Shown here: in pieces, positions 1-64,000 of the stretch
How positions within the stretch are numbered: the first letter of the stretch is position 1
Layout: every line of letters begins with the position of its first letter
DNA from: Candidatus Heimdallarchaeota archaeon
GTDB lineage: Archaea > Asgardarchaeota > Heimdallarchaeia > Hodarchaeales > Hodarchaeaceae
Assembly: GCA_011364965.1 (NCBI GenBank)
Contig: RDOB01000001.1
Location: 160,001-224,000, forward strand
Direction of reading: 5' to 3'
Length of the DNA: 64,000 bases
Notes under the pieces: generated by a model
Told to the model about the DNA's origin: nothing
The model's input: only the letters and a program-made list of their open reading frames with translations
Database searches by the model: none
Position numbers and translations under genes: made by a program

Positions 1-728
1 ACTCCAGATTCACCTTTCTGCATCGAACAAATCATTCCATCATCAGCAATTCCTACGGAAAATCTTGCTATTTTTGCACGATCTTCCGCCAAACTTGGAT
101 CATAAAGAATGAAATCATCTATCTTGACATAAGTTAAACTCACGACACTTCCTTCTCTTGGAAGCGGATCCATCTCTTCTAAAAGAATCGGTTCTTCGGT
201 TTCTTCATTAATTTTAACTTTATTTATGCGAGTATTAGCAAGAGCGGCCATAGCAGCTAAAGCGGAAGCATCAATTAAGTTTCCTCCATCATCAAGAATA
301 TAGATATCTACAAATAAAATCCAGACTAATTTTCCAGGAATAATGCACATCTGTGGATGCATCATTGGGATGACATGACTTTCTCTGATTCCACGATCAA
401 CTACTCTTGCCATCTCTATAGCATCTGGGCCAGGGGGACCACTCTCGAAAGTAGGGGAGGAAATCGGGGATAATTCAAGATTCACTGTTATTACTCCTTG
501 ATTAGGAGTGTCTGGAAAAGGAGGTCCAACTGATGTTTTTACTCCTGCAACGACAACTGTATTTCCCCATTTTACCATTGCAGATCCTTCAGCTTTATGT
601 ATCACGTTCGGTATTATTTGAATAGAACGCCCCTCAAAGAACCCTCTATTATCTATCCTCTTACCTTTCTGTAATAAATCTGTCAGGTATCGCCTTTCAA
701 GACTACCAACAATTTCTTCTGATCTCAT
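1..728 (-). CDS. rrp42: Exosome complex component Rrp42 (3' end runs off the window)
   Basis: Manually translated from ATG at 728: MRSEEIVGSLERRYLTDLLQKGKRIDNR...AEGSAMVKWGNTVVVAGVK...PFPDTPNQG...FESGPP...ARVVDRGIRES; lies directly downstream of rrp41. Confidence 0.95.
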   Translation of the reverse strand, partial: MRSEEIVGSLERRYLTDLLQKGKRIDNRGFFEGRSIQIIPNVIHKAEGSAMVKWGNTVVVAGVKTSVGPPFPDTPNQGVITVNLELSPISSPTFESGPPGPDAIEMARVVDRGIRESHVIPMMHPQMCIIPGKLVWILFVDIYILDDGGNLIDASALAAMAALANTRINKVKINEETEEPILLEEMDPLPREGSVVSLTYVKIDDFILYDPSLAEDRAKIARFSVGIADDGMICSMQKGESG

Positions 729-739
729 TTTTATTCCAC

Positions 740-1501
740 CTATTCCTCTTCCTCATCTTCATCATAAGACTCAGCTATTTGCGAATATTTAGCTAAGAGG
801 GCTCTTCTTTGCATTTGATATATCTTCCCGATCGCTTCTTTAGCCAGTTTTAGTCCTTCAGTTATTTCTTCAGCAGTAAATTTACCATCACACTGTAGCA
901 GAGTAATTTCTCCTGTATTATAAACCATTGCGACGGGCATATCACCTTGTCCATCTTTATCTTCAACATCAGAAAGGTCTACAACTATTTTATCCTCAAC
1001 TTTTCCCACTGCACAACCTGTAACCAAACCTTTCATTGGTATCCCAGCATCCGCAAGTCCTAATGATGCAGCTGTTAAAGCAGCACATCGAGTACCTCCA
1101 TCTGCGTCTAAAACAGTAATAAACACGTCAATTGTTCCGTTTGGGAACTTTTCAAGAAATAATATGTGATTAAGTGATTCTGTAATGATTTTACTCAATT
1201 CATATTCTCGTCTACGAGGAGCAGGACTCTTTCTTTCATTTACAGAAAAAGTAGCTAACCGATACTCTACACGTACGATAGCACGATCAGGCTGAGCTAA
1301 ATGCTTAGGATGTAACTCTCTTGGTCCATATACTGCACAGAGAATTTTATTATTTCCCCATTTCAAATAGCAGCTTCCATCTGCACGATCTAATACCCCA
1401 GTCTTCATAGATATAGGTCTTAATTCATGAAGGTCTCTTCCATCCAAACGGAGACCATTTTCAAGTAATGTAGCGTTTTTATTTTCAGACATCTTCTTCA
1501 C
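740..1501 (-). CDS. rrp41: Exosome complex exonuclease Rrp41 (RNase PH family)
   Basis: RLDGR..ELRP, AVYGPRE and DADGGTR motifs; operon context. Confidence 0.96.
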   Translation of the reverse strand: MKKMSENKNATLLENGLRLDGRDLHELRPISMKTGVLDRADGSCYLKWGNNKILCAVYGPRELHPKHLAQPDRAIVRVEYRLATFSVNERKSPAPRRREYELSKIITESLNHILFLEKFPNGTIDVFITVLDADGGTRCAALTAASLGLADAGIPMKGLVTGCAVGKVEDKIVVDLSDVEDKDGQGDMPVAMVYNTGEITLLQCDGKFTAEEITEGLKLAKEAIGKIYQMQRRALLAKYSQIAESYDEDEEEE

Positions 1502-1505
1502 TTCT

Positions 1506-2219
1506 TTACTCTAAAAGTAATCGTTTTTCTTCCTCAAGATAATCTCTTATTCGGTCAGTCAACCCTGATGTATGAGCTTCTGATTCAATTTTTCTAATTG
1601 CTAGTTCAATTAAGTTTTCGATCAATAATTCTTGCGCTGAAATTACGATTCGGCCGTTTTGTCCAACAATAATCTGAGCATTTGTCATATTTTTAAGCAA
1701 TTGAATCATACTCCCCTTTTTACCAATGATTCTAGGTATTTTAACAGGATCAACCTCAATTAATCTTCCATTAATGATTTTATGTAAACCTCGGCCTTGA
1801 AGTGATAATACAGGGTCACGAGTTCTATCAAAAAAGGTAATTTGTGCTTTTATTATATCTCCAACGGTTAAAATCCGGTTGATATCGTCATTCATCGAAT
1901 CAAAGTCTCTATCAACAACATTGTTTACTCTAAGGGTTCCAACATAAGGACCACGAATATCAACAGTCCAAGACGTTATTCCTACACGTGTGATCTTTCC
2001 AATCACAATATCCCCCTCTAAAGGAATGTAACAACCTTCTAAAGGGACTACACCTATTCGATTTTTTCTTACCTGAGCCAAGCCAATCATTGAGGCATAA
2101 ATCTCAGTTTCATTATTTTTTTTGGCGCGAAATACACCACCACCGACTTTGATACCAGAACCCTGTGCAAGGATCTCACCTGGGATCACAAGCTGGTTTT
2201 TAGATACTAATATTCTCAT
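1506..2219 (-). CDS. rrp4: Exosome RNA-binding protein Rrp4 (S1+KH)
   Basis: VIPGE, YIPLEGDIVIG, KH motif PRIIGKKGSM and HTSGLTDRI. Confidence 0.95.
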   Translation of the reverse strand: MRILVSKNQLVIPGEILAQGSGIKVGGGVFRAKKNNETEIYASMIGLAQVRKNRIGVVPLEGCYIPLEGDIVIGKITRVGITSWTVDIRGPYVGTLRVNNVVDRDFDSMNDDINRILTVGDIIKAQITFFDRTRDPVLSLQGRGLHKIINGRLIEVDPVKIPRIIGKKGSMIQLLKNMTNAQIIVGQNGRIVISAQELLIENLIELAIRKIESEAHTSGLTDRIRDYLEEEKRLLLE

Positions 2220-2266
2220 TCAACTCACTCTTTGTTAAATTTTATCGTCTATTCCATAATTCGTGA

Positions 2267-3001
2267 CTATAATCGTGTTCTCTCAATTACCTTGATCTCA
2301 GCTCTCCCTTTTGTCATACTTTGAACACTTTCCATAAACTCCCCTTGCAAACCTGCTGCTATACTGACTACAGCAATCCAATGCCCATCATTCTGCCATT
2401 CGTCCTTTTCTATCTGAGCTTTTCTTTTTATTTCACCGTAAGCTTTCCCTGTAAATTCAGGAGGAATTTTAACAGCTAGTTTTACAGTTTCCATGCTGAT
2501 TGGTATAACTGAACGTAGTTCTTTCACGATATCTTTCAACTGGTCTTCTGCTGATAAGGCTGGATTTATCATCACTTTAGCTTCTTTCATAGCGTTCTCT
2601 ATTCTAAGTGGAGGATGTGGAGTTCGAGTTTTTGGATTAATACAAATTTTAGCCAATAGATTTACTATTTGTTTGCGTTTCTTTTCAAAAAATTCTTGCC
2701 TTTGCTCAGCAGTTAGGTTCAATTCACCTTTCTTTAAGATTATAGTGATTATTTCTCGTAAATCTGTTGTTTCAAAACTATTTTCAAGGATTCCCTCAGG
2801 GGGCTTCTCTCCTTTACTAGCATTTTGAAACACCTCATCAATTTCTAATATCTCATCGATAGTAATATCTTCATCTAGGAGCCCCATCCTGTATTTTAAA
2901 GCTAATTCAGGATTTACGACAATCTCAAACCTGTTTCCTTTCACTTTCATACGTACTACTGATTTTCCTGATAAATCTACTCTTCGAGCATCTCTTAACA
3001 T
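2267..3001 (-). CDS. sbds: Ribosome maturation factor SBDS/Sdo1
   Basis: RFEIVV, NASKGE, LTAEQR and INPKTRTPHPPLRIENAM motifs. Confidence 0.95.
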   Translation of the reverse strand: MLRDARRVDLSGKSVVRMKVKGNRFEIVVNPELALKYRMGLLDEDITIDEILEIDEVFQNASKGEKPPEGILENSFETTDLREIITIILKKGELNLTAEQRQEFFEKKRKQIVNLLAKICINPKTRTPHPPLRIENAMKEAKVMINPALSAEDQLKDIVKELRSVIPISMETVKLAVKIPPEFTGKAYGEIKRKAQIEKDEWQNDGHWIAVVSIAAGLQGEFMESVQSMTKGRAEIKVIERTRL

Positions 3002-3006
3002 CGTAT

Positions 3007-3735
3007 CTACTCCTTCAATTCATTTACATATTTGATTATATCTTCAGATTTAAGATACACTAGATGTCGAAGTTCCTTGGAAATTACTGCAATTTCAATC
3101 ATATCCTCATTTAGAGGACTATCGGAAACATAATTAAAAGCTTTCATTGCAGATAATATACCATCCTCCAATGTTTCAGCTATCTCCTTGTATTCACCCT
3201 CTAAATATTCAATTATCGTTGGAGCTGTGGATCCGATAGCTGCCGCACGATATCCCCAATAACTCCCACTTGGTTCGGTCATATACAACTGTGGGCCTAT
3301 AACTTCATCACAACCTGCAATTAGCAAAGAAACACCAAAGGGACGGACTCCTGCGTGTTGAGTGTACATTTGTTTCAAATCTGCAATTCGACGCGTTAAT
3401 CCTTCAACAGTTATCTCTTCATTATAAGTAATTCTATGAATTTGAGCTTGGATTCTCGCTTGGTTTACTAAAATTCTTGCATCAGCAGTGAGTCCTGCGA
3501 TAGCAACTGCTAAATGATCATCAATGGCAAAGATTTTTTTGACCATGTCTTTCTCAATAAGAGTTGTATGTAACCGTTTTTGAACAGCCAAACAGCACCC
3601 CTCTTCTGTTTTAATGCCGATAGCCGTTGTGCCGCGCTTAACAGCTTCAATTGCATACTCAACTTGAAATAAACGGCCATCAGGGCTGAAAATGGTACTC
3701 CCCCGATCATAACCTAAACCCTTAGGAGAAAAAAT
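3007..3735 (-). CDS. psmA: Proteasome subunit alpha; probable ATT start at 3735 (the ORF track truncates it to 3591)
   Basis: The frame is open upstream of 3591 through GYDRGSTIFSPDGRLFQVEYA to ATT-TTT-TCT-CCT. TAA lies immediately 5' of the ATT, and the SD GAGGTGA is 5 nt upstream; gives 242 aa. Confidence 0.93.
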   Translation of the reverse strand: MFSPKGLGYDRGSTIFSPDGRLFQVEYAIEAVKRGTTAIGIKTEEGCCLAVQKRLHTTLIEKDMVKKIFAIDDHLAVAIAGLTADARILVNQARIQAQIHRITYNEEITVEGLTRRIADLKQMYTQHAGVRPFGVSLLIAGCDEVIGPQLYMTEPSGSYWGYRAAAIGSTAPTIIEYLEGEYKEIAETLEDGILSAMKAFNYVSDSPLNEDMIEIAVISKELRHLVYLKSEDIIKYVNELKE

Positions 3736-4238
3736 TTAATTCACCTCAGTTAAAAATATTGATGTCTCGTTCATAAAAAAATCTTCCACAAAAAATCTCT
3801 TAAATCCAAATTTACGAAAATCAACGATTATTATTCACTTTTTTGGTCTACACCTTACATTTAATCCTATTTTTTCCAGAATTTATAACAATTCTAGTGA
3901 TTTTTTGTAGCTCTGGAAGAATTAATGGTAGTTAATTGAGGGAGAAGAATTCAAGAATAGAGAAAATAAAGGCATGGGAGAGAAGAAAGGAAACAAAAAA
4001 GCCATATGTTTTCTTTTAATGCTCCACTTCAAAAATTATACTTAAATTTTAATAGAGGGTTTAATATAAATTTGTATTGCTTACTTTGAAAACAGATAAA
4101 TATTTAACTAGCCTTTTGCCTCCTAACGTCGAGTAAATTGGATTTTCTAAACGATCAACTTTTTATCTCCAATAATTATTGTGTTTATCGTTCGGAAGCC
4201 AAATGCCTCATCTAACGCGTCAAAATAAGGTGTTAACA

Positions 4239-4676
4239 ATGGCATATGAACCTAAAAAAGTCGGTAGTGTGAAAGTTGGACGATATATTGTAGACCCAGA
4301 TTCGAATGAACCGTGTAAAGTAATTTCAATTGATAAAAGCAAACCAGGAAAACATGGAGCAGCAAAAGCGCGAATGATGATTATTGGACTTTTTGACAAT
4401 CAAAAAAGGCAATTTATATCCCCGGTTGATAAGAGAATTAATATTCCAATCATTGAAAAGAGAGTGGGACAAATAACCAATGTTGAAGCAGGCACAGGCT
4501 TCGTTCATGTCATGGATAGTGAAACATACGAATCATTTGTTGTAGATTCACCATCTGAAGAAGAATTGAGCAGCAAAATAAACACTCTATTTTCAGAGGG
4601 AAAAGCTGTTGAAGTGGAATACTGGTTAGTGATGGATCGTAGAAAAATTATCCAAGTGCGTGAAATGGATATATAA
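4239..4676 (+). CDS. eif5a: Translation factor aIF5A/eIF5A
   Basis: Hypusine motif SKPGKHGAAKAR; ATG 4239 follows AAGGTG. Confidence 0.95.
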   Translation: MAYEPKKVGSVKVGRYIVDPDSNEPCKVISIDKSKPGKHGAAKARMMIIGLFDNQKRQFISPVDKRINIPIIEKRVGQITNVEAGTGFVHVMDSETYESFVVDSPSEEELSSKINTLFSEGKAVEVEYWLVMDRRKIIQVREMDI

Positions 4677-4710
4677 GAAATACCTACTAAATAATTCTAA
4701 ACCAGAGTGA

Positions 4711-5583
4711 ATGCTCTTGGCCAAAACCACCAACATAGGAATTTTCTCCCAAGTCCTTTTTCAAGAAACTATTGAAATTATTTGTGATCTTCTCTCTGTT
4801 TTAGATAAGAATTCGCAGATATCCTTCATTCTAAATCCAGAATTGTATAAATTTGTTGAAAGGGCTCTTCCAAGCATTATGGACCGATTTAATGAAGAAG
4901 AACTCGAAAAAATGAAGGTGGATTGCATAATTTCAATAGGAGGGGATGGTACTATTCTTCGTATAGCAAGAACGCGTCCTGAGATCCCAATATTATCGAT
5001 AAATAAGGGTCGAAAAGGATTCATGACAGAAATTGAACCTTATGAGGTTAAAACTAAATTCAAAGAATTTCTTGAAGGTCAATTTAAACTAAAAGAACAT
5101 AAATGTGTTGAAACGCTAATTAACAACGAAATTATTGGATCTGCAATAAATGAAATAGTTATTACCTCAGTCGATCTTCTCAAGCCTATCGATTTTCGTG
5201 TTTTAGTTGATGGAATAATAACATCTGTTTCTCTAGCAGATGGGATTATCGTTTCAACTGCAATTGGTTCCACGGGTCACTCACTTTCTAGTGGAGGAGC
5301 AGTTGTTGATGCAGATCTGAGAAATTTTCAAATATCATGGATTAATCCAATTAATCTTGCTATTCGTCCCCTTGTTCTTGGTTCTAATCGTGAGATAAAA
5401 ATTCGATGTGCAACGAGAATAAATGATATCAAAGTAGTAATTGATGGTCAATTAAGCATTGAATTTCCTCCTCCAATAGAATTGGCATTTAGAGAGTCTA
5501 GGAAGACTGTGAAGTTCTATCGGACCCGATCGTTTATGGAAAGATTACGACATCATATACATCCAGAAATTAGGGATCAATAA
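4711..5583 (+). CDS. nadK: NAD(+) kinase
   Basis: GGDGT, G.KGFM, AINE and ADGIIVSTAIGSTGHSLSSGG motifs. Confidence 0.92.
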   Translation: MLLAKTTNIGIFSQVLFQETIEIICDLLSVLDKNSQISFILNPELYKFVERALPSIMDRFNEEELEKMKVDCIISIGGDGTILRIARTRPEIPILSINKGRKGFMTEIEPYEVKTKFKEFLEGQFKLKEHKCVETLINNEIIGSAINEIVITSVDLLKPIDFRVLVDGIITSVSLADGIIVSTAIGSTGHSLSSGGAVVDADLRNFQISWINPINLAIRPLVLGSNREIKIRCATRINDIKVVIDGQLSIEFPPPIELAFRESRKTVKFYRTRSFMERLRHHIHPEIRDQ

Positions 5584-5585
5584 TA

Positions 5586-6119
5586 GTGGTTACCAACATA
5601 ATCTCTTTCGTTCTTGACACTACTGTTTTTATTAGACTAGATTTCCCACGAATATTAGAATTGAGCGTTTCAACATTCTATACTACAAACAGTGTAATTT
5701 TAGAGTTAAAAGATTTTCGCTCGAGATCTAACCGAGACATACTAATCCAAATAAATAAATTAGTAATAGAAGAACCTAATCCTATTTATTTTAAAGAGGT
5801 AATTGCAAAAATTAGACATTTTGATCCAGTAACGAGTTTATCTAGAACTGATATTGATGTTCTCACATTAGCGTACCAAAAAAAAGTTGCAATTATTACT
5901 AATGACTTGAATTTACAAAATATTGCCGCTAATATTGGTATTCCATTCTTTATTGTTACTGGAAAACGAATCAAGCAAAAAATTAGGTGGAAATTAAGAT
6001 GTCTTTCATGCAATAAGATTTTGAGTCAAGCAGATTCATTAAAATGCCCATTATGTGGAGGAAACCTTAAAAAAATCCGTACATCTATTAATAATGAATT
6101 AAAGAGGAAGAGCAAATAA
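5586..6119 (+). CDS. nob1: Nob1-like PIN endonuclease with C-terminal Zn ribbon
   Basis: VLDTT, LSRTDIDVL, TND..LQN and CLSC...CPLCG. Confidence 0.88.
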   Translation: MVTNIISFVLDTTVFIRLDFPRILELSVSTFYTTNSVILELKDFRSRSNRDILIQINKLVIEEPNPIYFKEVIAKIRHFDPVTSLSRTDIDVLTLAYQKKVAIITNDLNLQNIAANIGIPFFIVTGKRIKQKIRWKLRCLSCNKILSQADSLKCPLCGGNLKKIRTSINNELKRKSK

Positions 6120-6164
6120 GAATAAAAATTGAAGAGAAAAGCGACCGTATGTATGTAAAAATCC

Positions 6165-6380
6165 ATGGAGAAGACAAATTTGCCAGAAGAATTAAAAACA
6201 AAAGAAGAGTTCATGGCGACACTTAGCTTAGCCTCGATTTGTTATGTTAAACGTGTGAAAAACTCCGATATTGTCAAACTCAAGCTAAGAACAAAAAAGA
6301 AGCTGTATACATTTAAAACAACTCCTGAAGATGCTAATAAAATTGTATCTAGTTTAAACATTCCTGTTGAAGAAGTATAA
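6165..6380 (+). CDS. rpl38e: Ribosomal protein eL38
   Basis: PEEL....EF and VKLKLRTKKKLYTF match the eL38 pattern; start may be TTG 6180. Confidence 0.85.
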   Translation: MEKTNLPEELKTKEEFMATLSLASICYVKRVKNSDIVKLKLRTKKKLYTFKTTPEDANKIVSSLNIPVEEV

Positions 6381-6485
6381 ACCGAAATATCCTGCATCTC
6401 GCTATTTTTTTGAACAATATTCATAAAAAAAAGATAAATGAAGCTTAATCTTCTCTAATTGTAATCTTCATTTAGCTGAAAAAGA

Positions 6486-6761
6486 TCATTCCAAACCTTC
6501 GGAGGATATTGTCTCAAGTAATGAAAGGACTTGCCAGATAGTTGTCCGAGCAAACAGGGGACAATTGGGATCTTGGCTAATTTCATCCAGAATTGAAATA
6601 GCGAAATTCGCACGTACCTCTGGGGGATCATCATCCGGAGTATTTTTCCCAGTAATGGCCATATAAGCTTCTTTTGCTGCTCTTCTAATATTTTTAGGAA
6701 CACTATGGTCGGATGAAATTTGTTGCAATAACATCTTTGAATTTTCTATTTTGTCTTCCAT
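6486..6761 (-). CDS. UPF0147 family protein
   Basis: SVPKNIRRAA and AISILDEISQDPNCP..ARTTIW are typical of this archaeal family. Confidence 0.85.
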   Translation of the reverse strand: MEDKIENSKMLLQQISSDHSVPKNIRRAAKEAYMAITGKNTPDDDPPEVRANFAISILDEISQDPNCPLFARTTIWQVLSLLETISSEGLE

Positions 6762-7259
6762 ATTTGTTCACGACCTATTTAAATGAATTAACAAGCTTTC
6801 TAATTAATTTATCACATATATCCATCCAAATTTTGCTCTCAAAATGGACTTTATCAGCCAATTAGGCTGTTTTGACCAAACTAATCTTTAAAGAAAAACC
6901 TTTCTTTAAATTTAATATCAATCGGTTGAAGGAGGAAGATAGAATAATTAATTGATTTTTCAATCGAAGTATATTTATATCAGATTTAAACCCATTAAAT
7001 TCCATTACTTCTCTCTGGGAGGTTTTTATCATCCTCTCCTCACAACTTAATCTTTTTCGCATCAGTTAAATTAAATAGTATAATCATTTAAACATTGTTA
7101 GATTCCTGATCACCAAACAATACTATAAAAAACTACTTCTTGGTGGTTTAAAACAGATGGGAAAAGTATCAGAACAAATCTTTAGCCATTTTCCCTTTGA
7201 ATACAATAGACAATTTGGCCATTCTAAGAAAAAAGTGAAAGAATTGGAGAATGATTTAA

Positions 7260-7724
7260 TTGGGTTTTGAAGAAACCGATATTGATCCTTTCGTTATCTA
7301 TGATCTACTATTATCGAATTCAGGTGGATTAATATGCTCTCATTGTGGTAAAAAGATCACAGCAGATGATCTACTAGAAGAAAAGATAGTAATGGGAAAT
7401 ATAGATGGATACTTAAGTCATGTTGATTGTTTATTAAGTTATATAATTAAAGCAGAACCAACGATTTCTTCTGGATTAGCCTCAGGCCTATTTTCAGAAT
7501 CTCAGGTACGACACGATTTACTTTCAAAACCCTTTGAGTCAGTAATCCTTGATATGAGTCGTGCTTGTTCTCTTAAACGTCTAACCCCATCTACACGACA
7601 ATGTTCAAAATTTATTGCATCAGAATCCAATATTATTGAATCTCGTATAAAATTTAATTTAGAAGTGATTCTTTCATTCCTAGATGAGAATTACTCCGAT
7701 CCAATGGATTCGGATGTAAATTGA
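7260..7724 (+). CDS. Hypothetical protein with CxxC...HxxC zinc site
   Basis: CSHC...HVDC; GGAGA SD upstream of the TTG. Confidence 0.6.
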   Translation: MGFEETDIDPFVIYDLLLSNSGGLICSHCGKKITADDLLEEKIVMGNIDGYLSHVDCLLSYIIKAEPTISSGLASGLFSESQVRHDLLSKPFESVILDMSRACSLKRLTPSTRQCSKFIASESNIIESRIKFNLEVILSFLDENYSDPMDSDVN

Positions 7725-7771
7725 AGAAGATCATGAAAAAAACCGATTAAGTATAGTCTTTGGTGTAAAAT

Positions 7772-8011
7772 ATGAAAATAGATTTCTCAAATGTCCCAAA
7801 TTCCGAGGTAATTGATGACCTTGTTACTTTAATCAAGAACAAAGAAAAAGATGCAAAAGTAAAGAAAGACGGAAAATCTGTCAAAGTTGAAGGATTATCA
7901 TCACGCAAATTAAAATTCTATGCTAAGAAAGTATTGGGAAGGATTGATGCCCCAGGAATAACAAAAGTAGTCTCACAGGGTGATCACTTTCTAGTCATAT
8001 ATAAAGAATAA
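7772..8011 (+). CDS. rpl22e: Ribosomal protein eL22-like
   Basis: 79 aa and basic; KIDFS...LSSRKLKFYAKKVL...KVVSQ....VIY parallels eukaryotic eL22 (FSKRYLKYLTKKYL...RVVA). Confidence 0.72.
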   Translation: MKIDFSNVPNSEVIDDLVTLIKNKEKDAKVKKDGKSVKVEGLSSRKLKFYAKKVLGRIDAPGITKVVSQGDHFLVIYKE

Positions 8012-8057
8012 AAAAATGTGCGTAAGTGACATTTTTAAATATTCCTAGGGGGATTAG

Positions 8058-9182
8058 ATGAATAGAAATATTTCAGAAATGAGCTGGGGAAGCGCATTTA
8101 CTTACAAATTATCTGTAGGTTGTCAACAATGTATAAAGGGTGAAAAATTAGTAGTTCTTGTTTCAACAGATTGTTCTAGTAAATGTTTTTATTGTCCATT
8201 GAGTGAAGAAAGAAAAAAATCAACCTTTTCTTTTGCAAATGAACGTCCAATAAAAAAAATTGGGGATTTATTAACTGAAGCTTCTTTAATGAAAGCTCAG
8301 GGAGCTAGTATGACGGGAGGAGATCCGCTTGAGTATTCTTCTTTCAGCAAAACTCTTGAATACAGTCAAAAATTAAGAGAAAATTATGGAAGAGATTTTC
8401 ATATTCACGTATATACTCGGGGAAAAGAAATAACAGAGAAAAGTCTCGGAAAACTTGCACTATTAATAAATGAATTAAGATTTCATGTTAAAAATGCCGA
8501 AGGAGATTTCAAACAAATCAAATTAGCGTTAAAGTTTCCTTTGGATATTGGAATTGAGATTCCTGTTATACCTACAAAATCAATTGAATATTACATCCAG
8601 ATTATCCAGAATTTTGAATCAATCCTTCCTGAATCGCAACAATTTTATTTTATGAATCTAAATGAACTGGAAGTGAGTGAAACAAATTATCGGAATTTAT
8701 TAGCTCACGGACTTGGATGTGACCATGAAAATCCGTCTAAGGTCGCAGGAAGTGAAAAATTAGGATTAGAAATTATCAAATGGGCATCAAAACATTCCAC
8801 TATACCAATTCACTTCTGTGCCGTAAAAGCGAAAGATACTGTCCAATTGACAAATAGGATTTATAGAATTGCTGAATCAGTAGGACTACCATCTGATGTA
8901 ATAATTTCTGATGGTCCAGATAAAGGACTATTGATACGTGGTGAGATTAAATCAGCTTTGTATGATCTTTCACTCATCAAAGAAATTTTATTGAATGAAT
9001 TGGAAATTCCTGAAGAGTTGGTATATATAGACTTGGTTAAAAATCGAATTTTAACAAATGCAGCAATTCTCGATGAATTAAAAGATGAAATTCGTGAATT
9101 TCTCCCTAACATAAATTTATCAATTATTGAGGAATACCCTACATATGATAATCTTCAAACAACCTCTATTCCATTAAAATAA
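8058..9182 (+). CDS. Radical SAM protein (archaeal uncharacterised family)
   Basis: GCQQC..GEK, CxxxCxxC (CSSKCFYC), TGGDP and NLNELE. Confidence 0.88.
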   Translation: MNRNISEMSWGSAFTYKLSVGCQQCIKGEKLVVLVSTDCSSKCFYCPLSEERKKSTFSFANERPIKKIGDLLTEASLMKAQGASMTGGDPLEYSSFSKTLEYSQKLRENYGRDFHIHVYTRGKEITEKSLGKLALLINELRFHVKNAEGDFKQIKLALKFPLDIGIEIPVIPTKSIEYYIQIIQNFESILPESQQFYFMNLNELEVSETNYRNLLAHGLGCDHENPSKVAGSEKLGLEIIKWASKHSTIPIHFCAVKAKDTVQLTNRIYRIAESVGLPSDVIISDGPDKGLLIRGEIKSALYDLSLIKEILLNELEIPEELVYIDLVKNRILTNAAILDELKDEIREFLPNINLSIIEEYPTYDNLQTTSIPLK

Positions 9183-9207
9183 CGAAAGAATTGAGTAAAA
9201 TTTCTAG

Positions 9208-10338
9208 CTATCCCACATCTCTCCAAAGGATTCCTAGTTGATCTGCGAAATCTCTACTTTCCTCCAATTCTTCTCTAGAAATCCTTCGATCGAGTAAAGC
9301 ATGATTAGGGTTATCAAGTATCTTATGATCAGGATACCATTGCCCCATGATATTAACGAAAGCTTCAGGAACATTGTTTGCACACCACTCAAGAATGGAA
9401 AAGGTATCTGCTTTTACTCTTTCTGGCATCACAAGATGGCGAACAATCATTTCTGGTTCACCGTAATCATAGGCATATTTTATGTTTCGAGTAATGACCT
9501 CCCAGTAGTTTTTTGCTTTTGTCATTTTCAAAGCGAAATCATTTTCGAAAAATTTGAGATCTGGTAACCAAAAATCCATAATGTCAAGGATTAAATCCAT
9601 CCCCTCTTGACTTGTATACATATTTGAATTCCATAACTGGATTACGTTCTTCTCAAAGTATTTTAAAGATTCAAGTATGGTATGAATGTTAGGTGTGGGA
9701 TCTCCCCCTACCCAATTAATGTTTCTTGCGCCTTCTAGACTCAACTTTGAGATAATTCTAGCAAGCTCAGAAGGGGACACAATTCTACCTTCACGGAAAT
9801 TCTGGATATCTCCCCATTCTTGAGAAATCGACCAGTTCTGGCAAAAAACGCAGCTAAATGTACAACCAGTGAAGAATACAGTACCTGAGGGAATAAGGGG
9901 AGGTTCTTCCCCAATGTGTAAAAAAGCAGATGTGACAATACTCTTATGGTTTAAACGACAAAATCCAATTTTATTAGCACTTCTGTCAACCCTACACCTT
10001 CTTTCGCAAAAATGACAGCTCTTTATGATTTCTGTAGCAATTTTACACTTTAAATCTAAGAAAGAAATGCTGGGGGTGGGAAGAGATCCTAAGGGACTAT
10101 ATTTATCTTTGAGTTGAATCCTCAGGTGGTTAAAATTAACACGACCAGTTTTATGGTATTCCCATAATTGATCTAAATTTTTATTTTCTAAGCTAGATAC
10201 ATTTACAGGAGTTTTTTTGGCAATTAAATATCTAGCATATTCTTTTCCTTTCAAAACTGCTTGATAATGCTTGAAACGGTGTTTGAAAATAGGTTTCTCC
10301 AAAATTGAATCAAAATTTTGTCGAATAAGCCTTAACAT
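9208..10338 (-). CDS. Radical SAM protein, PflX-like
   Basis: CHFCERRC, HIGEEPPL, GCTFSCVFCQN, VGGDPTP and RHLVMP. Confidence 0.88.
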   Translation of the reverse strand: MLRLIRQNFDSILEKPIFKHRFKHYQAVLKGKEYARYLIAKKTPVNVSSLENKNLDQLWEYHKTGRVNFNHLRIQLKDKYSPLGSLPTPSISFLDLKCKIATEIIKSCHFCERRCRVDRSANKIGFCRLNHKSIVTSAFLHIGEEPPLIPSGTVFFTGCTFSCVFCQNWSISQEWGDIQNFREGRIVSPSELARIISKLSLEGARNINWVGGDPTPNIHTILESLKYFEKNVIQLWNSNMYTSQEGMDLILDIMDFWLPDLKFFENDFALKMTKAKNYWEVITRNIKYAYDYGEPEMIVRHLVMPERVKADTFSILEWCANNVPEAFVNIMGQWYPDHKILDNPNHALLDRRISREELEESRDFADQLGILWRDVG

Positions 10339-10507
10339 ATCAAATCAGAAAAACTTAGTAGCATAAGGCTTTATTTATTTTTTCAGAGGAATTTATTAAA
10401 TAAATAATAACACCCATATTTATTGCTAAATTAGATAATCCTTTTATCTTGGGATACAATTCTTTAAATAAAAATAAACTTTCCTTATATAACAGAATGT
10501 GAATTAT

Positions 10508-10732
10508 ATGGCTAAATGTCCTGAATGCGGTGGAGCTGCAAAATGGCAATCACCTTTCTATGTTTGTACAGTCTGCGGACTGGCCCTACGCCGCCGAGAA
10601 TACGAAAGATATCACGATAGACTAAAAGAACAAGTTTTTGAGGCACAAATTGACAAAGAAGAAGATGAATTTAGAAAAAGATCGAAACGACATAAAGATT
10701 ATGAAGATTGGTTTCTTGGATCAAAAAAATAA
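10508..10732 (+). CDS. Small zinc-ribbon protein
   Basis: CPECGG...CTVCG followed by a charged helix; ends DYEDWFLGSKK. Confidence 0.75.
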   Translation: MAKCPECGGAAKWQSPFYVCTVCGLALRRREYERYHDRLKEQVFEAQIDKEEDEFRKRSKRHKDYEDWFLGSKK

Positions 10733-10800
10733 CGCTAGAAAGCAAATTAGACAATCAAAAGAAAGATTAGTAACTCAGGAATAGCTCAAACGCAACTTAA

Positions 10801-10878
10801 TCAAGTATCAGAACTTATATTTCATCCCAATATCAAATAATTAGCACACTTTAGGGGATTCGGTTAACCATCACTTGA
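10801..10878 (-). ncRNA. Candidate box C/D sRNA
   Basis: C GUGAUGG (10874-68), D' CUAA, C' GGGAUGA, D CUGA (10811-08); ends complementary (UCAAGU/ACUUGA); boxes degenerate. Confidence 0.4.
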
Positions 10879-10993
10879 GATAACAGGTTTAAGCTTTCAA
10901 AAGAACCAAGAGAATAATTAACTTAATGAGTTTTTATTTATAAGGAGAGAAGAGCATTTTTTTACTTGTACATAATACCCATATTGAACTTGA

Positions 10994-11125
10994 GGACTCG
11001 TGGCTCAGCATGGATAGAGCATCTGCCTCCGGATTGCATCTTTCTAATAGCAAGGGGACAGTAGAAGGTCGGGGGTTCAAAATCCAAATCTATGAAGGAT
11101 ATGGAGGAAATTCCCCCCGGGTCCG
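10994..11125 (+). tRNA. tRNA-Arg(CCG) with two introns: 37/38 (11033-11059) and T-loop 59/60 (11082-11111)
   Basis: Acceptor GGACTCG/CGGGTCC; BHB at both introns; spliced loops are CTCCGGA and TTCAAAT. Confidence 0.9.
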
Positions 11126-11397
11126 CTGTTCTAAGCAAATACTTCTTGGCAAAGTTTCCTTATATAGAAAGAGAGGTAAATTAAAAATTATTACATGATT
11201 AAATTTCATATATGAACCAATTTGCAAGTATTTAATTTGTCTGTCAAGTTTCATTATCGATAAAGAGATTTATTTAATGTATAAAAAGAAGATATCACTA
11301 TTGTTGTTTGGATTAAGATTTATTCAAGTTGCCAAAACATCAAGCTGCTCATCAGTATACGAAGAAAAGGAAGGGATAATAAGGAGGATTAGGAATA

Positions 11398-11544
11398 TGG
11401 GTTCGGGGGGAATTTCGTCTAGAACCGCAGAGAGTCTAGATTTCGAACCCCCGAGTTTACGTAATCAAGGAATTTCCTTTTTGGCTTCCTTGAATAACTC
11501 GCGCGCCCCAGGCGCGGATCCTAGCCAAGCTAGACCACGAACCC
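11398..11544 (-). tRNA. tRNA-Pro(GGG) with a variable-loop intron (~11456-11497) and a T-loop 59/60 intron (11412-11441)
   Basis: Acceptor GGGTTCG/CGAACCC; anticodon arm CGCGC-CTGGGGC-GCGCG; perfect BHB TTCG-AAA-TCTAGA/TCTAGA-CGAA-ATT; V-loop intron boundary approximate. Confidence 0.88.
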
Positions 11545-11751
11545 CAACATTTTTGTTTGTTATTTCAACAAAATTTATGGATTCTTTTTTAATTTGGGGA
11601 TTGATTCATCCTAATCTCTACTATCACCTAAATCATCTTTTTTTAAAAAGTTGTTCTATTTTCGCTCTCGTGTATTATAAACTAAAGAAATTTGAAAGGA
11701 AATTAAACTCCCAAACATTGACGCATGATTTAATGGAGACGATCAAAAAAG

Positions 11752-12858
11752 TTGGAATTTCAGTCCAAAATATTACCAAAACGAGAGACGTCTGTAAAAA
11801 GCGCCCCTAAAATGCAATCACTAGTATTGCTACCAGTTGGATATCCATTGAGAGCAGGTGAGGAACCCGCACCTTTCTTGACAACAGATGATCCCACTTT
11901 GTTTCAACATTATGCTCGAAGTCAATGGACAGGATTAGTGGTCAGAAAAGGGCATTTCCTTTTCGATTCATTACTATTTCCTGATTATGCTTTTCGTGCA
12001 ATTTCTGTTAATCCAGAGGAATCTCAAATAACAAAAGATACGAAAATTAGTTTATTTTCTGAACAAACAACAGAACCTCCAATACATTCCGCGATTATTG
12101 ATATCAAATTTGAAGATGTTATTGGCCAAAAACAAGCAAAAGAAAAATGTCAGATCATTGCGAAATTTTTGAGTAACTCCGATCTCTTAAACTCTTCTTG
12201 GGCCCCAAAAAACATCCTGTTTTGGGGACCTCCGGGAAATGGGAAAACAATGATGGCTCAAGCATTATCCAACGAAACTTCGCATACAATTCTTCTCGTT
12301 AAGGCAACTGACTTATTAGGCATTTATGTTGGTGATGGTGCAAGAAAGATTAGAAATTTATATGCTGAAGCCCGAAAGGAAGCTCCTTCTCTTGTTTTCA
12401 TTGATGAAATTGATGCTATAGGACTAAAACGTAATTTTCAAAGCATTCGAGGGGATGTGGTAGAGTTGGTCAGTGCACTTCTTGGGGAATTAGATGGTAT
12501 TGATAAGAACCAAGGAGTGGTAACAATTGCGTCAACCAATCAACCTCAAATACTTGACTCGGCTATTTTAAATCGATTTGAGGAATTAATTGAATTTAGA
12601 TTGCCAAATAACAAAGAAAGAAAGCAAATTTTGGAATATTATGCCTCTACATCTCCAATCCCTTTCAATAAGATCGATTGGAATACAATCGTTCAAGAAA
12701 CCCAAGATTGGTCTGCCCGTGCTCTTAAAGAAAAAATCATCAAAAATGCCATTCACCAAGCGGTGTTACATGAAAGAGATAGCATTACAACAGAATTAAT
12801 TTGGGAGTGTTTGAAAAAATCTTCTGAGATTACAGAGGCACTTCCGCACTATTCTTAG
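11752..12858 (+). CDS. AAA+ ATPase (archaeal single-AAA family, COG1223-like)
   Basis: Walker A GPPGNGKT, Walker B FIDEID, WAPKNILF and SRH STN...LDSAILNRF. Confidence 0.88.
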   Translation: MEFQSKILPKRETSVKSAPKMQSLVLLPVGYPLRAGEEPAPFLTTDDPTLFQHYARSQWTGLVVRKGHFLFDSLLFPDYAFRAISVNPEESQITKDTKISLFSEQTTEPPIHSAIIDIKFEDVIGQKQAKEKCQIIAKFLSNSDLLNSSWAPKNILFWGPPGNGKTMMAQALSNETSHTILLVKATDLLGIYVGDGARKIRNLYAEARKEAPSLVFIDEIDAIGLKRNFQSIRGDVVELVSALLGELDGIDKNQGVVTIASTNQPQILDSAILNRFEELIEFRLPNNKERKQILEYYASTSPIPFNKIDWNTIVQETQDWSARALKEKIIKNAIHQAVLHERDSITTELIWECLKKSSEITEALPHYS

Positions 12859-12883
12859 TGGAGTTTAATTAAAGGATTTTAAA

Positions 12884-14011
12884 ATGCCAGAGCTAATGGA
12901 AACATCCCCTCGTTTTTTCTTTTTGCTTTCTGGTGAAAATCCAGAACTAGCGGTTTATGAACTTAACTGTGTAATTTCGATTTTTATAGATAACAAGCAT
13001 CTTAAAATATCGACAAATCAGGATAATAGAATTCTCAATATTACATTTTCAACCGAATTTGATAGAAATGCGATACTAGATAATATTAGATTAATAACAC
13101 ACAGAGTAACAATGGTTCACTTTTGCTGTGAAACATTTTTTACCCAAGAGTTTACAAATACGCCATTGGACTTCAATGAGTTGAAAGAAATTATACCTAA
13201 AGAAGTTTTTTTAAATTTAGATTGTAAAAAATCATTTTCTTTTATCACGAAACGAATTGGAGAACCTGTAGGAATTTTTAAACATAGTTGGGTTTCACCT
13301 AAATTCTCAGAGCATTTAGGTCATCTAGTTCAACAGAACTTTCCATCCAAAAAAGTGAAGCTAGATTCCCCTGAGGAACAATATATAGTTCTGCTGAATC
13401 AGAATGGAATTTGGTGTGGGAAAAAAATTTTCCACTCTTTAAGAGACAAGGTGAGACAAAGAACATCACGTAAAAGACCATTCTTCCATCCTAGTTCCAT
13501 GAATCCGATATTACAACGTACTCTTATAAATCTTAGTGCAATAAAAGAAAAAGAATGGTTATTAGACCCATTTTGTGGATCTGGAGGAGCATTACTAGAA
13601 TCTGCGAGATTAGGTATCAAATCTATTGGAATAGAAATTGATAAGCGAATAATCTGGGGTTCACGTCAAAATCTACAATGTGAAACTGAGAGTTTTCCAC
13701 GGACTCATTTAATTTTTGGGGACGCTAAGAGTCTTCCTATTAAAACTGAATCGATATGTGGAGTAGTCACTGATCCCCCTTATGGTACTGCCTCATCAAC
13801 ACAAGGTTTTGATTTGTCGGACTTACTTATAGCCTTTTTTCAAGAAATATCACAAATTTTAGGTTCAGGAAAACGTATTGTTATTGCAGTTCCTGCAGAA
13901 ATAAATATTGAGAACTTAGCAGCAAATATATTAAACGCGTCATTTAGGGTTTTTTATCAATATGTACACAGATCGTTAACACGTAAAATAATAGTATTTA
14001 TTTTAAATTAA
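12884..14011 (+). CDS. trm11: tRNA m2G10 methyltransferase (THUMP + MTase, Trm11/TrmG10)
   Basis: LLSGENPELA, RPFFHPSSM, LDPFCGSGG, TDPPYG and VHRSLTR. Confidence 0.88.
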   Translation: MPELMETSPRFFFLLSGENPELAVYELNCVISIFIDNKHLKISTNQDNRILNITFSTEFDRNAILDNIRLITHRVTMVHFCCETFFTQEFTNTPLDFNELKEIIPKEVFLNLDCKKSFSFITKRIGEPVGIFKHSWVSPKFSEHLGHLVQQNFPSKKVKLDSPEEQYIVLLNQNGIWCGKKIFHSLRDKVRQRTSRKRPFFHPSSMNPILQRTLINLSAIKEKEWLLDPFCGSGGALLESARLGIKSIGIEIDKRIIWGSRQNLQCETESFPRTHLIFGDAKSLPIKTESICGVVTDPPYGTASSTQGFDLSDLLIAFFQEISQILGSGKRIVIAVPAEINIENLAANILNASFRVFYQYVHRSLTRKIIVFILN

Positions 14012-14330
14012 ATAATATTTCCTCAAGATTTATACTGAAATTTCAACATTCTGTATTTGAGTAATTAAGAATTATATTATCATTTCTGTGAATTGAATTC
14101 TTCATATATCAATAAAGAGATATAATAATTGTGGAAAATTTAATCGCGCAAAAAATATTCACAAAACCTAGTCATTTAAAAGAAAGTGAAGATTGATTTA
14201 AATGATAGGAAAGTAGTGAAAAGTGATCCTGAGTGAGCTGACTTAAATATAAGTAAGCCTACCATGATAATTTGCAAAAAATCCTTCATATCAATATTAA
14301 TATCTTATATTAGTTTGCTGGTATGAACAA

Positions 14331-16238
14331 ATGGAAAAATTATTAACTAAAGCAATTGATGTAGATATGGAATTTGAAACTACGCAAGAAATTCCTATTC
14401 CAAGTCGATTGATTGATCAAGTAATCGGGCAGGAAGAAGCTGTTGAGATAATAAAGAAAGCAGCTATTCAACGCCGAAATGTGTTATTAATAGGTGATCC
14501 TGGAACAGGAAAATCAATGTTAGGACAGGCTCTTGCAGAATTATTGCCCAGGGAAGAGCTAGAAGATATTTTATGTCTCCCTAACCAAAATGATAGTCAT
14601 AATCCCCGAATAATGACTGTTCCGACAATGGAAGGCAGAAAAATTGTTGATCATTACAAACAAATTGCTAGAAAAGCTGATCAACAACGAAATATGCTAT
14701 TATTAGGCATTCCAGCCATTGTTATTATAATTGCTCTGGTTTTAAATCTTGATCTATTATTTGCTATCTTTGTTGCTCTTGTTGCGTTCTTTGTTATTGG
14801 TCAATTCCGTGCAAGACGTGAAAATCTAGTTCCGAAGTTGTTGGTAGATAACTCTGAAAGCGCTAGCGCTCCATTTAGTGATGCTACTGGAGCACATGCA
14901 GGAGCTTTATTAGGAGATGTTCGTCATGATCCTTTTCAATCTGGTGGATTAGGAACACCAGCACACGATCGGGTAGAAGCAGGATTAATTCATAAATCAC
15001 ACAAAGGGGTTCTATATATTGACGAAGTAGCTACATTAAATCAGAAAACGCAGCAACAATTGCTAACTGCTATGCAAGATAAACAACTTGCAATAACTGG
15101 GCGATCCGAACTCTCTAGTGGTGCAATGGTTAGAACTGAAGCTGTACCATGTGACTTTGTTTTAGTGGCTTCGGGTAACATCGATACTGTTCGTCGAATG
15201 CATCCAGCTCTGAGATCACGTATCCGAGGATACGGCTATGAAATCGCTGTGAACCATTCAATGCCTGATATTATGGAGAACAGACGGAAAATTGTTAGAT
15301 TTGTTGCTCAAGAAGTTTCGAAAGATGGAAAGATACCTCATTTTTCAAGAACAGCAGTCCTTGCTGTAATTTTGGAAGCAAAAAAGCGTGCAGACAGAAA
15401 AAATCGACTATCATTATATCTGAGAGATCTAGGGGGTCTTATAAGAGCTGCAGGAGATATTGCACGTGAAGAAGGTGTTCCATTTGTTGAACCGCGCCAC
15501 GTATACGGTGCAAGAAATCTCGCACGATCATTGGAAAATCAAATTGCTGATAAGAATATTGAACATAAAAAAGAATACCAAGTAATTCAAACTGCAGGAG
15601 GTATGGTTGGTCGAGTAAATGGCCTTGCAGTGTTAGCTGATCAAACAGGTGGAGCAAGGGGTGGCCATATCACACCAATTGAAGCCCAGGTTACACCTGC
15701 TCAAGGAGCAGGAGGGAAAGTAATTGCTACAGGAAGTCTCCGAGTTATAGCTAGAGAATCAGTTCAAAATGTTTCAGCACTCATTAAGAAATTTACAGGC
15801 AAAGAAATATCAAAAATGGATGTACATATCCAGTTTTTGGGAACACATGGTATAGATGGAGACAGCGCCAGTGTAACAATAGCAACAGCAATTATGAGTG
15901 ATCTGGTGAATCTACCCGTCAGACAAGACTTAGCAATGACAGGATCATTGTCAGTTAGAGGTGAAGTACTTCCAGTAGGAGGCACAACCGCGAAAATCGA
16001 GGGGGCAGCAGCTGTTGGAATAAAAGATGTAATTATTCCTGCTGCAAACAAAGATGATGTTGTCCTTGATGATAAGGTACGTGAGTCAATTAATATTATA
16101 CCAGTAAAAACCCTCGATGAAGTCTTATCTCTTGCGTTAATTGGCTGGGATAAACGAAAAGAAGTGGCAACATTGTCCTCAACTTCTGTGAAAAAAGATG
16201 TTCCGTCAACTATCCCGAGCTCAGGGTTTCCTACATAA
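14331..16238 (+). CDS. lonB: ATP-dependent protease LonB (membrane anchored)
   Basis: GDPGTGKS, two TM helices inserted in the AAA domain, DPFQSGGLGTP and catalytic DGDSAS...K. Confidence 0.96.
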   Translation: MEKLLTKAIDVDMEFETTQEIPIPSRLIDQVIGQEEAVEIIKKAAIQRRNVLLIGDPGTGKSMLGQALAELLPREELEDILCLPNQNDSHNPRIMTVPTMEGRKIVDHYKQIARKADQQRNMLLLGIPAIVIIIALVLNLDLLFAIFVALVAFFVIGQFRARRENLVPKLLVDNSESASAPFSDATGAHAGALLGDVRHDPFQSGGLGTPAHDRVEAGLIHKSHKGVLYIDEVATLNQKTQQQLLTAMQDKQLAITGRSELSSGAMVRTEAVPCDFVLVASGNIDTVRRMHPALRSRIRGYGYEIAVNHSMPDIMENRRKIVRFVAQEVSKDGKIPHFSRTAVLAVILEAKKRADRKNRLSLYLRDLGGLIRAAGDIAREEGVPFVEPRHVYGARNLARSLENQIADKNIEHKKEYQVIQTAGGMVGRVNGLAVLADQTGGARGGHITPIEAQVTPAQGAGGKVIATGSLRVIARESVQNVSALIKKFTGKEISKMDVHIQFLGTHGIDGDSASVTIATAIMSDLVNLPVRQDLAMTGSLSVRGEVLPVGGTTAKIEGAAAVGIKDVIIPAANKDDVVLDDKVRESINIIPVKTLDEVLSLALIGWDKRKEVATLSSTSVKKDVPSTIPSSGFPT

Positions 16239-16329
16239 TCTTCATCTTTTTTTCGTAAAACACAAAAATGAATTGTGATACTACTTGAATATAGGAAAGA
16301 ACATATAATTCTATCCTTAGAATGAAACA

Positions 16330-16434
16330 GGACCCATGGCTTAGCCTGGATAAAGCGACGGCCTTCTAAGTCGTAGATCGGGGGTTCAAAATCCTGATCC
16401 TTGATGGATTCGGATGAAATTCCCCTTGGGTCCG
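16330..16434 (+). tRNA. tRNA-Arg(TCT) with T-loop 59/60 intron (16391-16420)
   Basis: GGACCCA/TGGGTCC; ACGGC-CTTCTAA-GTCGT; perfect BHB TTCA-AAA-TCC/GGA-TGAA-ATT. Confidence 0.92.
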
Positions 16435-16469
16435 CTTTTTTCAGCGCATTGAAAATATTAAAAGAAATT

Positions 16470-16603
16470 GGACTCGTAGCTCAGCATGGATAGAGCACCT
16501 GCCTCCTAATTGATTGTTTCGATACTCTCAAAGAGCAAGCAGGTGGTCGGGGGTTCAAAATCCTGATCCTTGACGGATTCGGATGAAATTCCCCTCGGGT
16601 CCG
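16470..16603 (+). tRNA. tRNA-Arg(CCT) with 37/38 intron (16509-16537) and T-loop 59/60 intron (16560-16589)
   Basis: GGACTCG/CGGGTCC; CCTGC/GCAGG anticodon stem; BHB motifs; T-tract follows. Confidence 0.92.
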
Positions 16604-16901
16604 CTTTTTTTAAAGCAAATTGTTTGTTAAAGTATCAATTACCAGTTTAAAATCGTTAAAATGGTAAAATTCAGATTAAATTGAGTTGCCAAACTATTTT
16701 TATAATAGGGAGCTAAAATTCCGCGAAAAAACACAATGATCAAATGATCAAAAGGCCTATCACCTTCCTTTCACCAATAATTGTACCTTTAACCATTCAT
16801 TTCTTTTTTGAGAACTTTTTTGTCATATTACGAGAATGATACCTCTTCCTATATTTTTTTGTCGGTTATTTATCACAAGATAAAGAAAGAAGGAAGGTCG
16901 T

Positions 16902-18173
16902 ATGGAATCGATAAAAAACGATATTCTGAACGGAACTGGGTCATTCAAGAATCTGGGGGAATCTAAAAATGAACCTATTTCGTTGTATTCGACATCATCT
17001 CCTAGAATTGATAATGAGATTGCAGATATACTTACTGAAAGACTTCCCCGAGTACAGGTGATTGGTGTGGGAGGTGCTGGTAACAATGCAGTCTATCGTC
17101 TTATGAATACGGAGGTAGACGCTGAATGTGTTGCAGTTAACACAGATGCTCAGCATTTATTATCCACTCGTGCCCATAAAAAGGTATTAATTGGAAAAGA
17201 TACATCTCGCGGTTTTGGAGCAGGAAATAATCCCGAAATAGGTGAGACAGCAGCGAGAGAGTCACTAGATGAGATTAAAAATATGATCCAAGGTAATATG
17301 GTATTTATTACCTGCGGTCTAGGGGGAGGAACTGGAACAGGTGCAGCTCATGTCATCGCAAAGCAAGCAAAAGAAAAAGGAGCTCTCACGGTATCTATTT
17401 GTACTCTTCCTTTTCAAATGGAAGGTGTAAAACGATATGAGAATGCTCGTACTGGTTTGAAAAAACTCTATGAAGCTTCTGATACTGTCATTGTTGTACC
17501 AAATGAAAAGCTCCTCCAAATCTCTGATGATATTACAATGATGGCGGCATTCCGTATTGCTGATGAGGTATTATTACGAGCCGTTAAAGCTATTACAGAG
17601 TTAATTACCAAACCTCAGTTAATCAATCTCGATTTTGCTGATGTGAGGAAGATTTTGACCGAGGGTGGTATGGCTATGATTGGTCTAGGAGAATCAGATC
17701 ATCAACACATGAAGGTTGATGAAGCTGTATTTGAGTCACTTCGAAATCCCCTGCTTGATGATCTGGATATTAGCAGAGCAAAGAAAGGACTAATCTGCGT
17801 CTCTGGAGGCGAAGGGTTAGCTTTAAAAGATGCGGAGGAGGCTGTAATGAAAATAGCAGCTGAAATTGACAACTCAGCAGAAATAATATGGGGAGCTACA
17901 ATTGATCCAGATCTTGGTAATAATATTCGTGTAATAGTTGTCTTGAGCGATGTTCATTCTCCTTTAACAGAGTCGGATGGTCTCTATTATTCTAAAAGTG
18001 ATCTGGAATCACTTCTATCAGATTTAGATTCTCCTTTCTCTGTGATTTCTCCTAAAAAAACTCAAAAACATGAAACAAGAAAGGGTTTTCCTACAGCTCG
18101 GTTTACGATTGAAGAAGAACCTCAAGATCCTGAAAATAAAAAGAATCGAAGAAAGTTTTTTGGATTATTTTAG
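16902..18173 (+). CDS. ftsZ: Cell division GTPase FtsZ
   Basis: GVGGAGNN, NTD, GLGGGTGTG and T7 loop NLDFAD; long C-terminal linker ending RRKFFGLF. Confidence 0.96.
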   Translation: MESIKNDILNGTGSFKNLGESKNEPISLYSTSSPRIDNEIADILTERLPRVQVIGVGGAGNNAVYRLMNTEVDAECVAVNTDAQHLLSTRAHKKVLIGKDTSRGFGAGNNPEIGETAARESLDEIKNMIQGNMVFITCGLGGGTGTGAAHVIAKQAKEKGALTVSICTLPFQMEGVKRYENARTGLKKLYEASDTVIVVPNEKLLQISDDITMMAAFRIADEVLLRAVKAITELITKPQLINLDFADVRKILTEGGMAMIGLGESDHQHMKVDEAVFESLRNPLLDDLDISRAKKGLICVSGGEGLALKDAEEAVMKIAAEIDNSAEIIWGATIDPDLGNNIRVIVVLSDVHSPLTESDGLYYSKSDLESLLSDLDSPFSVISPKKTQKHETRKGFPTARFTIEEEPQDPENKKNRRKFFGLF

Positions 18174-18198
18174 TATGAGCCTTTTCTTCCTTCTTTCT

Positions 18199-18852
18199 TC
18201 ATTCTAATCCTATTTTTTTAGCTAATGTATCCATTCCCTCACCTGTTTTTGTGCTAGTAGGTATTATTGGCAGCTGGGGGTATAATTCATTAGCCCCAAA
18301 TATGATGGAGTTGACGTTAATTTCCATGATTGATGCGAGGTCAATTTTATTTAAAACTGCCAAGTTACCCATCTTAAAAGTTATTGGGTGTTTTCTAAAA
18401 ACATAGGGCCCTTCAGTCACACTTGTAACAACTAATTTGATACCAGCTCCCACATCTGTTGAGGAAGGACAGATTAAATTTCCTACGTTTTCCACAAATA
18501 TGAAATTAAAATCATTCAGATCGACCGATTTAAGCGCAGTTTCAATTTGAAAAGCAAACAAATGACACCCACGACCTGTATTGATTTGTATACAAGTACT
18601 TCCAAATTGACTAATTCTTTGCGCATCAATATCTGTTGCCAAATCTCCATTAATTACAAGTAATTTTCGAGTATTTTCATATTTCTTTGAAAAATATTCA
18701 AGAATAGACGTTTTCCCAGATCCAACGCTCCCCATTATATCAACCATTGGTATGTTATACTCTTTAAGTTTACTCCGAATGCGTTCGGCAATTTGATCGT
18801 TAGCTTCGGATATCTTCTTATCTATATCAATTCTTAAAACCATAAAACTCAA
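18199..18852 (-). CDS. hypB: Hydrogenase nickel incorporation GTPase HypB
   Basis: GSVGSGKT, NTGRGCHL, ENVGNLICP and NKID. Confidence 0.93.
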   Translation of the reverse strand: MSFMVLRIDIDKKISEANDQIAERIRSKLKEYNIPMVDIMGSVGSGKTSILEYFSKKYENTRKLLVINGDLATDIDAQRISQFGSTCIQINTGRGCHLFAFQIETALKSVDLNDFNFIFVENVGNLICPSSTDVGAGIKLVVTSVTEGPYVFRKHPITFKMGNLAVLNKIDLASIMEINVNSIIFGANELYPQLPIIPTSTKTGEGMDTLAKKIGLE

Positions 18853-18986
18853 TTCCCGGAATTAAGTTATTTAACCGCTATTACTATCATATATTTCATA
18901 GATTGCCAGAAGTTATTAATCCTTCTTTTCTATGAGAGTAACAAAGGTTTTTTAAATTACTATTAGGAGCCTTTGATTGGTTTCTA

Positions 18987-19355
18987 ATGCATGAATTTTC
19001 CTTAGCGCAATCAGTTTTTGATACAATTGTTTCTATTGCTGAAAAACAAAACGTAAAAATGATTAAAAAAGTGATCTTAAAATTTGGTATGTTTGCTCTT
19101 GTTCAAGAAGATCAGTTTAAATTTTGTTTTGATATTGTGAAAAAGGATTCCGAAAAAACTCAAAATACAATTCTTGAGATCAAATGGATTCCAGGTGTTC
19201 TTAGATGTTTAGATTGTCAATTTGAGGGGGAAATAAAAAAAGTCCCACAAGACCATATTGAATTAGCTCCCATTTTTAAGTGTCCAAATTGCGATAGCTT
19301 TTCCACCGAGGTATTGTCCGGAACAGAAACTATTATTGATTCTCTATTAGTTTGA
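18987..19355 (+). CDS. hypA: Hydrogenase maturation nickel metallochaperone HypA
   Basis: MHEFSLA N-terminus; CxxC...CPNC. Confidence 0.93.
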   Translation: MHEFSLAQSVFDTIVSIAEKQNVKMIKKVILKFGMFALVQEDQFKFCFDIVKKDSEKTQNTILEIKWIPGVLRCLDCQFEGEIKKVPQDHIELAPIFKCPNCDSFSTEVLSGTETIIDSLLV

Positions 19356-19382
19356 AACAAAAATCTGTAATATTTAATTTAG

Positions 19383-19868
19383 TTACCTTACCACGCAATC
19401 AATACGATTGTTCCTTGGGATAAGTGTGCAATGAAAAGCTAAAGAAGATTCATTTGAAAAGACCTCAATATTTTCTCCGTCCCATTGAACCCTAATTATC
19501 TGTCCAATAAATGTATTCTGCTGAACTCTTGGTTCCCCTTGCATAATAATGGCTGAATTGCTTTGTTGATTAACTAAAACGACATTATTTTGGTTTTGTA
19601 TATCCACTATTCGGCCATCAAGAGGATGGGATTCCTCCCTGATCTCAAATCCCTCTGGAATCCATTTAACACGAGTTCGAACACCAACATTTTGCAGTTG
19701 CTGGAATGCAATAATCCGTACTCCAGATAATATGAATCCAACTTTTTGAGTTCTCTTGTTAAAATCTGCACTTTTATATCCAGATACCTGAAATCCTACA
19801 TTATTTTTAGGAGTATCTGGATTCCATAAACACGAAAGACTTTGTACGATTATTTTCTTAGGAGACAA
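19383..19868 (-). CDS. Hypothetical beta-rich protein
   Basis: 161-aa ORF; GAGGA SD before the TTG; no recognised motif. Confidence 0.6.
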   Translation of the reverse strand: MSPKKIIVQSLSCLWNPDTPKNNVGFQVSGYKSADFNKRTQKVGFILSGVRIIAFQQLQNVGVRTRVKWIPEGFEIREESHPLDGRIVDIQNQNNVVLVNQQSNSAIIMQGEPRVQQNTFIGQIIRVQWDGENIEVFSNESSLAFHCTLIPRNNRIDCVVR

Positions 19869-19992
19869 AAATATTTCCTCAATATGACTCTAGTAAAGCA
19901 ATAAGAATGGATTCTTTGATATTTTCAAATGCTATTATCATTTAAATGATTTTATTTTTCAATTATGACAATCAGAATACGGTAGGCTCATT

Positions 19993-20059
19993 AGAGAGAG
20001 GTCAGTGAAAACAGTAAAATTAACAGTATCAGGCGAAACTGATCATCCTTTATCTCTCT
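19993..20059 (-). ncRNA. Candidate box C/D-like sRNA
   Basis: AGAGAG..AGGAUGA-10nt-CUGA...CUGA-CCUCUCUCU with complementary ends; C' box not recognisable. Confidence 0.3.
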
Positions 20060-20160
20060 TTTTTGGATTTCTGTGATCAATTTAAACTAAAACAATATAA
20101 TGTAAGAATACCAAGACAAATAAATATTAATACAAATAATAATAACTTTGGAGATAGAAA

Positions 20161-21216
20161 TTGCCAATCAGATTCATTTCAAATTCATTATCAAAGAAAC
20201 ACTCAAACGGTAGGTTCCATCCAGAATCCGCACAGCGTATTGAAGTTCTAGAAGATTGGATTAAAAATTCTCAAGGAAAAAAAATTACACTTGAAATATT
20301 AGATCAATTTGCACCAAAAGAAGATATTCTCTCAACACATTCTGAAAACCTCTATGAATTGATTGCCAAGACAAAAGGTATCTCAGGTCATTTTTATTTT
20401 GATGCAGATACTACAGCGAATGATTATACTTTTGACGCAGCTAGACAAGCTGTAGCTGTTGGAAAGAAGGCAATCTGGGAAAGTACTAATCAAAATAGTA
20501 TTTTTGCTCTAGTTCGGCCTCCTGGACATCATGCAACGCGAACTAGTCCTCAAGGGTTTTGTATTTTCAATAATGTTGCCATTGCAGTTGAATTAGCAAT
20601 AAAAGAATCTAAATATGATAAAATTGCTATTATCGATTTTGACCATCATTTTGGTAATGGAACAGCTTACATACATGAAAGAAACCCAAATGTCATGTAT
20701 ATTAGTACGCATGCTGACCCGCGTATCGCTTATCCAGGATGTGGATTTGTTGACGAAATTGGGAAAGGAGAGGGACGAGGATTTAATATTATGATGCCAT
20801 TAGGTTATAGAGCGTCAGAAATTGATATAATTATGGGATTTGAAGAATTAGTTCTACCAATATTGAGACAATTCAAACCTGATTTTTTAGCAATTTCTGC
20901 AGGATTTGATGCATATGAGAAGGATCCTTTAGGAGTACTAGGAGTCTCTACTGAAGGTTTCTCAGTTATAGGTTCCTATATCAGGAATATTGTCTCTGAC
21001 CTTAGAATTCCTTATGCGAATTTTCTTGAAGGAGGATACAACATACAAATGCTGCCTTCCCTTTTATCATCATATATCTTGCCTTTACTTTCAGAAGAAA
21101 TTATAGAGAACGAAAGAATTAGGAATATAAGCAAGTTTGAGGGAGATCCGAGTAACCAAACAAAATCCACAATAAAACAAGCTAAAGAATTATTGAAAGA
21201 TTTTTGGCAAGTTTAA
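20161..21216 (+). CDS. Histone deacetylase family (Zn-dependent) protein
   Basis: HPES..R, RPPGHHA, GFCIFNN, DFDHHFGNGT, SAGFD and LEGGY. Confidence 0.93.
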   Translation: MPIRFISNSLSKKHSNGRFHPESAQRIEVLEDWIKNSQGKKITLEILDQFAPKEDILSTHSENLYELIAKTKGISGHFYFDADTTANDYTFDAARQAVAVGKKAIWESTNQNSIFALVRPPGHHATRTSPQGFCIFNNVAIAVELAIKESKYDKIAIIDFDHHFGNGTAYIHERNPNVMYISTHADPRIAYPGCGFVDEIGKGEGRGFNIMMPLGYRASEIDIIMGFEELVLPILRQFKPDFLAISAGFDAYEKDPLGVLGVSTEGFSVIGSYIRNIVSDLRIPYANFLEGGYNIQMLPSLLSSYILPLLSEEIIENERIRNISKFEGDPSNQTKSTIKQAKELLKDFWQV

Positions 21217-21229
21217 TCATTTTATTACT

Positions 21230-22324
21230 TCAAGTTTCCCATGAAGTCGGATATCTAAGTAACGCCAAAACTCCCCCAAATGTTTTCATTCGCTTTGCGT
21301 TTTCACCTTGTGACGAAATAATCACGATTTTTCCTCGGGTTTTTTCAATTTCCTTCAGAATCTGTTGAACTTGTATTGAGCTATCCTTTACGCGTAGTAT
21401 GGTATCAAGAATGATTAAAGTCTCAATCGCCCCTGAGGTTGACAATTTTTCAACTTCATTTAGCCCATAAGTTATGTCTTGCGATCCTTGATTCATTCTT
21501 TTAAAAAATTCATCAATTAAATGTCCTTCCTCTAGGAAACGAAAATCCTTAGCAATTTTATCTATAATATCCATTTTTAGCAGCTCGGAAAGTCCAACAC
21601 GATTCCCTCCGCTCACAGATCCAGCTACTACTATATTTACATCCTTAAAAGTAGGTTTATCCTTTAAAAATGAATATAATTCTTCTTTAACAAATCCAGG
21701 CCCTCCAATAATAATATTTTTTGTTTGGGGTAACACTTGACGATTTATCAGATCAGTTATCTGATCAAGAAATGTTTGTTGTTGTTTGGTTCTAATTTTT
21801 TCTTTTGAACGTTTTCTTGATATGTGAGACTTCTCGTGCATAATGATATCCAATTTAAAATTATCTAGAATACCAATACAAACCTCTGCTTTGTCAACTG
21901 CTATGAGACAAATTTTCGGTTTTTTACTTGCTTCTTCAGCTTCTTCCAGTAATTGCAAATAATATTTGGTCCAGTTTGGTTTAATTATGGTAATAGCTTG
22001 TGATAATTCTAAATTTAAGGTATGGTATGTTCCTATTGAAATATATTGTTCGTTTCCTTCAAAGATTTTTCCCTTTACCCTTAATCTATTGCTTATACTC
22101 TCCTGAAACGCAAAATCTTCAACTTCGACTCCTATTACCATTGTTATACGCTGACTTTCCTCTCCAGACCGACTCTCACTCCCTGATCTCCGAATCCTTC
22201 TTGAAGTTTTAGCTATTACTCTATCACCAATATTTATGACATTTGATAGTATATATAAATCCGTTGAAGTCTCTGGTCGAAGAACAATGTTTTGATTTTT
22301 TAAATCCTTTTTTAAAATTCGCAT
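21230..22324 (-). CDS. pelA: mRNA surveillance protein Pelota
   Basis: RLRVKGKI, GTYHTL, GGPGFVKE, YGLNEV and GGVLALLRY. Confidence 0.94.
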   Translation of the reverse strand: MRILKKDLKNQNIVLRPETSTDLYILSNVINIGDRVIAKTSRRIRRSGSESRSGEESQRITMVIGVEVEDFAFQESISNRLRVKGKIFEGNEQYISIGTYHTLNLELSQAITIIKPNWTKYYLQLLEEAEEASKKPKICLIAVDKAEVCIGILDNFKLDIIMHEKSHISRKRSKEKIRTKQQQTFLDQITDLINRQVLPQTKNIIIGGPGFVKEELYSFLKDKPTFKDVNIVVAGSVSGGNRVGLSELLKMDIIDKIAKDFRFLEEGHLIDEFFKRMNQGSQDITYGLNEVEKLSTSGAIETLIILDTILRVKDSSIQVQQILKEIEKTRGKIVIISSQGENAKRMKTFGGVLALLRYPTSWET

Positions 22325-22364
22325 AAATGTTCACACAATAATAAACAGCAGCTAGTTTTAAATC

Positions 22365-22718
22365 TCAATATAATTTTAAGCCAGAAGTGATTTCTTCAAC
22401 ACTTTTCATTGCATGAGGACCTATTCCTAATGCTGTAGTTGTATTAGGAGGAAGCTGGGTTCGACCTGCATCATCTATTTTCACGATAATAACACCAGTA
22501 GTCTTGAGCTTAGTTTCTATTTCTAATAACTCCTCTTCAGTATCCACTCCCAATATAATCTTTCTTTGACCTGTTCTCCACCACAAAACGAAATCGTTAT
22601 GCTTTTCTTGATAAGCCTTCATAGCTGCTGCTACAGCTGCATGAGAAGCTTGAGCTGCAGCTTTTCCTTTGGACATTCGAAGATCTTTCCGAAGAATTAT
22701 CACTTGCTTATATTCCGT
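22365..22718 (-). CDS. pth2: Peptidyl-tRNA hydrolase Pth2; probable ACG start at 22718
   Basis: EYKQVII.RKDL.MSKGK.AAQASHA and DAGRTQL....TALGIGP; GGAGG SD 7 nt upstream of the ACG. Confidence 0.92.
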   Translation of the reverse strand, partial: TEYKQVIILRKDLRMSKGKAAAQASHAAVAAAMKAYQEKHNDFVLWWRTGQRKIILGVDTEEELLEIETKLKTTGVIIVKIDDAGRTQLPPNTTTALGIGPHAMKSVEEITSGLKLY

Positions 22719-22763
22719 TAAGAGTCCTCCTTTAATTTCTAATTCAATGCGCTTGGAACTGAA

Positions 22764-22856
22764 TTTCTCAGTGAGGTACATGCACATCATCAATAAACTC
22801 TTATGGTGTCCAGACCAGAGTTTATCATCAGTATAGGTCAGTATTCATCATTGTGA
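22764..22856 (-). ncRNA. Box C/D guide RNA, predicted to target both strands of 16S rRNA helix 34
   Basis: C AUGAUGA (22851-45), D' CUGA (22831-28), 9-bp internal stem, C' UGAUGA (22792-87), D CUGA (22771-68); guides AUACUGACCUA and CAUGUACCUC are complementary to archaeal 16S consensus UAGGUCAGUAU and GAGGUGCAUG. Confidence 0.85.
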
Positions 22857-23012
22857 AGTTTATCTAGTTCCAAATATTGTCAATCATTCACTTGGGGAAA
22901 GATCAAGATTATAAATAATCTAATTACACTATCAACTGATGCTATTTTCTATAGGTTTCTAAAAGTATGTAATTTAAACTTCGATATAGCAAAGAAAAGA
23001 ACTTATTTTACT

Positions 23013-23534
23013 TTAATTTACCAGTTCTTCGCCTTTGGTTATTTTAATTTTGGAGGGTCTTGGAAATTTTGCTTTTCCTCTTCTTAAAGCGTCTTTCGCG
23101 ATATTCACATATTCGGGTTTTGTCCTAATAAAGAGAACTCTATCATTTTCATATACTCGAGCAGAGACACTAACTATTTTACCAAAAGATAATCGCATCC
23201 CATTTTGTATACGATCAGCACCTGCACCTGTCATCATCTTATTTTCTCTCATACGGTGATGGGGATAAACGCATACCCTATAATGATAGTTTTCTCTACC
23301 TATCTTCCTTGTAAGATATCTATTTACATGAATACGAGCTGCTTCAAGGGCATTGTGGGAAATTTGACATCTTTCTCTCATAAAAACTGAAACTTCAACA
23401 GGAAAATCGGTTCCAGGGGATCCGAAGTCAAAAGATTTAATCTTTGGTTCTGGTCCGCCTTTAATATACTTTTTTCTAGTATAAGCTGGTCTGTCGATGC
23501 GACTGTAACAATATGCTGGTCTTTTTCCCATCAA
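23013..23534 (-). CDS. rpl10e: Ribosomal protein uL16 (L10e)
   Basis: RPAYCY, ALEAARI and RENKMMTGAGADRIQNGMR.SFGK. Confidence 0.97.
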   Translation of the reverse strand: MMGKRPAYCYSRIDRPAYTRKKYIKGGPEPKIKSFDFGSPGTDFPVEVSVFMRERCQISHNALEAARIHVNRYLTRKIGRENYHYRVCVYPHHRMRENKMMTGAGADRIQNGMRLSFGKIVSVSARVYENDRVLFIRTKPEYVNIAKDALRRGKAKFPRPSKIKITKGEELVN

Positions 23535-23553
23535 ATATCAACTCATCTGTTTT

Positions 23554-23606
23554 TTTCAGTCCTTTTAGATTAAACCATGATTTATCAGGGACAAAAAAGA
23601 CTGAAA
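23554..23606 (-). promoter_or_regulatory. Hairpin in the 5' leader of rpl10e
   Basis: UUUCAGUCUUUU/AAAGGACUGAAA 12-bp stem ending about 20 nt before the start codon. Confidence 0.35.
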
Positions 23607-23820
23607 TCTCTTCATGATGCTCGATTTCTCTGTCAATTTTAAACTTACTCAGTCTATTTATGATAGTTTTCGCCCGAATGGATATGATCCAATTATCATT
23701 CTTTCTTTAAGTCTCTAAAAAATCTTAAATAGCGCCTTCGTCTATGCTACTTTAATATAATCAGGATGATAATCAAAAAGATTTCAGTACTGGTAAAAAT
23801 ATTAGGATGAGGTTTAATTA

Positions 23821-24039
23821 TTGGTGGAGATTCCAAAGTCTTCAATAGATAGAATCATTCGAAAAGGAGGAGGACAACGTGTGGCAAAATCTGCAATTAA
23901 TGCATTACAAAAAGAACTCGAGGAATACGGGATATCTATCGTCCAACTTGCTGTCGAAATATCAAGATATGCAGGGAAAAAAACTATTGATGAAAAGGAT
24001 ATTAGATTAGCATTAAGAAAGAGGAGATTAGAACAGTAA
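23821..24039 (+). CDS. Archaeal histone
   Basis: Histone fold: IP...IDRIIRK.G..RV...A...AGKKTI...DI; basic C-terminal tail RKRR. Confidence 0.92.
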   Translation: MVEIPKSSIDRIIRKGGGQRVAKSAINALQKELEEYGISIVQLAVEISRYAGKKTIDEKDIRLALRKRRLEQ

Positions 24040-24507
24040 TAATCTATTTCCATTTAATAAGTGATTTCGATTCAGTATCATCCTTTGTTTACACTGAGCT
24101 TAACCTTAAGCTTAAAATCTTTGTAAGACATTCTCTTTATTGAGAGCATTTAGAATAGATCCTAGTCCTGCTGGAATATTCATTCATTTGCTCAATTAAA
24201 GGAGTCTTATTGGCTCAAATTGAAACCATAATAAGAGAAAGAAACAATTCAAGACCAAAATGAGATTGATCATATGTTTCTTTCTTTTTAAAGTAATAAT
24301 TCAGCTTAAATCATTCAATGATAATATGAGACATTATTTAGACAAGTTAAATAAAAAGAACTACATATCATACTTACCACTTTACTCCTATCATCTTAAA
24401 ATTTAATTTATAATCTTAAATTCCGAAAAAACGTACTTTAATGGCAGTAAACGGTGGAGGATGTACTATGTAGTTTCATTTTATCTTGCACCATTGGAGG
24501 TGAAACA

Positions 24508-25749
24508 ATGGTTAATGAAGAGGATATCGATACAAGTACAGTAAAATACTTAATTCATGAAAAATTTAGCATAAATGGCGTTGCAGAACGTTCTGATATT
24601 ATAGGGGCTCTTTTTGGCCAAACAGAAGGCTTAATTGGCGAGGGGCTTGATTTAAGAGAACTTCAGAAAACTTCAAGGATAGGAAGAATTGCAGTTAATC
24701 TCCAATATCAGAAACGGCAAAGAAAAACGACAGGTACAATTATTGTACCGTCCTCATTAGATCGTGTAGAAACAGCTTTGTTAGCTGCTGCATTAGAAAC
24801 TGTTGATAGAGTAGGCCCTTGTGTTGGCAAGATTACGCTTCAAAAAATCGAAGATGTACGAGAAAGTAAGCGCAGACAAATAATCTTACGAGCTTCTAGA
24901 ATTTTAAAAAGTTGGGATCAAGAGGTAACCCCAGATTCGACTTCAGTGCTTGAGGAAGTACTTAAAGAGGCTCGAGTCAGTATTATTCAAAAGTATGGAA
25001 AAGAAGGAATCCCTTCTGGTCCTGGTATTGAAGACAGTGATAACCTAATAATTGTAGAAGGAAGAGCTGATGTCGTAAATCTTCTGAAGCACGGATTTAG
25101 GAACGTTATTGCAGTTCAGGGAACTAACGTTCCTCCTGAAGTTATTGAATTAACTAGAAAAAAGGTGACAACTGCATTTCTAGATGGTGATCATGGAGGA
25201 GAATTAATTTTACGCGAGTTAATTCATCTTTCAGATCTGGATTATGTAGCTCGGGCACCCCCAAATCGTGAGGTAGAAGAGCTTTCTAGTAAAGAGATTT
25301 TAAAGTCCCTAAGAACCAAAATACCTATCGAACAGATAATGAAAGAGATGAATATCACCATAGAAGGTACAGAGGATGAATTTGCTATAACAGATCCAGA
25401 GATAGAAACCAAGGATGTTCCAATAATTGTAAGTTCAGATAAAGTTGTAGAAAAGTTTTCTGGTAAAATTCCGCACAAATTCGCGAATTTGGTGGAAAAT
25501 CTACCAGAACAAGAAGCAATTCTCATTGGAGCTGACTTGGAAATAATACAAGAACATGTACCAATTAGTGAATTAAGAAATACAATTATTGAAACAGATA
25601 ATGTTGAAGCAGTTATATTTGATGGCATAATTACTCAACGGTTATTGGACATCGCTACAGAACGAGGAATAACAATAATTATCGGAGCTAAGCAGCACGA
25701 TATAACCAAAAAGCCATTAGATATTGATATTTATACTTTTTCTACTTAG
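24508..25749 (+). CDS. dnaG: Archaeal DnaG (TOPRIM primase-like, exosome associated)
   Basis: GALFGQTEGL, ELQKTSRIGRI, VEGRADV and DGDHGG; GGAGGTG SD before ATG 24508. Confidence 0.95.
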   Translation: MVNEEDIDTSTVKYLIHEKFSINGVAERSDIIGALFGQTEGLIGEGLDLRELQKTSRIGRIAVNLQYQKRQRKTTGTIIVPSSLDRVETALLAAALETVDRVGPCVGKITLQKIEDVRESKRRQIILRASRILKSWDQEVTPDSTSVLEEVLKEARVSIIQKYGKEGIPSGPGIEDSDNLIIVEGRADVVNLLKHGFRNVIAVQGTNVPPEVIELTRKKVTTAFLDGDHGGELILRELIHLSDLDYVARAPPNREVEELSSKEILKSLRTKIPIEQIMKEMNITIEGTEDEFAITDPEIETKDVPIIVSSDKVVEKFSGKIPHKFANLVENLPEQEAILIGADLEIIQEHVPISELRNTIIETDNVEAVIFDGIITQRLLDIATERGITIIIGAKQHDITKKPLDIDIYTFST

Positions 25750-25772
25750 AACAGAAGCTTACATGAGATTTT

Positions 25773-26139
25773 CTTTGAAGCAGGTTTAGCAGGACACCTG
25801 TTTCCTCTTTTTTTAAAAATGGAATGGATCTGTTGCCCTGAACACTAACTCTTCGACCACACGTATGGTTAACTTACCTTTTTCAGTCGAGTTCTCTTGT
25901 GAAGGGCGTTTCTTGATCCGATTTCGTCTTTAATGCTAAAAAAATTAGCAGGAAAGATCATTCCTGTCGCTTAGGAGGGTTGACCCTTACGCTCATTGTA
26001 TAGGATGACACATCCAGACTCAGGCGAGAGCCCGTCTCCTAATCTTCTTGGATCAAAATGCTCTGGATGTAACTGCTAGTTTGCACCAAAATTCATGAAT
26101 CCTCTGGTCCTCGATAACAGTGTATTTCTCCTTCACAGC
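25773..26139 (-). ncRNA. Candidate large structured ncRNA of unknown family (~365 nt)
   Basis: No ORF in the track; GC-richer than flanks; ends pair; many 6-9 bp helices and a pseudoknot; TATA-like TTTTAAAG about 22 nt upstream. Confidence 0.5.
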
Positions 26140-26337
26140 GAATTATCTAAAATTTCTATCCTTTAAAACATTATTCATCCCATTTAAATAAGCTCTCTCC
26201 TATATGGATTTTAATGTCGTGGGTTTGGCACACGAACTCTCTTTTTATATGCATTAATCAGGTTAGTTTTTTAAATTAGGAAAAATTGCTTTTTCCCAAT
26301 ATTTTATAGAAGCTAATCAGAGGAACTACAGATCATT

Positions 26338-26799
26338 TTGTATTTTAAAAAAATTGGAGTAGGTGGAACCTTTGATCGTCTCCATTTAGGACACAAGCTG
26401 ATTCTTGATATTGCCTCATTTTATAGCGAAATAATTCACATTGGCTTAATTACAAAAGAATATCTTGAAATCAAAAGGAAAATTTTAGGAGAAATGATTG
26501 AACCTTTCGAAGAAAGGGGAAGGAAGCTCAAGAATTATATTTCAACGCGAAATAGAGTTACTCAGATCACACCTATATGCAAAATTAACGAAGATAGGGA
26601 GCTAGCTATCAATAGTGATATTAATGCGTTAATTGTATCACAAGAAACGTTTCCAGGCGCACTTGTAATAAATAAAAGTAGGAAATCAAGGGGAAAACAA
26701 GATTTAACTATCATTGTGTTACCTTATGTTCTTCAAGAGGATAAAAGTGTGATAAGGAGTACCAAAATCAGACAATCACTTTTTCAATCGGTAGATTAA
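26338..26799 (+). CDS. coaD: Phosphopantetheine adenylyltransferase (archaeal CoaD)
   Basis: GGTFDRLHLGH, IVSQET and RSTKIR. Confidence 0.9.
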   Translation: MYFKKIGVGGTFDRLHLGHKLILDIASFYSEIIHIGLITKEYLEIKRKILGEMIEPFEERGRKLKNYISTRNRVTQITPICKINEDRELAINSDINALIVSQETFPGALVINKSRKSRGKQDLTIIVLPYVLQEDKSVIRSTKIRQSLFQSVD

Positions 26800-26810
26800 T
26801 AAAATTAATA

Positions 26811-26906
26811 GAAGAACTCATCCGAACTCAAGATCATCATCATTTAAGGCAAATTCAGAACGAATTCAAACTTATCTGTAGGGCTAGAGCCGTCATCAAG
26901 TCCTTC
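26811..26906 (-). ncRNA. Box C/D sRNA candidate
   Basis: 7-bp terminal stem GAAGGAC/GUUCUUC; C UUGAUGA, D' CUGA, C' AUGAUGA, D AUGA. Confidence 0.65.
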
Positions 26907-27041
26907 CAATATTAAAACTAGATTCTAGTTTTTAAAATCTCTGTTTTTCTAATTACGTATATTATTCAGATTTTAATCTAATACAAAATATCCTTTAGCA
27001 TGAAATATAATGTTCTTATTCAGTAGGAGACATAACTAATC

Positions 27042-28235
27042 ATGGATCCGATTTTATTCCTCATCATTATCGCCCTCAGCTGGATAACTTTAAATTCAGT
27101 TACAAAAATACAATGGTTAAAACTAAAAAATCCAGAAATAGGCCTAGGATATGCTTACTATCGCACAACAAAATTAAATTCACTTATCAATCAAATTGCA
27201 CAACGAGGAAAAAAAATTTGGAGATTTATTTGGGACGTAGGAGTAATTTCTGGGTTAGGAATATTAATAATTGGACTTATCATTTTTACGTTGAACATTC
27301 CACTTTTCTTCTTGCAAACCCCAGACAGTACCAATGCTCCTATCGCAGTAACTCCAGTAATTCCTGGAATAACGGTCTCTTTTCAATCTCTTCCTTATTT
27401 TTTAGTCGCAATTATGATTGGAGCCATTGCTCATGAATTTGGACATGGGATTGCAGCAAGAGTTGAAGATGTCAAGTTAAAAAGTACGGGGATCTTTGTA
27501 TTTCTTGTATTCTTCGGTGCATTTGTAGAACCTGATGAAAATAGCATTAAAACCAAATCTAGGAGATCTATATTGAGAATAACATCTGCTGGTGCACTAG
27601 CTAATATGGTGATTGCAATGATTACCTTAGCAATACTTATAGTACCTATTGGATTTCCTATCTTAATAGCTCCCTTCTACAAGACTGAATCAAGTGGAGC
27701 ATTGATTATCGAAACAATTTCAGATAATCCAGCACAATTAGCGGGTTTGAAACCAGGCTATGCAATTATCGCGATAGAATCTGCAGAGGGTATAACAGAA
27801 ATTAGTTCTGCAACTGATTTTCATATATTTACCAACACCTCTGTCTTGCCTAATCAAAATCTAACTTTTTATTTTGCTAATAAGATTGACCCTATTTCAC
27901 TTCAAACTGTCCCTAGGGAGGATAATCCAAGTAAAGGATTTATTGGTATTCGAACATGGGAGTATTTTGAACCTAATTTCTTGGAACCATCTTCACTTGC
28001 CAATCTCATCCCTTATTGGATTTTCAATACGATTTTATATGTATTTATGTTAAATCTGATGTTTGCTTTGATGAATTTATTACCTATTCCTTTTCTAGAT
28101 GGTGATAGGCTATTGAACTCATTTCTAGGACCTAAGTATGGGAAATACACTTCCTTCATCCGTTATTTCGCATTGGGTGTCCTTGGACTTAATTTACTCC
28201 TTTCCTTGCTTGTTACAGGTTGGCAACCTATTTGA
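27042..28235 (+). CDS. Site-2 protease (M50) with PDZ domain
   Basis: HEFGH, GAFVEP, AGALAN and NLLPIPFLDG; multiple TM segments. Confidence 0.93.
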   Translation: MDPILFLIIIALSWITLNSVTKIQWLKLKNPEIGLGYAYYRTTKLNSLINQIAQRGKKIWRFIWDVGVISGLGILIIGLIIFTLNIPLFFLQTPDSTNAPIAVTPVIPGITVSFQSLPYFLVAIMIGAIAHEFGHGIAARVEDVKLKSTGIFVFLVFFGAFVEPDENSIKTKSRRSILRITSAGALANMVIAMITLAILIVPIGFPILIAPFYKTESSGALIIETISDNPAQLAGLKPGYAIIAIESAEGITEISSATDFHIFTNTSVLPNQNLTFYFANKIDPISLQTVPREDNPSKGFIGIRTWEYFEPNFLEPSSLANLIPYWIFNTILYVFMLNLMFALMNLLPIPFLDGDRLLNSFLGPKYGKYTSFIRYFALGVLGLNLLLSLLVTGWQPI

Positions 28236-28355
28236 GCTCTTTGCTACTTAAATGCAATTTGAAAAATGGAGCATAGCAGTAATCATTAATACCGTAAGAT
28301 AATCATATAAATATATGAAATATCAGTATTAGCTCGGACTTTAAAGTAAGTTCAG

Positions 28356-28964
28356 GTGAAGCACGAAATGCCTTTGGATACCATTTTTTCATTACTTGTA
28401 ACTTATGATTTTATAATCCTCATAATTGGAGGATTATTAGCTGCAGCTTGGTTAACAGTAAGACTTGCAGGCGTGAGTGACGAGGATATCTCAAAAACAG
28501 TTCGAAATCTATCAATTATTGGATTTCCTGTTGGTGTAATCGCTTTGATAACCATAGGAGCAGGAATTTATGTCATATCCAAAGAAATATTGATTCCAGA
28601 GACATTTGACCTTGTAACGGTTATATGTCTTGGTTTGCTTGGATTAGTACTAATCTTACGTCCGATTAAGGACTTCAGATTTGGAGCTTTCCTATCTTTA
28701 GCTATCGGATTATTAGGAGCAGGATTAGTCGTAATGCTGGGAGCAGATTCAGTTAAACTACTAGCTGGAGTGTTTATAATTATTTTTCTAATTATCTATG
28801 GAGCAATAAAAATCTTTGAAGATATGTATCAGCTTATTGCAGAGATCCTAGCTTCGCCATTAGTCTCAGTAAGTATAGGGCTGATTACAATTATACAAGG
28901 TATTTTGCTGATATTTAATCTATCTCTTGGTGGTTTACTTACCTTTTTAGCTTTGAAAGGTTAG
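28356..28964 (+). CDS. Hypothetical multi-pass membrane protein
   Basis: About 6 hydrophobic helices. Confidence 0.8.
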   Translation: MKHEMPLDTIFSLLVTYDFIILIIGGLLAAAWLTVRLAGVSDEDISKTVRNLSIIGFPVGVIALITIGAGIYVISKEILIPETFDLVTVICLGLLGLVLILRPIKDFRFGAFLSLAIGLLGAGLVVMLGADSVKLLAGVFIIIFLIIYGAIKIFEDMYQLIAEILASPLVSVSIGLITIIQGILLIFNLSLGGLLTFLALKG

Positions 28965-29467
28965 TTATGAATCTCCAGGCGTACAGGATTATTAGCTATA
29001 AGTTCAGCAATCTGTTTTAGTTGATCAATAGAAAACCTAAGAGAGTTAGGGTCTCCACGAAGAGTGATCTTGAGTTCAATATCACCATCGGGAGGCACAT
29101 AAATTTGGTCTATTTCCACAATATCCAACGGATGGAACAGATCAGCAAAAGTTGTTCTTGTATCTGTTTTTCTTTCAATTATTTCTATTGGAGCACGAAT
29201 TTCAGACTCAATAAACTGGCGAAGCTCAGTATTTTGGATTATTACATTACCATTTCTTGTTAGAAGAAGAATAGATTCATTCATCTGGTGCGCACGATCC
29301 AAAGTTACATTCTGAAGTTGTTTGAGATATCTTTGTTCCGCTCTGGCAAAAACCTTAGATACTTCAACTTCTAGATTAGTAATTTTCCCTTTACGGAGTT
29401 TCTGCTTACATTTTTTGCATAAAACACCAGTTTTAGCACAGAAATTGCATATTGGAGTCGTTACCAC
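28961..29467 (-). CDS. NusA-like (Zn finger + KH) transcription elongation factor
   Basis: PICNFCAKTGVLCKKC N-terminus typical of the second archaeal NusA paralogue. Confidence 0.75.
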   Translation of the reverse strand: MVTTPICNFCAKTGVLCKKCKQKLRKGKITNLEVEVSKVFARAEQRYLKQLQNVTLDRAHQMNESILLLTRNGNVIIQNTELRQFIESEIRAPIEIIERKTDTRTTFADLFHPLDIVEIDQIYVPPDGDIELKITLRGDPNSLRFSIDQLKQIAELIANNPVRLEIHN

Positions 29468-29567
29468 TAGATAATCCTCAATAATATTATATATTAATTC
29501 AGAGATAGTTTTAATTATCTCATACTAATCTTCTGGGTGTATTTCATTATGATTACTTATTTCTTTT

Positions 29568-30491
29568 CTATAATAAATTCTTCAACACTGCAGCTACTGT
29601 ATGCAAACGATTCTCTGCCTCATCAAACACGACAGAATTAGGGCCATAAATTACTTCATCTGTAACTTCTTCTTTATGCCGTGGAAGGCAATGCATAAAA
29701 ATGAAATCACTTTTTGCGTAGCTAGTTAAACTAGAATTTACTTGGAAAGCTTTGAATTTTTCCAATTTTTCCTTTGCTTGTTCCTCTTGTCCCATTGAAA
29801 TAAATGTATCCGTGACAACCACATTTGCCCCTTTGACGGATTGAAACGGATCGTAAGTTAAGGAAATCTGTCCACTTTGAGATTGTAAACCCCTGCAATA
29901 GCTGATAACATCTGGGTCAGGTTCATATCCCTCTGGTGTCGCGATAGACATGTTAATCCCCATTTTTACGGCAGCTACCATTAAAGAATGACAAACGTTA
30001 TTGCCATCACCGATCCAAGCGATTTTTATGCCCTCAAGTCTTCCAAGGTGTTCTTCAATTGTTAATAGATCTGCAAGAGCTTGAAGAGGATGATATTGAT
30101 CCGACAGAGCGTTTATAACGGGAATTCCTGAATATTTAGCTAATGCTACCACATCCTCATGGTTGAATACTCTAGCGAGTATACCAGAAACCATTCTACC
30201 GAGGACTTTTGCGGTATCATAGAGAGATTCATTAACACCTAGCTGAATATCATCTTTTCCTAGGAATAAAGCGTGACCACCCAACTCAACCATTGCAGTT
30301 TCAGTTGAAACTCGTGTGCGAGTGGATCGTTTCTGAAAGATCATCCCCAAGGTCTTCCCTAGAAGAGGTTGGGTTTTGATTATCTTATTCCGATTTTTCT
30401 TAAATTCCAAAGATTCGTCAAGAAGAAACCTAATCTCACTTTTGGTCAAGTCTTTTAAGGTTAAGATTGACCTACCCTTTAGATTTATCAT
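29568..30491 (-). CDS. argF: Ornithine carbamoyltransferase
   Basis: STRT, HPLQ, GDGNN, SMG, HCLP and AENR motifs. Confidence 0.97.
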   Translation of the reverse strand: MINLKGRSILTLKDLTKSEIRFLLDESLEFKKNRNKIIKTQPLLGKTLGMIFQKRSTRTRVSTETAMVELGGHALFLGKDDIQLGVNESLYDTAKVLGRMVSGILARVFNHEDVVALAKYSGIPVINALSDQYHPLQALADLLTIEEHLGRLEGIKIAWIGDGNNVCHSLMVAAVKMGINMSIATPEGYEPDPDVISYCRGLQSQSGQISLTYDPFQSVKGANVVVTDTFISMGQEEQAKEKLEKFKAFQVNSSLTSYAKSDFIFMHCLPRHKEEVTDEVIYGPNSVVFDEAENRLHTVAAVLKNLL

Positions 30492-30512
30492 TTCATTTCA
30501 CTCTTGTCTTTT

Positions 30513-30836
30513 TTATTTTATATCTAGAGCTGTTTTTGTAAATAAGTTAAAACCACCATGAATGACTGGTATAAAGGAAATCATTGTGTTAGCATCGATT
30601 TTAGTATTAATACCATCCAAAGCAGATATTTCTTGGTCATTGATGAAAATTAATAAAGATCGTTTTAATTCAAGGTTATCAGATAAATACTGTCGAAGTA
30701 ATTGAAACTCTTGTTTGAGAAGAAGTTCACTTAATAGATCTTTCAGAGTATGATTTGCATTTGACAATGAATATTCAATACTTTGTTGTTTGAAGTCATA
30801 TTGGAGCGAACCAAGGAACTTTAATTTAACTTTCAT
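30513..30836 (-). CDS. Urm1/SAMP/MoaD-like ubiquitin-fold protein with a 12-aa extension after GG
   Basis: MKVKLKFLG, LIFIND and ISFIPVIHGG-FNLFTKTALDIK. Confidence 0.88.
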   Translation of the reverse strand: MKVKLKFLGSLQYDFKQQSIEYSLSNANHTLKDLLSELLLKQEFQLLRQYLSDNLELKRSLLIFINDQEISALDGINTKIDANTMISFIPVIHGGFNLFTKTALDIK

Positions 30837-30860
30837 AATAACATCAATTCAGGAGAGACA

Positions 30861-30974
30861 TGCGCCGACCGGGATTTTCAGTTGAAAGGATAACTGAAAG
30901 TAAAACCCTTCACCATTTGAACCCGAGTTACCAGCTTGGGAGGCTGGAGTCTTACCAGACTGGACCATCGGCGC
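30861..30974 (-). tRNA. tRNA-Gly(CCC) with a 41-nt T-loop 59/60 intron (30875-30915)
   Basis: GCGCCGA/TCGGCGC; CCAGC-CTCCCAA-GCTGG; BHB TTCA-AAT/TGAA-AAT. Confidence 0.9.
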
Positions 30975-31050
30975 AAAATAGTGCAAAAAACTACTGATTT
31001 TAGTTGATTTAAATAATCTACGGTGCATTCAACGATTTCAATTTTCCCGT

Positions 31051-31794
31051 TTAGCGAAACACATCGGTTTGTCGATCTCGATTTAAATCCATTGCAGATG
31101 AATCTGCATGAATAAATTCTACTCCTCGTACAATAATAACTGGTGTTCCTTCCCCTGCCTGTCCCATCACGAGACCTGCTGCTGCTGCAATTTCATCCGC
31201 TCTTGCGACAAATGTAGATTTCAATTGATATCCATAGAGGTCTTTTCTTCCTCTGAAATCTTCTATTGGCATAATTCCAGCTAAACCAATAGCCACATTC
31301 ACTGTGCCAACTCTCAGCGGTCTACCAAATGTATCACTTATAATGACAGCTACATCTTTGCCTAGGTTTTCGAATATAATTCCTTTAATCTTCCTAGCAG
31401 ATAAATCAGGATCATCAGGTAATGAAATTACCGTTTCTCCAGGAGAATTAGATTTATCAATCCCACCATTGGCGCAAACAAATCCGTGTTTTGTTGCAGT
31501 AATTAAAAGTCGCTCATTCATTCTTACTATTTCATTACTCTCTCTAAGTATAACCTCAATTTTACGAGGATCCTTATTTTGAATTTTACCAATATTTATT
31601 GCTAAATTACTAGGTTCGATCTCATTAAGATCAAATATTTTGTTTTCTGCCTTAGAAATCACTGTATGAGCAATAACTATGATATCATTATCTTTTAAGG
31701 ATATTTTCTTTAATTCTTCAGTCAAAATCTTATTGAAATCATCTCCAGGATTAATAATTGGGAAATTAAGCAATGGAAAAATCATAATTCTCAT
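31051..31794 (-). CDS. cofE: Coenzyme F420-0:L-glutamate ligase
   Basis: VISKAE, ANGGIDKSN, LPDDPD.SA, SDTFGRP.R.G and DEIAAAAGLVMG. Confidence 0.94.
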   Translation of the reverse strand: MRIMIFPLLNFPIINPGDDFNKILTEELKKISLKDNDIIVIAHTVISKAENKIFDLNEIEPSNLAINIGKIQNKDPRKIEVILRESNEIVRMNERLLITATKHGFVCANGGIDKSNSPGETVISLPDDPDLSARKIKGIIFENLGKDVAVIISDTFGRPLRVGTVNVAIGLAGIMPIEDFRGRKDLYGYQLKSTFVARADEIAAAAGLVMGQAGEGTPVIIVRGVEFIHADSSAMDLNRDRQTDVFR

Positions 31795-31831
31795 TTTAAA
31801 TCATTCTCTTTTATCTAAAGGATATTATATG

Positions 31832-31897
31832 ATGCCTCAGACCGCTCATCGATCATCAAATCTAGTTTCAGTTACCTAAAGGTATCATCATTGGCAT
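31832..31897 (-). ncRNA. Box C/D guide sRNA (compact archaeal type)
   Basis: AUGCC stem, C AUGAUGA, 13-nt guide, D' CUGA, C' UGAUGA, 12-nt guide, D CUGA, GGCAU. Confidence 0.85.
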
Positions 31898-31938
31898 AGA
31901 TCATAAATACAAAATAATCTGAGTTATATCATTTAATC

Positions 31939-32688
31939 TTAAATTCCGAACTCTGAAGGCCGAGTTTTGATCTGCTGAGTTAAATCTTCGAGTAATTTTC
32001 TCACTTTCTCAGTTTGAGAAGCATTCCCAATTTTTTGGTATTTATCATGAGCTTTTGCTAGAAGGTCAATAACTTCCTTTATGTTCTCACGTGCACTTAT
32101 CAATGCCTTAGCTTTACGATATAAGGCATGAGCTTCATATCTTGTTGTATCTTCGCGTCCCTTCTTAAATTCCTCGACTGCTTTTTCCAAATAGTAAGCT
32201 TTATCAAAATCTGATTCCATTGCAGCGGCCCTTTGCACAAATGAACGAGCACGGGCCCGGGCGGCCTCTGTTTCCATCCCAGTTGTCTGATATAGAGCTC
32301 CAGCGGATTCAAAAAGCCTTGCTGATTCGATAAATTCACCCTCTTGAGCTTTAACTTTTGCTAATTCCCCTTGAGTTTGAGCTTGAATGGTTCTTGCTTG
32401 TTTTGCTTCTGTTGTAAATCCCTCAGTGGAAAATACCACATTTGCTTTTCCGAAACAACGTATTGCATCAAGAAAATTCGTTTCTAACATATAAATGTAA
32501 CCATGAGCACAGAGACGATATGCTTCGGCACGTTGGCTTAATTTTTTTTCCCCAGCACCAGAAAAGCGTTTAGAAGCGGCTCTAAATCTTTCTAAAGCTT
32601 CCTCATAGCGTTGAGTTTCATAATAAACCATTGCCTGATCAAATTCCTCCTGAGCTTTCTTTACCTTATTTCCTTTGAATATTGGCAC
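31939..32688 (-). CDS. TPR/alpha-SNAP-like helical repeat protein
   Basis: Repeated A...F..A...F/Y...G....A pattern. Confidence 0.8.
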   Translation of the reverse strand: MPIFKGNKVKKAQEEFDQAMVYYETQRYEEALERFRAASKRFSGAGEKKLSQRAEAYRLCAHGYIYMLETNFLDAIRCFGKANVVFSTEGFTTEAKQARTIQAQTQGELAKVKAQEGEFIESARLFESAGALYQTTGMETEAARARARSFVQRAAAMESDFDKAYYLEKAVEEFKKGREDTTRYEAHALYRKAKALISARENIKEVIDLLAKAHDKYQKIGNASQTEKVRKLLEDLTQQIKTRPSEFGI

Positions 32689-33114
32689 TGATTTTATCTC
32701 CCAGCTATATTAACTTGTTAGGAAGTTCTAGCGCAAATAACCTTTTAATATCTTCTCAACGAAGAGATCCTCTTAAGACTTCAGAGATGGTAGATTTAGG
32801 TTCTACATAATGCATCTCAATCAAAGCGTATAAAATTACCTATTCTAGGAATTTTAACCACATGTTGAAACATTATTCCAAATCCTCAATCTGTCTTAAA
32901 TTTAATCTGAACACTATCGTACTAAAATATAAATATCTGATCAGATTAGTTTGGTAGAAGTAATTTCTTTGGTAAAGATGTTTGCAAACATAAATAAACT
33001 AAAGAAAGTATTGTAAGGCCTAATAACTATTACTTGAAAATACCATCCTGATTTCATAATAAAGTAATCTCAGGGATCTATTACTCTGATAGAAGAAATT
33101 CATTTCCCAGGGTT

Positions 33115-38217
<5,103 letters not shown>

Positions 38218-38348
38218 ATTTTAGAAGTTGATAGAATCGATATTTAAGGTGAAAAGATAAAGATATAATATAAAAACCAGAAAGGGAATTAAATTAGTAT
38301 CAAAGGAAAATAAGGATTAATATCAAGAAAAGAAATGAAAGAGAAATA

Positions 38349-38867
38349 GTGATAAGGATGAATGGAACCAAATTATTTGCTCAACTTGAAGTGCCACAAT
38401 TGATTTTCATTTTCACGTTTGGTGCTTTGATTATCGTGGGTTTTTTACTGTTTTACTTCAGACAACAAATCATTGATGCTTTAGGAATAAGTTCCGCGAA
38501 GAAAACTATTCTCGAGCAAGAAATTGAACAACGTTTAGTGCAGATTCGACAACTTGCCCGTCAACAAATGTTCAGAGAAGCGGCAGTTCTCATGTGGCAA
38601 ACAATGACACTCGCATCTGAAGGATTTCTTGGTGTAGGCCGAGCTCCTAATGAATCTGCACGTCAATTAGGAGTGAAATTAATGAATAGGGGAGATCTAG
38701 ATCCTAGCGCAATAAATGCAATAGTAATTGCATTTGAAAAAGCTAGATATGGATTAAATACTCCTCTAACAACCCAAGAATTTAAAGATGGATTATCTGG
38801 CTTGCATCAATTTTTACAAGCTGCAACTTCAGTTGGTAGTATTTCTACTGAAGAAGAATATCAATGA
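38349..38867 (+). CDS. DUF4129-like membrane-anchored protein
   Basis: N-terminal TM; NESARQ...AFEKARYG motif; MoxR-locus context. Confidence 0.75.
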   Translation: MIRMNGTKLFAQLEVPQLIFIFTFGALIIVGFLLFYFRQQIIDALGISSAKKTILEQEIEQRLVQIRQLARQQMFREAAVLMWQTMTLASEGFLGVGRAPNESARQLGVKLMNRGDLDPSAINAIVIAFEKARYGLNTPLTTQEFKDGLSGLHQFLQAATSVGSISTEEEYQ

Positions 38868-38891
38868 AGAATTATGTAAACGTGAAACTTA

Positions 38892-40607
38892 ATGGTAGAG
38901 ATCAATCGAACGACAAGTGCAATGATTGCCCTTGCTTTATTTGTTAGCTATCCATTTGTAGCTGCAACCTTTTTTGGTTTCTTATTTACAAGAAATTCGA
39001 CAAATTTCTCTATCTATAATACTGGATGGAATGGCACTAGTACATTCAAAGAAAAATTTCAAAATCATCCCAATGAAGGGCAAATCTCTACAATTATAGG
39101 AAGTAGTAACGTTTTAAATCGTTTGAATTCTTCAGAAATGAATGATAGTCAGGGCACGTTGATCATTCTCGGACCCGCTGTGCACTATGACTTCTCCGAA
39201 TCTTTAGCAATATTAATGTATGCCATCAATGGTGGTCGAGTTTTAATTGCTGACGATTTTGGGACTGCAAATGATATTCTAAGTGTATTTTCAATATTCT
39301 TGGGATTTATGTCCCAGATAAATATAGGAGAACTAGGATTTGGGGACACAGGAGGAGAATTAAACATGTTCGGGTTAAACACGACCAGTAATGAAAACAC
39401 ATCTTCTTCTCCTTCTAATTTTCCAATTGCAGGAATTGCCATTAATGGTAGTGTCTTGGCAGATCAAGGAAGCTATAATAATACTCCCTTAACGCCGGTA
39501 TTTCAGTCCCCTAGCACTTCTACTCAAACTGAAACAAGCTATCTCATGCCGGCTCCTTGGGTAACTGATTTCACGAATGGATTGAGTGGAAGAGGTGTTA
39601 TAGGAAATTTTGCTTCCATAATTACTATGAAAGTTCGATATCCGAATACCACTGCACCTGGTTATCCGGAAACAGTTGAATGGATCACAAAATGGGTTCC
39701 CATGGGGGAATTTCCAGCATCTGCATCTAGTGCGTTCGCTGATCTTGGACAATACGATATAGAAATTCCTGATGTCACTTTCAGTCTACAGATTGCGGTT
39801 CTTTATAGCAGCTCAGAAGCATGGCTCGAATCCGATATTGCAGCAGCAAAACGAGATGTTAATGATATTAGTCCTAATACAAATGAATGGGGAAATCCAA
39901 ACATTGGATTTCCTGTGTTTGTTTATTTTCCTTTTCCACTTGGTGGACAGATTATACTATGTTCAGATCCATCCATATTTATCAATCAATATCTTGATAC
40001 GACAACCTACCCAGCTGCGTCCCAATATGATAATGAAGCGTTTGCAGATAATGTAATCGCTCTTATGATGGAGGATAGAACAGGACAAACAATTATCTTT
40101 GATGAAGGGCATTTAGCTAATCATCCATTATCACCTGTTCTTCCATTAAGTTTATATTTAAAATTCCTTGATATGGTGACAATGTTTCCCTTATTTGCAG
40201 CAGGTTTACCGATCATTGCTTTGATATTATCTAGACGCTTTATGCCAAAAAGAACTCAGGCAAAACCATTGCTATTGACCCGAGTGGAACGATATTATGG
40301 TAGAAGTTTCTTTGCTGTGAAAATGAGGTGGTTTCTAGAGTATAAACAATATTCTAGAGGTCTCGAACTAATTTATCGACGATTAAGAAGGAATATTCAT
40401 AGAAGATATTCTCATGAGGCCGAATTAACACCAGAAATCACAGCTGATTATCTCACTAAAGAATTTCCTGATAGGTTTAATTATAAAAATATTGCTGATG
40501 GATTAAGAATGATTGAGAATATCATTGTTAATCGAACGTTAATCACTGAAGAAGAGTTTCTTCATCATTATTTGTTCTTAAAAACAATAGGAACAGAAAT
40601 CGCATAA
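38892..40607 (+). CDS. DUF4350-like membrane protein
   Basis: FSIYNTGWNG.S, GG.VLIADDFGTAN, SDPSIFIN and IIFDEGH. Confidence 0.78.
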   Translation: MVEINRTTSAMIALALFVSYPFVAATFFGFLFTRNSTNFSIYNTGWNGTSTFKEKFQNHPNEGQISTIIGSSNVLNRLNSSEMNDSQGTLIILGPAVHYDFSESLAILMYAINGGRVLIADDFGTANDILSVFSIFLGFMSQINIGELGFGDTGGELNMFGLNTTSNENTSSSPSNFPIAGIAINGSVLADQGSYNNTPLTPVFQSPSTSTQTETSYLMPAPWVTDFTNGLSGRGVIGNFASIITMKVRYPNTTAPGYPETVEWITKWVPMGEFPASASSAFADLGQYDIEIPDVTFSLQIAVLYSSSEAWLESDIAAAKRDVNDISPNTNEWGNPNIGFPVFVYFPFPLGGQIILCSDPSIFINQYLDTTTYPAASQYDNEAFADNVIALMMEDRTGQTIIFDEGHLANHPLSPVLPLSLYLKFLDMVTMFPLFAAGLPIIALILSRRFMPKRTQAKPLLLTRVERYYGRSFFAVKMRWFLEYKQYSRGLELIYRRLRRNIHRRYSHEAELTPEITADYLTKEFPDRFNYKNIADGLRMIENIIVNRTLITEEEFLHHYLFLKTIGTEIA

Positions 40608-40645
40608 TTTACTGATAATCTACTAGCTAATTAAAAAAAACAGAA

Positions 40646-41710
40646 GTGGAAGACATGAGCAGAACTGACATTAAAGGAAAAGATTTCAAAAGCGATGAAT
40701 TGACTTTTGAGATGTTAGAAGTCAACGACGTAGCACGAGCTTACCAACAAATTATGGCTGAAATCCGGAAAGTTTACATTGGACGCACTGAAATCTTTGA
40801 AATGCTGTGGATTGCCATGCTAACAGGCAAACACGTATATTTAGAAGGTGTACCGGGAATTGGAAAAACATATATGGCGAACACCTTTTCTCAGTGCCTT
40901 GGTACTGAATTTAGCAGAATTCAGTTTACACCTGATATGTTACCTTCAGATATTGTTGGAACTAATATATTTAATCCTAAAACAGGAACATTTCGACTTA
41001 AAAAAGGACCAATTTTTGGTAATGTAATTCTAGCAGACGAAATTAACCGCGCACCTCCAAAAACACAATCCGCAATGCTTGAAGCCATGGCTGAAGGTCA
41101 AGTATCTATTGAAGGTGAAACACACAAACTCGAAAAACCATTTGTAGTATTAGCAACTGCAAATCCCGTTGAACAGGAAGGTACATATCCTTTACCTGAG
41201 GCACAACTAGATAGGTTTATGATCAAGGTTATTATCCATCATTCCTCACCTGATGATGAATTGAGAATTATTAAATTTAAAAATGAGCCAATTCCAGCAA
41301 TAATCAATCAGGTAGTATCTCCTCAAACCATTGTAGCGATGATGGAGGTAGTGAAACGTGTGTATGTTTGTCCTGAAATTTTAGAAATGATCAGAGATAT
41401 CACTGTTGCTACCCGTACTGATCCTCGTTTAGTATTGGGTTGTTCTCCTCGTGGAAGTGAAAGCTTATTATTAGCTGGAAAAGCCCGGGCAGCTATTCAT
41501 GGACGAGATTTTGTAATTCCTGACGATATATTACTAATGATCCCCCATATAGTCCATCACAGAATAATTTTAAAACCAGAAGCAGAGCTTGAAGGAATCA
41601 CTCAGATAAGAATATCTGAAGACATCCGAGACATGGTTGCTGTTCCTGTTGATCCAGTTGAAGAAGAAATGGTTTATGAGGAATACGTAGAAGAAATTAA
41701 TGAAGAATAA
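40646..41710 (+). CDS. moxR: MoxR family AAA+ ATPase
   Basis: EGVPGIGKT, RIQFTPDMLPSDI, DEINRAPPKTQSA and EGTYPLPEAQLDRF. Confidence 0.95.
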   Translation: MEDMSRTDIKGKDFKSDELTFEMLEVNDVARAYQQIMAEIRKVYIGRTEIFEMLWIAMLTGKHVYLEGVPGIGKTYMANTFSQCLGTEFSRIQFTPDMLPSDIVGTNIFNPKTGTFRLKKGPIFGNVILADEINRAPPKTQSAMLEAMAEGQVSIEGETHKLEKPFVVLATANPVEQEGTYPLPEAQLDRFMIKVIIHHSSPDDELRIIKFKNEPIPAIINQVVSPQTIVAMMEVVKRVYVCPEILEMIRDITVATRTDPRLVLGCSPRGSESLLLAGKARAAIHGRDFVIPDDILLMIPHIVHHRIILKPEAELEGITQIRISEDIRDMVAVPVDPVEEEMVYEEYVEEINEE

Positions 41711-41761
41711 AACAAATAATTCTATATAAATGTAAATATATATTATATTAGGTGTACTTGA

Positions 41762-43231
41762 ATGCTTTCTTCAAGAGGCGCGTTTATAGCGATCGGTGGG
41801 ATCTTGCTTCTATCCGTTGGATTAAGTGCCAAAGGTATCGGCACCGTAACAACAATGATTCCAATCCTTTTCGGAGGAGAGGGACTTACACAACAATCAG
41901 GTCAGAATCAAACTGTTGGCTACCCAACTGGGATGGAATTTCTTAGTGCATTTGAAATTCTTAATAGTTCTCCTATTGTTGATTATGGTATGTTTTTGGG
42001 TATCTTATTACTATTAGCTAGTGTTATTGGTCTACCCTTCTTCCAAGCATCAGCAAATGCTTCGCTTATTCGTGTCACGAGAACAGTTGACCGTGAAAAA
42101 GCATTCGCAGGAGAGTATGTTCATGTCTCGGTAAAAATCGAAAATACAGGAAGACGTCGAATGGATTTTATCGAAGTATATGACGCTATTCCTGATATGT
42201 TTGAAATTGTCCTAGGAGAAAACTTTATCATTACCCAGCTAGATGGAAAAGAAACCAAGGAGTTTTCTTATATTATTCAAGTCAGTACACGGGGAGTTTA
42301 CCAAATAGGCCCAGTAAAAGTCATTATTCATGACAGATTAGGATTTTATTTTGAAGAAGACGTGAGACACTTTTACACTGAAGTTTTATGTTACCCTTCA
42401 TATGAAGATATCCGTAGAATGGAAGCATTGAGTAAAAGAAGACAACAAGGGAAAATGTTTGGTGCACATAAAACAAAACAAAAAGGAATGGGAGATGATT
42501 TTCATGCTTTAGCGCGATATTACCCTGGAGCCCCTTTTAAGTCGTTAGATTGGAAAGCTTTCAGTCGAACTGGTGAACTAATGGTAAGGGAGTTTGAAGC
42601 GGAGAAAAACATTCGCTTGCTGGTATTCTTAGACCATAGTGGAAGTATGGGGGCTGGAATTCCATATAATACAAAGCTCGATTTTGCAATCCGTTCTGTG
42701 ATGCTTGTTATGAAAATGGCAGAAGAACGTCAAGATTTATTTGGTTTAATTACTTTTGCAGATAGACCAACCTCTTATCTTCCTCCCGGCGCAGGTAAAG
42801 CAAAGTTTTTTCAGCTTCTAGAAATTTTAGCTTTAGTTGAACCACAAGGAAGATCAGATCCCTTAGCTGCTGTAGATTACGTCATGCAAAGATTACCGCG
42901 AGCCTCTTTCTATGTATTTTTAACTGATTTGGAATCTTCGGATTCTGAAATATTCACAGAAGCAGCAAAGCGGGCTAGATCGGCAAAAAATAAAATTACG
43001 GTTATTTCACCTTTTGGTCCATTATTTGAAACCAAATTAACTGATCTTACTTCTACGGAACGTGCAATTGCAGAAGCGATTTTCGAAGAATATCTTGGAT
43101 ACCGAAAACAGGTGGAAGATAGCTTAAGAGGCCTTGGAGTTGAAATTATTAATGTAGGCCCTGATGATATTCTTCCTAATGTCATTAAAACATATATGAA
43201 AGCGAAACAAGCAGGAAAAGGATCGGTGTAG
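41762..43231 (+). CDS. DUF58/vWA domain protein with N-terminal TM and Ig-like segment
   Basis: R.Y.PG....DWKA.SR.G.LMVREFE; MIDAS DHSGSM. Confidence 0.88.
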   Translation: MLSSRGAFIAIGGILLLSVGLSAKGIGTVTTMIPILFGGEGLTQQSGQNQTVGYPTGMEFLSAFEILNSSPIVDYGMFLGILLLLASVIGLPFFQASANASLIRVTRTVDREKAFAGEYVHVSVKIENTGRRRMDFIEVYDAIPDMFEIVLGENFIITQLDGKETKEFSYIIQVSTRGVYQIGPVKVIIHDRLGFYFEEDVRHFYTEVLCYPSYEDIRRMEALSKRRQQGKMFGAHKTKQKGMGDDFHALARYYPGAPFKSLDWKAFSRTGELMVREFEAEKNIRLLVFLDHSGSMGAGIPYNTKLDFAIRSVMLVMKMAEERQDLFGLITFADRPTSYLPPGAGKAKFFQLLEILALVEPQGRSDPLAAVDYVMQRLPRASFYVFLTDLESSDSEIFTEAAKRARSAKNKITVISPFGPLFETKLTDLTSTERAIAEAIFEEYLGYRKQVEDSLRGLGVEIINVGPDDILPNVIKTYMKAKQAGKGSV

Positions 43232-43236
43232 ATTAA

Positions 43237-44604
43237 GTGCCAGCAGCTCAAAATACAGCTCATTTTTTTAGAATAATTTACGTTGTTCTATTTGTTTTTT
43301 CAAGTCTACTGGTTTTATTCAGTATAGACCAAACGAAAATGTTTGATTTCACCCAAGTATTCAAAATTATTGATTATCTGATGTTATTTGTACAGGTACT
43401 CCTTGAAACGCTTACAAATCTGGCAATCAATATTACTCTCATTATCATTGCTGCAAAAGCAGCTCTTCCCTTTATTGGGGATCCAAATTTTGCATCTTTG
43501 AACCAAAGCGGAATTGCTCAAATAAGAAATCTTGTCAATCCATTAAATAATTTCTTTCCGCATTCGAATATTGATCTTACGAATCCTCAAGCTCTAGAGA
43601 ATTTAATCACTGATTTTTCGGCCTTCTTTGGCGCTACTACTATATTAATATTACTTCCAATCGCTATTTTGTCAGGTTTTGGATTTCTCAGAGAGGGAGA
43701 TACAAAATTAGCCATATACTCTTTTCTAGGATTTCAGCTGATTCTAATTGTTGCAATTTTTACTGAAAATATCTTAATTTCCACAGAAATAAATTCTTCT
43801 AATATTTTCGCAATGATTTTCAGCCCTCTCTTTACATTAGGCTTCCTTTTATATTTACAATTAGAAATTGCTTTTCAAACTTCCTATACTCTAAATATCC
43901 TAAACCCCATGACCGAAAGAGAAAAAAGAATTCAAAAACATCTAGCAAGAATTCGTGCATTTGTACCAAAATCAGAGGAAGAAGAAGAGGGAAAAGAACG
44001 GACAGTTGGAAGTATGCAGTCTAGTAAATTTGATCTACTAGCTGCAAGTTATCTTCGAGAAATGGTTGAACGGCGGGTATTTAAAACTGGAGAAATGGCA
44101 ATCGATGCAAAATCGATGATGAGATTGCAATCATATTTAGCTAGTCTAAATCAGTCTGATCCACAAACAGATCTAAAGCTAGCAGCTAAAACTGCACAAC
44201 CTGATATTTCAGCTTTGATTAAACACTTCATCCCAACGATGATATTTCGGATTTCAGCTGTAGTTCTTTTAGCTTATATTATTATGTCACCTGAAGGTAT
44301 CCTAAACTTTTTCATGTCTTTTTCTTTTCCAGCTTTACTTGATAGCCTTGAATTAAGTCAACCAGAATTCCGAACAATTGCAATATTGAATTTTGTTCTT
44401 CTTTTCATTTTAATTGGTGCAGTACTTCATTATCTTAGTTCTGGAAGAACAGTAAAAGTTTTAGAACGAGTTGTTCAGCAAATCGACACTCTAGTTGACT
44501 TTGATAGAGGTAAACCTAGTAGAACTCCCTCAGAAGGACAGTCTTCTGAAGAGGAATCTGTGGAAGAAGCTTCGCCTGAAGACCAAGAAGAAGTAATTTC
44601 CTAA
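43237..44604 (+). CDS. Hypothetical multi-pass membrane protein (MoxR locus)
   Basis: About 7 TM segments, a cytoplasmic loop and an acidic tail; 5 nt downstream of the DUF58 gene. Confidence 0.8.
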   Translation: MPAAQNTAHFFRIIYVVLFVFSSLLVLFSIDQTKMFDFTQVFKIIDYLMLFVQVLLETLTNLAINITLIIIAAKAALPFIGDPNFASLNQSGIAQIRNLVNPLNNFFPHSNIDLTNPQALENLITDFSAFFGATTILILLPIAILSGFGFLREGDTKLAIYSFLGFQLILIVAIFTENILISTEINSSNIFAMIFSPLFTLGFLLYLQLEIAFQTSYTLNILNPMTEREKRIQKHLARIRAFVPKSEEEEEGKERTVGSMQSSKFDLLAASYLREMVERRVFKTGEMAIDAKSMMRLQSYLASLNQSDPQTDLKLAAKTAQPDISALIKHFIPTMIFRISAVVLLAYIIMSPEGILNFFMSFSFPALLDSLELSQPEFRTIAILNFVLLFILIGAVLHYLSSGRTVKVLERVVQQIDTLVDFDRGKPSRTPSEGQSSEEESVEEASPEDQEEVIS

Positions 44605-44624
44605 ATTTATGGAGAGAAAGAGCA

Positions 44625-45158
44625 ATGCCAAAGCTAGATCCAGAGAGTAATGAAGCAAGAAAAAGATTAAGGAACGAGATAACAGGATATGTTACTTATG
44701 AAAAGCAAAACGATAGAAAATACACCGAAGACGCTTTTCGTGATTATTTAGAAACTAATTTATCGAATTCCTCTGATGAGATAAAAAAAATTCAAGAAGC
44801 AGCTCTTATGAGTCAAATGATCACAACTTGGTCAGATTTAGATCGTTTAATCAGCACTTTTACCGACCTTCGTCTTCTATTACAAAAAACTTCCTATGGG
44901 ATAAGTACATTTTTCGATTCGGAAGTGATTAAGGAATTTGATCTCAATTATCTTTATACACTGGAAAAAACCATTCTAGACATAATTTCAAGTTTAAAGG
45001 AAAAAATCTCACATTTTAATGACGCTATTGAAAGTGGAATGCTCTCTGATAGTAGTAGAATCACAAATGAAATACTGGACGACCTTTCAGCAGTCCAAGA
45101 CGCATGGGAAGAAAGAAGAAGGTTAATCGCAGACTTCCAAAAACTAGGTCTGGTCTAA
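44625..45158 (+). CDS. Hypothetical alpha-helical protein
   Basis: 177 aa; GGAGA SD; ITGY..YE...R and SYG.STFFD motifs. Confidence 0.75.
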   Translation: MPKLDPESNEARKRLRNEITGYVTYEKQNDRKYTEDAFRDYLETNLSNSSDEIKKIQEAALMSQMITTWSDLDRLISTFTDLRLLLQKTSYGISTFFDSEVIKEFDLNYLYTLEKTILDIISSLKEKISHFNDAIESGMLSDSSRITNEILDDLSAVQDAWEERRRLIADFQKLGLV

Positions 45159-45248
45159 GAATCATACATTAATTTTGCTTCGATATAATAATCATAATTT
45201 AAACCGAGGGAATGCCTTTTTTACTAAGAAAAAAATGCTCTGTTTGAC

Positions 45249-45281
45249 TGCATATTTTCGATTTTCGCAAAAAAATATGCA
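45249..45281. promoter_or_regulatory. 10-bp inverted repeat upstream of the MFS gene
   Basis: TGCATATTTT-N13-AAAATATGCA. Confidence 0.4.
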
Positions 45282-45317
45282 TTGAAAGGAAATCTTCTAT
45301 ATATATAGGTGTAAATT

Positions 45318-46589
45318 ATGTCTACAGAAATTATTTCAGAAGATCGCCAGAAATATATGGTTATTGGCGCTGCACTTGTAGTTCAGCTCTGTCTAGGATC
45401 AATTTATGCATGGTCAATCTTTAAAAAAGCCCTTTTAGCTGTCCCGTATTCAGCATCTGATGTCAATGCATCACTGCCATTTTCAATTGGATTACTATCT
45501 TTTGCATTGGTTATGATTGTAGCGGGGAGATTGCAGGATCAAATGGGTCCGAAAAAAATTGCTACTATTGGTGGTATACTTCTTGGAACAGGTTATCTTC
45601 TTGCAGGATTACCAGAATTCCTCAATATTTTTGCAGCTGACGATCCTTTGCTTACTATCTGGCTTGTATTAACCTATGGTGTCATTGGCGGAGCAGGTAT
45701 TGGATTTGCATATGTTTGTCCAATTGCTGCATTAGTTAAATGGTTTCCAGATATTAAAGGCTTAATAACTGGTATTGCAGTCGCAGGCTTTGGTGCAGGG
45801 GCATTAATATTCGCTCAAGTTGAGAGAATCCTTATCAACTTTGGAACTGAACCAAATATTGGATTTGCTTTCATTATACTCGGAATTGTGTATTTGATAG
45901 CTGTGACTGGATCAGCACAATTTTTAAAAAATCCCCCAGAAGGATACTCACGAAAAGCAGCTGTTGCAAAGACTAGCGGTGACGTTACTCCTTCTGTAGA
46001 ATATGAATGGAGAGAAATGATCTATACCCCTCAATTCTGGTTACTCTGGTTTATGTTTGTTCTTGCCGCAAGTGCAGGTTTAATGACAATTGGAAATGTT
46101 TCACCTTTTGTACAAGCACAAAATACTGCAATTGATGGAATTATGGCTGCGAACATTGTTGGAGTACTTTCTATATTTAATGCCCTTGGACGTATAGTTT
46201 GGGGAGCAACTTCAGATAGATTGGGAAGAACAATTACCATGGCAACAATGTTTGCAATTTTGGGAATTACAATGATTCTTTTTGGTTCCCAAACCGATGT
46301 TCTTTTGTTAACGATTGGTGCAGCAATTATAGGCTTTTGCTTTGGTGGAAACTTTGCTTTATTCCCATCTTCAACTGCTGATTTCTTTGGCACCAAAAAT
46401 GTTGGAAGCAATTATGGTTTTGTGTTCACAGCCTATGGAATTGCAGGCGTTTTTGGACCTATCCTTGCTGGAACCATTGTTGAACAAACAGGAGGCTATG
46501 GTTCAGCGTTTTTCATCCTAGGCGTGCTAGCTTTTGTTGCAGTTATATTAGCTCTTGTTTCAGAGTATCTTCAAAGAGCAAAGAAATAG
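45318..46589 (+). CDS. MFS transporter, oxalate/formate antiporter (OFA)-like
   Basis: GSIYAWS, GRLQDQMGPK, KWFPD.KG and FGTKNVGSNYG; about 12 TM segments. Confidence 0.9.
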   Translation: MSTEIISEDRQKYMVIGAALVVQLCLGSIYAWSIFKKALLAVPYSASDVNASLPFSIGLLSFALVMIVAGRLQDQMGPKKIATIGGILLGTGYLLAGLPEFLNIFAADDPLLTIWLVLTYGVIGGAGIGFAYVCPIAALVKWFPDIKGLITGIAVAGFGAGALIFAQVERILINFGTEPNIGFAFIILGIVYLIAVTGSAQFLKNPPEGYSRKAAVAKTSGDVTPSVEYEWREMIYTPQFWLLWFMFVLAASAGLMTIGNVSPFVQAQNTAIDGIMAANIVGVLSIFNALGRIVWGATSDRLGRTITMATMFAILGITMILFGSQTDVLLLTIGAAIIGFCFGGNFALFPSSTADFFGTKNVGSNYGFVFTAYGIAGVFGPILAGTIVEQTGGYGSAFFILGVLAFVAVILALVSEYLQRAKK

Positions 46590-46594
46590 CTCTA

Positions 46595-46621
46595 TTTTTT
46601 CCTTTTTTTTCCTTTTTCTTT
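46595..46621 (+). terminator. Oligo-T terminator
   Basis: Long T-tracts immediately after the MFS stop codon. Confidence 0.55.
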
Positions 46622-46913
46622 ATTTCTTTAGTTATTCCAACCCATACTCGATTGTCTACAATCTGTTATCAAAAATAGTGCGAAAGGGAGAGAAGTGGAC
46701 CTTTTAGATGTTTAAATAATGATTACCAACCAAATATGCTGATTAAAAATTGATTATTATTTGGAAAAGAAAATTCTTAACATTAGTACGAAAAACTCTA
46801 TTTCAGACTACAGGACAATATACGTCTCTGTATCGGCACTAATGACTATTTAAAAAGATAGACTTTAGGCCACTTCTTGCAAGAACAGAATTAAAATTTT
46901 TATAGGCGATAAT

Positions 46914-48947
46914 ATGTCAGAGCTTACAGCAACAGAGAAAGAAAAGGCAAAAAAGTATTATCCTCTGCCTAAATTGGCAGAGAAAGCCAGAATTAAAAGT
47001 ATGGACGCATATTTTAAAAAATGGAAATATTCCGTAGAACATATGGAAGAATTCTGGGCAGATGAAGCGAAGAAACTTGATTTCTTCACTCCCTATGAGA
47101 AAGTGTGGCAACCACCAACTGGTCGAAATGACGAATTTGTTGGAAAATGGTTCGTAGGTGGTAAACTCAACGCTACTTATAATTGTTTAGATCGGTGGGT
47201 AGAAAAAGGGTATGGTGACGAAGTAGCACTCATATGGATGGGTGAAGATGACACAGTAAAGAAATTCACATATAAATCACTAATGGAAGAAGTAAATAAA
47301 GCAGCAAATGCTTTGAAATCGTTAGGTGTGAAAAAAGGGGATCGAGTATGTCTATGGTTACCAATGGTTGATTCTCTTGCCATTATTATGCTTGCTTGTG
47401 CAAGGATAGGAGCAATTCACTCAATAGTATTCGGTGGATTTTCTGCAGAGTCAGTTAAAGATCGAATTGATGATTCTGCATGTAAAATATTAGTCGTTGC
47501 TGATGAGGTACGACGTGCAGGGAAACCTAGACCAATGAAGAACAGTCTGAAAGGAGTAATTGAAACCTGTGATTCCATTGAGTATGTTGCTATCATTAAA
47601 CTCACTGGTGGAGAGGTATATCAATACGAGAAAGATGTTGATTTCTTAGCTCTAATGGAACAACAATCTACTGAATGCAAAAGTGAACCAATGGATGCAG
47701 AGGATCCATTATTTATCTTATATACATCTGGGACAACTGGAAAACCGAAAGGTGTTGTTCACACAACAGCAGGTTATTTAGTATATGGTATATCTTCCAA
47801 TTACTATGTATGGGATTATTCCTGTCTTCTTGATTTGAAAGGTGATACTCCTGCAACCCGTGATGTTTGGTACTGTACAGCAGATATTGGCTGGATTACT
47901 GGCCATACAGAAATTATATACTCTCCTCTTGCATTAGGCGCCATCAGTGTAATGTATGAAGGTATCCCAACTTGGCCACATGGAGGTAGATTCTGGGAAA
48001 TCTGTGAGAAATTTGGTGTAACTCATTTCTACACTGCTCCTACAGCTATTCGAGCTCTCAAGAAGCTAGGTGATGAAAACGTTACAAAATGGGATCTATC
48101 GAAACTCAAAATGCTAGGTACTGTAGGTGAAGTATGTAATTGGCCCGAATGGAAATGGTATTGGGATGTTGTTGGAAAAGGAACAAGTGGCGATAAGCCT
48201 GTTGGCCGTCCGATAGTGGATAGTTATTGGCAAACTGAAACAGGTTCATATATGATGGTAAATCTAGGAGCAATTACTCCAATGAAACCTGGAAGCTGTA
48301 CATTCCCATTCTTTGGAATACATCCTATTTTGCTTGACGAAGATGGCAATAAAGTTACAAAACCTAATACTCAAGCCTATTTCACATATGATTTGAGCTG
48401 GCCTGGGTTGATGAGAACGGTCTGGAATGATCATCCCCGTTTTGTGAATACTTACCTAACCAGATTTCCAGGTTATTATGTGACTGGGGATTATGCATTG
48501 ATTGACGATGAAGGTTATTATTTCATTCTAGGTCGCTCCGATGATGTAATCAAAGTATCTGGTCACCGTCTTGGGTCTGCAGAAGTTGAAGCTGCAATTA
48601 ATTCTCATCCAAAAGTGGTAGAATCCGCTGTAATCCCATATCCACACTCAGTCAAAGGATCCACGATTTTTGCGTACATAACCTTGATGAATGACGATGA
48701 AGCCAGTGAAGAGTTGAAAAAAGACATCCAAAATCACGTTCGTTCAGTAGCTGGCCCAGCTGTCTATCCTGAGGTCATTATGTTCGCTGGCGCAGTTCCT
48801 AAGACTCGTTCTGGAAAAATTATGAGAAGAATTCTCAAAGCTGTAGCAGAACAGAAGGACATTGGTAATACTATGACTTTAGCTAATCCAGAAGTAGTTG
48901 AAGAACTCATAGCGCGTCGGAAAATGATGGGAGAAATTAAATTCTAA
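46914..48947 (+). CDS. acs: Acetyl-CoA synthetase (AMP-forming)
   Basis: YTSGTTGKPKG, ADIGWITGH, WQTETG and PKTRSGKIMRR. Confidence 0.95.
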   Translation: MSELTATEKEKAKKYYPLPKLAEKARIKSMDAYFKKWKYSVEHMEEFWADEAKKLDFFTPYEKVWQPPTGRNDEFVGKWFVGGKLNATYNCLDRWVEKGYGDEVALIWMGEDDTVKKFTYKSLMEEVNKAANALKSLGVKKGDRVCLWLPMVDSLAIIMLACARIGAIHSIVFGGFSAESVKDRIDDSACKILVVADEVRRAGKPRPMKNSLKGVIETCDSIEYVAIIKLTGGEVYQYEKDVDFLALMEQQSTECKSEPMDAEDPLFILYTSGTTGKPKGVVHTTAGYLVYGISSNYYVWDYSCLLDLKGDTPATRDVWYCTADIGWITGHTEIIYSPLALGAISVMYEGIPTWPHGGRFWEICEKFGVTHFYTAPTAIRALKKLGDENVTKWDLSKLKMLGTVGEVCNWPEWKWYWDVVGKGTSGDKPVGRPIVDSYWQTETGSYMMVNLGAITPMKPGSCTFPFFGIHPILLDEDGNKVTKPNTQAYFTYDLSWPGLMRTVWNDHPRFVNTYLTRFPGYYVTGDYALIDDEGYYFILGRSDDVIKVSGHRLGSAEVEAAINSHPKVVESAVIPYPHSVKGSTIFAYITLMNDDEASEELKKDIQNHVRSVAGPAVYPEVIMFAGAVPKTRSGKIMRRILKAVAEQKDIGNTMTLANPEVVEELIARRKMMGEIKF

Positions 48948-49020
48948 TTTTTTATTTTCCCCCTTTTTTTATTTCATTCCGTTTTTTAGGTTATTATAAA
49001 TTCCTGAATTCGTATATATA

Positions 49021-49443
49021 ATGAATATACAAGCATTCAGAGGATTCATTTTGATGAATTATAATGATTTAACAATATTACAAATCTTTAGCATTACCTT
49101 CTTCGGAATACTTTTTGGCGTTTTTGAACTGATTACTAATGGAATTTACATTATTACTAGAAATTATTCTCTTCCCTCCAAACAACACCGTTTTGAGCTC
49201 CCTCTTAATCCATCATCAAAGATAGTTTGGCACAAAGTTGTTCAAATGCACATTTTGGGATTTTTACTTACAACCACTGCTATAATAGCATTGTTGTTCT
49301 CTCCTTACATATTCATTGTGGGTGTAGCCATGATATTAATAAATGGATTGATAGATTATACTAAATTCCACAAATCTAGTGTTTTTTATTTCTGGATAAT
49401 TTTAGCTATACTTGCTGGCTCCTCGCTCTTAATAGTCATATAA
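49021..49443 (+). CDS. Hypothetical membrane protein
   Basis: About 4 TM segments; start may be 49054. Confidence 0.65.
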   Translation: MNIQAFRGFILMNYNDLTILQIFSITFFGILFGVFELITNGIYIITRNYSLPSKQHRFELPLNPSSKIVWHKVVQMHILGFLLTTTAIIALLFSPYIFIVGVAMILINGLIDYTKFHKSSVFYFWIILAILAGSSLLIVI

Positions 49444-49725
49444 TGATTTAATTTTTTCTAGAATATCTTCGTATTTAGCACTTTTGATCCGAAATACCTT
49501 TTTTGTTGATGTTTCGCCTCTTTCTAGCCTAATTTCCTTTTTAAATTGCTTTTTAAGCAATCTAAGTATCTCTTTATTCGCTTTTCCCTTTACTGGTTGT
49601 GATGTTACGAAAATTATCAAATTTTCATTGTTTATTTGTATTTTTGATTGTTTCTGTCCAGTTTTTATTTGAGCGATAAGTAGAATATCTTGTGAGTCTA
49701 CCTTCAACCATTCTGGAGGGTGCAT
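49429..49725 (-). CDS. DUF167/YggU family protein
   Basis: PVKGKANKEI and RGETSTKK. Confidence 0.85.
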   Translation of the reverse strand: MHPPEWLKVDSQDILLIAQIKTGQKQSKIQINNENLIIFVTSQPVKGKANKEILRLLKKQFKKEIRLERGETSTKKVFRIKSAKYEDILEKIKSLYDY

Positions 49726-51695
49726 TCTATTCCATCTGCATGTAAAGAAGTGATATCAGAAAATGATATTTGTTTTAAAGTAAATTGCCTTTCAATTATT
49801 TTGAGGGCATCCATTAAAGGTAGATTTTCTTCAATCCATATAAAATTAAGAAAATAACGAGCTAGATTACTTGGATTCAAGCTCTCACTATAGGGAATAC
49901 CTAATGCGAGAGAAACTCGTTTTTGAAATCTACTAATATATTGAGGGGAGGATTTTCGTCCAATCTCACGAATGATATCTTCTGGTTGTTTAAATGTCCC
50001 AAGAATGTAAAAATTTCCTCCAATTACCGTGAATCCATAGATAATTCCTGTTTCTTCATCCTGTGTAATGAATTTCTTCCCTAATAAATACCTAAAAGTT
50101 TCTGGTACAGAATGAAAATAAACACCGATTTTTGCATGAACTTCATCTGAGAGGAATATAAATGCTGAAGTAGGGAGAACACAGTAGTAAGAAGTAAGAA
50201 TTTCGTGAGGTGAGACCAGTAAGCGTTCAATGTTATTTAATAACCAGAGATTTTCTGGAGAAAATGCGTTTCCCTCTCCAATATTTAACTTCTTTGCAAT
50301 AGAAAAACGAAGATCAGCTAGATTCTGCTTTGCTAATCCTTCAAGAAATATATCGAGTAAATAAGAAGGAGGAACAGGTCGTTTGATGATGATTGCTTGG
50401 CCATAGGGAGAAGCATTAATTAAACCCGCGATACGCCCAAAATTCGATCCTGCCATTCCTTTAATTTGGTTTCCGATAATTGATTCATTGGTTTTAGCCC
50501 TTCCTGCAGCTGGAATCCAAGCAGGAATTTTTAACACCTCTAGAGCTTCATTGTTAACAATAGATCGTTCTAAAGATGGATTTTTAAACTTTTTATCTTC
50601 CAGAAACCATGCTTTTGTTAAATTTGGTTTAATTGGGCTAGCTTCAACTCCAGATTGCGTCAGCCACTGGTTAAATATTGAAGGGATCAAAGATATCTTT
50701 TCAGGTATATTTAATGCCTGACTAATAATTGCAGTCAATTCTTGGGTTGTGATAGACTTCAAGTCAATAGAAATCCTTCTTAATGAGTCGTAATACTTTT
50801 TTTTCAATATAGATATGTCCAAAGGAGCCTCTTGAACAATGGGTATGTAAATTCGGTCATCTATTCTCACTGGGGGTCGAAATAATCCAAGTGGGATTCC
50901 TTCAATATCAAAAGCTACTCTACCTACAAAATCCCATAAATCTACAGCTATTTGTTCACTTATTTGATCTTCAACAGAAGGACAAGACGGGGGAATGAGA
51001 TCTTTAGATTCCTCTATATCTTGAATGGGGGTCGAAATAATAGATGATACTCCTTGTTGCAAACTAAAAGGCTTTATCATCTCTTCTAAATCAAAAATTT
51101 TGTCAGATTCATCTTTTATAGGAATTTTTAATGATTCAAGGATTTCTAGCTCAACTTCGTTAAGAATTTCTGTATCCAAGGCTAAGTCGTTTTTATAAAA
51201 ACTCTTAAGTGAATAATCTTGCCATATTCTGGCAAATTCACTAAATAAACTCTTCAGAGATGCAAATTCATGCTCAGAACTAATTTGATTTATGAAATCT
51301 TCAATATCTATACTATTTTCTTTTTCGATATTACTTAATCGTTTTAATTTTAAATTCAATCGGTAATTTAACTGGTTCTGCTTCAACGAGTAGAATTCTT
51401 TTTTTCTGACATAATTACTGATGATCTCTTTAGCTCGTTCACGATCTAAATTCCCAGTTTCCCATTCTTTGACACTTTTCTTGATTCTTGTTTCAGTTTC
51501 ATGAATTAATAATTTTTTAGATTGGATCTCTTTGTTTATAAAAACAACTCCAAATATATCAATAAATGGAACTCTCTCCATTTTCTTTTGAACATCACTT
51601 GTCTTAAGATCATCCAAAAATTGAATTAAAGTACTTTCATTTAGGATTCCAGTATCTCGGAGATCTATTAGGATTTTACGTAGATCATTCATCAA
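49704..51695 (-). CDS. Hypothetical protein: N-terminal helical region plus three PRC-barrel-like repeats
   Basis: FVGRVAFDIEGIPLG, IIGNQIKGMAGSNFGRI and LLGKKFITQDEETGII, each followed by a similar helical insert. Confidence 0.7.
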   Translation of the reverse strand: MMNDLRKILIDLRDTGILNESTLIQFLDDLKTSDVQKKMERVPFIDIFGVVFINKEIQSKKLLIHETETRIKKSVKEWETGNLDRERAKEIISNYVRKKEFYSLKQNQLNYRLNLKLKRLSNIEKENSIDIEDFINQISSEHEFASLKSLFSEFARIWQDYSLKSFYKNDLALDTEILNEVELEILESLKIPIKDESDKIFDLEEMIKPFSLQQGVSSIISTPIQDIEESKDLIPPSCPSVEDQISEQIAVDLWDFVGRVAFDIEGIPLGLFRPPVRIDDRIYIPIVQEAPLDISILKKKYYDSLRRISIDLKSITTQELTAIISQALNIPEKISLIPSIFNQWLTQSGVEASPIKPNLTKAWFLEDKKFKNPSLERSIVNNEALEVLKIPAWIPAAGRAKTNESIIGNQIKGMAGSNFGRIAGLINASPYGQAIIIKRPVPPSYLLDIFLEGLAKQNLADLRFSIAKKLNIGEGNAFSPENLWLLNNIERLLVSPHEILTSYYCVLPTSAFIFLSDEVHAKIGVYFHSVPETFRYLLGKKFITQDEETGIIYGFTVIGGNFYILGTFKQPEDIIREIGRKSSPQYISRFQKRVSLALGIPYSESLNPSNLARYFLNFIWIEENLPLMDALKIIERQFTLKQISFSDITSLHADGIECTLQNG

Positions 51696-51855
51696 TTTTA
51701 ATTCCGGAGCTTTCCTTCATAAAACAATCTGGTAAATACTTCAACTAGTCTCATAAATCACTTTGCTATTGAGAAAATAGACGAGGAAACGCGACGCACC
51801 TAGTTTATCTTTAATGATTTTATCCGATTAAATCTTCAGTTATTACGAATTTATT

Positions 51856-52872
51856 TTATTGAGACTCATTAGACTTAGAACCTAGGTTTTCTGGAACTGT
51901 GAACTCAAATGGAGGTTTTGTAGTTACAATTACTCCCTTTTCCTCGGTTATTATGAATGTGTGCTCATGCTGAGCAACATAACTTCCTTTTTCATCAGCT
52001 AAAGGAGGATAAGCTATCGCGCCGCCTCCATTTAGTAGCTGACGAAGTGTAAACCGAACTCGTGATTGATTGAATCCGTCAAATGATGTAAGATGTCTTT
52101 CAGCAAAAGGTAAAGATTTGTATCTTTGGTATGTTGTAGAGTAGATTTTCCTAGATACTGGATTTCGGATTGCAATCCGCCTCGGAAGTAGCATATAGAT
52201 GAATTTAGACCCAGATACTTCATGGACGCTGCCTGTTCCTGTAGAAGCGAATGTTTCCAACGCAAAAGCCTCTCCCACCTGCAAATCACCCTCAGCGGGA
52301 TCATATGGGACACTTATGTTCGGTAAACGCTTATCTCCATGTAATTCGTACCTACCAAGCTTATGTCCAGTTAACTCTCGTATTGGTCTATAATCATAAC
52401 TAAGAATGGTTTCTTCGATTTGTTTTCCTATAACAGATGGGAGTGTACCTGCTTGTATGATCTCCATTCCAGAACGGAATCCCTCTTCCGCAGCTTTGAC
52501 CAGGTTCTTATAGGTATTAGAGAGAGGGATGGATACAGCTGTGTCTGCAATGTATCCATTTACATGAACACCAATATCCAATTTTACTATACCATCGTTT
52601 GGTATAACGCTTTGATCTCCATATGGACTTGAATAATGAGCAGCAATATTATCAATCGAGACATTTGTAGGAAAACCTAAACCATCGGCCCCTTTTTCCA
52701 AAATCAGATTCTCTGCTGTTTCGCACACATTAATAATTGGGATATTGGGCTTAATCATTGATTTTACTTCATCCAAAACTTCGTATGCAATCTTGCCAGC
52801 CTTCTGATAGTAATAAATCTTTTCCTCTTCTGTTATTCCCTCTTCAGATGTCCAATCACTCACGAGATTCAC
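51856..52872 (-). CDS. map: Methionine aminopeptidase type II
   Basis: FPTNVS...AAHY, KLDIGVHVNGYIADTA, LTGH, ETFAS and QHEHT. Confidence 0.96.
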   Translation of the reverse strand: MNLVSDWTSEEGITEEEKIYYYQKAGKIAYEVLDEVKSMIKPNIPIINVCETAENLILEKGADGLGFPTNVSIDNIAAHYSSPYGDQSVIPNDGIVKLDIGVHVNGYIADTAVSIPLSNTYKNLVKAAEEGFRSGMEIIQAGTLPSVIGKQIEETILSYDYRPIRELTGHKLGRYELHGDKRLPNISVPYDPAEGDLQVGEAFALETFASTGTGSVHEVSGSKFIYMLLPRRIAIRNPVSRKIYSTTYQRYKSLPFAERHLTSFDGFNQSRVRFTLRQLLNGGGAIAYPPLADEKGSYVAQHEHTFIITEEKGVIVTTKPPFEFTVPENLGSKSNESQ

Positions 52873-53021
52873 CTAAATCCATTTTAAATATATAAATACA
52901 ACTAATTAGTTTCATTAGAAAATTTTTTTTATCCTAGACTTTTTTATTAATCTTAACTTGATCCTTAATTCGGAAATCCTACAAACAATTTTTAATGATA
53001 TGAGTTTCAGAGGTTCACCAC

Positions 53022-54287
53022 TTGAACAATGAAAATATAGTATTAGAACTTGAAGAATTATTAAAAAGGCAATATATTCTATCATCAGAGAGAGCAGTTG
53101 AATTTATTAACTTTTGTGACCTTTTGGGAGAGAAAATTCATTCTATCGATGAAGAAAAAAAAGATTTTTATCTTTATATTATTCAACATCTTCGGTTATT
53201 CTTTAATTCGGAATTTATGTACCATAGCAATTTAGTTGAAAAAGCACTTAAATCTTACCAGAAAATGAAGGAAAATTTGTCCATTACACAAACGGAATTC
53301 CCTGATCTTTATGCAACTTGGCAATATGATATTGATCGATTAATATACAGGACTGAGGCGCGAATCCAAGAGCTTAAAGCACAATTCGCAGTAATTCAAG
53401 AGGATTATATCCAAGCTGATGTTTTATTTGTTGAAACTCTAAATAGATATAATGTTGAATTAGAATTTGAACAAAAAAATGAAGACTACGAACACTACTT
53501 TGACTCATTGGCACATATTTTCTATAATACTGGATTACTCTATAGAATACGAGGAAAAACAACAAAAAATCAAGCTGATTTATACCAAGCTTTGAAAAAT
53601 TTGAGGAAAGCGGAATTTCTTGGTAAAACAGGATTTTCAGCATTAATTGACGAAATTAAAGAGGAAAAGTTTTCATTTACTCAGATAAAACTAGAAAATC
53701 AAGCAGATACTTTTTTTACGAAAGGATTAACTGAATCAGAAATGGAGAATTATAATATAGCTAAGAACATGTATCAGAAATCTGCTCAAATTTATCGATC
53801 CTTAAATCATCTAAAACCTGCGTTTGAATATGAACTTCAAGAACAGATCCAAATTTCCTCATATTATGAAGCTACGGCAAAGAATTATATGATTCAAGAC
53901 ATGAATGAAGAAGCGGCAAAACAATTCTCTAACGCAAGTCAAATTCTACAGCAATTGCTAACGAAACTCAATAATGAAGTTTTATCACTACAATTTGCTC
54001 CACAAATTAAATATTTTGATGCTATGGAATTATTTTGCCAGGCAGTTACAGAATATGACAAATTAGATACAAAAGCTGCAGAACATTTCGATTTGGCCCA
54101 AAAAATGTTAAATAGGGCTAAACTGGAATCAGATGAGCAGAATAATCAACCTCTTGCAAAAAGCTGTACTGATGCATTGGCTAGATTGAACTCTTATCAA
54201 GAGATTGTTGAGCTTATGCTTTCACCGTCTCAAATTGATAGAGAAGAGACTTTAGATGAATTTAAGGAAAATCTAGAAGAAGAATAA
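53022..54287 (+). CDS. TPR-like helical repeat protein
   Basis: Repeated A...Y/F..A helical hairpins. Confidence 0.75.
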   Translation: MNNENIVLELEELLKRQYILSSERAVEFINFCDLLGEKIHSIDEEKKDFYLYIIQHLRLFFNSEFMYHSNLVEKALKSYQKMKENLSITQTEFPDLYATWQYDIDRLIYRTEARIQELKAQFAVIQEDYIQADVLFVETLNRYNVELEFEQKNEDYEHYFDSLAHIFYNTGLLYRIRGKTTKNQADLYQALKNLRKAEFLGKTGFSALIDEIKEEKFSFTQIKLENQADTFFTKGLTESEMENYNIAKNMYQKSAQIYRSLNHLKPAFEYELQEQIQISSYYEATAKNYMIQDMNEEAAKQFSNASQILQQLLTKLNNEVLSLQFAPQIKYFDAMELFCQAVTEYDKLDTKAAEHFDLAQKMLNRAKLESDEQNNQPLAKSCTDALARLNSYQEIVELMLSPSQIDREETLDEFKENLEEE

Positions 54288-54298
54288 GCTTTATTTCC

Positions 54299-54622
54299 TT
54301 ATTCGCTAGATAGTTGTAATTGTTCTAGGATTACATAAGCCTCAAGCAATGATATGCCCAGGTCTTGAGCTAATTCCTCTGGAGCGATATTTGGATTCGA
54401 AGGAAGTATTTTTTGACGGGTCCAAGCAAGATTTGAAGCAAAACCAGGTATCCGCGTCATAAGAGGATCAAGTAACTCAATTATTTGTTCTTTTGATAAT
54501 TGATTCAGTATTGGAGCAGATCCACTTCGATTGATAATTTTAGGGAGCTTTTTCACGTCTCTTGAACTTTTTCCTTCACTATTTGCTTTTTTTTGTGATA
54601 AGAAATGATTCAAGTCTGACAT
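54299..54622 (-). CDS. Hypothetical protein with C-terminal HTH
   Basis: NPNIAPEELAQDLGISLLEAYVIL. Confidence 0.65.
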   Translation of the reverse strand: MSDLNHFLSQKKANSEGKSSRDVKKLPKIINRSGSAPILNQLSKEQIIELLDPLMTRIPGFASNLAWTRQKILPSNPNIAPEELAQDLGISLLEAYVILEQLQLSSE

Positions 54623-55100
54623 CTTTTCTCTTAACCTGGTATAAGCTGGGATCTGAATTATAAAACTTTATGTATATGATAATTTTTGTCCAATAAAGGC
54701 AATTTAATATTTAAGTCCTCGGTTTGGACGCTGATAACTCCTTGAGTTCTCTCGGGCTAAGGGAAGCATGATTTATACTTTTTCGAGATACTTATTGAGG
54801 GGATACAAATAATATGAACTCATTATAAAAACCGTGAATGAATTCCATGGTTAGATCCATTCAATAGATCTGTAGTTAGTGGACATAGATTTGTAGAGGC
54901 AAATGAAACTCCATAAGATTAGCAAAACATTTTCTTTTGTAAAAAAAGGAAGAAATTGTCCTTTCAAGCACAAAAGAGGTTACCATGTGAACATCTAGCC
55001 TTAAAAAATTTAACTTACCATTTTAATAGTAATATTTTTATATATAGAGGCAGATCCCCTTTTTCCGACCAAAAAAACTATTAGAGGTTTATACAACAAA

Positions 55101-55412
55101 ATGGGTGAAACTTGCCGTACTTGCGGATTGCCACTAGAATTATGCGCATGCGAAGATATTTCTCGAGAAGAAACCACTTCAATCCGAGTTTTTATCGAAA
55201 AACGTAAATGGGGTCGGGAAGTAACAATTATCGATGGATTAAGCAAGGATATTGATCTAAAAAGTCTTGCTAAACATCTTAAAAAGAGTTTAGCTACTGG
55301 CGGGACTTTAAAAGAAGGAAGAATTGAGCTTCAGGGAAATTTTATGCGCCTAGTTGCTCCTATCTTAATAAATGAGGGTTTTCCAGAATCCTCTATTGAG
55401 CTTCGTGAATAA
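55101..55412 (+). CDS. Translation initiation factor aIF1/SUI1 (YciH)
   Basis: CRTCGLP.ELCAC, GREVTIIDG, LKK.LATGGT and IELQG. Confidence 0.94.
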   Translation: MGETCRTCGLPLELCACEDISREETTSIRVFIEKRKWGREVTIIDGLSKDIDLKSLAKHLKKSLATGGTLKEGRIELQGNFMRLVAPILINEGFPESSIELRE

Positions 55413-55753
55413 ACCGCAACTTCAATCTGTTTACATATCGCATTTATCAGATAGATAAATGCTACCATCTTTTTTTTTGGTAAATGGGGATGTAACAATG
55501 AATGTAAACTTTTAAGATTCCAGAGTCTATTAAGAATGCGTTTCTACTTCGTAAAGCTAAAAACTAGTCCGTTTGCAACCTTTTGATAATTGGAGGTCGC
55601 TTTTTCAAAAGAATTCGATGACCACAGATAATGCATCTGATACCCGGTAGGGTTTCTAACTCTGCTGGATCAATTTCTTGATGGCACTTTTGACATAAAT
55701 AGGTAGTCATTTTCTCATCCTACGTTCTAAAATTTGTGAGGAGGATAACTCAC

Positions 55754-56158
55754 TCAGATCGGTCGCTTGAGGTTTTGTTTGATATAATTTACGATCTCAT
55801 CTGTATCTGTCCCTGGACCAAAAATCCCTTCTATTCCGATCGCACTCAAACTTTCATAATCCTGATCTGGGATAATTCCACCTGCAATAATCAATGTATC
55901 CTCAAACATATCTTTTTCTTTTAACAGCTCAACAATTCGCGGAAACAAGGCCATATGAGACCCACTTAAGCTTGATAAGCCAATCACATCAGCATCCTCC
56001 TGTAAAGCCGCTTCAACAATCTGCTCGGGGCTTTTATGGAGCCCTGTGTAAATCACTTCCATACCCGCATCTCGCAGTGCTCTCGCAACAACCTTTACAC
56101 CACGATCATGACCATCAAGGCCTGGTTTTGCTAATAATACTCTAATTTTTGGTCCCAT
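55754..56158 (-). CDS. B12-binding small subunit of an acyl-CoA mutase
   Basis: [10 protein letters not shown] (DxHxxG) and GLSSLSGSH. Confidence 0.94.
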
Positions 56159-56173
56159 TTCATCACATTCCTA

Positions 56174-57853
56174 TTAAAATAATTGATCACCTTTCCATTC
56201 CCCAAAAACTTCTCGTAATACATCGCAAATCTCGCCAATTGAGGCATACAACTTCACTGCTTCTATAATTGGAGGCATCAAATTATCTGTTCCCTCTGCA
56301 GCTTTTTTAATTTTATCCAAAGCAGATTTTACTGCAACATTATCTCTTTCTTCTTTTACCTGATTCAAACGTCTGATCTGACGATCTGCAACTTCATCAC
56401 TAATATAAAGAATTGGGATTTCTATCTTCTCATCCTTTTGAAAATCATTGACACCTACTATTATACGCTCTTTTTCTTCAATTTCTTTTTGGTACCGATA
56501 AGCTGCATTAGAAATTTCAGTTTGAAAGAATCCTTTTTCAATTGCAGGTATCACTCCACCAAGCTGCTCGATTTTGTGGAAATATTCCTCCGCTTCTTTT
56601 TCCATTTCGGAGGTTAACCTTTCAATAAAGTAACTCCCACCCAAAGGGTCGATTGTATTTGTAACTCCACTTTCGTGAGCAAGTAATTGCTGAGTTCGGA
56701 GAGCAATTTCCACTGCCTCCTCGCTTGGCAACGCTAGTGCTTCATCTAACGAATTTGTATGAAGTGATTGAGTACCTCCCAATACAGCAGCTAGAGCTTG
56801 AATAGTTGTCCTAACAACATTTAAGTATGGTTGCTGTGCAGTTAAAGAGCAACCAGCTGTTTGTGTATGAAACCTTAGCCATAAAGATTGTTGATTTTTG
56901 GGATTGTATTGCTTAATAAACTTTGCCCAGATTCGTCGAGCTGCACGATATTTGCAGATTTCCTCGAAAAAATCGTTATGTGAATTAAAGAAAAAGGAGA
57001 GACGAGGAGCAAATTCATCAATGTCCATTCCTGCCTCAACTGCCCATCTGACATATTCCATTCCATCAGCTAGTGTAAAAGCAAGCTCTTGTGCAGCAGT
57101 GGACCCAGCTTCGCGAATGTGATATCCAGAAATTGAAATTGTATTCCATCTCGGGACATGTGTTGAACAATATTTCATAATATCCACAATAATGCGCATA
57201 GAAGGAGTAGGAGGGAAAATATACGATTTTTGAGCAATATATTCCTTTAAAATATCATTTTGAATAGTTCCTCCAATTTTGTCGGAACTTACTCCTTGTT
57301 TTTCAGCTACAGTAATATACATTGCTAGAAGAATAGCAGCAGGAGCGTTGATTGTCATTGAAGTTGTGACTTTATCTAATGGGATACCATCAAATAATAT
57401 TTCCATGTCTTTAAGTGTATCAATTGCTACTCCCAGTTTCCCCACTTCACCTAAAGACATAAGATGGGTTGATTCACGCCCATATATTGTAGGAAGGTGA
57501 AACGCAACACTTAAACCAGTCATCCCGTTTTCTAGTAGAAATTTAAATCTTTGATTGGTCTCCTCCGCACTTCCAAATCCAGCAAATTGCCGCATCGTCC
57601 ATAACCGCCCACGATACATCGATTGCTGAACTCCCCGAGTGAAGGGATATCGACCTGGATAACCGAGATCCTCTTGATACGACCAGTCTTCTGGAATATC
57701 GGTTGGGTCATATAGATTTTGAATCTCCTTGCTTGATGTAGTCATGAATTTCTTTAATCGCTCAGGATGCCTATTTACTCTTTGGTTATAAGATGATTCC
57801 CATTTTTCTCTTAATTCTTCGATATTTACCAATTTTATTGACTCTTTAGTCAT
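56174..57853 (-). CDS. Acyl-CoA mutase large subunit, isobutyryl-CoA mutase-like
   Basis: [19 protein letters not shown] and [11 protein letters not shown]; specificity residues MRQF and YIAQK. Confidence 0.92.
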
Positions 57854-57885
57854 AAATCTTTACTCTCCAATCGAATTCCAAACCA

Positions 57886-58440
57886 TTAAAACTCAATACC
57901 TTTCCGTGCAAGAATACCTGATTGAAATGGATGCTTAGGAGTTGAAATTTCAGTGTAGTAATCAGCAAGTTCGATTAGTGCTGGTGAAGCATAACGGCCA
58001 GTCAATAATACTTCAAGTTTCTTAGGTTTTTGTTGGAGGAAGGAAAGGACTTCCTCTTCAGAAATCAATCCAAAATTAAGAGCAACGTTGATCTCATCTA
58101 AAACAAGGATATCCCAATCTTCTTCTGACATTACCTTTCTAGCATAAGCCAAGGCAGCTCTAGCTTCTTGAAAATCAATATCTTTAGGATTATTTTTATC
58201 AACAAATTCAGGAGTGCCAAATTGAATGATAGAAATTAAAGGGATTTGGTTAATACTGACCAGTTCACCATAATCCCAACCTTTCTTCATAAATTGAATG
58301 ATCAAAGTTCTGAAACCATGCCCTGATGCTCTCAGAGCTAATCCAAGTGCTGAAGTGGTTTTTCCTTTGCCATTGCCCGATATAACATGTATTAAACCGT
58401 GATTAGATTTTCCATCTTTATGATTGAGTGTCTTGGTCAT
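57886..58440 (-). CDS. cobO: Cob(I)alamin adenosyltransferase (CobO/BtuR)
   Basis: GNGKGKTTSALG, IQFMK, LDEIN, LTGR and KHPF..G..ARKGIEF. Confidence 0.94.
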   Translation of the reverse strand: MTKTLNHKDGKSNHGLIHVISGNGKGKTTSALGLALRASGHGFRTLIIQFMKKGWDYGELVSINQIPLISIIQFGTPEFVDKNNPKDIDFQEARAALAYARKVMSEEDWDILVLDEINVALNFGLISEEEVLSFLQQKPKKLEVLLTGRYASPALIELADYYTEISTPKHPFQSGILARKGIEF

Positions 58441-58571
58441 TTTAATCCCAATCCAAACCAATTAAATCGAAAATTAAAATTAAGTAAAGAAGTTTATGAG
58501 GAAGACCCCCTGTGCTAGTTAGTAAACAAAAACCATATAAAAATAGCATTTGTCTTTTAAATTGAAGCTCA

Positions 58572-58672
58572 GGCCGGTGTAGGATAAATTCAGACCCAAT
58601 AAGAGCTGAAATCAAACGGTAGTCTCGGCGGTTGTGGCCCGCCATGTCGGGGTTCGATTCCCCGCTCCGGCC
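58572..58672 (+). tRNA. tRNA-His(GTG) with D-loop intron (15/16; 58588-58616) and encoded G-1
   Basis: GGCGG-TTGTGGC-CCGCC; T arm CGGGG-TTCGATT-CCCCG; G-1/C73; relaxed BHB GGAT-AAA-TTCAG/CTGAA-ATCA-AAC. Confidence 0.88.
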
Positions 58673-58817
58673 CTCCATAAAAACCCCGCTTTTTGTATCA
58701 GTAACTCCCTTTTTTTCTAATTTAACAAAATGTCAAGATGTAATTTCCAAGAACTTTAGTTGTAAGGAAAAATGATTAGCCAGAAAGCTTATTCGATGAT
58801 CCTCGAACTTCATATTT

Positions 58818-59825
58818 ATGAGTGAATTGGGTTCCAAACTAGGTTTTATCCTAAGTTATGACTATTTACCACCTTCTCTATGTCATGATTTACTTGCACT
58901 TCTAGATAACAGTTCATTTACTCATGTATTCGTCCCAGAGTTATGGGGATATGACGCATTTACCCAACTAGCAACCATGGCTACTCATTCAAAAAACTTA
59001 AACTTTGCTACTGGAATCGTTAACTTATTCTCTCGAACTCCTGCAACCTTAGCGCAAACTGCAGCTAGCTTAAGTCATCTTACCGAAGGAAGGTTTATTC
59101 TTGGTTTAGGATTAAGTGGTCCAATTGTGATACGAGATTGGCATGGTATGGATTACTACAAATTCTCTCCATTGCAACGAACACGCGAATACCTTGAAGT
59201 ATTACGCTTAATATTTAGTGGAGAAAGGGTAAATTATTCAGGAAAAGTCTTTTCTCTAAGGAATTTTAAATTATTCAACGTTGAATCTCCTATTAATATT
59301 CCATTATTCTTAGCAGCATTAGGACCTAAGAATATTAAATTAGCAGGAGAATTAGCTGATGGTTGGATGCCTGTTTGGGCTCCTTTCTCTGAATTGCCCA
59401 CTCTAAAATCTAAATTAGAAGAAGGGATGAGACTCCGAGATTCTAGACTTCCTTTATCTCTTGATATTGCCCCATATCTGATAACATGCGCATCTACTTC
59501 AGAAAAGGCGAAAAAACTAGTTTCAAAGCATATAGCTTATTATGTTGGAGGAATGGGAACGTTTTACTATGAATTTGTTAAACGATTAGGGTATGCACAC
59601 GAAGCTAATAAAATAAAAATCGCTTGGAATAACAACCAAAGAGAATTAGCTGCTCAATGTGTTTCGGAGCCCATGTTGAATGATATCGCTGTATTAGGTA
59701 CACAAGAATATATTAAAGAACGATATCAGGAGATCTACAAAGCAGGAGTCAGTTTACCTATTGTAATGCTTCCATATAGGTGTCCATCTGAACTCGCAAT
59801 GGAGACGATTGGAGCTTTTTGCTAA
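58818..59825 (+). CDS. LLM-class (probably F420-dependent) oxidoreductase
   Basis: PELWGYDA, RTPATLAQTA, GRFILGLG and AALGPKN..LAGELADGW. Confidence 0.9.
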   Translation: MSELGSKLGFILSYDYLPPSLCHDLLALLDNSSFTHVFVPELWGYDAFTQLATMATHSKNLNFATGIVNLFSRTPATLAQTAASLSHLTEGRFILGLGLSGPIVIRDWHGMDYYKFSPLQRTREYLEVLRLIFSGERVNYSGKVFSLRNFKLFNVESPINIPLFLAALGPKNIKLAGELADGWMPVWAPFSELPTLKSKLEEGMRLRDSRLPLSLDIAPYLITCASTSEKAKKLVSKHIAYYVGGMGTFYYEFVKRLGYAHEANKIKIAWNNNQRELAAQCVSEPMLNDIAVLGTQEYIKERYQEIYKAGVSLPIVMLPYRCPSELAMETIGAFC

Positions 59826-59839
59826 ACGATTATAATTCT

Positions 59840-60973
59840 TTATTTGTCCATCAATGCTATTACAACAGGAGGATCATCAGGAGTAATACTAATGAGATTA
59901 CGACTAACAAGATCTTCTAGCATTTGCCTTAATTTTCGTGGATGAGCACCAACTGACATTGCAAGTGTAGGAAGATCTAATGACCCTCCAAGGTTCAGTA
60001 ATATTAGAATTGATGCATATAGAGGGTGAGACGATAGCAACCTTTGTGTATAATCTAAGAGAAGATTTCGCTCAAAAGTTTCTTGAGAAACTTTCTGCAA
60101 TTTTTCTTTAAGCTCTAAGTTCTCATCCTCAGACATAATTAAGGATTCTTCTAGTCTATTTACCGTTGTTTTATGTTGTTTTTCGGTTTTTACACTTCGA
60201 TCCATTTCATTTTGGAGTCGAACTCTCATTTCCTCTAATTCAAGATCGTATTCTTGTCTTATCTGTTTCATCCTTGATTGGACACTCTCTTCAACCATTC
60301 GTGCGTAATAATCTTCTTGAAGTTTATATGTCTCTGCAACAGAATTTAAAGCATCTTGAACATCTTTTTCTTGGAGCTTATGATCTCTTTTTAAGCTCTC
60401 AATTACCGCATCCTTCCCAGCAAGCTCTGTTGAAAGCTCTTCAACTTGTTTTTGCAAAAGCTCGAGTTGTTCATGAGTATTTTGAAGCTGCTGATGAGAT
60501 TTTTTTAATTCCATTTCGAGATTAGCTATCTGATCTTCGCTTGTTTCTAGACGTTTTTTATTTTCCTCCCGTGCGTGTTCCAACTCTGAAATTTGGGAAT
60601 TTTTATCCTTAATCTGATTACGAAGCTTTTGAAGCTCTTCCTCAAATTGCTTCATTTGGTTTTCATCAGGTGCAACAACTTCCTGAATAAATCGTGTTTC
60701 CCCTGTAATTATTTCACGGATCCTACCTAGGGATTTTATCGTAATGCGAGTTAGTTCACTATCTACTATACGAGCAGTCTCTTTTCGAAGGTACTTAATA
60801 AAATCGTCAAGGTCACGATACGTGAAATGAGGTGTTCCTTGAGAAGTAAGTCGACTTTTACTTCCTGAGATAGCAACTCCTATTTCTTGCTGTGCAACCT
60901 CACGATCCTTTGCTATCTCATTGATAAACTCCAAACCGTATTCTTTTACTGTCTTTAAGTTCTGCGAAGGCAT
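59840..60973 (-). CDS. Long coiled-coil protein with C-terminal winged helix
   Basis: About 200 aa heptad E/Q/K-rich region, then HPLY..L.ILL..GGSLDL.TLA..VG......L..LV...LI.I. Confidence 0.8.
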   Translation of the reverse strand: MPSQNLKTVKEYGLEFINEIAKDREVAQQEIGVAISGSKSRLTSQGTPHFTYRDLDDFIKYLRKETARIVDSELTRITIKSLGRIREIITGETRFIQEVVAPDENQMKQFEEELQKLRNQIKDKNSQISELEHAREENKKRLETSEDQIANLEMELKKSHQQLQNTHEQLELLQKQVEELSTELAGKDAVIESLKRDHKLQEKDVQDALNSVAETYKLQEDYYARMVEESVQSRMKQIRQEYDLELEEMRVRLQNEMDRSVKTEKQHKTTVNRLEESLIMSEDENLELKEKLQKVSQETFERNLLLDYTQRLLSSHPLYASILILLNLGGSLDLPTLAMSVGAHPRKLRQMLEDLVSRNLISITPDDPPVVIALMDK

Positions 60974-61335
60974 TAATTTCCCTCAGTTAACGAATTAAAG
61001 GATTGTTATCCAACATTCCAATTCCAGAACCCACTACTGATACGAACAGGTCCTACGTGTTGGAAATAAAGACGAAACCTTCTCTCAGGCATCATTCGAA
61101 TATATATGAAAATCCTTAATGGAATGAACAGACTAGAGAAGAAATCGGTCTTTATATACAATTAACCTCCACATTTTCCCTCACCTTTAAAGTATTTTAT
61201 GATAAAGAGAACAGATTCTAGAACCGTAATGAGATCCGAATATAATTATCAAAAGAACTTCATTAAGATCTTGACAGTAATCTATCTGAAATCACGTTTC
61301 CTCTGTTCTTGTGGGAAAAAATTAGGTGAACGCTC

Positions 61336-62070
61336 ATGAGTGATAATAAAAATCTCTCTCCGATTTTAAAAACATTTAATGAAAAGTGGAGACTTAATTT
61401 ATCCATCTCATTATTAGAACAATCACTAACTCATCGCTCATTAAAATCCTTAAGACCAGATACCAAGGATAACCAACGATTGGAAACCCTAGGGGACGCT
61501 GTTATTGATTTAATAGTTCTTGAATGGTTATATCACGAAAAAGCGGAGAACGAAGGAATTCTAACAAAAAGTCGTGCTGAGGTTGTGAAAAATGAGACCT
61601 TAGCTGAAGTAGGAAAAAGACTCAATATTGAAAGGATATTATTTTGTGCTCCAAACTACCAGGTTCAAAAAAAGGACCTCGCTGACGCTATTGAAGCGAT
61701 TTTTGGAGCGATATTTCTTTCTCAAGGACTAAGAGCTTGCCAAAAGCTGTTGATCTCGCTTTTGGGAGAGAAAATGGCTGAAGCTCTTCATTTTGAGAAA
61801 AAAAGTATGAAAAAATGGGGAACTAATGAATATAATCCAAAAAATCTTCTTCAGGAGCATTTTCAAAAACAGGGGTTACCACTTCCTTCCTACAAGCTTA
61901 TAAGAAAAGAAGGTACGGAACATAACCCAATTTATACATATCAATGTAAAGGGATTGTAAATAATATAGCATTCCATGAACTGGGAGTGGGGAAGACAAA
62001 AAAGATAGCTCAAAAAGAAGCTGCAAAAGCATTATACCAGAAACTCGTGGAGAAAGGATATATAATTTAA
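61336..62070 (+). CDS. rnc: Ribonuclease III with dsRBD
   Basis: THRS, NQRLETLGDAV, LADAIEAIFGA, and dsRBD PKNLLQE...G.GKTKKIAQKEAA. Confidence 0.93.
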   Translation: MSDNKNLSPILKTFNEKWRLNLSISLLEQSLTHRSLKSLRPDTKDNQRLETLGDAVIDLIVLEWLYHEKAENEGILTKSRAEVVKNETLAEVGKRLNIERILFCAPNYQVQKKDLADAIEAIFGAIFLSQGLRACQKLLISLLGEKMAEALHFEKKSMKKWGTNEYNPKNLLQEHFQKQGLPLPSYKLIRKEGTEHNPIYTYQCKGIVNNIAFHELGVGKTKKIAQKEAAKALYQKLVEKGYII

Positions 62071-62095
62071 TGCTAAAGGGAAAGAGAATTAGGGA

Positions 62096-62491
62096 TTATT
62101 TCAAAGGGACAAATTGAGACCCACGAGTTGCACCTATACCTGGTGCAGAATGTTTCACCTGTTTACAAGTAGGAGCATATTCACCTAAATAATGGCCCAG
62201 CATTTCTGGGATTAAATTGACTCGTAAAAATTCTCTACCATTATATACTTGTACCGTAGCTCCGATCAACTCAGGAAGAACGATAAAATCGCGGCAATGA
62301 GTTCGAACTGGCCGATTAGAATCTTTAGATGCCATAATTCTCTCCATTAATTTAATGTGCTGTGTACTCATTCCTCGAGTTAATGAACGACGTTGTCTCG
62401 ATGGAAGGAGAGAAATAAATTCATCCATAGATTTTTGACGGAGTTCTTCTAAACTAAAACCACGATAAGTAAATCCACGTCGAGATGACAT
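62096..62491 (-). CDS. rps19: Ribosomal protein uS19
   Basis: FTYRG, RTHCRD, VYNG and MLGHYLGE...H..PGIGATR. Confidence 0.97.
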   Translation of the reverse strand: MSSRRGFTYRGFSLEELRQKSMDEFISLLPSRQRRSLTRGMSTQHIKLMERIMASKDSNRPVRTHCRDFIVLPELIGATVQVYNGREFLRVNLIPEMLGHYLGEYAPTCKQVKHSAPGIGATRGSQFVPLK

Positions 62492-62931
62492 TAATCTTCA
62501 CATTTATACTTCAATTTTTTTCAAACAGGACATAATAGGACTCATAGAATCGTATTATTCCATGTATAAACGAAAATTCAGAATAGTTAAAAATCTGGAG
62601 GATAAAAAGAAACAAGCAAATCCAACATCAAATTCTATTAACTCACATCTTTCTCAATAATCTACTCAAAAATTTGACATATACTAACCCTAAATAGGAG
62701 AAAAATTTGGATCCAATTCTATCAGTCATATTAAGAGAGACGAGTTATCTAAATAGTAATAATTCGAATTGTAGGCACTTAAACCAATAATTTCTCGTAA
62801 TACGTAAGGGGAGATGATTTTTATAACGAATAAATGGTAACCTCACATGTTTGAATTAAGCCAGTACTATAAGGAAATGGCATAAGACAATAATTTCATG
62901 TAAATGTCTCATTATCTTTCCATTAAACATA

Positions 62932-63408
62932 GTGGTTGAAGTTAAATTGCCAAAATATAAGATCTCAGTCTTTGGATTGGACGCAGATAGAACAGCGATT
63001 GCTACAGGCAGAAATATGCGGATTTCCCCGAAACATGCACGAGAAATTTCGCGGAAATTAAAAGGAATGTACCTTGAATCTGCTCAAGAATATCTCGAAA
63101 AAGTGATCGCTCTTGAGAGAAGCGTTCCTTTTAGGCGTTATAGAAGAAAAATCCCACATAGAAAAGATTTAAGAAAATGGCCTGCGGGAAGGTATCCTCA
63201 AAAGGCTGCAAAAGAAATTTTGCGAGTCCTCGAGAACGCAGAACAAAATTCATCCTTTAAAGGCTTAGAGGTCAGCCGATTAAGAATCACACATATGGCA
63301 GCTCAGAGAGGACGCAAAATTCGTGGATTTACACCTCGGGCACATGGTCGTTCCTCACCAAGCTATCAAACATTAACTCATGTTGAAGTCGTAGTAACAG
63401 AGGAATAA
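62932..63408 (+). CDS. rpl22: Ribosomal protein uL22
   Basis: ISPKHAREI, VPFRRY, GRYPQKAA and PRAHGR. Confidence 0.97.
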   Translation: MVEVKLPKYKISVFGLDADRTAIATGRNMRISPKHAREISRKLKGMYLESAQEYLEKVIALERSVPFRRYRRKIPHRKDLRKWPAGRYPQKAAKEILRVLENAEQNSSFKGLEVSRLRITHMAAQRGRKIRGFTPRAHGRSSPSYQTLTHVEVVVTEE

Positions 63409-63412
63409 CAAT

Positions 63413-64000
63413 ATGGCAGCTCAAAAACACTTTATCGATCAAAATCTTCAATATGTCCAAGTTACCGAGTTCTTAAACAGTGAATTGAAGCTTGCAGGAC
63501 AAGGTAAAATTGAAATCCATAAGACTCCAATGGGACATCGTGTTGTGATTCACGCAGTTCGTTTGGGTATGGTTATAGGACGAAGAGGGAGAAATGTAAG
63601 AAAAATCACTGATGTACTCGAACACCGATATGGATTAGAAACACCTCAGTTGGAAGTTCGAGACTTAGAAAATCCTCGATTAAATTCAAGAGTAATGGCA
63701 GGAAGACTAATCTCACAAATTCAAAAAGGATTTCATTTTCGACGTGCAGGATATGCTCTGGTTAGACGAATAATGGCTGCTGAAGCAAGAGGAGTGGAGA
63801 TTACTATTAAAGGTAAATTAACTTCTCAACGTGCAAGAGCTGAAGTTTTCCGTGAGGGATTCGTAGCAAAATGCGGAGAACCAGCTGCGAAATATGTTGA
63901 TGAAACGGTATTGGAAGTGACTCTCAAACAAGGAGTTATTGGAGTTCATGTCAAAATTATGCAACCAGACGCGATTCTTCCTGATGATGCAAAATTGATT
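63413..64000 (+). CDS. rps3: Ribosomal protein uS3 (3' end runs off the window)
   Basis: Manually translated: MAAQKHFID...GMVIGRRGRNV...HFRRAGY..VRRIM...ARGVEI...GK....RAR...QGVIGV.VKIM. Confidence 0.96.
   Translation, partial: MAAQKHFIDQNLQYVQVTEFLNSELKLAGQGKIEIHKTPMGHRVVIHAVRLGMVIGRRGRNVRKITDVLEHRYGLETPQLEVRDLENPRLNSRVMAGRLISQIQKGFHFRRAGYALVRRIMAAEARGVEITIKGKLTSQRARAEVFREGFVAKCGEPAAKYVDETVLEVTLKQGVIGVHVKIMQPDAILPDDAKLI

Follow-up and report, generated by a model that had tools for sequence, protein, structure and literature searches.

The window, a stretch of 64,000 nucleotides, contains exactly six tRNA genes, and a cloverleaf search tolerating loop insertions showed that they carry nine insertions. 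Five of these lie in the T-loop between positions 59 and 60 (four of 30 nt and one of 41 nt), two are at 37/38, one is at 45/46, and one is in the D-loop. These counts, positions, and lengths all match the initial annotation, which had described six tRNA genes with nine introns. The six genes received cloverleaf scores of 55 to 58; the top unrelated background candidate in the window scored 44, and the top score in the reversed whole genome, our control for the search, was 45. A strict scan for bulge-helix-bulge (BHB) motifs combined with ARAGORN, applied genome-wide, found single-intron genes and missed multi-intron and relaxed-motif genes. We used the loop-insertion cloverleaf finder instead. 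A scan for GC islands was too unspecific for locating these tRNA genes.

Three of the genes encode tRNA-Arg, and introns are given here on the strand of their gene. The tRNA-Arg(CCG) gene (positions 10994 to 11125, plus strand, cloverleaf score 55) has a 27-nt intron at the canonical site 37/38 (11033 to 11059), which forms a strict hBHBh' motif with a central helix paired at four of four positions, an outer helix of 5 bp, and an inner helix of 4 bp. Its second intron, of 30 nt at 59/60 (11082 to 11111), pairs TTCA with GGAA at three of four central positions, with one A.G mismatch, between outer and inner helices of 5 and 4 bp. The tRNA-Arg(TCT) gene (16330 to 16434, plus strand, score 57) has a single 30-nt intron at 59/60 (16391 to 16420), a strict hBHBh' motif in which TTCA/TGAA is fully paired (4/4) and the outer and inner helices have 5 and 3 bp. 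Next to it lies the tRNA-Arg(CCT) gene (16470 to 16603, plus strand, score 56), with a 29-nt intron at canonical 37/38 (16509 to 16537; central helix 3/4, outer 7 bp, inner 4 bp) and a 30-nt intron at 59/60 (16560 to 16589) that forms a strict hBHBh' motif and is identical to the Arg-TCT intron at 29 of 30 positions.

The remaining genes encode tRNA-Pro, tRNA-Gly, and tRNA-His. The tRNA-Pro(GGG) gene (11398 to 11544, minus strand, score 56) contains a 30-nt intron at 59/60 (11412 to 11441) with a strict hBHBh' motif (TTCG/CGAA, central helix 4/4, outer 5 bp, inner 6 bp) and a 42-nt intron in the variable loop at 45/46 (11456 to 11497), whose BHB motif is relaxed and whose junction is the least certain of the nine. 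In the tRNA-Gly(CCC) gene (30861 to 30974, minus strand, score 58), a 41-nt intron at 59/60 (30875 to 30915) forms a TTCA/TGAA central helix paired at four of four positions, with an outer helix of 5 bp and an inner helix of 9 bp that includes one G.A mismatch. The tRNA-His(GTG) gene, which encodes G-1 (58572 to 58672, plus strand, score 58), has a 29-nt intron in the D-loop at about 15/16 (58588 to 58616) with a relaxed HBh'-type motif.

Of the nine introns, four form strict hBHBh' motifs, three show a single mismatch in the central helix, and in one the inner helix is mismatched at one position; the Pro 45/46 intron is relaxed. In all five T-loop introns, a central helix of exonic TTCR and intronic NGAA is flanked by two 3-nt bulges, and the predicted cut after the second bulge base would restore TTCRAAT, both as originally proposed. 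The broader proposal of BHB-type introns at mostly noncanonical sites is borne out by these motifs and by the canonical tRNAs that their removal regenerates. Splicing in silico gave a cloverleaf tRNA of 72 to 75 nt with the expected anticodon for each of the six genes; at default settings ARAGORN identified the products as Arg(ccg) and Pro(ggg) (75 nt each), Arg(tct), Arg(cct), Gly(ccc) (73 nt), and His(gtg). The exons of the six genes have GC contents of 57 to 69%, whereas those of the introns are 31 to 43%. The minimum-energy fold of the Pro-GGG precursor contains the complete 59/60 motif; for the AU-rich introns with TTCA/TGAA, such folds contain the outer and inner helices but lack the central one. 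The introns were also considered as box C/D guides, for which we judged by eye that 27 to 42 nt is too short.

Generic tools perform poorly on the unspliced DNA, as had been anticipated. ARAGORN called two genes in the window with wrong ends in both, and the Rfam tRNA model passed its threshold for His alone (34.9 bits, with a 34-nt insert), so that the two together missed or miscalled five of the six genes. Rejection of most of the genes by standard finders could mean that they are decaying pseudogenes whose insertions are junk and are never spliced out. We regard this as very improbable. No other gene was found for any of the six anticodons, splicing yields perfect cloverleaves, and the exons are intact; around the insertions they agree with orthologues at every base. 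Moreover, the positions of the insertions coincide exactly with those of a BHB motif, which is kept despite turnover of the sequence.

By its sequence, the host is an Asgard archaeon of the Hodarchaeales type. The nearest LonB loci (78 to 86% identity) are in MAGs named Hodarchaeota, Heimdallarchaeota, Hodarchaeum mangrovi, and Promethearchaeota, and the synteny of the tRNA-Arg cluster is common to the window and these relatives; the Asgard assignment in the initial annotation was thus correct. Because intron-less congeneric orthologues exist for Arg-TCT, Pro-GGG, His-GTG, and Ser-GCT, the junctions in these genes could be fixed independently of the BHB motif. The Arg-TCT gene is wholly intron-less in six congeners, its 59/60 intron is absent at that site in all 17 congeners examined, and the intron-less Arg-TCT contig of one relative departs from the window exactly at 16390/16391. 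Other introns are shared. All 17 congeneric orthologues of Arg-CCT have an intron at 37/38, and all 11 detected congeneric orthologues of Gly-CCC have one of 29 to 32 nt at 59/60, in which the central helix is invariant and the inner helix covaries. Across orthologues, the central helix was paired at four of four positions in 20 of 20 T-loop introns examined; the sequence of the inner helix turns over with pairing largely retained, each position showing two or three pair types. Judged from these orthologues, introns at these sites come and go among species of the host's genus. Since both intron-less and intron-bearing orthologues are available among about 20 congeneric species, gain and loss are directly traceable.

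The same comparisons bear on whether the insertions are artefacts of assembly or binning. The genome is a MAG of 16 contigs with 3% estimated contamination, which leaves some room for such errors. However, contigs assembled from the runs of several studies span the tRNA genes, including the introns, with zero to one differences, and introns occur at the same positions in orthologues from many other assemblies. Identical intron-containing DNA was assembled in independent estuary, marine-sediment, and mangrove metagenomes, and among the metagenome DNA contigs over the tRNA genes we saw no joint that skips an intron. We find an artefactual origin scarcely credible.

The two introns with relaxed motifs, those at Pro 45/46 and in the His D-loop, have central helices paired at three of four positions and outer helices of 0 to 1 bp. 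The length of the Pro intron, 42 nt, is set by the 5-nt variable loop (AGCTC, AGATC, and similar) of orthologues, of which 20 congeneric ones were compared. The register AG|CTC, which was placed by hand and is not among the candidates of the automated BHB scan, gives a central helix of 3/4, both bulges of 3 nt, and, past one mismatch, a long inner helix. The best automated motif (44 nt, cut in the anticodon stem) was rejected, as its product would have a variable loop of 3 nt, which is impossible, and would lose the 27-43 pair. Because the 3' strand of the anticodon stem is also part of the central helix of the Pro intron, the proposed junction may be wrong by one base, and splicing might have to follow a particular order. 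For the His intron, the 7-nt D-loop (AACGGTA or AATGGTA) of intron-less orthologues sets the length at 29 nt, replacing a hand reading of 27 nt. Its best register has a central helix of 3/4, no outer helix, and an inner helix of 5 bp.

It is conceivable that the splicing endonuclease EndA removes only the seven well-formed introns and that these two are processed at other junctions, by ordered splicing after refolding, or by another nuclease. Beyond the missing outer helix of the His motif, the imperfect central helices of both, and the competition of the anticodon stem with the Pro central helix, a recent preprint (10.64898/2026.10.13.758758) found that, of the insertions that had been missed, only 33% in the D-arm and 21% in the variable region form canonical motifs. 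We nevertheless consider a separate route unlikely. EndA enzymes with a specificity loop cut D-loop BHB introns as well as relaxed motifs in which one bulge is missing (PMC3241643; PMC3239211), the lengths of both introns are fixed by comparison with orthologues, and the same best His register is found in the window and in all eight congeners bearing the 29-nt insertion, with covariation in the inner helix.

The genome encodes the proteins that such splicing would require. Two EndA subunits, alpha and beta, are encoded on contig C13, by genes at about 73.9-74.4 kb and 105.2-105.9 kb. The alpha subunit conserves the Tyr-His-Lys catalytic triad and has a loop that aligns without gaps to the specificity loop of A. 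pernix, with Lys at both the K44 and R46 positions; in the beta paralogue the catalytic His is missing. An RtcB ligase is encoded on contig C9. The subunit type, which the initial annotation had suggested checking, is thus that of a two-subunit enzyme with a crenarchaeal-type specificity loop (CSL), the function of which has been described (PMC3241643), and broad specificity is predicted. An (alpha-beta)2 EndA with an L1 loop had already been assigned to Asgard archaea by Kaneta et al. 2018 (PMC5829648).

Taken together, these results lead us to conclude, with a probability of roughly 90%, that the six archaeal tRNA genes of the window are functional and that their nine interruptions are BHB introns spliced by proteins. 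Each gene would be transcribed as a precursor in which exon sequence next to every intron pairs with the 3' portion of that intron, forming a 4-bp helix between two 3-nt bulges. At 59/60 the exon side of this helix would consist of T-loop bases 54 to 57, stacked on the T-stem. The EndA heterotetramer, composed of catalytic alpha subunits with the specificity loop and structural beta subunits, would cut after the second base of each bulge. RtcB would then ligate the exons, and the intron would probably be circularised.

Across the whole genome (35% GC, 87% complete), about 28 of 44 tRNA genes (about 64%) are interrupted, by about 45 introns in total, 14 of them at 59/60. The initial annotation had spoken of a massive tRNA intron invasion in an Asgard lineage. 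The Asgard host and the interruption of most genes hold, but "massive" is overstated, because the load of about 1.0 intron per tRNA gene is close to the average of 0.91 in nonfocal Asgard families and far from the extreme of 2.2 (10.64898/2026.10.13.758758). Each anticodon was found only once, and 44 of 46 expected anticodon classes were recovered. Cloverleaf and tRNA searches of this 87%-complete genome revealed no intron-less duplicates of the six window genes; at that completeness, an unassembled intron-less copy remains conceivable. Likewise, no tRNA-Gln gene was found in the assembly, and it may be hidden, split, or unassembled. Since generic tools miss or miscall five of the six window genes, codon-usage and completeness estimates will be wrong for MAGs of this kind, which is a warning for annotation. 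The eukaryotic TSEN system is restricted to 37/38. Because Hodarchaeales are among the archaea placed nearest to eukaryotes, their splicing load and enzyme type bear on the origin of that system.

Some of the T-loop introns resemble one another. The 59/60 introns of Arg-TCT and Arg-CCT differ at one of 30 bases, whereas identity between the 5' parts of these genes, judged by eye, is only about 70%. The intron cores of Ser-GCT and Arg-TCT have an identity of 0.78, compared with a shuffled maximum of 0.74; the Arg-CCG 59/60 core reaches 0.70 to 0.74 against the same maximum of 0.74. The 59/60 introns of Arg-TCT and Ser-GCT occur in none of the 17 to 18 congeners examined, and a search of the genome found no free-standing or extra copies of these introns. 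The existence of related 30-nt introns, two of which were apparently gained only in this lineage, suggests copying between genes, a modestly new point. We tentatively propose, at somewhat less than even odds, that an intron of about 30 nt was recently copied among Arg-CCT, Arg-TCT, Arg-CCG, and Ser-GCT, which share T-arm sequence, by T-arm-directed gene conversion or reverse splicing. If so, this would be a concrete case of an intron spreading between the genes of one Asgard archaeon, something that the 2026 census judged almost absent in this group.

Introns at 59/60, including in tRNA-Pro(GGG), are also known from ARMAN-2 (Micrarchaeota; Fujishima 2011, PMC3239211), where cleavage at 59/60 of pre-tRNA-Cys was demonstrated in vitro (PMC3239211). 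The intron tested there has 13 nt and a relaxed hBH motif, whereas those described here have about 30 nt and a full hBHBh' motif, and ARMAN-2 has an epsilon2-type enzyme with a different loop in place of the alpha-beta type EndA predicted here from the genes. Thermoproteales (Sugahara 2008; Fujishima 2010; PMC4090602) share the 45/46, 59/60, D-loop, and 37/38 sites, with up to three introns per gene, as well as an (alpha-beta)2 EndA with a specificity loop and similar introns in different tRNA genes of one genome (PMC4090602). They belong to another phylum, however, and the host here is a mesophilic sediment organism with 35% GC; evidence of copying comes from a single small family (Arg-TCT, Arg-CCT, Arg-CCG, and Ser-GCT) rather than dozens.

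The closest parallels are in other Asgard archaea, and the view that the phenomenon was undescribed did not hold. Valentin-Alvarado et al. 2024 (PMC11291895) reported introns, many noncanonical or multiple, in 92 to 95% of the tRNA genes of Atabeyarchaeia and Freyarchaeia, and a bioRxiv preprint (10.64898/2026.10.13.758758) surveyed tRNA introns in 90 Asgard genomes. This locus is a clean new example of a general phenomenon that has already been published. Like the sets in both studies, this genome has many tRNA genes with one to three short, mostly noncanonical introns, prominent in the T-arm and D-arm, along with BHB motifs, failed standard annotation, a two-subunit EndA, and gains on terminal branches. 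With about 64% of its genes interrupted and about 1.0 intron per tRNA gene, its load is lower than the 92 to 98% and about 2.2 of the focal families in those studies, and the Hodarchaeales/Heimdallarchaeia side, to which this genome belongs, is unnamed in the main text of the preprint. The genome is further distinguished by a 59/60 hotspot of introns of about 30 nt, some of them related in sequence across genes, whereas the preprint found such families to be almost absent in the focal Asgard lineages.

The initial annotation held that none of the window's tRNA genes is uninterrupted and that standard finders would probably miss or mis-call such genes. ARAGORN called only two tRNAs in the window, Arg-TCT at 16335-16404 and His at 58605-58673, both with wrong ends and one beginning within an intron; permitting anticodon-loop introns brought no improvement. 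With the Rfam tRNA model, His alone scored above threshold in the window, with a 34-nt insert unaligned, and a whole-genome search gave sub-threshold matches for Arg-TCT, Arg-CCT, and Gly-CCC and none for Arg-CCG and Pro-GGG. The expectation was thus borne out for both tools. We used a purpose-written cloverleaf finder in which four stems are obligatory and an insertion of 10 to 130 nt is permitted in any loop. Six genes were recovered in the window at scores of 55 to 58: Arg-CCG (10994-11125, +), Pro-GGG (11398-11544, -), Arg-TCT (16330-16434, +), Arg-CCT (16470-16603, +), Gly-CCC (30861-30974, -), and His-GTG (58572-58672, +). The top unrelated background candidate scored 44, and the maximum in the reversed genome, our null, was 45. 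Because the finder detected no seventh tRNA gene in the window, the statement that all are interrupted holds.

The six genes carry nine introns, at the positions and of the lengths originally described. Five interrupt the T loop at 59/60, measuring 30 nt in Arg-CCG (11082-11111), Pro-GGG (11412-11441), Arg-TCT (16391-16420), and Arg-CCT (16560-16589) and 41 nt in Gly-CCC (30875-30915). Two lie at 37/38, in Arg-CCG (27 nt, 11033-11059) and Arg-CCT (29 nt, 16509-16537), one in the variable loop at 45/46 (Pro-GGG, 42 nt, 11456-11497), and one in the D loop (His-GTG, 29 nt, 58588-58616). Both 59/60 and 45/46 are already on record as non-canonical sites (PMC4090602), and a 59/60 intron of ARMAN-2 is cleaved in vitro (PMC3239211). 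Splicing in silico yielded six products of 72 to 75 nt, all of which ARAGORN at default settings folded normally as Arg-CCG, Pro-GGG, Arg-TCT, Arg-CCT, Gly-CCC, and His-GTG, the last keeping its extra G-1. The GC content is 57 to 69% in exons and 31 to 43% in introns.

The motifs were read with cleavage set behind the second base of each bulge. The bulge-helix-bulge (BHB) splice motif in its strict form (hBHBh') is present at the Arg-CCG 37/38 intron and at the T-loop introns of Pro-GGG, Arg-TCT, and Arg-CCT. A single mismatch in the 4-bp central helix is found in the Arg-CCG T-loop intron and the Arg-CCT 37/38 intron, while the Gly-CCC intron combines a perfect central helix with a 9-bp inner helix containing one G.A mismatch. 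The His D-loop motif is relaxed (central helix 3/4, outer helix absent, inner helix 5 bp). Least certain is the Pro 45/46 motif, for which orthologues fix the length alone (42 nt); in a hand-derived register restoring AGCTC, its central helix is 3/4 and is formed from the anticodon-stem 3' strand. As first noticed, exon TTCR (positions 54 to 57) pairs with intronic NGAA in each of the five T-loop introns. Folded at minimum energy, the Pro-GGG precursor contains the complete motif; in the AU-rich TTCA/TGAA introns, the outer and inner helices form and the central helix is open.

A census of the 87%-complete genome with the cloverleaf finder, ARAGORN, and Infernal gave about 44 tRNA genes, which represent 44 of 46 expected anticodon classes. 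Each anticodon has one gene, except for three expected CAT genes; in this assembly no intron-less copies supply the anticodons of the window genes. About 45 introns are spread over about 28 genes, the multi-intron genes Glu-TTC, Phe-GAA, Trp, and Pro-TGG among them, and 16 genes are intact. Where the first reading spoke of a massive invasion, the load is a moderate one that falls short of extreme. Fourteen introns lie at 59/60, all of 29 to 33 nt except for the single 41-nt one. The only tRNA missing is tRNA-Gln, for which no gene was found anywhere in the assembly. Clustering of the genes is strong: contigs C12 (190-410 kb) and C13 hold nearly all of them, and no credible tRNA gene was found on C11 (632 kb), C14, or C15. 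The clustering and the lack of tRNA-Gln could reflect missing sequence or genes that are hidden, split, or permuted. On contig C6 (5328-5488, -), 95 nt separate the anticodon-stem strands of a tRNA, probably Tyr(GTA). This stretch repeats a 10-nt segment covering the D-stem 3' strand and anticodon-stem 5' strand, which suggests two introns, one directly before position 32 and another at 37/38. Within the window, an intergenic gap holds a textbook archaeal box C/D small RNA (31835-31895, -) with C box ATGATGA, D' box CTGA, C' box TGATGA, D box CTGA, and a short closing terminal stem; its Rfam snoRNA matches are weak and sub-threshold only.

The LonB gene adjoining the Arg genes is closest to those of Hodarchaeota/Heimdallarchaeota MAGs (78 to 86% protein identity), Hodarchaeum mangrovi and B3_Heim among them, and by this marker the host is an Asgard archaeon of Hodarchaeales type. 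Orthologues were compared across about 20 searchable species of the same GTDB genus. In congeners, Arg-TCT is intron-less in 6 species and has a D-loop intron in 10 and a variable-loop intron in 1; its 59/60 intron is confined to this genome among the orthologues compared. The Arg-CCT 37/38 intron occurs in 17/17 congeners and its 59/60 intron here and in 4 others, with differing sequences. Pro-GGG has the 59/60 intron here and in 7 others, the variable-loop intron here and in 2 others, and none in 11. The 29-nt His-GTG D-loop intron is shared with 8 others and lacking in 5, and the Gly-CCC 59/60 intron is present in 12/12 detected genes. tRNA-Ser(GCT) (locus L121, C12 353416-353527) has a 59/60 intron here and in 0/18 congeners, where the gene either is uninterrupted or has introns in the D loop, anticodon loop, or variable arm. 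Congeneric orthologues show intron turnover, and Ser-GCT is a further case of its rapid course at a single gene.

Intron-less orthologues also set the junctions independently of the motif. The 5' splice site predicted for Arg-TCT is precisely where a relative's intron-less contig parts from the window sequence. Intron-containing genes are present, with 0 to 1 differences, in DNA contigs of several independent metagenomes. The central helix is 4/4 in every one of the 20 T-loop introns examined, and the inner helix varies in sequence yet is mostly paired. Such constancy, with inner-helix turnover that keeps pairing, is a comparative signature of selection for splice structure.

The T-loop introns of the tandem genes Arg-TCT and Arg-CCT are 29/30 identical and their T-arms identical despite 5' parts that are only ~70% identical (by eye), suggesting a short gene-conversion tract. 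The core of the Ser-GCT intron, on a different contig, is 0.78 identical to that of Arg-TCT versus a shuffled maximum of 0.74; the Arg-CCG core scores 0.70 to 0.74. All four genes have the T-arm GGGGG/TTCAAAT/CCCC. A genome search found no further copies of these introns. In the focal Asgard lineages of an October 2026 preprint, cross-gene intron families are near-absent (1.5% at ≥80% identity; bioRxiv 10.64898/2026.10.13.758758). Intron copying across Arg/Ser genes may be what is new here, on evidence that is suggestive, not conclusive. Separately, mature Arg-CCG is identical to its own genome's Arg-CCT at 67/75 positions and to congeners' Arg-CCG at only 56/75 (loci L001-L012 and L053-L073). 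In the congeners, the gene carries an acceptor stem of GGGCCC type and stands third in the LonB-linked Arg cluster. The present genome lacks this ancestral type, and in no congener does a tRNA adjoin Pro-GGG; the gene here looks like a relocated Arg-CCT copy with an altered anticodon.

The supposition that such an intron load was undescribed in Asgard archaea proved unsupported. In three complete Asgard genomes, 92 to 95% of tRNA genes have introns, more than half of them several, many non-canonical (Valentin-Alvarado et al. 2024, PMC11291895). The preprint enlarged the census to 90 Asgard genomes, located insertions at BHB motifs, found gains to be frequent on terminal branches, and reported that, in three focal families, ~30% of the insertions escape annotators (10.64898/2026.10.13.758758). 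In the literature searched, we found no publication joining "Hodarchaeales" with "tRNA introns," and explicit description of this lineage is the sole gap relative to prior work.

Examination of the EndA subunit type, proposed at the outset, revealed two paralogues on contig C13, outside the window. One aligns best with the catalytic alpha subunits of A. pernix, S. tokodaii, and P. aerophilum and retains the catalytic triad Tyr, His, Lys. The crenarchaeal specificity loop aligns gap-free, with Lys and Lys where A. pernix has K44 and R46; this loop experimentally confers cleavage of D-loop and relaxed-motif introns (PMC3241643). The catalytic-subunit frame (L116:1207-1782; C13 ~73.9-74.4 kb) runs for 192 codons without a stop, and its match to the N-terminal domain extends nearly back to the beginning of that domain. 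As the first ATG/GTG/TTG lies 35 codons in, the gene may have an unusual start codon or contain a sequence error. In the second paralogue, which is similar to structural subunits, the catalytic His is missing. RtcB is also encoded. That the insertions are BHB introns spliced by EndA is a well-supported prediction, and the enzyme set agrees with the (alpha-beta)2 EndA with an L1 loop previously assigned to Asgard archaea (PMC5829648).

Follow-up and report, generated by a model that had tools for sequence, protein, structure and literature searches.

A double-guide box C/D sRNA with predicted targets on both strands of 16S helix 34 carries a conserved internal hairpin in Hodarchaeales

The 64,000-nucleotide stretch of a Hodarchaeales genome analyzed here (the window, to which all coordinates refer unless a contig is named) contains a small RNA that we read, with good confidence, as a box C/D guide of an old archaeal family addressing both strands of 16S helix 34 (h34), equipped in Hodarchaeales with a hairpin that bears a probable accessory loop. 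What is new is the architecture: in Hodarchaeales the spacer between boxes D' and C' has grown into a long hairpin. The nucleotides that the two guides are predicted to select coincide with two sites of ribose methylation in eukaryotic 18S rRNA.

Architecture and conservation of the sRNA

Read from the sequence, the minus-strand segment 22851..22768 is a dual-guide box C/D sRNA with a core of 84 nt, and all of its parts lie on that strand. Box C (AUGAUGA, 22845..22851), in which UGAUG is invariant or nearly so across 20 species, is followed by the D' guide AUACUGACCUAUA (22832..22844), which is 13 nt long in the window copy and 12 nt in most relatives, and by an invariant D' box (CUGA, 22828..22831; 20 species). 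The fifth base before D' is C22836. The dinucleotide UG then separates the D' box of the window copy from the 5' arm of an internal helix (AUAAACUCU, 22817..22825), which pairs with the 3' arm (AGAGUUUAU, 22793..22801) beneath an apical loop of 15 nt (22802..22816). Within this loop lies the conserved motif GGACACC (22811..22805), which we propose below to be an accessory antisense element. The C' region UGAUGAUGU (22784..22792) leads into the 12-nt D guide GCAUGUACCUCA (22772..22783), with C22776 as the fifth base before D, and the core ends with box D (CUGA, 22768..22771), which is conserved in the 20 species.

A first-pass annotation of this DNA had credited the RNA with four perfect boxes. 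A perfect UGAUGA does exist at 22792..22787, but it overlaps the imperfect UGAUGU at 22789..22784, and the latter is the sole C' register in all 19 relatives. Because the relatives keep solely UGAUGU, which leaves a canonical 12-nt D guide, the functional C' box is probably this imperfect copy rather than the perfect one three bases upstream. The dual-guide C/D layout proposed in the same annotation fits the boxes, spacing and guides conserved in the congeners, and the proposed 9-bp stem between D' and C' is confirmed by compensatory changes.

One copy of the sRNA is present in 20 of the 21 genomes of a single Hodarchaeales genus, as found with BLAST and a covariance model (R1); the one genome that lacks it is a 70%-complete assembly. 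Nucleotide identity among congeners is only 73-81%, and the alignment of the 20 species shows the boxes and both guide cores to be invariant. In the internal helix, seven of the nine pairs have been altered on both sides, and pairing is kept in 91.8% of cells as compared with 23-45% in a control where the partner strand was slid. The D'-C' spacer of the genus measures ∼35-39 nt and consists of a helix of 9-10 bp with a 15-nt loop.

The four-box pattern in its strict form occurs only twice in the 2.97-Mb genome, and a relaxed form matches 12 times, compared with one match in shuffled sequence. The rarity of the strict pattern, the excess of the relaxed pattern over shuffles, and the conservation with a covarying stem together indicate that the element is more than a chance arrangement of motifs. 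The folding z-score of the whole RNA is 0.44, no better than that of shuffles; unremarkable folding z-scores are normal for C/D RNAs.

The element also has the features expected of an archaeal box C/D sRNA: a C box of the RUGAUGA type close to the 5' terminus, a CUGA box close to the 3' terminus, D' and C' boxes in the interior, guides of 12-13 nt and 12 nt, and, on four congeneric 16S sequences, guide-rRNA complementarity of at least 9 bp with targets at the fifth position. It does not have the compact dimensions of that class (50-70 nt, with a K-loop spacer of 3-9 nt between D' and C'), given its 84-nt core and long spacer helix. This size is an architectural departure and gives no ground for excluding the RNA from the archaeal C/D class. 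We conclude that the element is a genuine box C/D methylation-guide sRNA, as predicted from its sequence, and that it is conserved in a Hodarchaeales genus.

Genomic setting

Upstream of the sRNA lies rpl10e, which encodes ribosomal protein L10e/uL16 (23013..23534, minus strand; Pfam PF00252, E 2.9e-27), and downstream lies pth2, encoding peptidyl-tRNA hydrolase Pth2 (22365..22712, minus strand; Pfam PF01981, E 1.5e-37, residues 28-142). An eRF1-family gene follows pth2, and all three protein-coding genes are on the minus strand. The longest pth2 ORF (22365..22793) overlaps the 3' third of the sRNA, running in frame through the C' box and the D guide, and pth2 lies downstream of the sRNA in at least three relatives. 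One might thus see no separate RNA gene here, but the 5' leader of pth2 or coding sequence that extends the N terminus of Pth2, in which motifs resembling boxes arose by chance. We give this reading almost no credence: the PTH2 Pfam domain begins only at residue 28 of the longest ORF, and, by our own reading of the alignment, a stop closes the overlapping frame in relative L017. The sequence 3' of box D differs strongly in most relatives while the sRNA itself is conserved, and this conservation is of the kind expected for RNA, with invariant boxes and guides and a covarying stem.

The core proteins of a C/D RNP are encoded in the same genome, with fibrillarin (269 bits), Nop5 (218 bits) and L7Ae (91 bits) all scoring over their Pfam cut-offs and with the nop5 and fibrillarin genes adjacent to one another. 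The genome is that of a mesophile and holds only about ten C/D candidates.

Predicted targets in helix 34

The 16S gene of the source genome is absent from its assembly, which was searched for it, and the target predictions therefore rest on the +5 rule applied to four 16S genes of congeners. The duplex of the D' guide with the congeneric 16S segment GGUAGGUCAGUAU has 11 Watson-Crick pairs plus a single G.U, and the fifth position of the guide marks the first G of UAGGUC, which corresponds to E. coli 1197 in an alignment with rrsH. For the D guide, the duplex with GAGGUGCAUG comprises 9-10 Watson-Crick pairs with one U.G at its center, and the guide selects the G directly 5' of UGCAUGG, which corresponds to E. 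coli 1051 in the same alignment. Both nucleotides had been named in the first-pass annotation, and both are recovered on the congeneric 16S by the +5 rule. In all four sequences the best 16S matches of both guides fall in h34. The two predicted targets lie on opposite strands of the helix, with G1197 adjoining A1196 and G1051 located 3 nt 5' of C1054.

The central wobble of the D duplex deserves attention, since the guide U is invariant in 20 species and the base facing it is G in all four congeneric 16S genes. A U kept so strictly opposite G could mean that the D guide is directed away from 16S, the invariant U (guide position 7) fitting either a perfect target, GAGGUACAUG, in unassembled 23S, tRNA or mRNA, or a chaperone arm, with this half of the RNA being non-methylating. 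Our screen for alternative targets covered 16S and 23S up to its 3' third, which is not assembled in these genomes; the 23S pieces in the genomes searched are either the 5' two thirds, as in G016, or the final ∼250 positions of the model, as in the source genome. However, the perfect complement of the D guide occurs four times in the source genome, the antisense of the sRNA gene itself included, which is the frequency expected by chance, and the single extended match sits within a protein-coding ORF. Family members from other lineages have GCACC and pair perfectly at the same 16S site, and guide duplexes tolerate G.U pairs (PMC8817022). A target outside 16S is accordingly improbable, and we retain the h34 site as the predicted target of the D guide.

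Correspondence with eukaryotic methylation sites

Yeast Gm1271 and Gm1428 have both been assigned to helix 34 (PMC2794176). The first is equivalent to human Gm1328, Arabidopsis Gm1272 and Dictyostelium Gm1266, and the second to human Gm1490, Arabidopsis Gm1431 and Dictyostelium Gm1506 (PMC2794176; PMC8817022). The supplementary pairing schemes for Dictyostelium fix the exact nucleotides. In these schemes U1264 is the U of GUGG-U-GGUGCAUGG, which places G1266 directly before UGCAUGG; CD37 (UUGCACCACU-CUGC) selects G1266, and in CAGGUC the first G is the target of CD1 (AACAGACCUGAU-CUGA). Because CD1 and CD37 mark the same Gs as the guides of the archaeal RNA, both predicted sites are eukaryotic sites and coincide exactly with Gm1428 and Gm1271 in yeast numbering. 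The equation of the two sites with these yeast positions, made in the first-pass annotation, thus stands on the Dictyostelium schemes and the published equivalence tables.

The positional identity extends to the guide families. The predicted D' target is identical to the Gm1428 site of snR56, SNORD25 (U25) and CD1 (Rfam DdR1), and the predicted D target is identical to the Gm1271 site of snR40, SNORD32A and CD37, so the same nucleotides are addressed as by the snR56/SNORD25 and snR40/SNORD32 families. The Gm1428-type guide is also a D' guide in Dictyostelium (AACAGACCUGAU-CUGA there, AUACUGACCUAUA-CUGA here), and the Rfam DdR1 consensus carries the same D' guide. Eukaryotes, however, use a separate snoRNA for each site, whereas in Hodarchaeales a single dual-guide RNA would serve both.

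A search of Rfam returned no match on the element at the gathering score, and the SNORD25/snR56 and SNORD32/snR40 models gave no match at E <= 10 with either the whole RNA or its halves. The comparison with these models that had been suggested for the element therefore does not support membership in either family. Matches below threshold cover the boxes only; the best of them, with 16.3 bits against a gathering score of 41, is to archaeal sR3, and DdR1 reaches 10.4 bits (E 3.6). Because the likeness of the guides is forced by conserved rRNA, and because no eukaryotic snoRNA model matches at a useful score, common descent with eukaryotic snoRNAs is not demonstrated by these sequence comparisons.

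The guide pair in other archaea

Archaeal sRNAs directed to h34 have been described before. The D guide of Pyrobaculum calidifontis sR32, UACUGACCUGCG, has a helix-34 target (Dennis et al. 2015, PMC4644070, Additional file 1), and by the +5 rule it selects the same G as the D' guide studied here. Guides with AUGCACCUC occur in Sulfolobus acidocaldarius sR6, P. calidifontis sR49, Methanopyrus sR120 and Ignicoccus sR310 (PMC4644070). These pair with the 16S segment of our D guide, and by our own count the +5 rule selects the G immediately 5' of the one predicted for the window RNA. The published RNAs share the type of RNP, the box layout and the 12-nt guides with the Hodarchaeales sRNA, but their two guides reside on different sRNAs rather than on one, and they are compact (about 50-65 nt), without a long internal hairpin.

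To survey the guide pair more broadly, we scanned one genome per prokaryotic species for a C box followed by ACUGACCU and a D' box, which yielded 69 loci. The Hodarchaeales genus accounts for 18 of these, all in the long-hairpin form. A compact form with UAUGCACCUCUG-CUGA is found at five loci in MAGs labelled Baldr- or Odinarchaeota and in archaeal MAGs with an identical sequence. Six TACK loci carry the same second guide, and belong to JZ-2 Thermoproteota, Nitrosocaldus, Nitrosopumilales, two Nitrososphaerota MAGs and archaeon HR01. At about 15 loci in DPANN and other groups, the D' guide stands alone or with a different partner guide, and about two dozen bacterial loci, which have no C'/D boxes after the match, were put down to chance. 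Another Asgard family (f25) also has the compact pair, with GUGCACCACU-CUGA, and JZ-2-type copies are present on 14 metagenome contigs. Pattern matches L157 and L158 were rejected for want of C'/D boxes; L062-L064 and L087 were rejected as well.

The compact relatives share one guide order, in which the guide between C and D' addresses the 3' strand of h34 and the guide between C' and D addresses the 5' strand. Two registers of the second guide can be told apart by the distance to the D box from the A opposite the U of UGCAUGG. A register of five bases selects E. coli 1051, the G equivalent to the eukaryotic site, and is seen in the window RNA, the sister-family RNA described below (G019), the Asgard family f25, the JZ-2-type members, HR01 and the Nitrososphaerota MAG in L149. 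A register of six bases selects the 5' neighboring G, E. coli 1050, and is seen in the MAGs labelled Baldr or Odin, in Nitrosocaldus and Nitrosopumilales, and in the four published crenarchaeal and Methanopyrus RNAs.

The compact h34 double guides have D'-C' spacers of 4-14 nt with at most a mini-hairpin of 3-5 bp, whereas the Hodarchaeales genus has a helix of 9-10 bp and a 15-nt loop with a conserved motif. The earlier description of the internal stem as longer than the compact archaeal K-loop and as eukaryote-like is borne out by this difference. Outside the genus, covariance model R1 found no match (E <= 0.01) in 62 genomes from other families of the class, and box-plus-guide patterns, some allowing up to 2 mismatches, found only G019 in those families. 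Within the class of the window organism, the genomes searched hold no copy outside its order. A metagenome scan for long-spacer relatives of G019 returned JZ-2-type members only, with no second G019-type RNA.

The pair of guides is thus not special to Asgard archaea, as had been suggested; compact sRNAs of Thermoproteota and Nitrososphaeria carry it also. Its wide occurrence in non-Asgard archaea is the outcome that the earlier note had named as lowering the novelty of the pair. On this distribution the h34 double-guide family is old and is present in both TACK and Asgard archaea.

A conserved apical loop complementary to 16S rRNA

The loop of the internal hairpin is conserved in a way that its surroundings are not. 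GGACACC is kept in 19 of the 20 species, with GGACAC invariant and the last C present in at least 90%, and the 7-mer stays fixed while the stem sequence and the loop flanks vary. The motif has its exact complement in GGUGUCC, which occurs only once in congeneric 16S (E. coli 1081-1087). This site lies 30 nt 3' of the D target, between the two targets, and is identical in all four congeneric 16S sequences. The match was found post hoc; for a random 7-mer, the probability of a complement is 0.013 in the 230-nt region around the targets and 8.5% anywhere in 16S.

In nine species the flanks of the loop extend the contiguous match to 8-11 nt, and the longest pairing, in one species, reaches 13 bp with G.U pairs counted. 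The duplex energies range from -12.9 to -21.1 kcal/mol, of the same order as those of the guide duplexes, and 13 of the 16 distinct loops bind nowhere better in the entire 16S and the 5' two thirds of 23S. The loop of the window copy pairs through the 7-nt core only (-14.1 kcal/mol), and in its minimum-free-energy fold a local GGU/ACC pairing can sequester part of the motif. A competing site for the window loop near 16S position ∼230 (-21 kcal/mol, bulged and rich in G.U) was rejected as chance because its sequence varies among the congeneric 16S genes.

The alternative is that the RNA is the same C/D guide but that its hairpin is purely structural, giving a stable C'/D' kink-turn for L7Ae in a mesophile, with the complementarity to 16S coincidental and the loop conserved for some other reason, such as protein contact or processing. 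Short hairpins of 3-5 bp without an obvious antisense loop do occur in Nitrososphaerota, HR01 and JZ-2-type members, the window RNA pairs over only 7 bp, and a 7-mer has that 8.5% chance of matching somewhere in 16S. A second sRNA family of the genus, found in the source genome at C11:135025-135092 with a D' guide that selects the U531 equivalent, bears on the question from both sides. Its covarying internal stem is of the same kind and its loop drifts freely, so that such a stem does occur in Hodarchaeales with a non-conserved loop; by the same token, a purely structural loop should drift, so that the conservation of GGACACC is not a by-product of having a hairpin.

The position and behavior of the match also argue against coincidence, since it falls between both targets (P = 0.013), is lengthened by the flanks in many species and is the best site for most of the distinct loops. 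In addition, G019, the single member found in a sister family within the order, carries a hairpin of another sequence, GCGGA-CUUAAC-UCCGC; its 6-nt loop CUUAAC is complementary to GUUAAG and, together with two stem bases, to 16S GUUAAGUC, the rRNA hairpin loop adjoining the first site. An unrelated loop has thus found its complement in the adjoining segment of rRNA. We consider a purely structural hairpin unlikely, though it is the most serious of the alternatives weighed here, and regard the apical loop as a probable accessory antisense element that would pair with 16S 1081-1087 and beyond.

Such an element would have counterparts in yeast, where extra base-pairing elements lie mostly between D' and C' (van Nues et al. 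2011, PMC3116282). In snR70 the stem between these boxes presents the element as its loop, and methylation is stimulated by it, above all at sites with a weak guide duplex (PMC3116282). The Hodarchaeales RNA has the same arrangement: in each there is a D'-C' stem with a conserved loop complementary to rRNA beside the methylation site. The conserved sequence lies outside the guides and away from the D and D' boxes, and its complement flanks the nucleotide to be modified. For snR70, however, stimulation was shown experimentally, whereas here a function is suggested by conservation and complementarity. We met no archaeal example of extra base-pairing in the literature, which was not searched specifically for one, and the combination of a long internal helix with a conserved, putatively antisense loop is a snoRNA-like trait that we have not found reported for archaea.

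Proposed mechanism and implications

We propose that the sRNA would assemble with L7Ae, Nop5 and fibrillarin, the genes for all three of which are present in the genome. The D' guide would pair with the equivalent of E. coli ∼1194-1205 and direct 2'-O-methylation of G1197 (yeast G1428), and the D guide would pair with ∼1048-1057 and direct methylation of G1051 (yeast G1271). Because both duplexes preclude formation of helix 34, the RNP would have to work on nascent 16S, where it would probably also chaperone folding of the head domain. The 9-10 bp helix would close the C'/D' motif and so give a genuine kink-turn in place of a K-loop. At the apex of this helix, the loop with GGACACC and variable flanks would most likely pair with 16S 1081-1087 and beyond, at the h35-h37 junction, and this additional pairing may help to dock the weak D duplex, which is A/U-rich and contains the wobble. 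The logic would be that of extra base-pairing in yeast and human snoRNAs. It is plausible that a single RNA clamps both strands of h34, and the idea has precedent: for archaeal sRNAs, a chaperone role of dual guides is already established (PMC7994747).

The predicted sites give the RNA an interest beyond its own genus. They are two of the few rRNA ribose methylations common to yeast, human, plant and amoeba, and they flank the decoding residues C1054 and A1196. The C/D RNAs retained in this genome seem to be aimed at eukaryote-conserved sites, as judged by the h34 sRNA and the guide for the U531 equivalent. Published phylogenies place Hodarchaeales as the archaeal order closest to eukaryotes.

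A wider scenario can be put forward tentatively, as a possibility to which we give somewhat less than even weight. Hodarchaeales may have made an ancient compact h34 double guide snoRNA-like by adding a C'/D' helix and a third antisense element (to 16S 1081-1093), which would be the first archaeal case of extra base-pairing, and the ancestor shared by the TACK and Asgard RNAs may have been the RNA whose two guides eukaryotes divided between U25/snR56 and U32/snR40.

In practical terms the value of the element is modest: it adds a new and clearly delimited RNA family to annotation and offers a simple system for tests in vitro. For the biology of the family more would follow. If the two pan-eukaryotic Nm sites do trace to one archaeal double-guide RNA, the origin of a piece of the snoRNA repertoire would become concrete and testable, and if the loop works as proposed, accessory pairing would predate eukaryotes.

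Additional RNA genes in the window

The only Rfam match above threshold within the window is a tRNA at 58573-58672 on the (+) strand, with a score of 34.9 bits. The match is 100 nt long, a length that points to an intron-containing gene. The sequence pattern also identifies a second C/D sRNA with four perfect boxes, of the compact archaeal type, at 31837-31891 on the (-) strand, in which ATGATGA, 13 nt, CTGA, 8 nt, TTGATGA, 12 nt and CTGA follow one another. Neither of its guides has a convincing match in the congeneric 16S or the available partial 23S sequences with which they were compared.

Unusual rRNA gene matches

In the organism's own genome, in the congener G008 and in G002, the archaeal 23S model gives isolated matches of ∼310 nt to its last ∼250 positions (C12:515019-515329 on the (-) strand, L033, in the own genome; contig C8 in G008; contig C65 in G002), which occur twice in G008 and twice in G002, and no adjoining 23S was detected beside them in the three genomes. 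Of these, a follow-up Rfam scan confirmed only L034 in G002; at the gathering score, nothing matched L033 in the own genome or L036 in G008. The 23S gene could be split or broken into fragments, or the isolated matches could stem from the assembly. In G008, the 16S match (L006, contig C9:1695-3919) is 2225 nt long rather than ∼1475 nt, which implies that the gene's 3' half holds an insertion of ∼750 nt, probably an intron.

Genomic neighbors of the helix-34 guide

The ACUGACCUAC guide, the D' guide type of the helix-34 sRNA, occurs between a C box and CUGA directly 5' of an RNase P RNA-like motif, GAGGAAGGUCCGCCC, at five loci from Micrarchaeota, Iainarchaeum and other MAGs (L090, L092, L112, L123 and L140). 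This placement immediately upstream of the motif suggests a conserved pairing of putative sRNA and RNase P RNA genes. The same C box, guide and CUGA are present at six DPANN loci from Nanoarchaeia/Woesearchaeota MAGs (L095, L118, L121, L122, L129 and L152), where they are followed within ∼10 nt by sequence resembling a tRNA 3' half with the T-arm GGTTCAAATCCC. Judged from this sequence arrangement, the guide RNA may be fused to a tRNA gene that is split or carries an intron, or may lie inside such a gene.

Other hairpin-bearing C/D sRNAs and candidates

Two further loci of the own genome, both outside the window, carry an internal hairpin between D' and C'. At C16:17657-17739 (+), a candidate (L162) contains the hairpin CCCAAU/AUUGGG inside a 37-nt D'–C' spacer, and its D guide forms 10 bp with congeneric 23S at about position 866 of the fragment from the congener G016. 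The sRNA at C11:135025-135092 (+) belongs to a family (L161, L165) that is kept in 12 of the 21 congeners. The 530 loop of 16S is complementary to its D' guide, CGGUUUUACCGG, and the predicted target there is the equivalent of U531, which we take to correspond to yeast Um578. Among the congeners, the internal hairpin of this family covaries and its loop is variable; long internal hairpins therefore seem to be recurrent among Hodarchaeales sRNAs.
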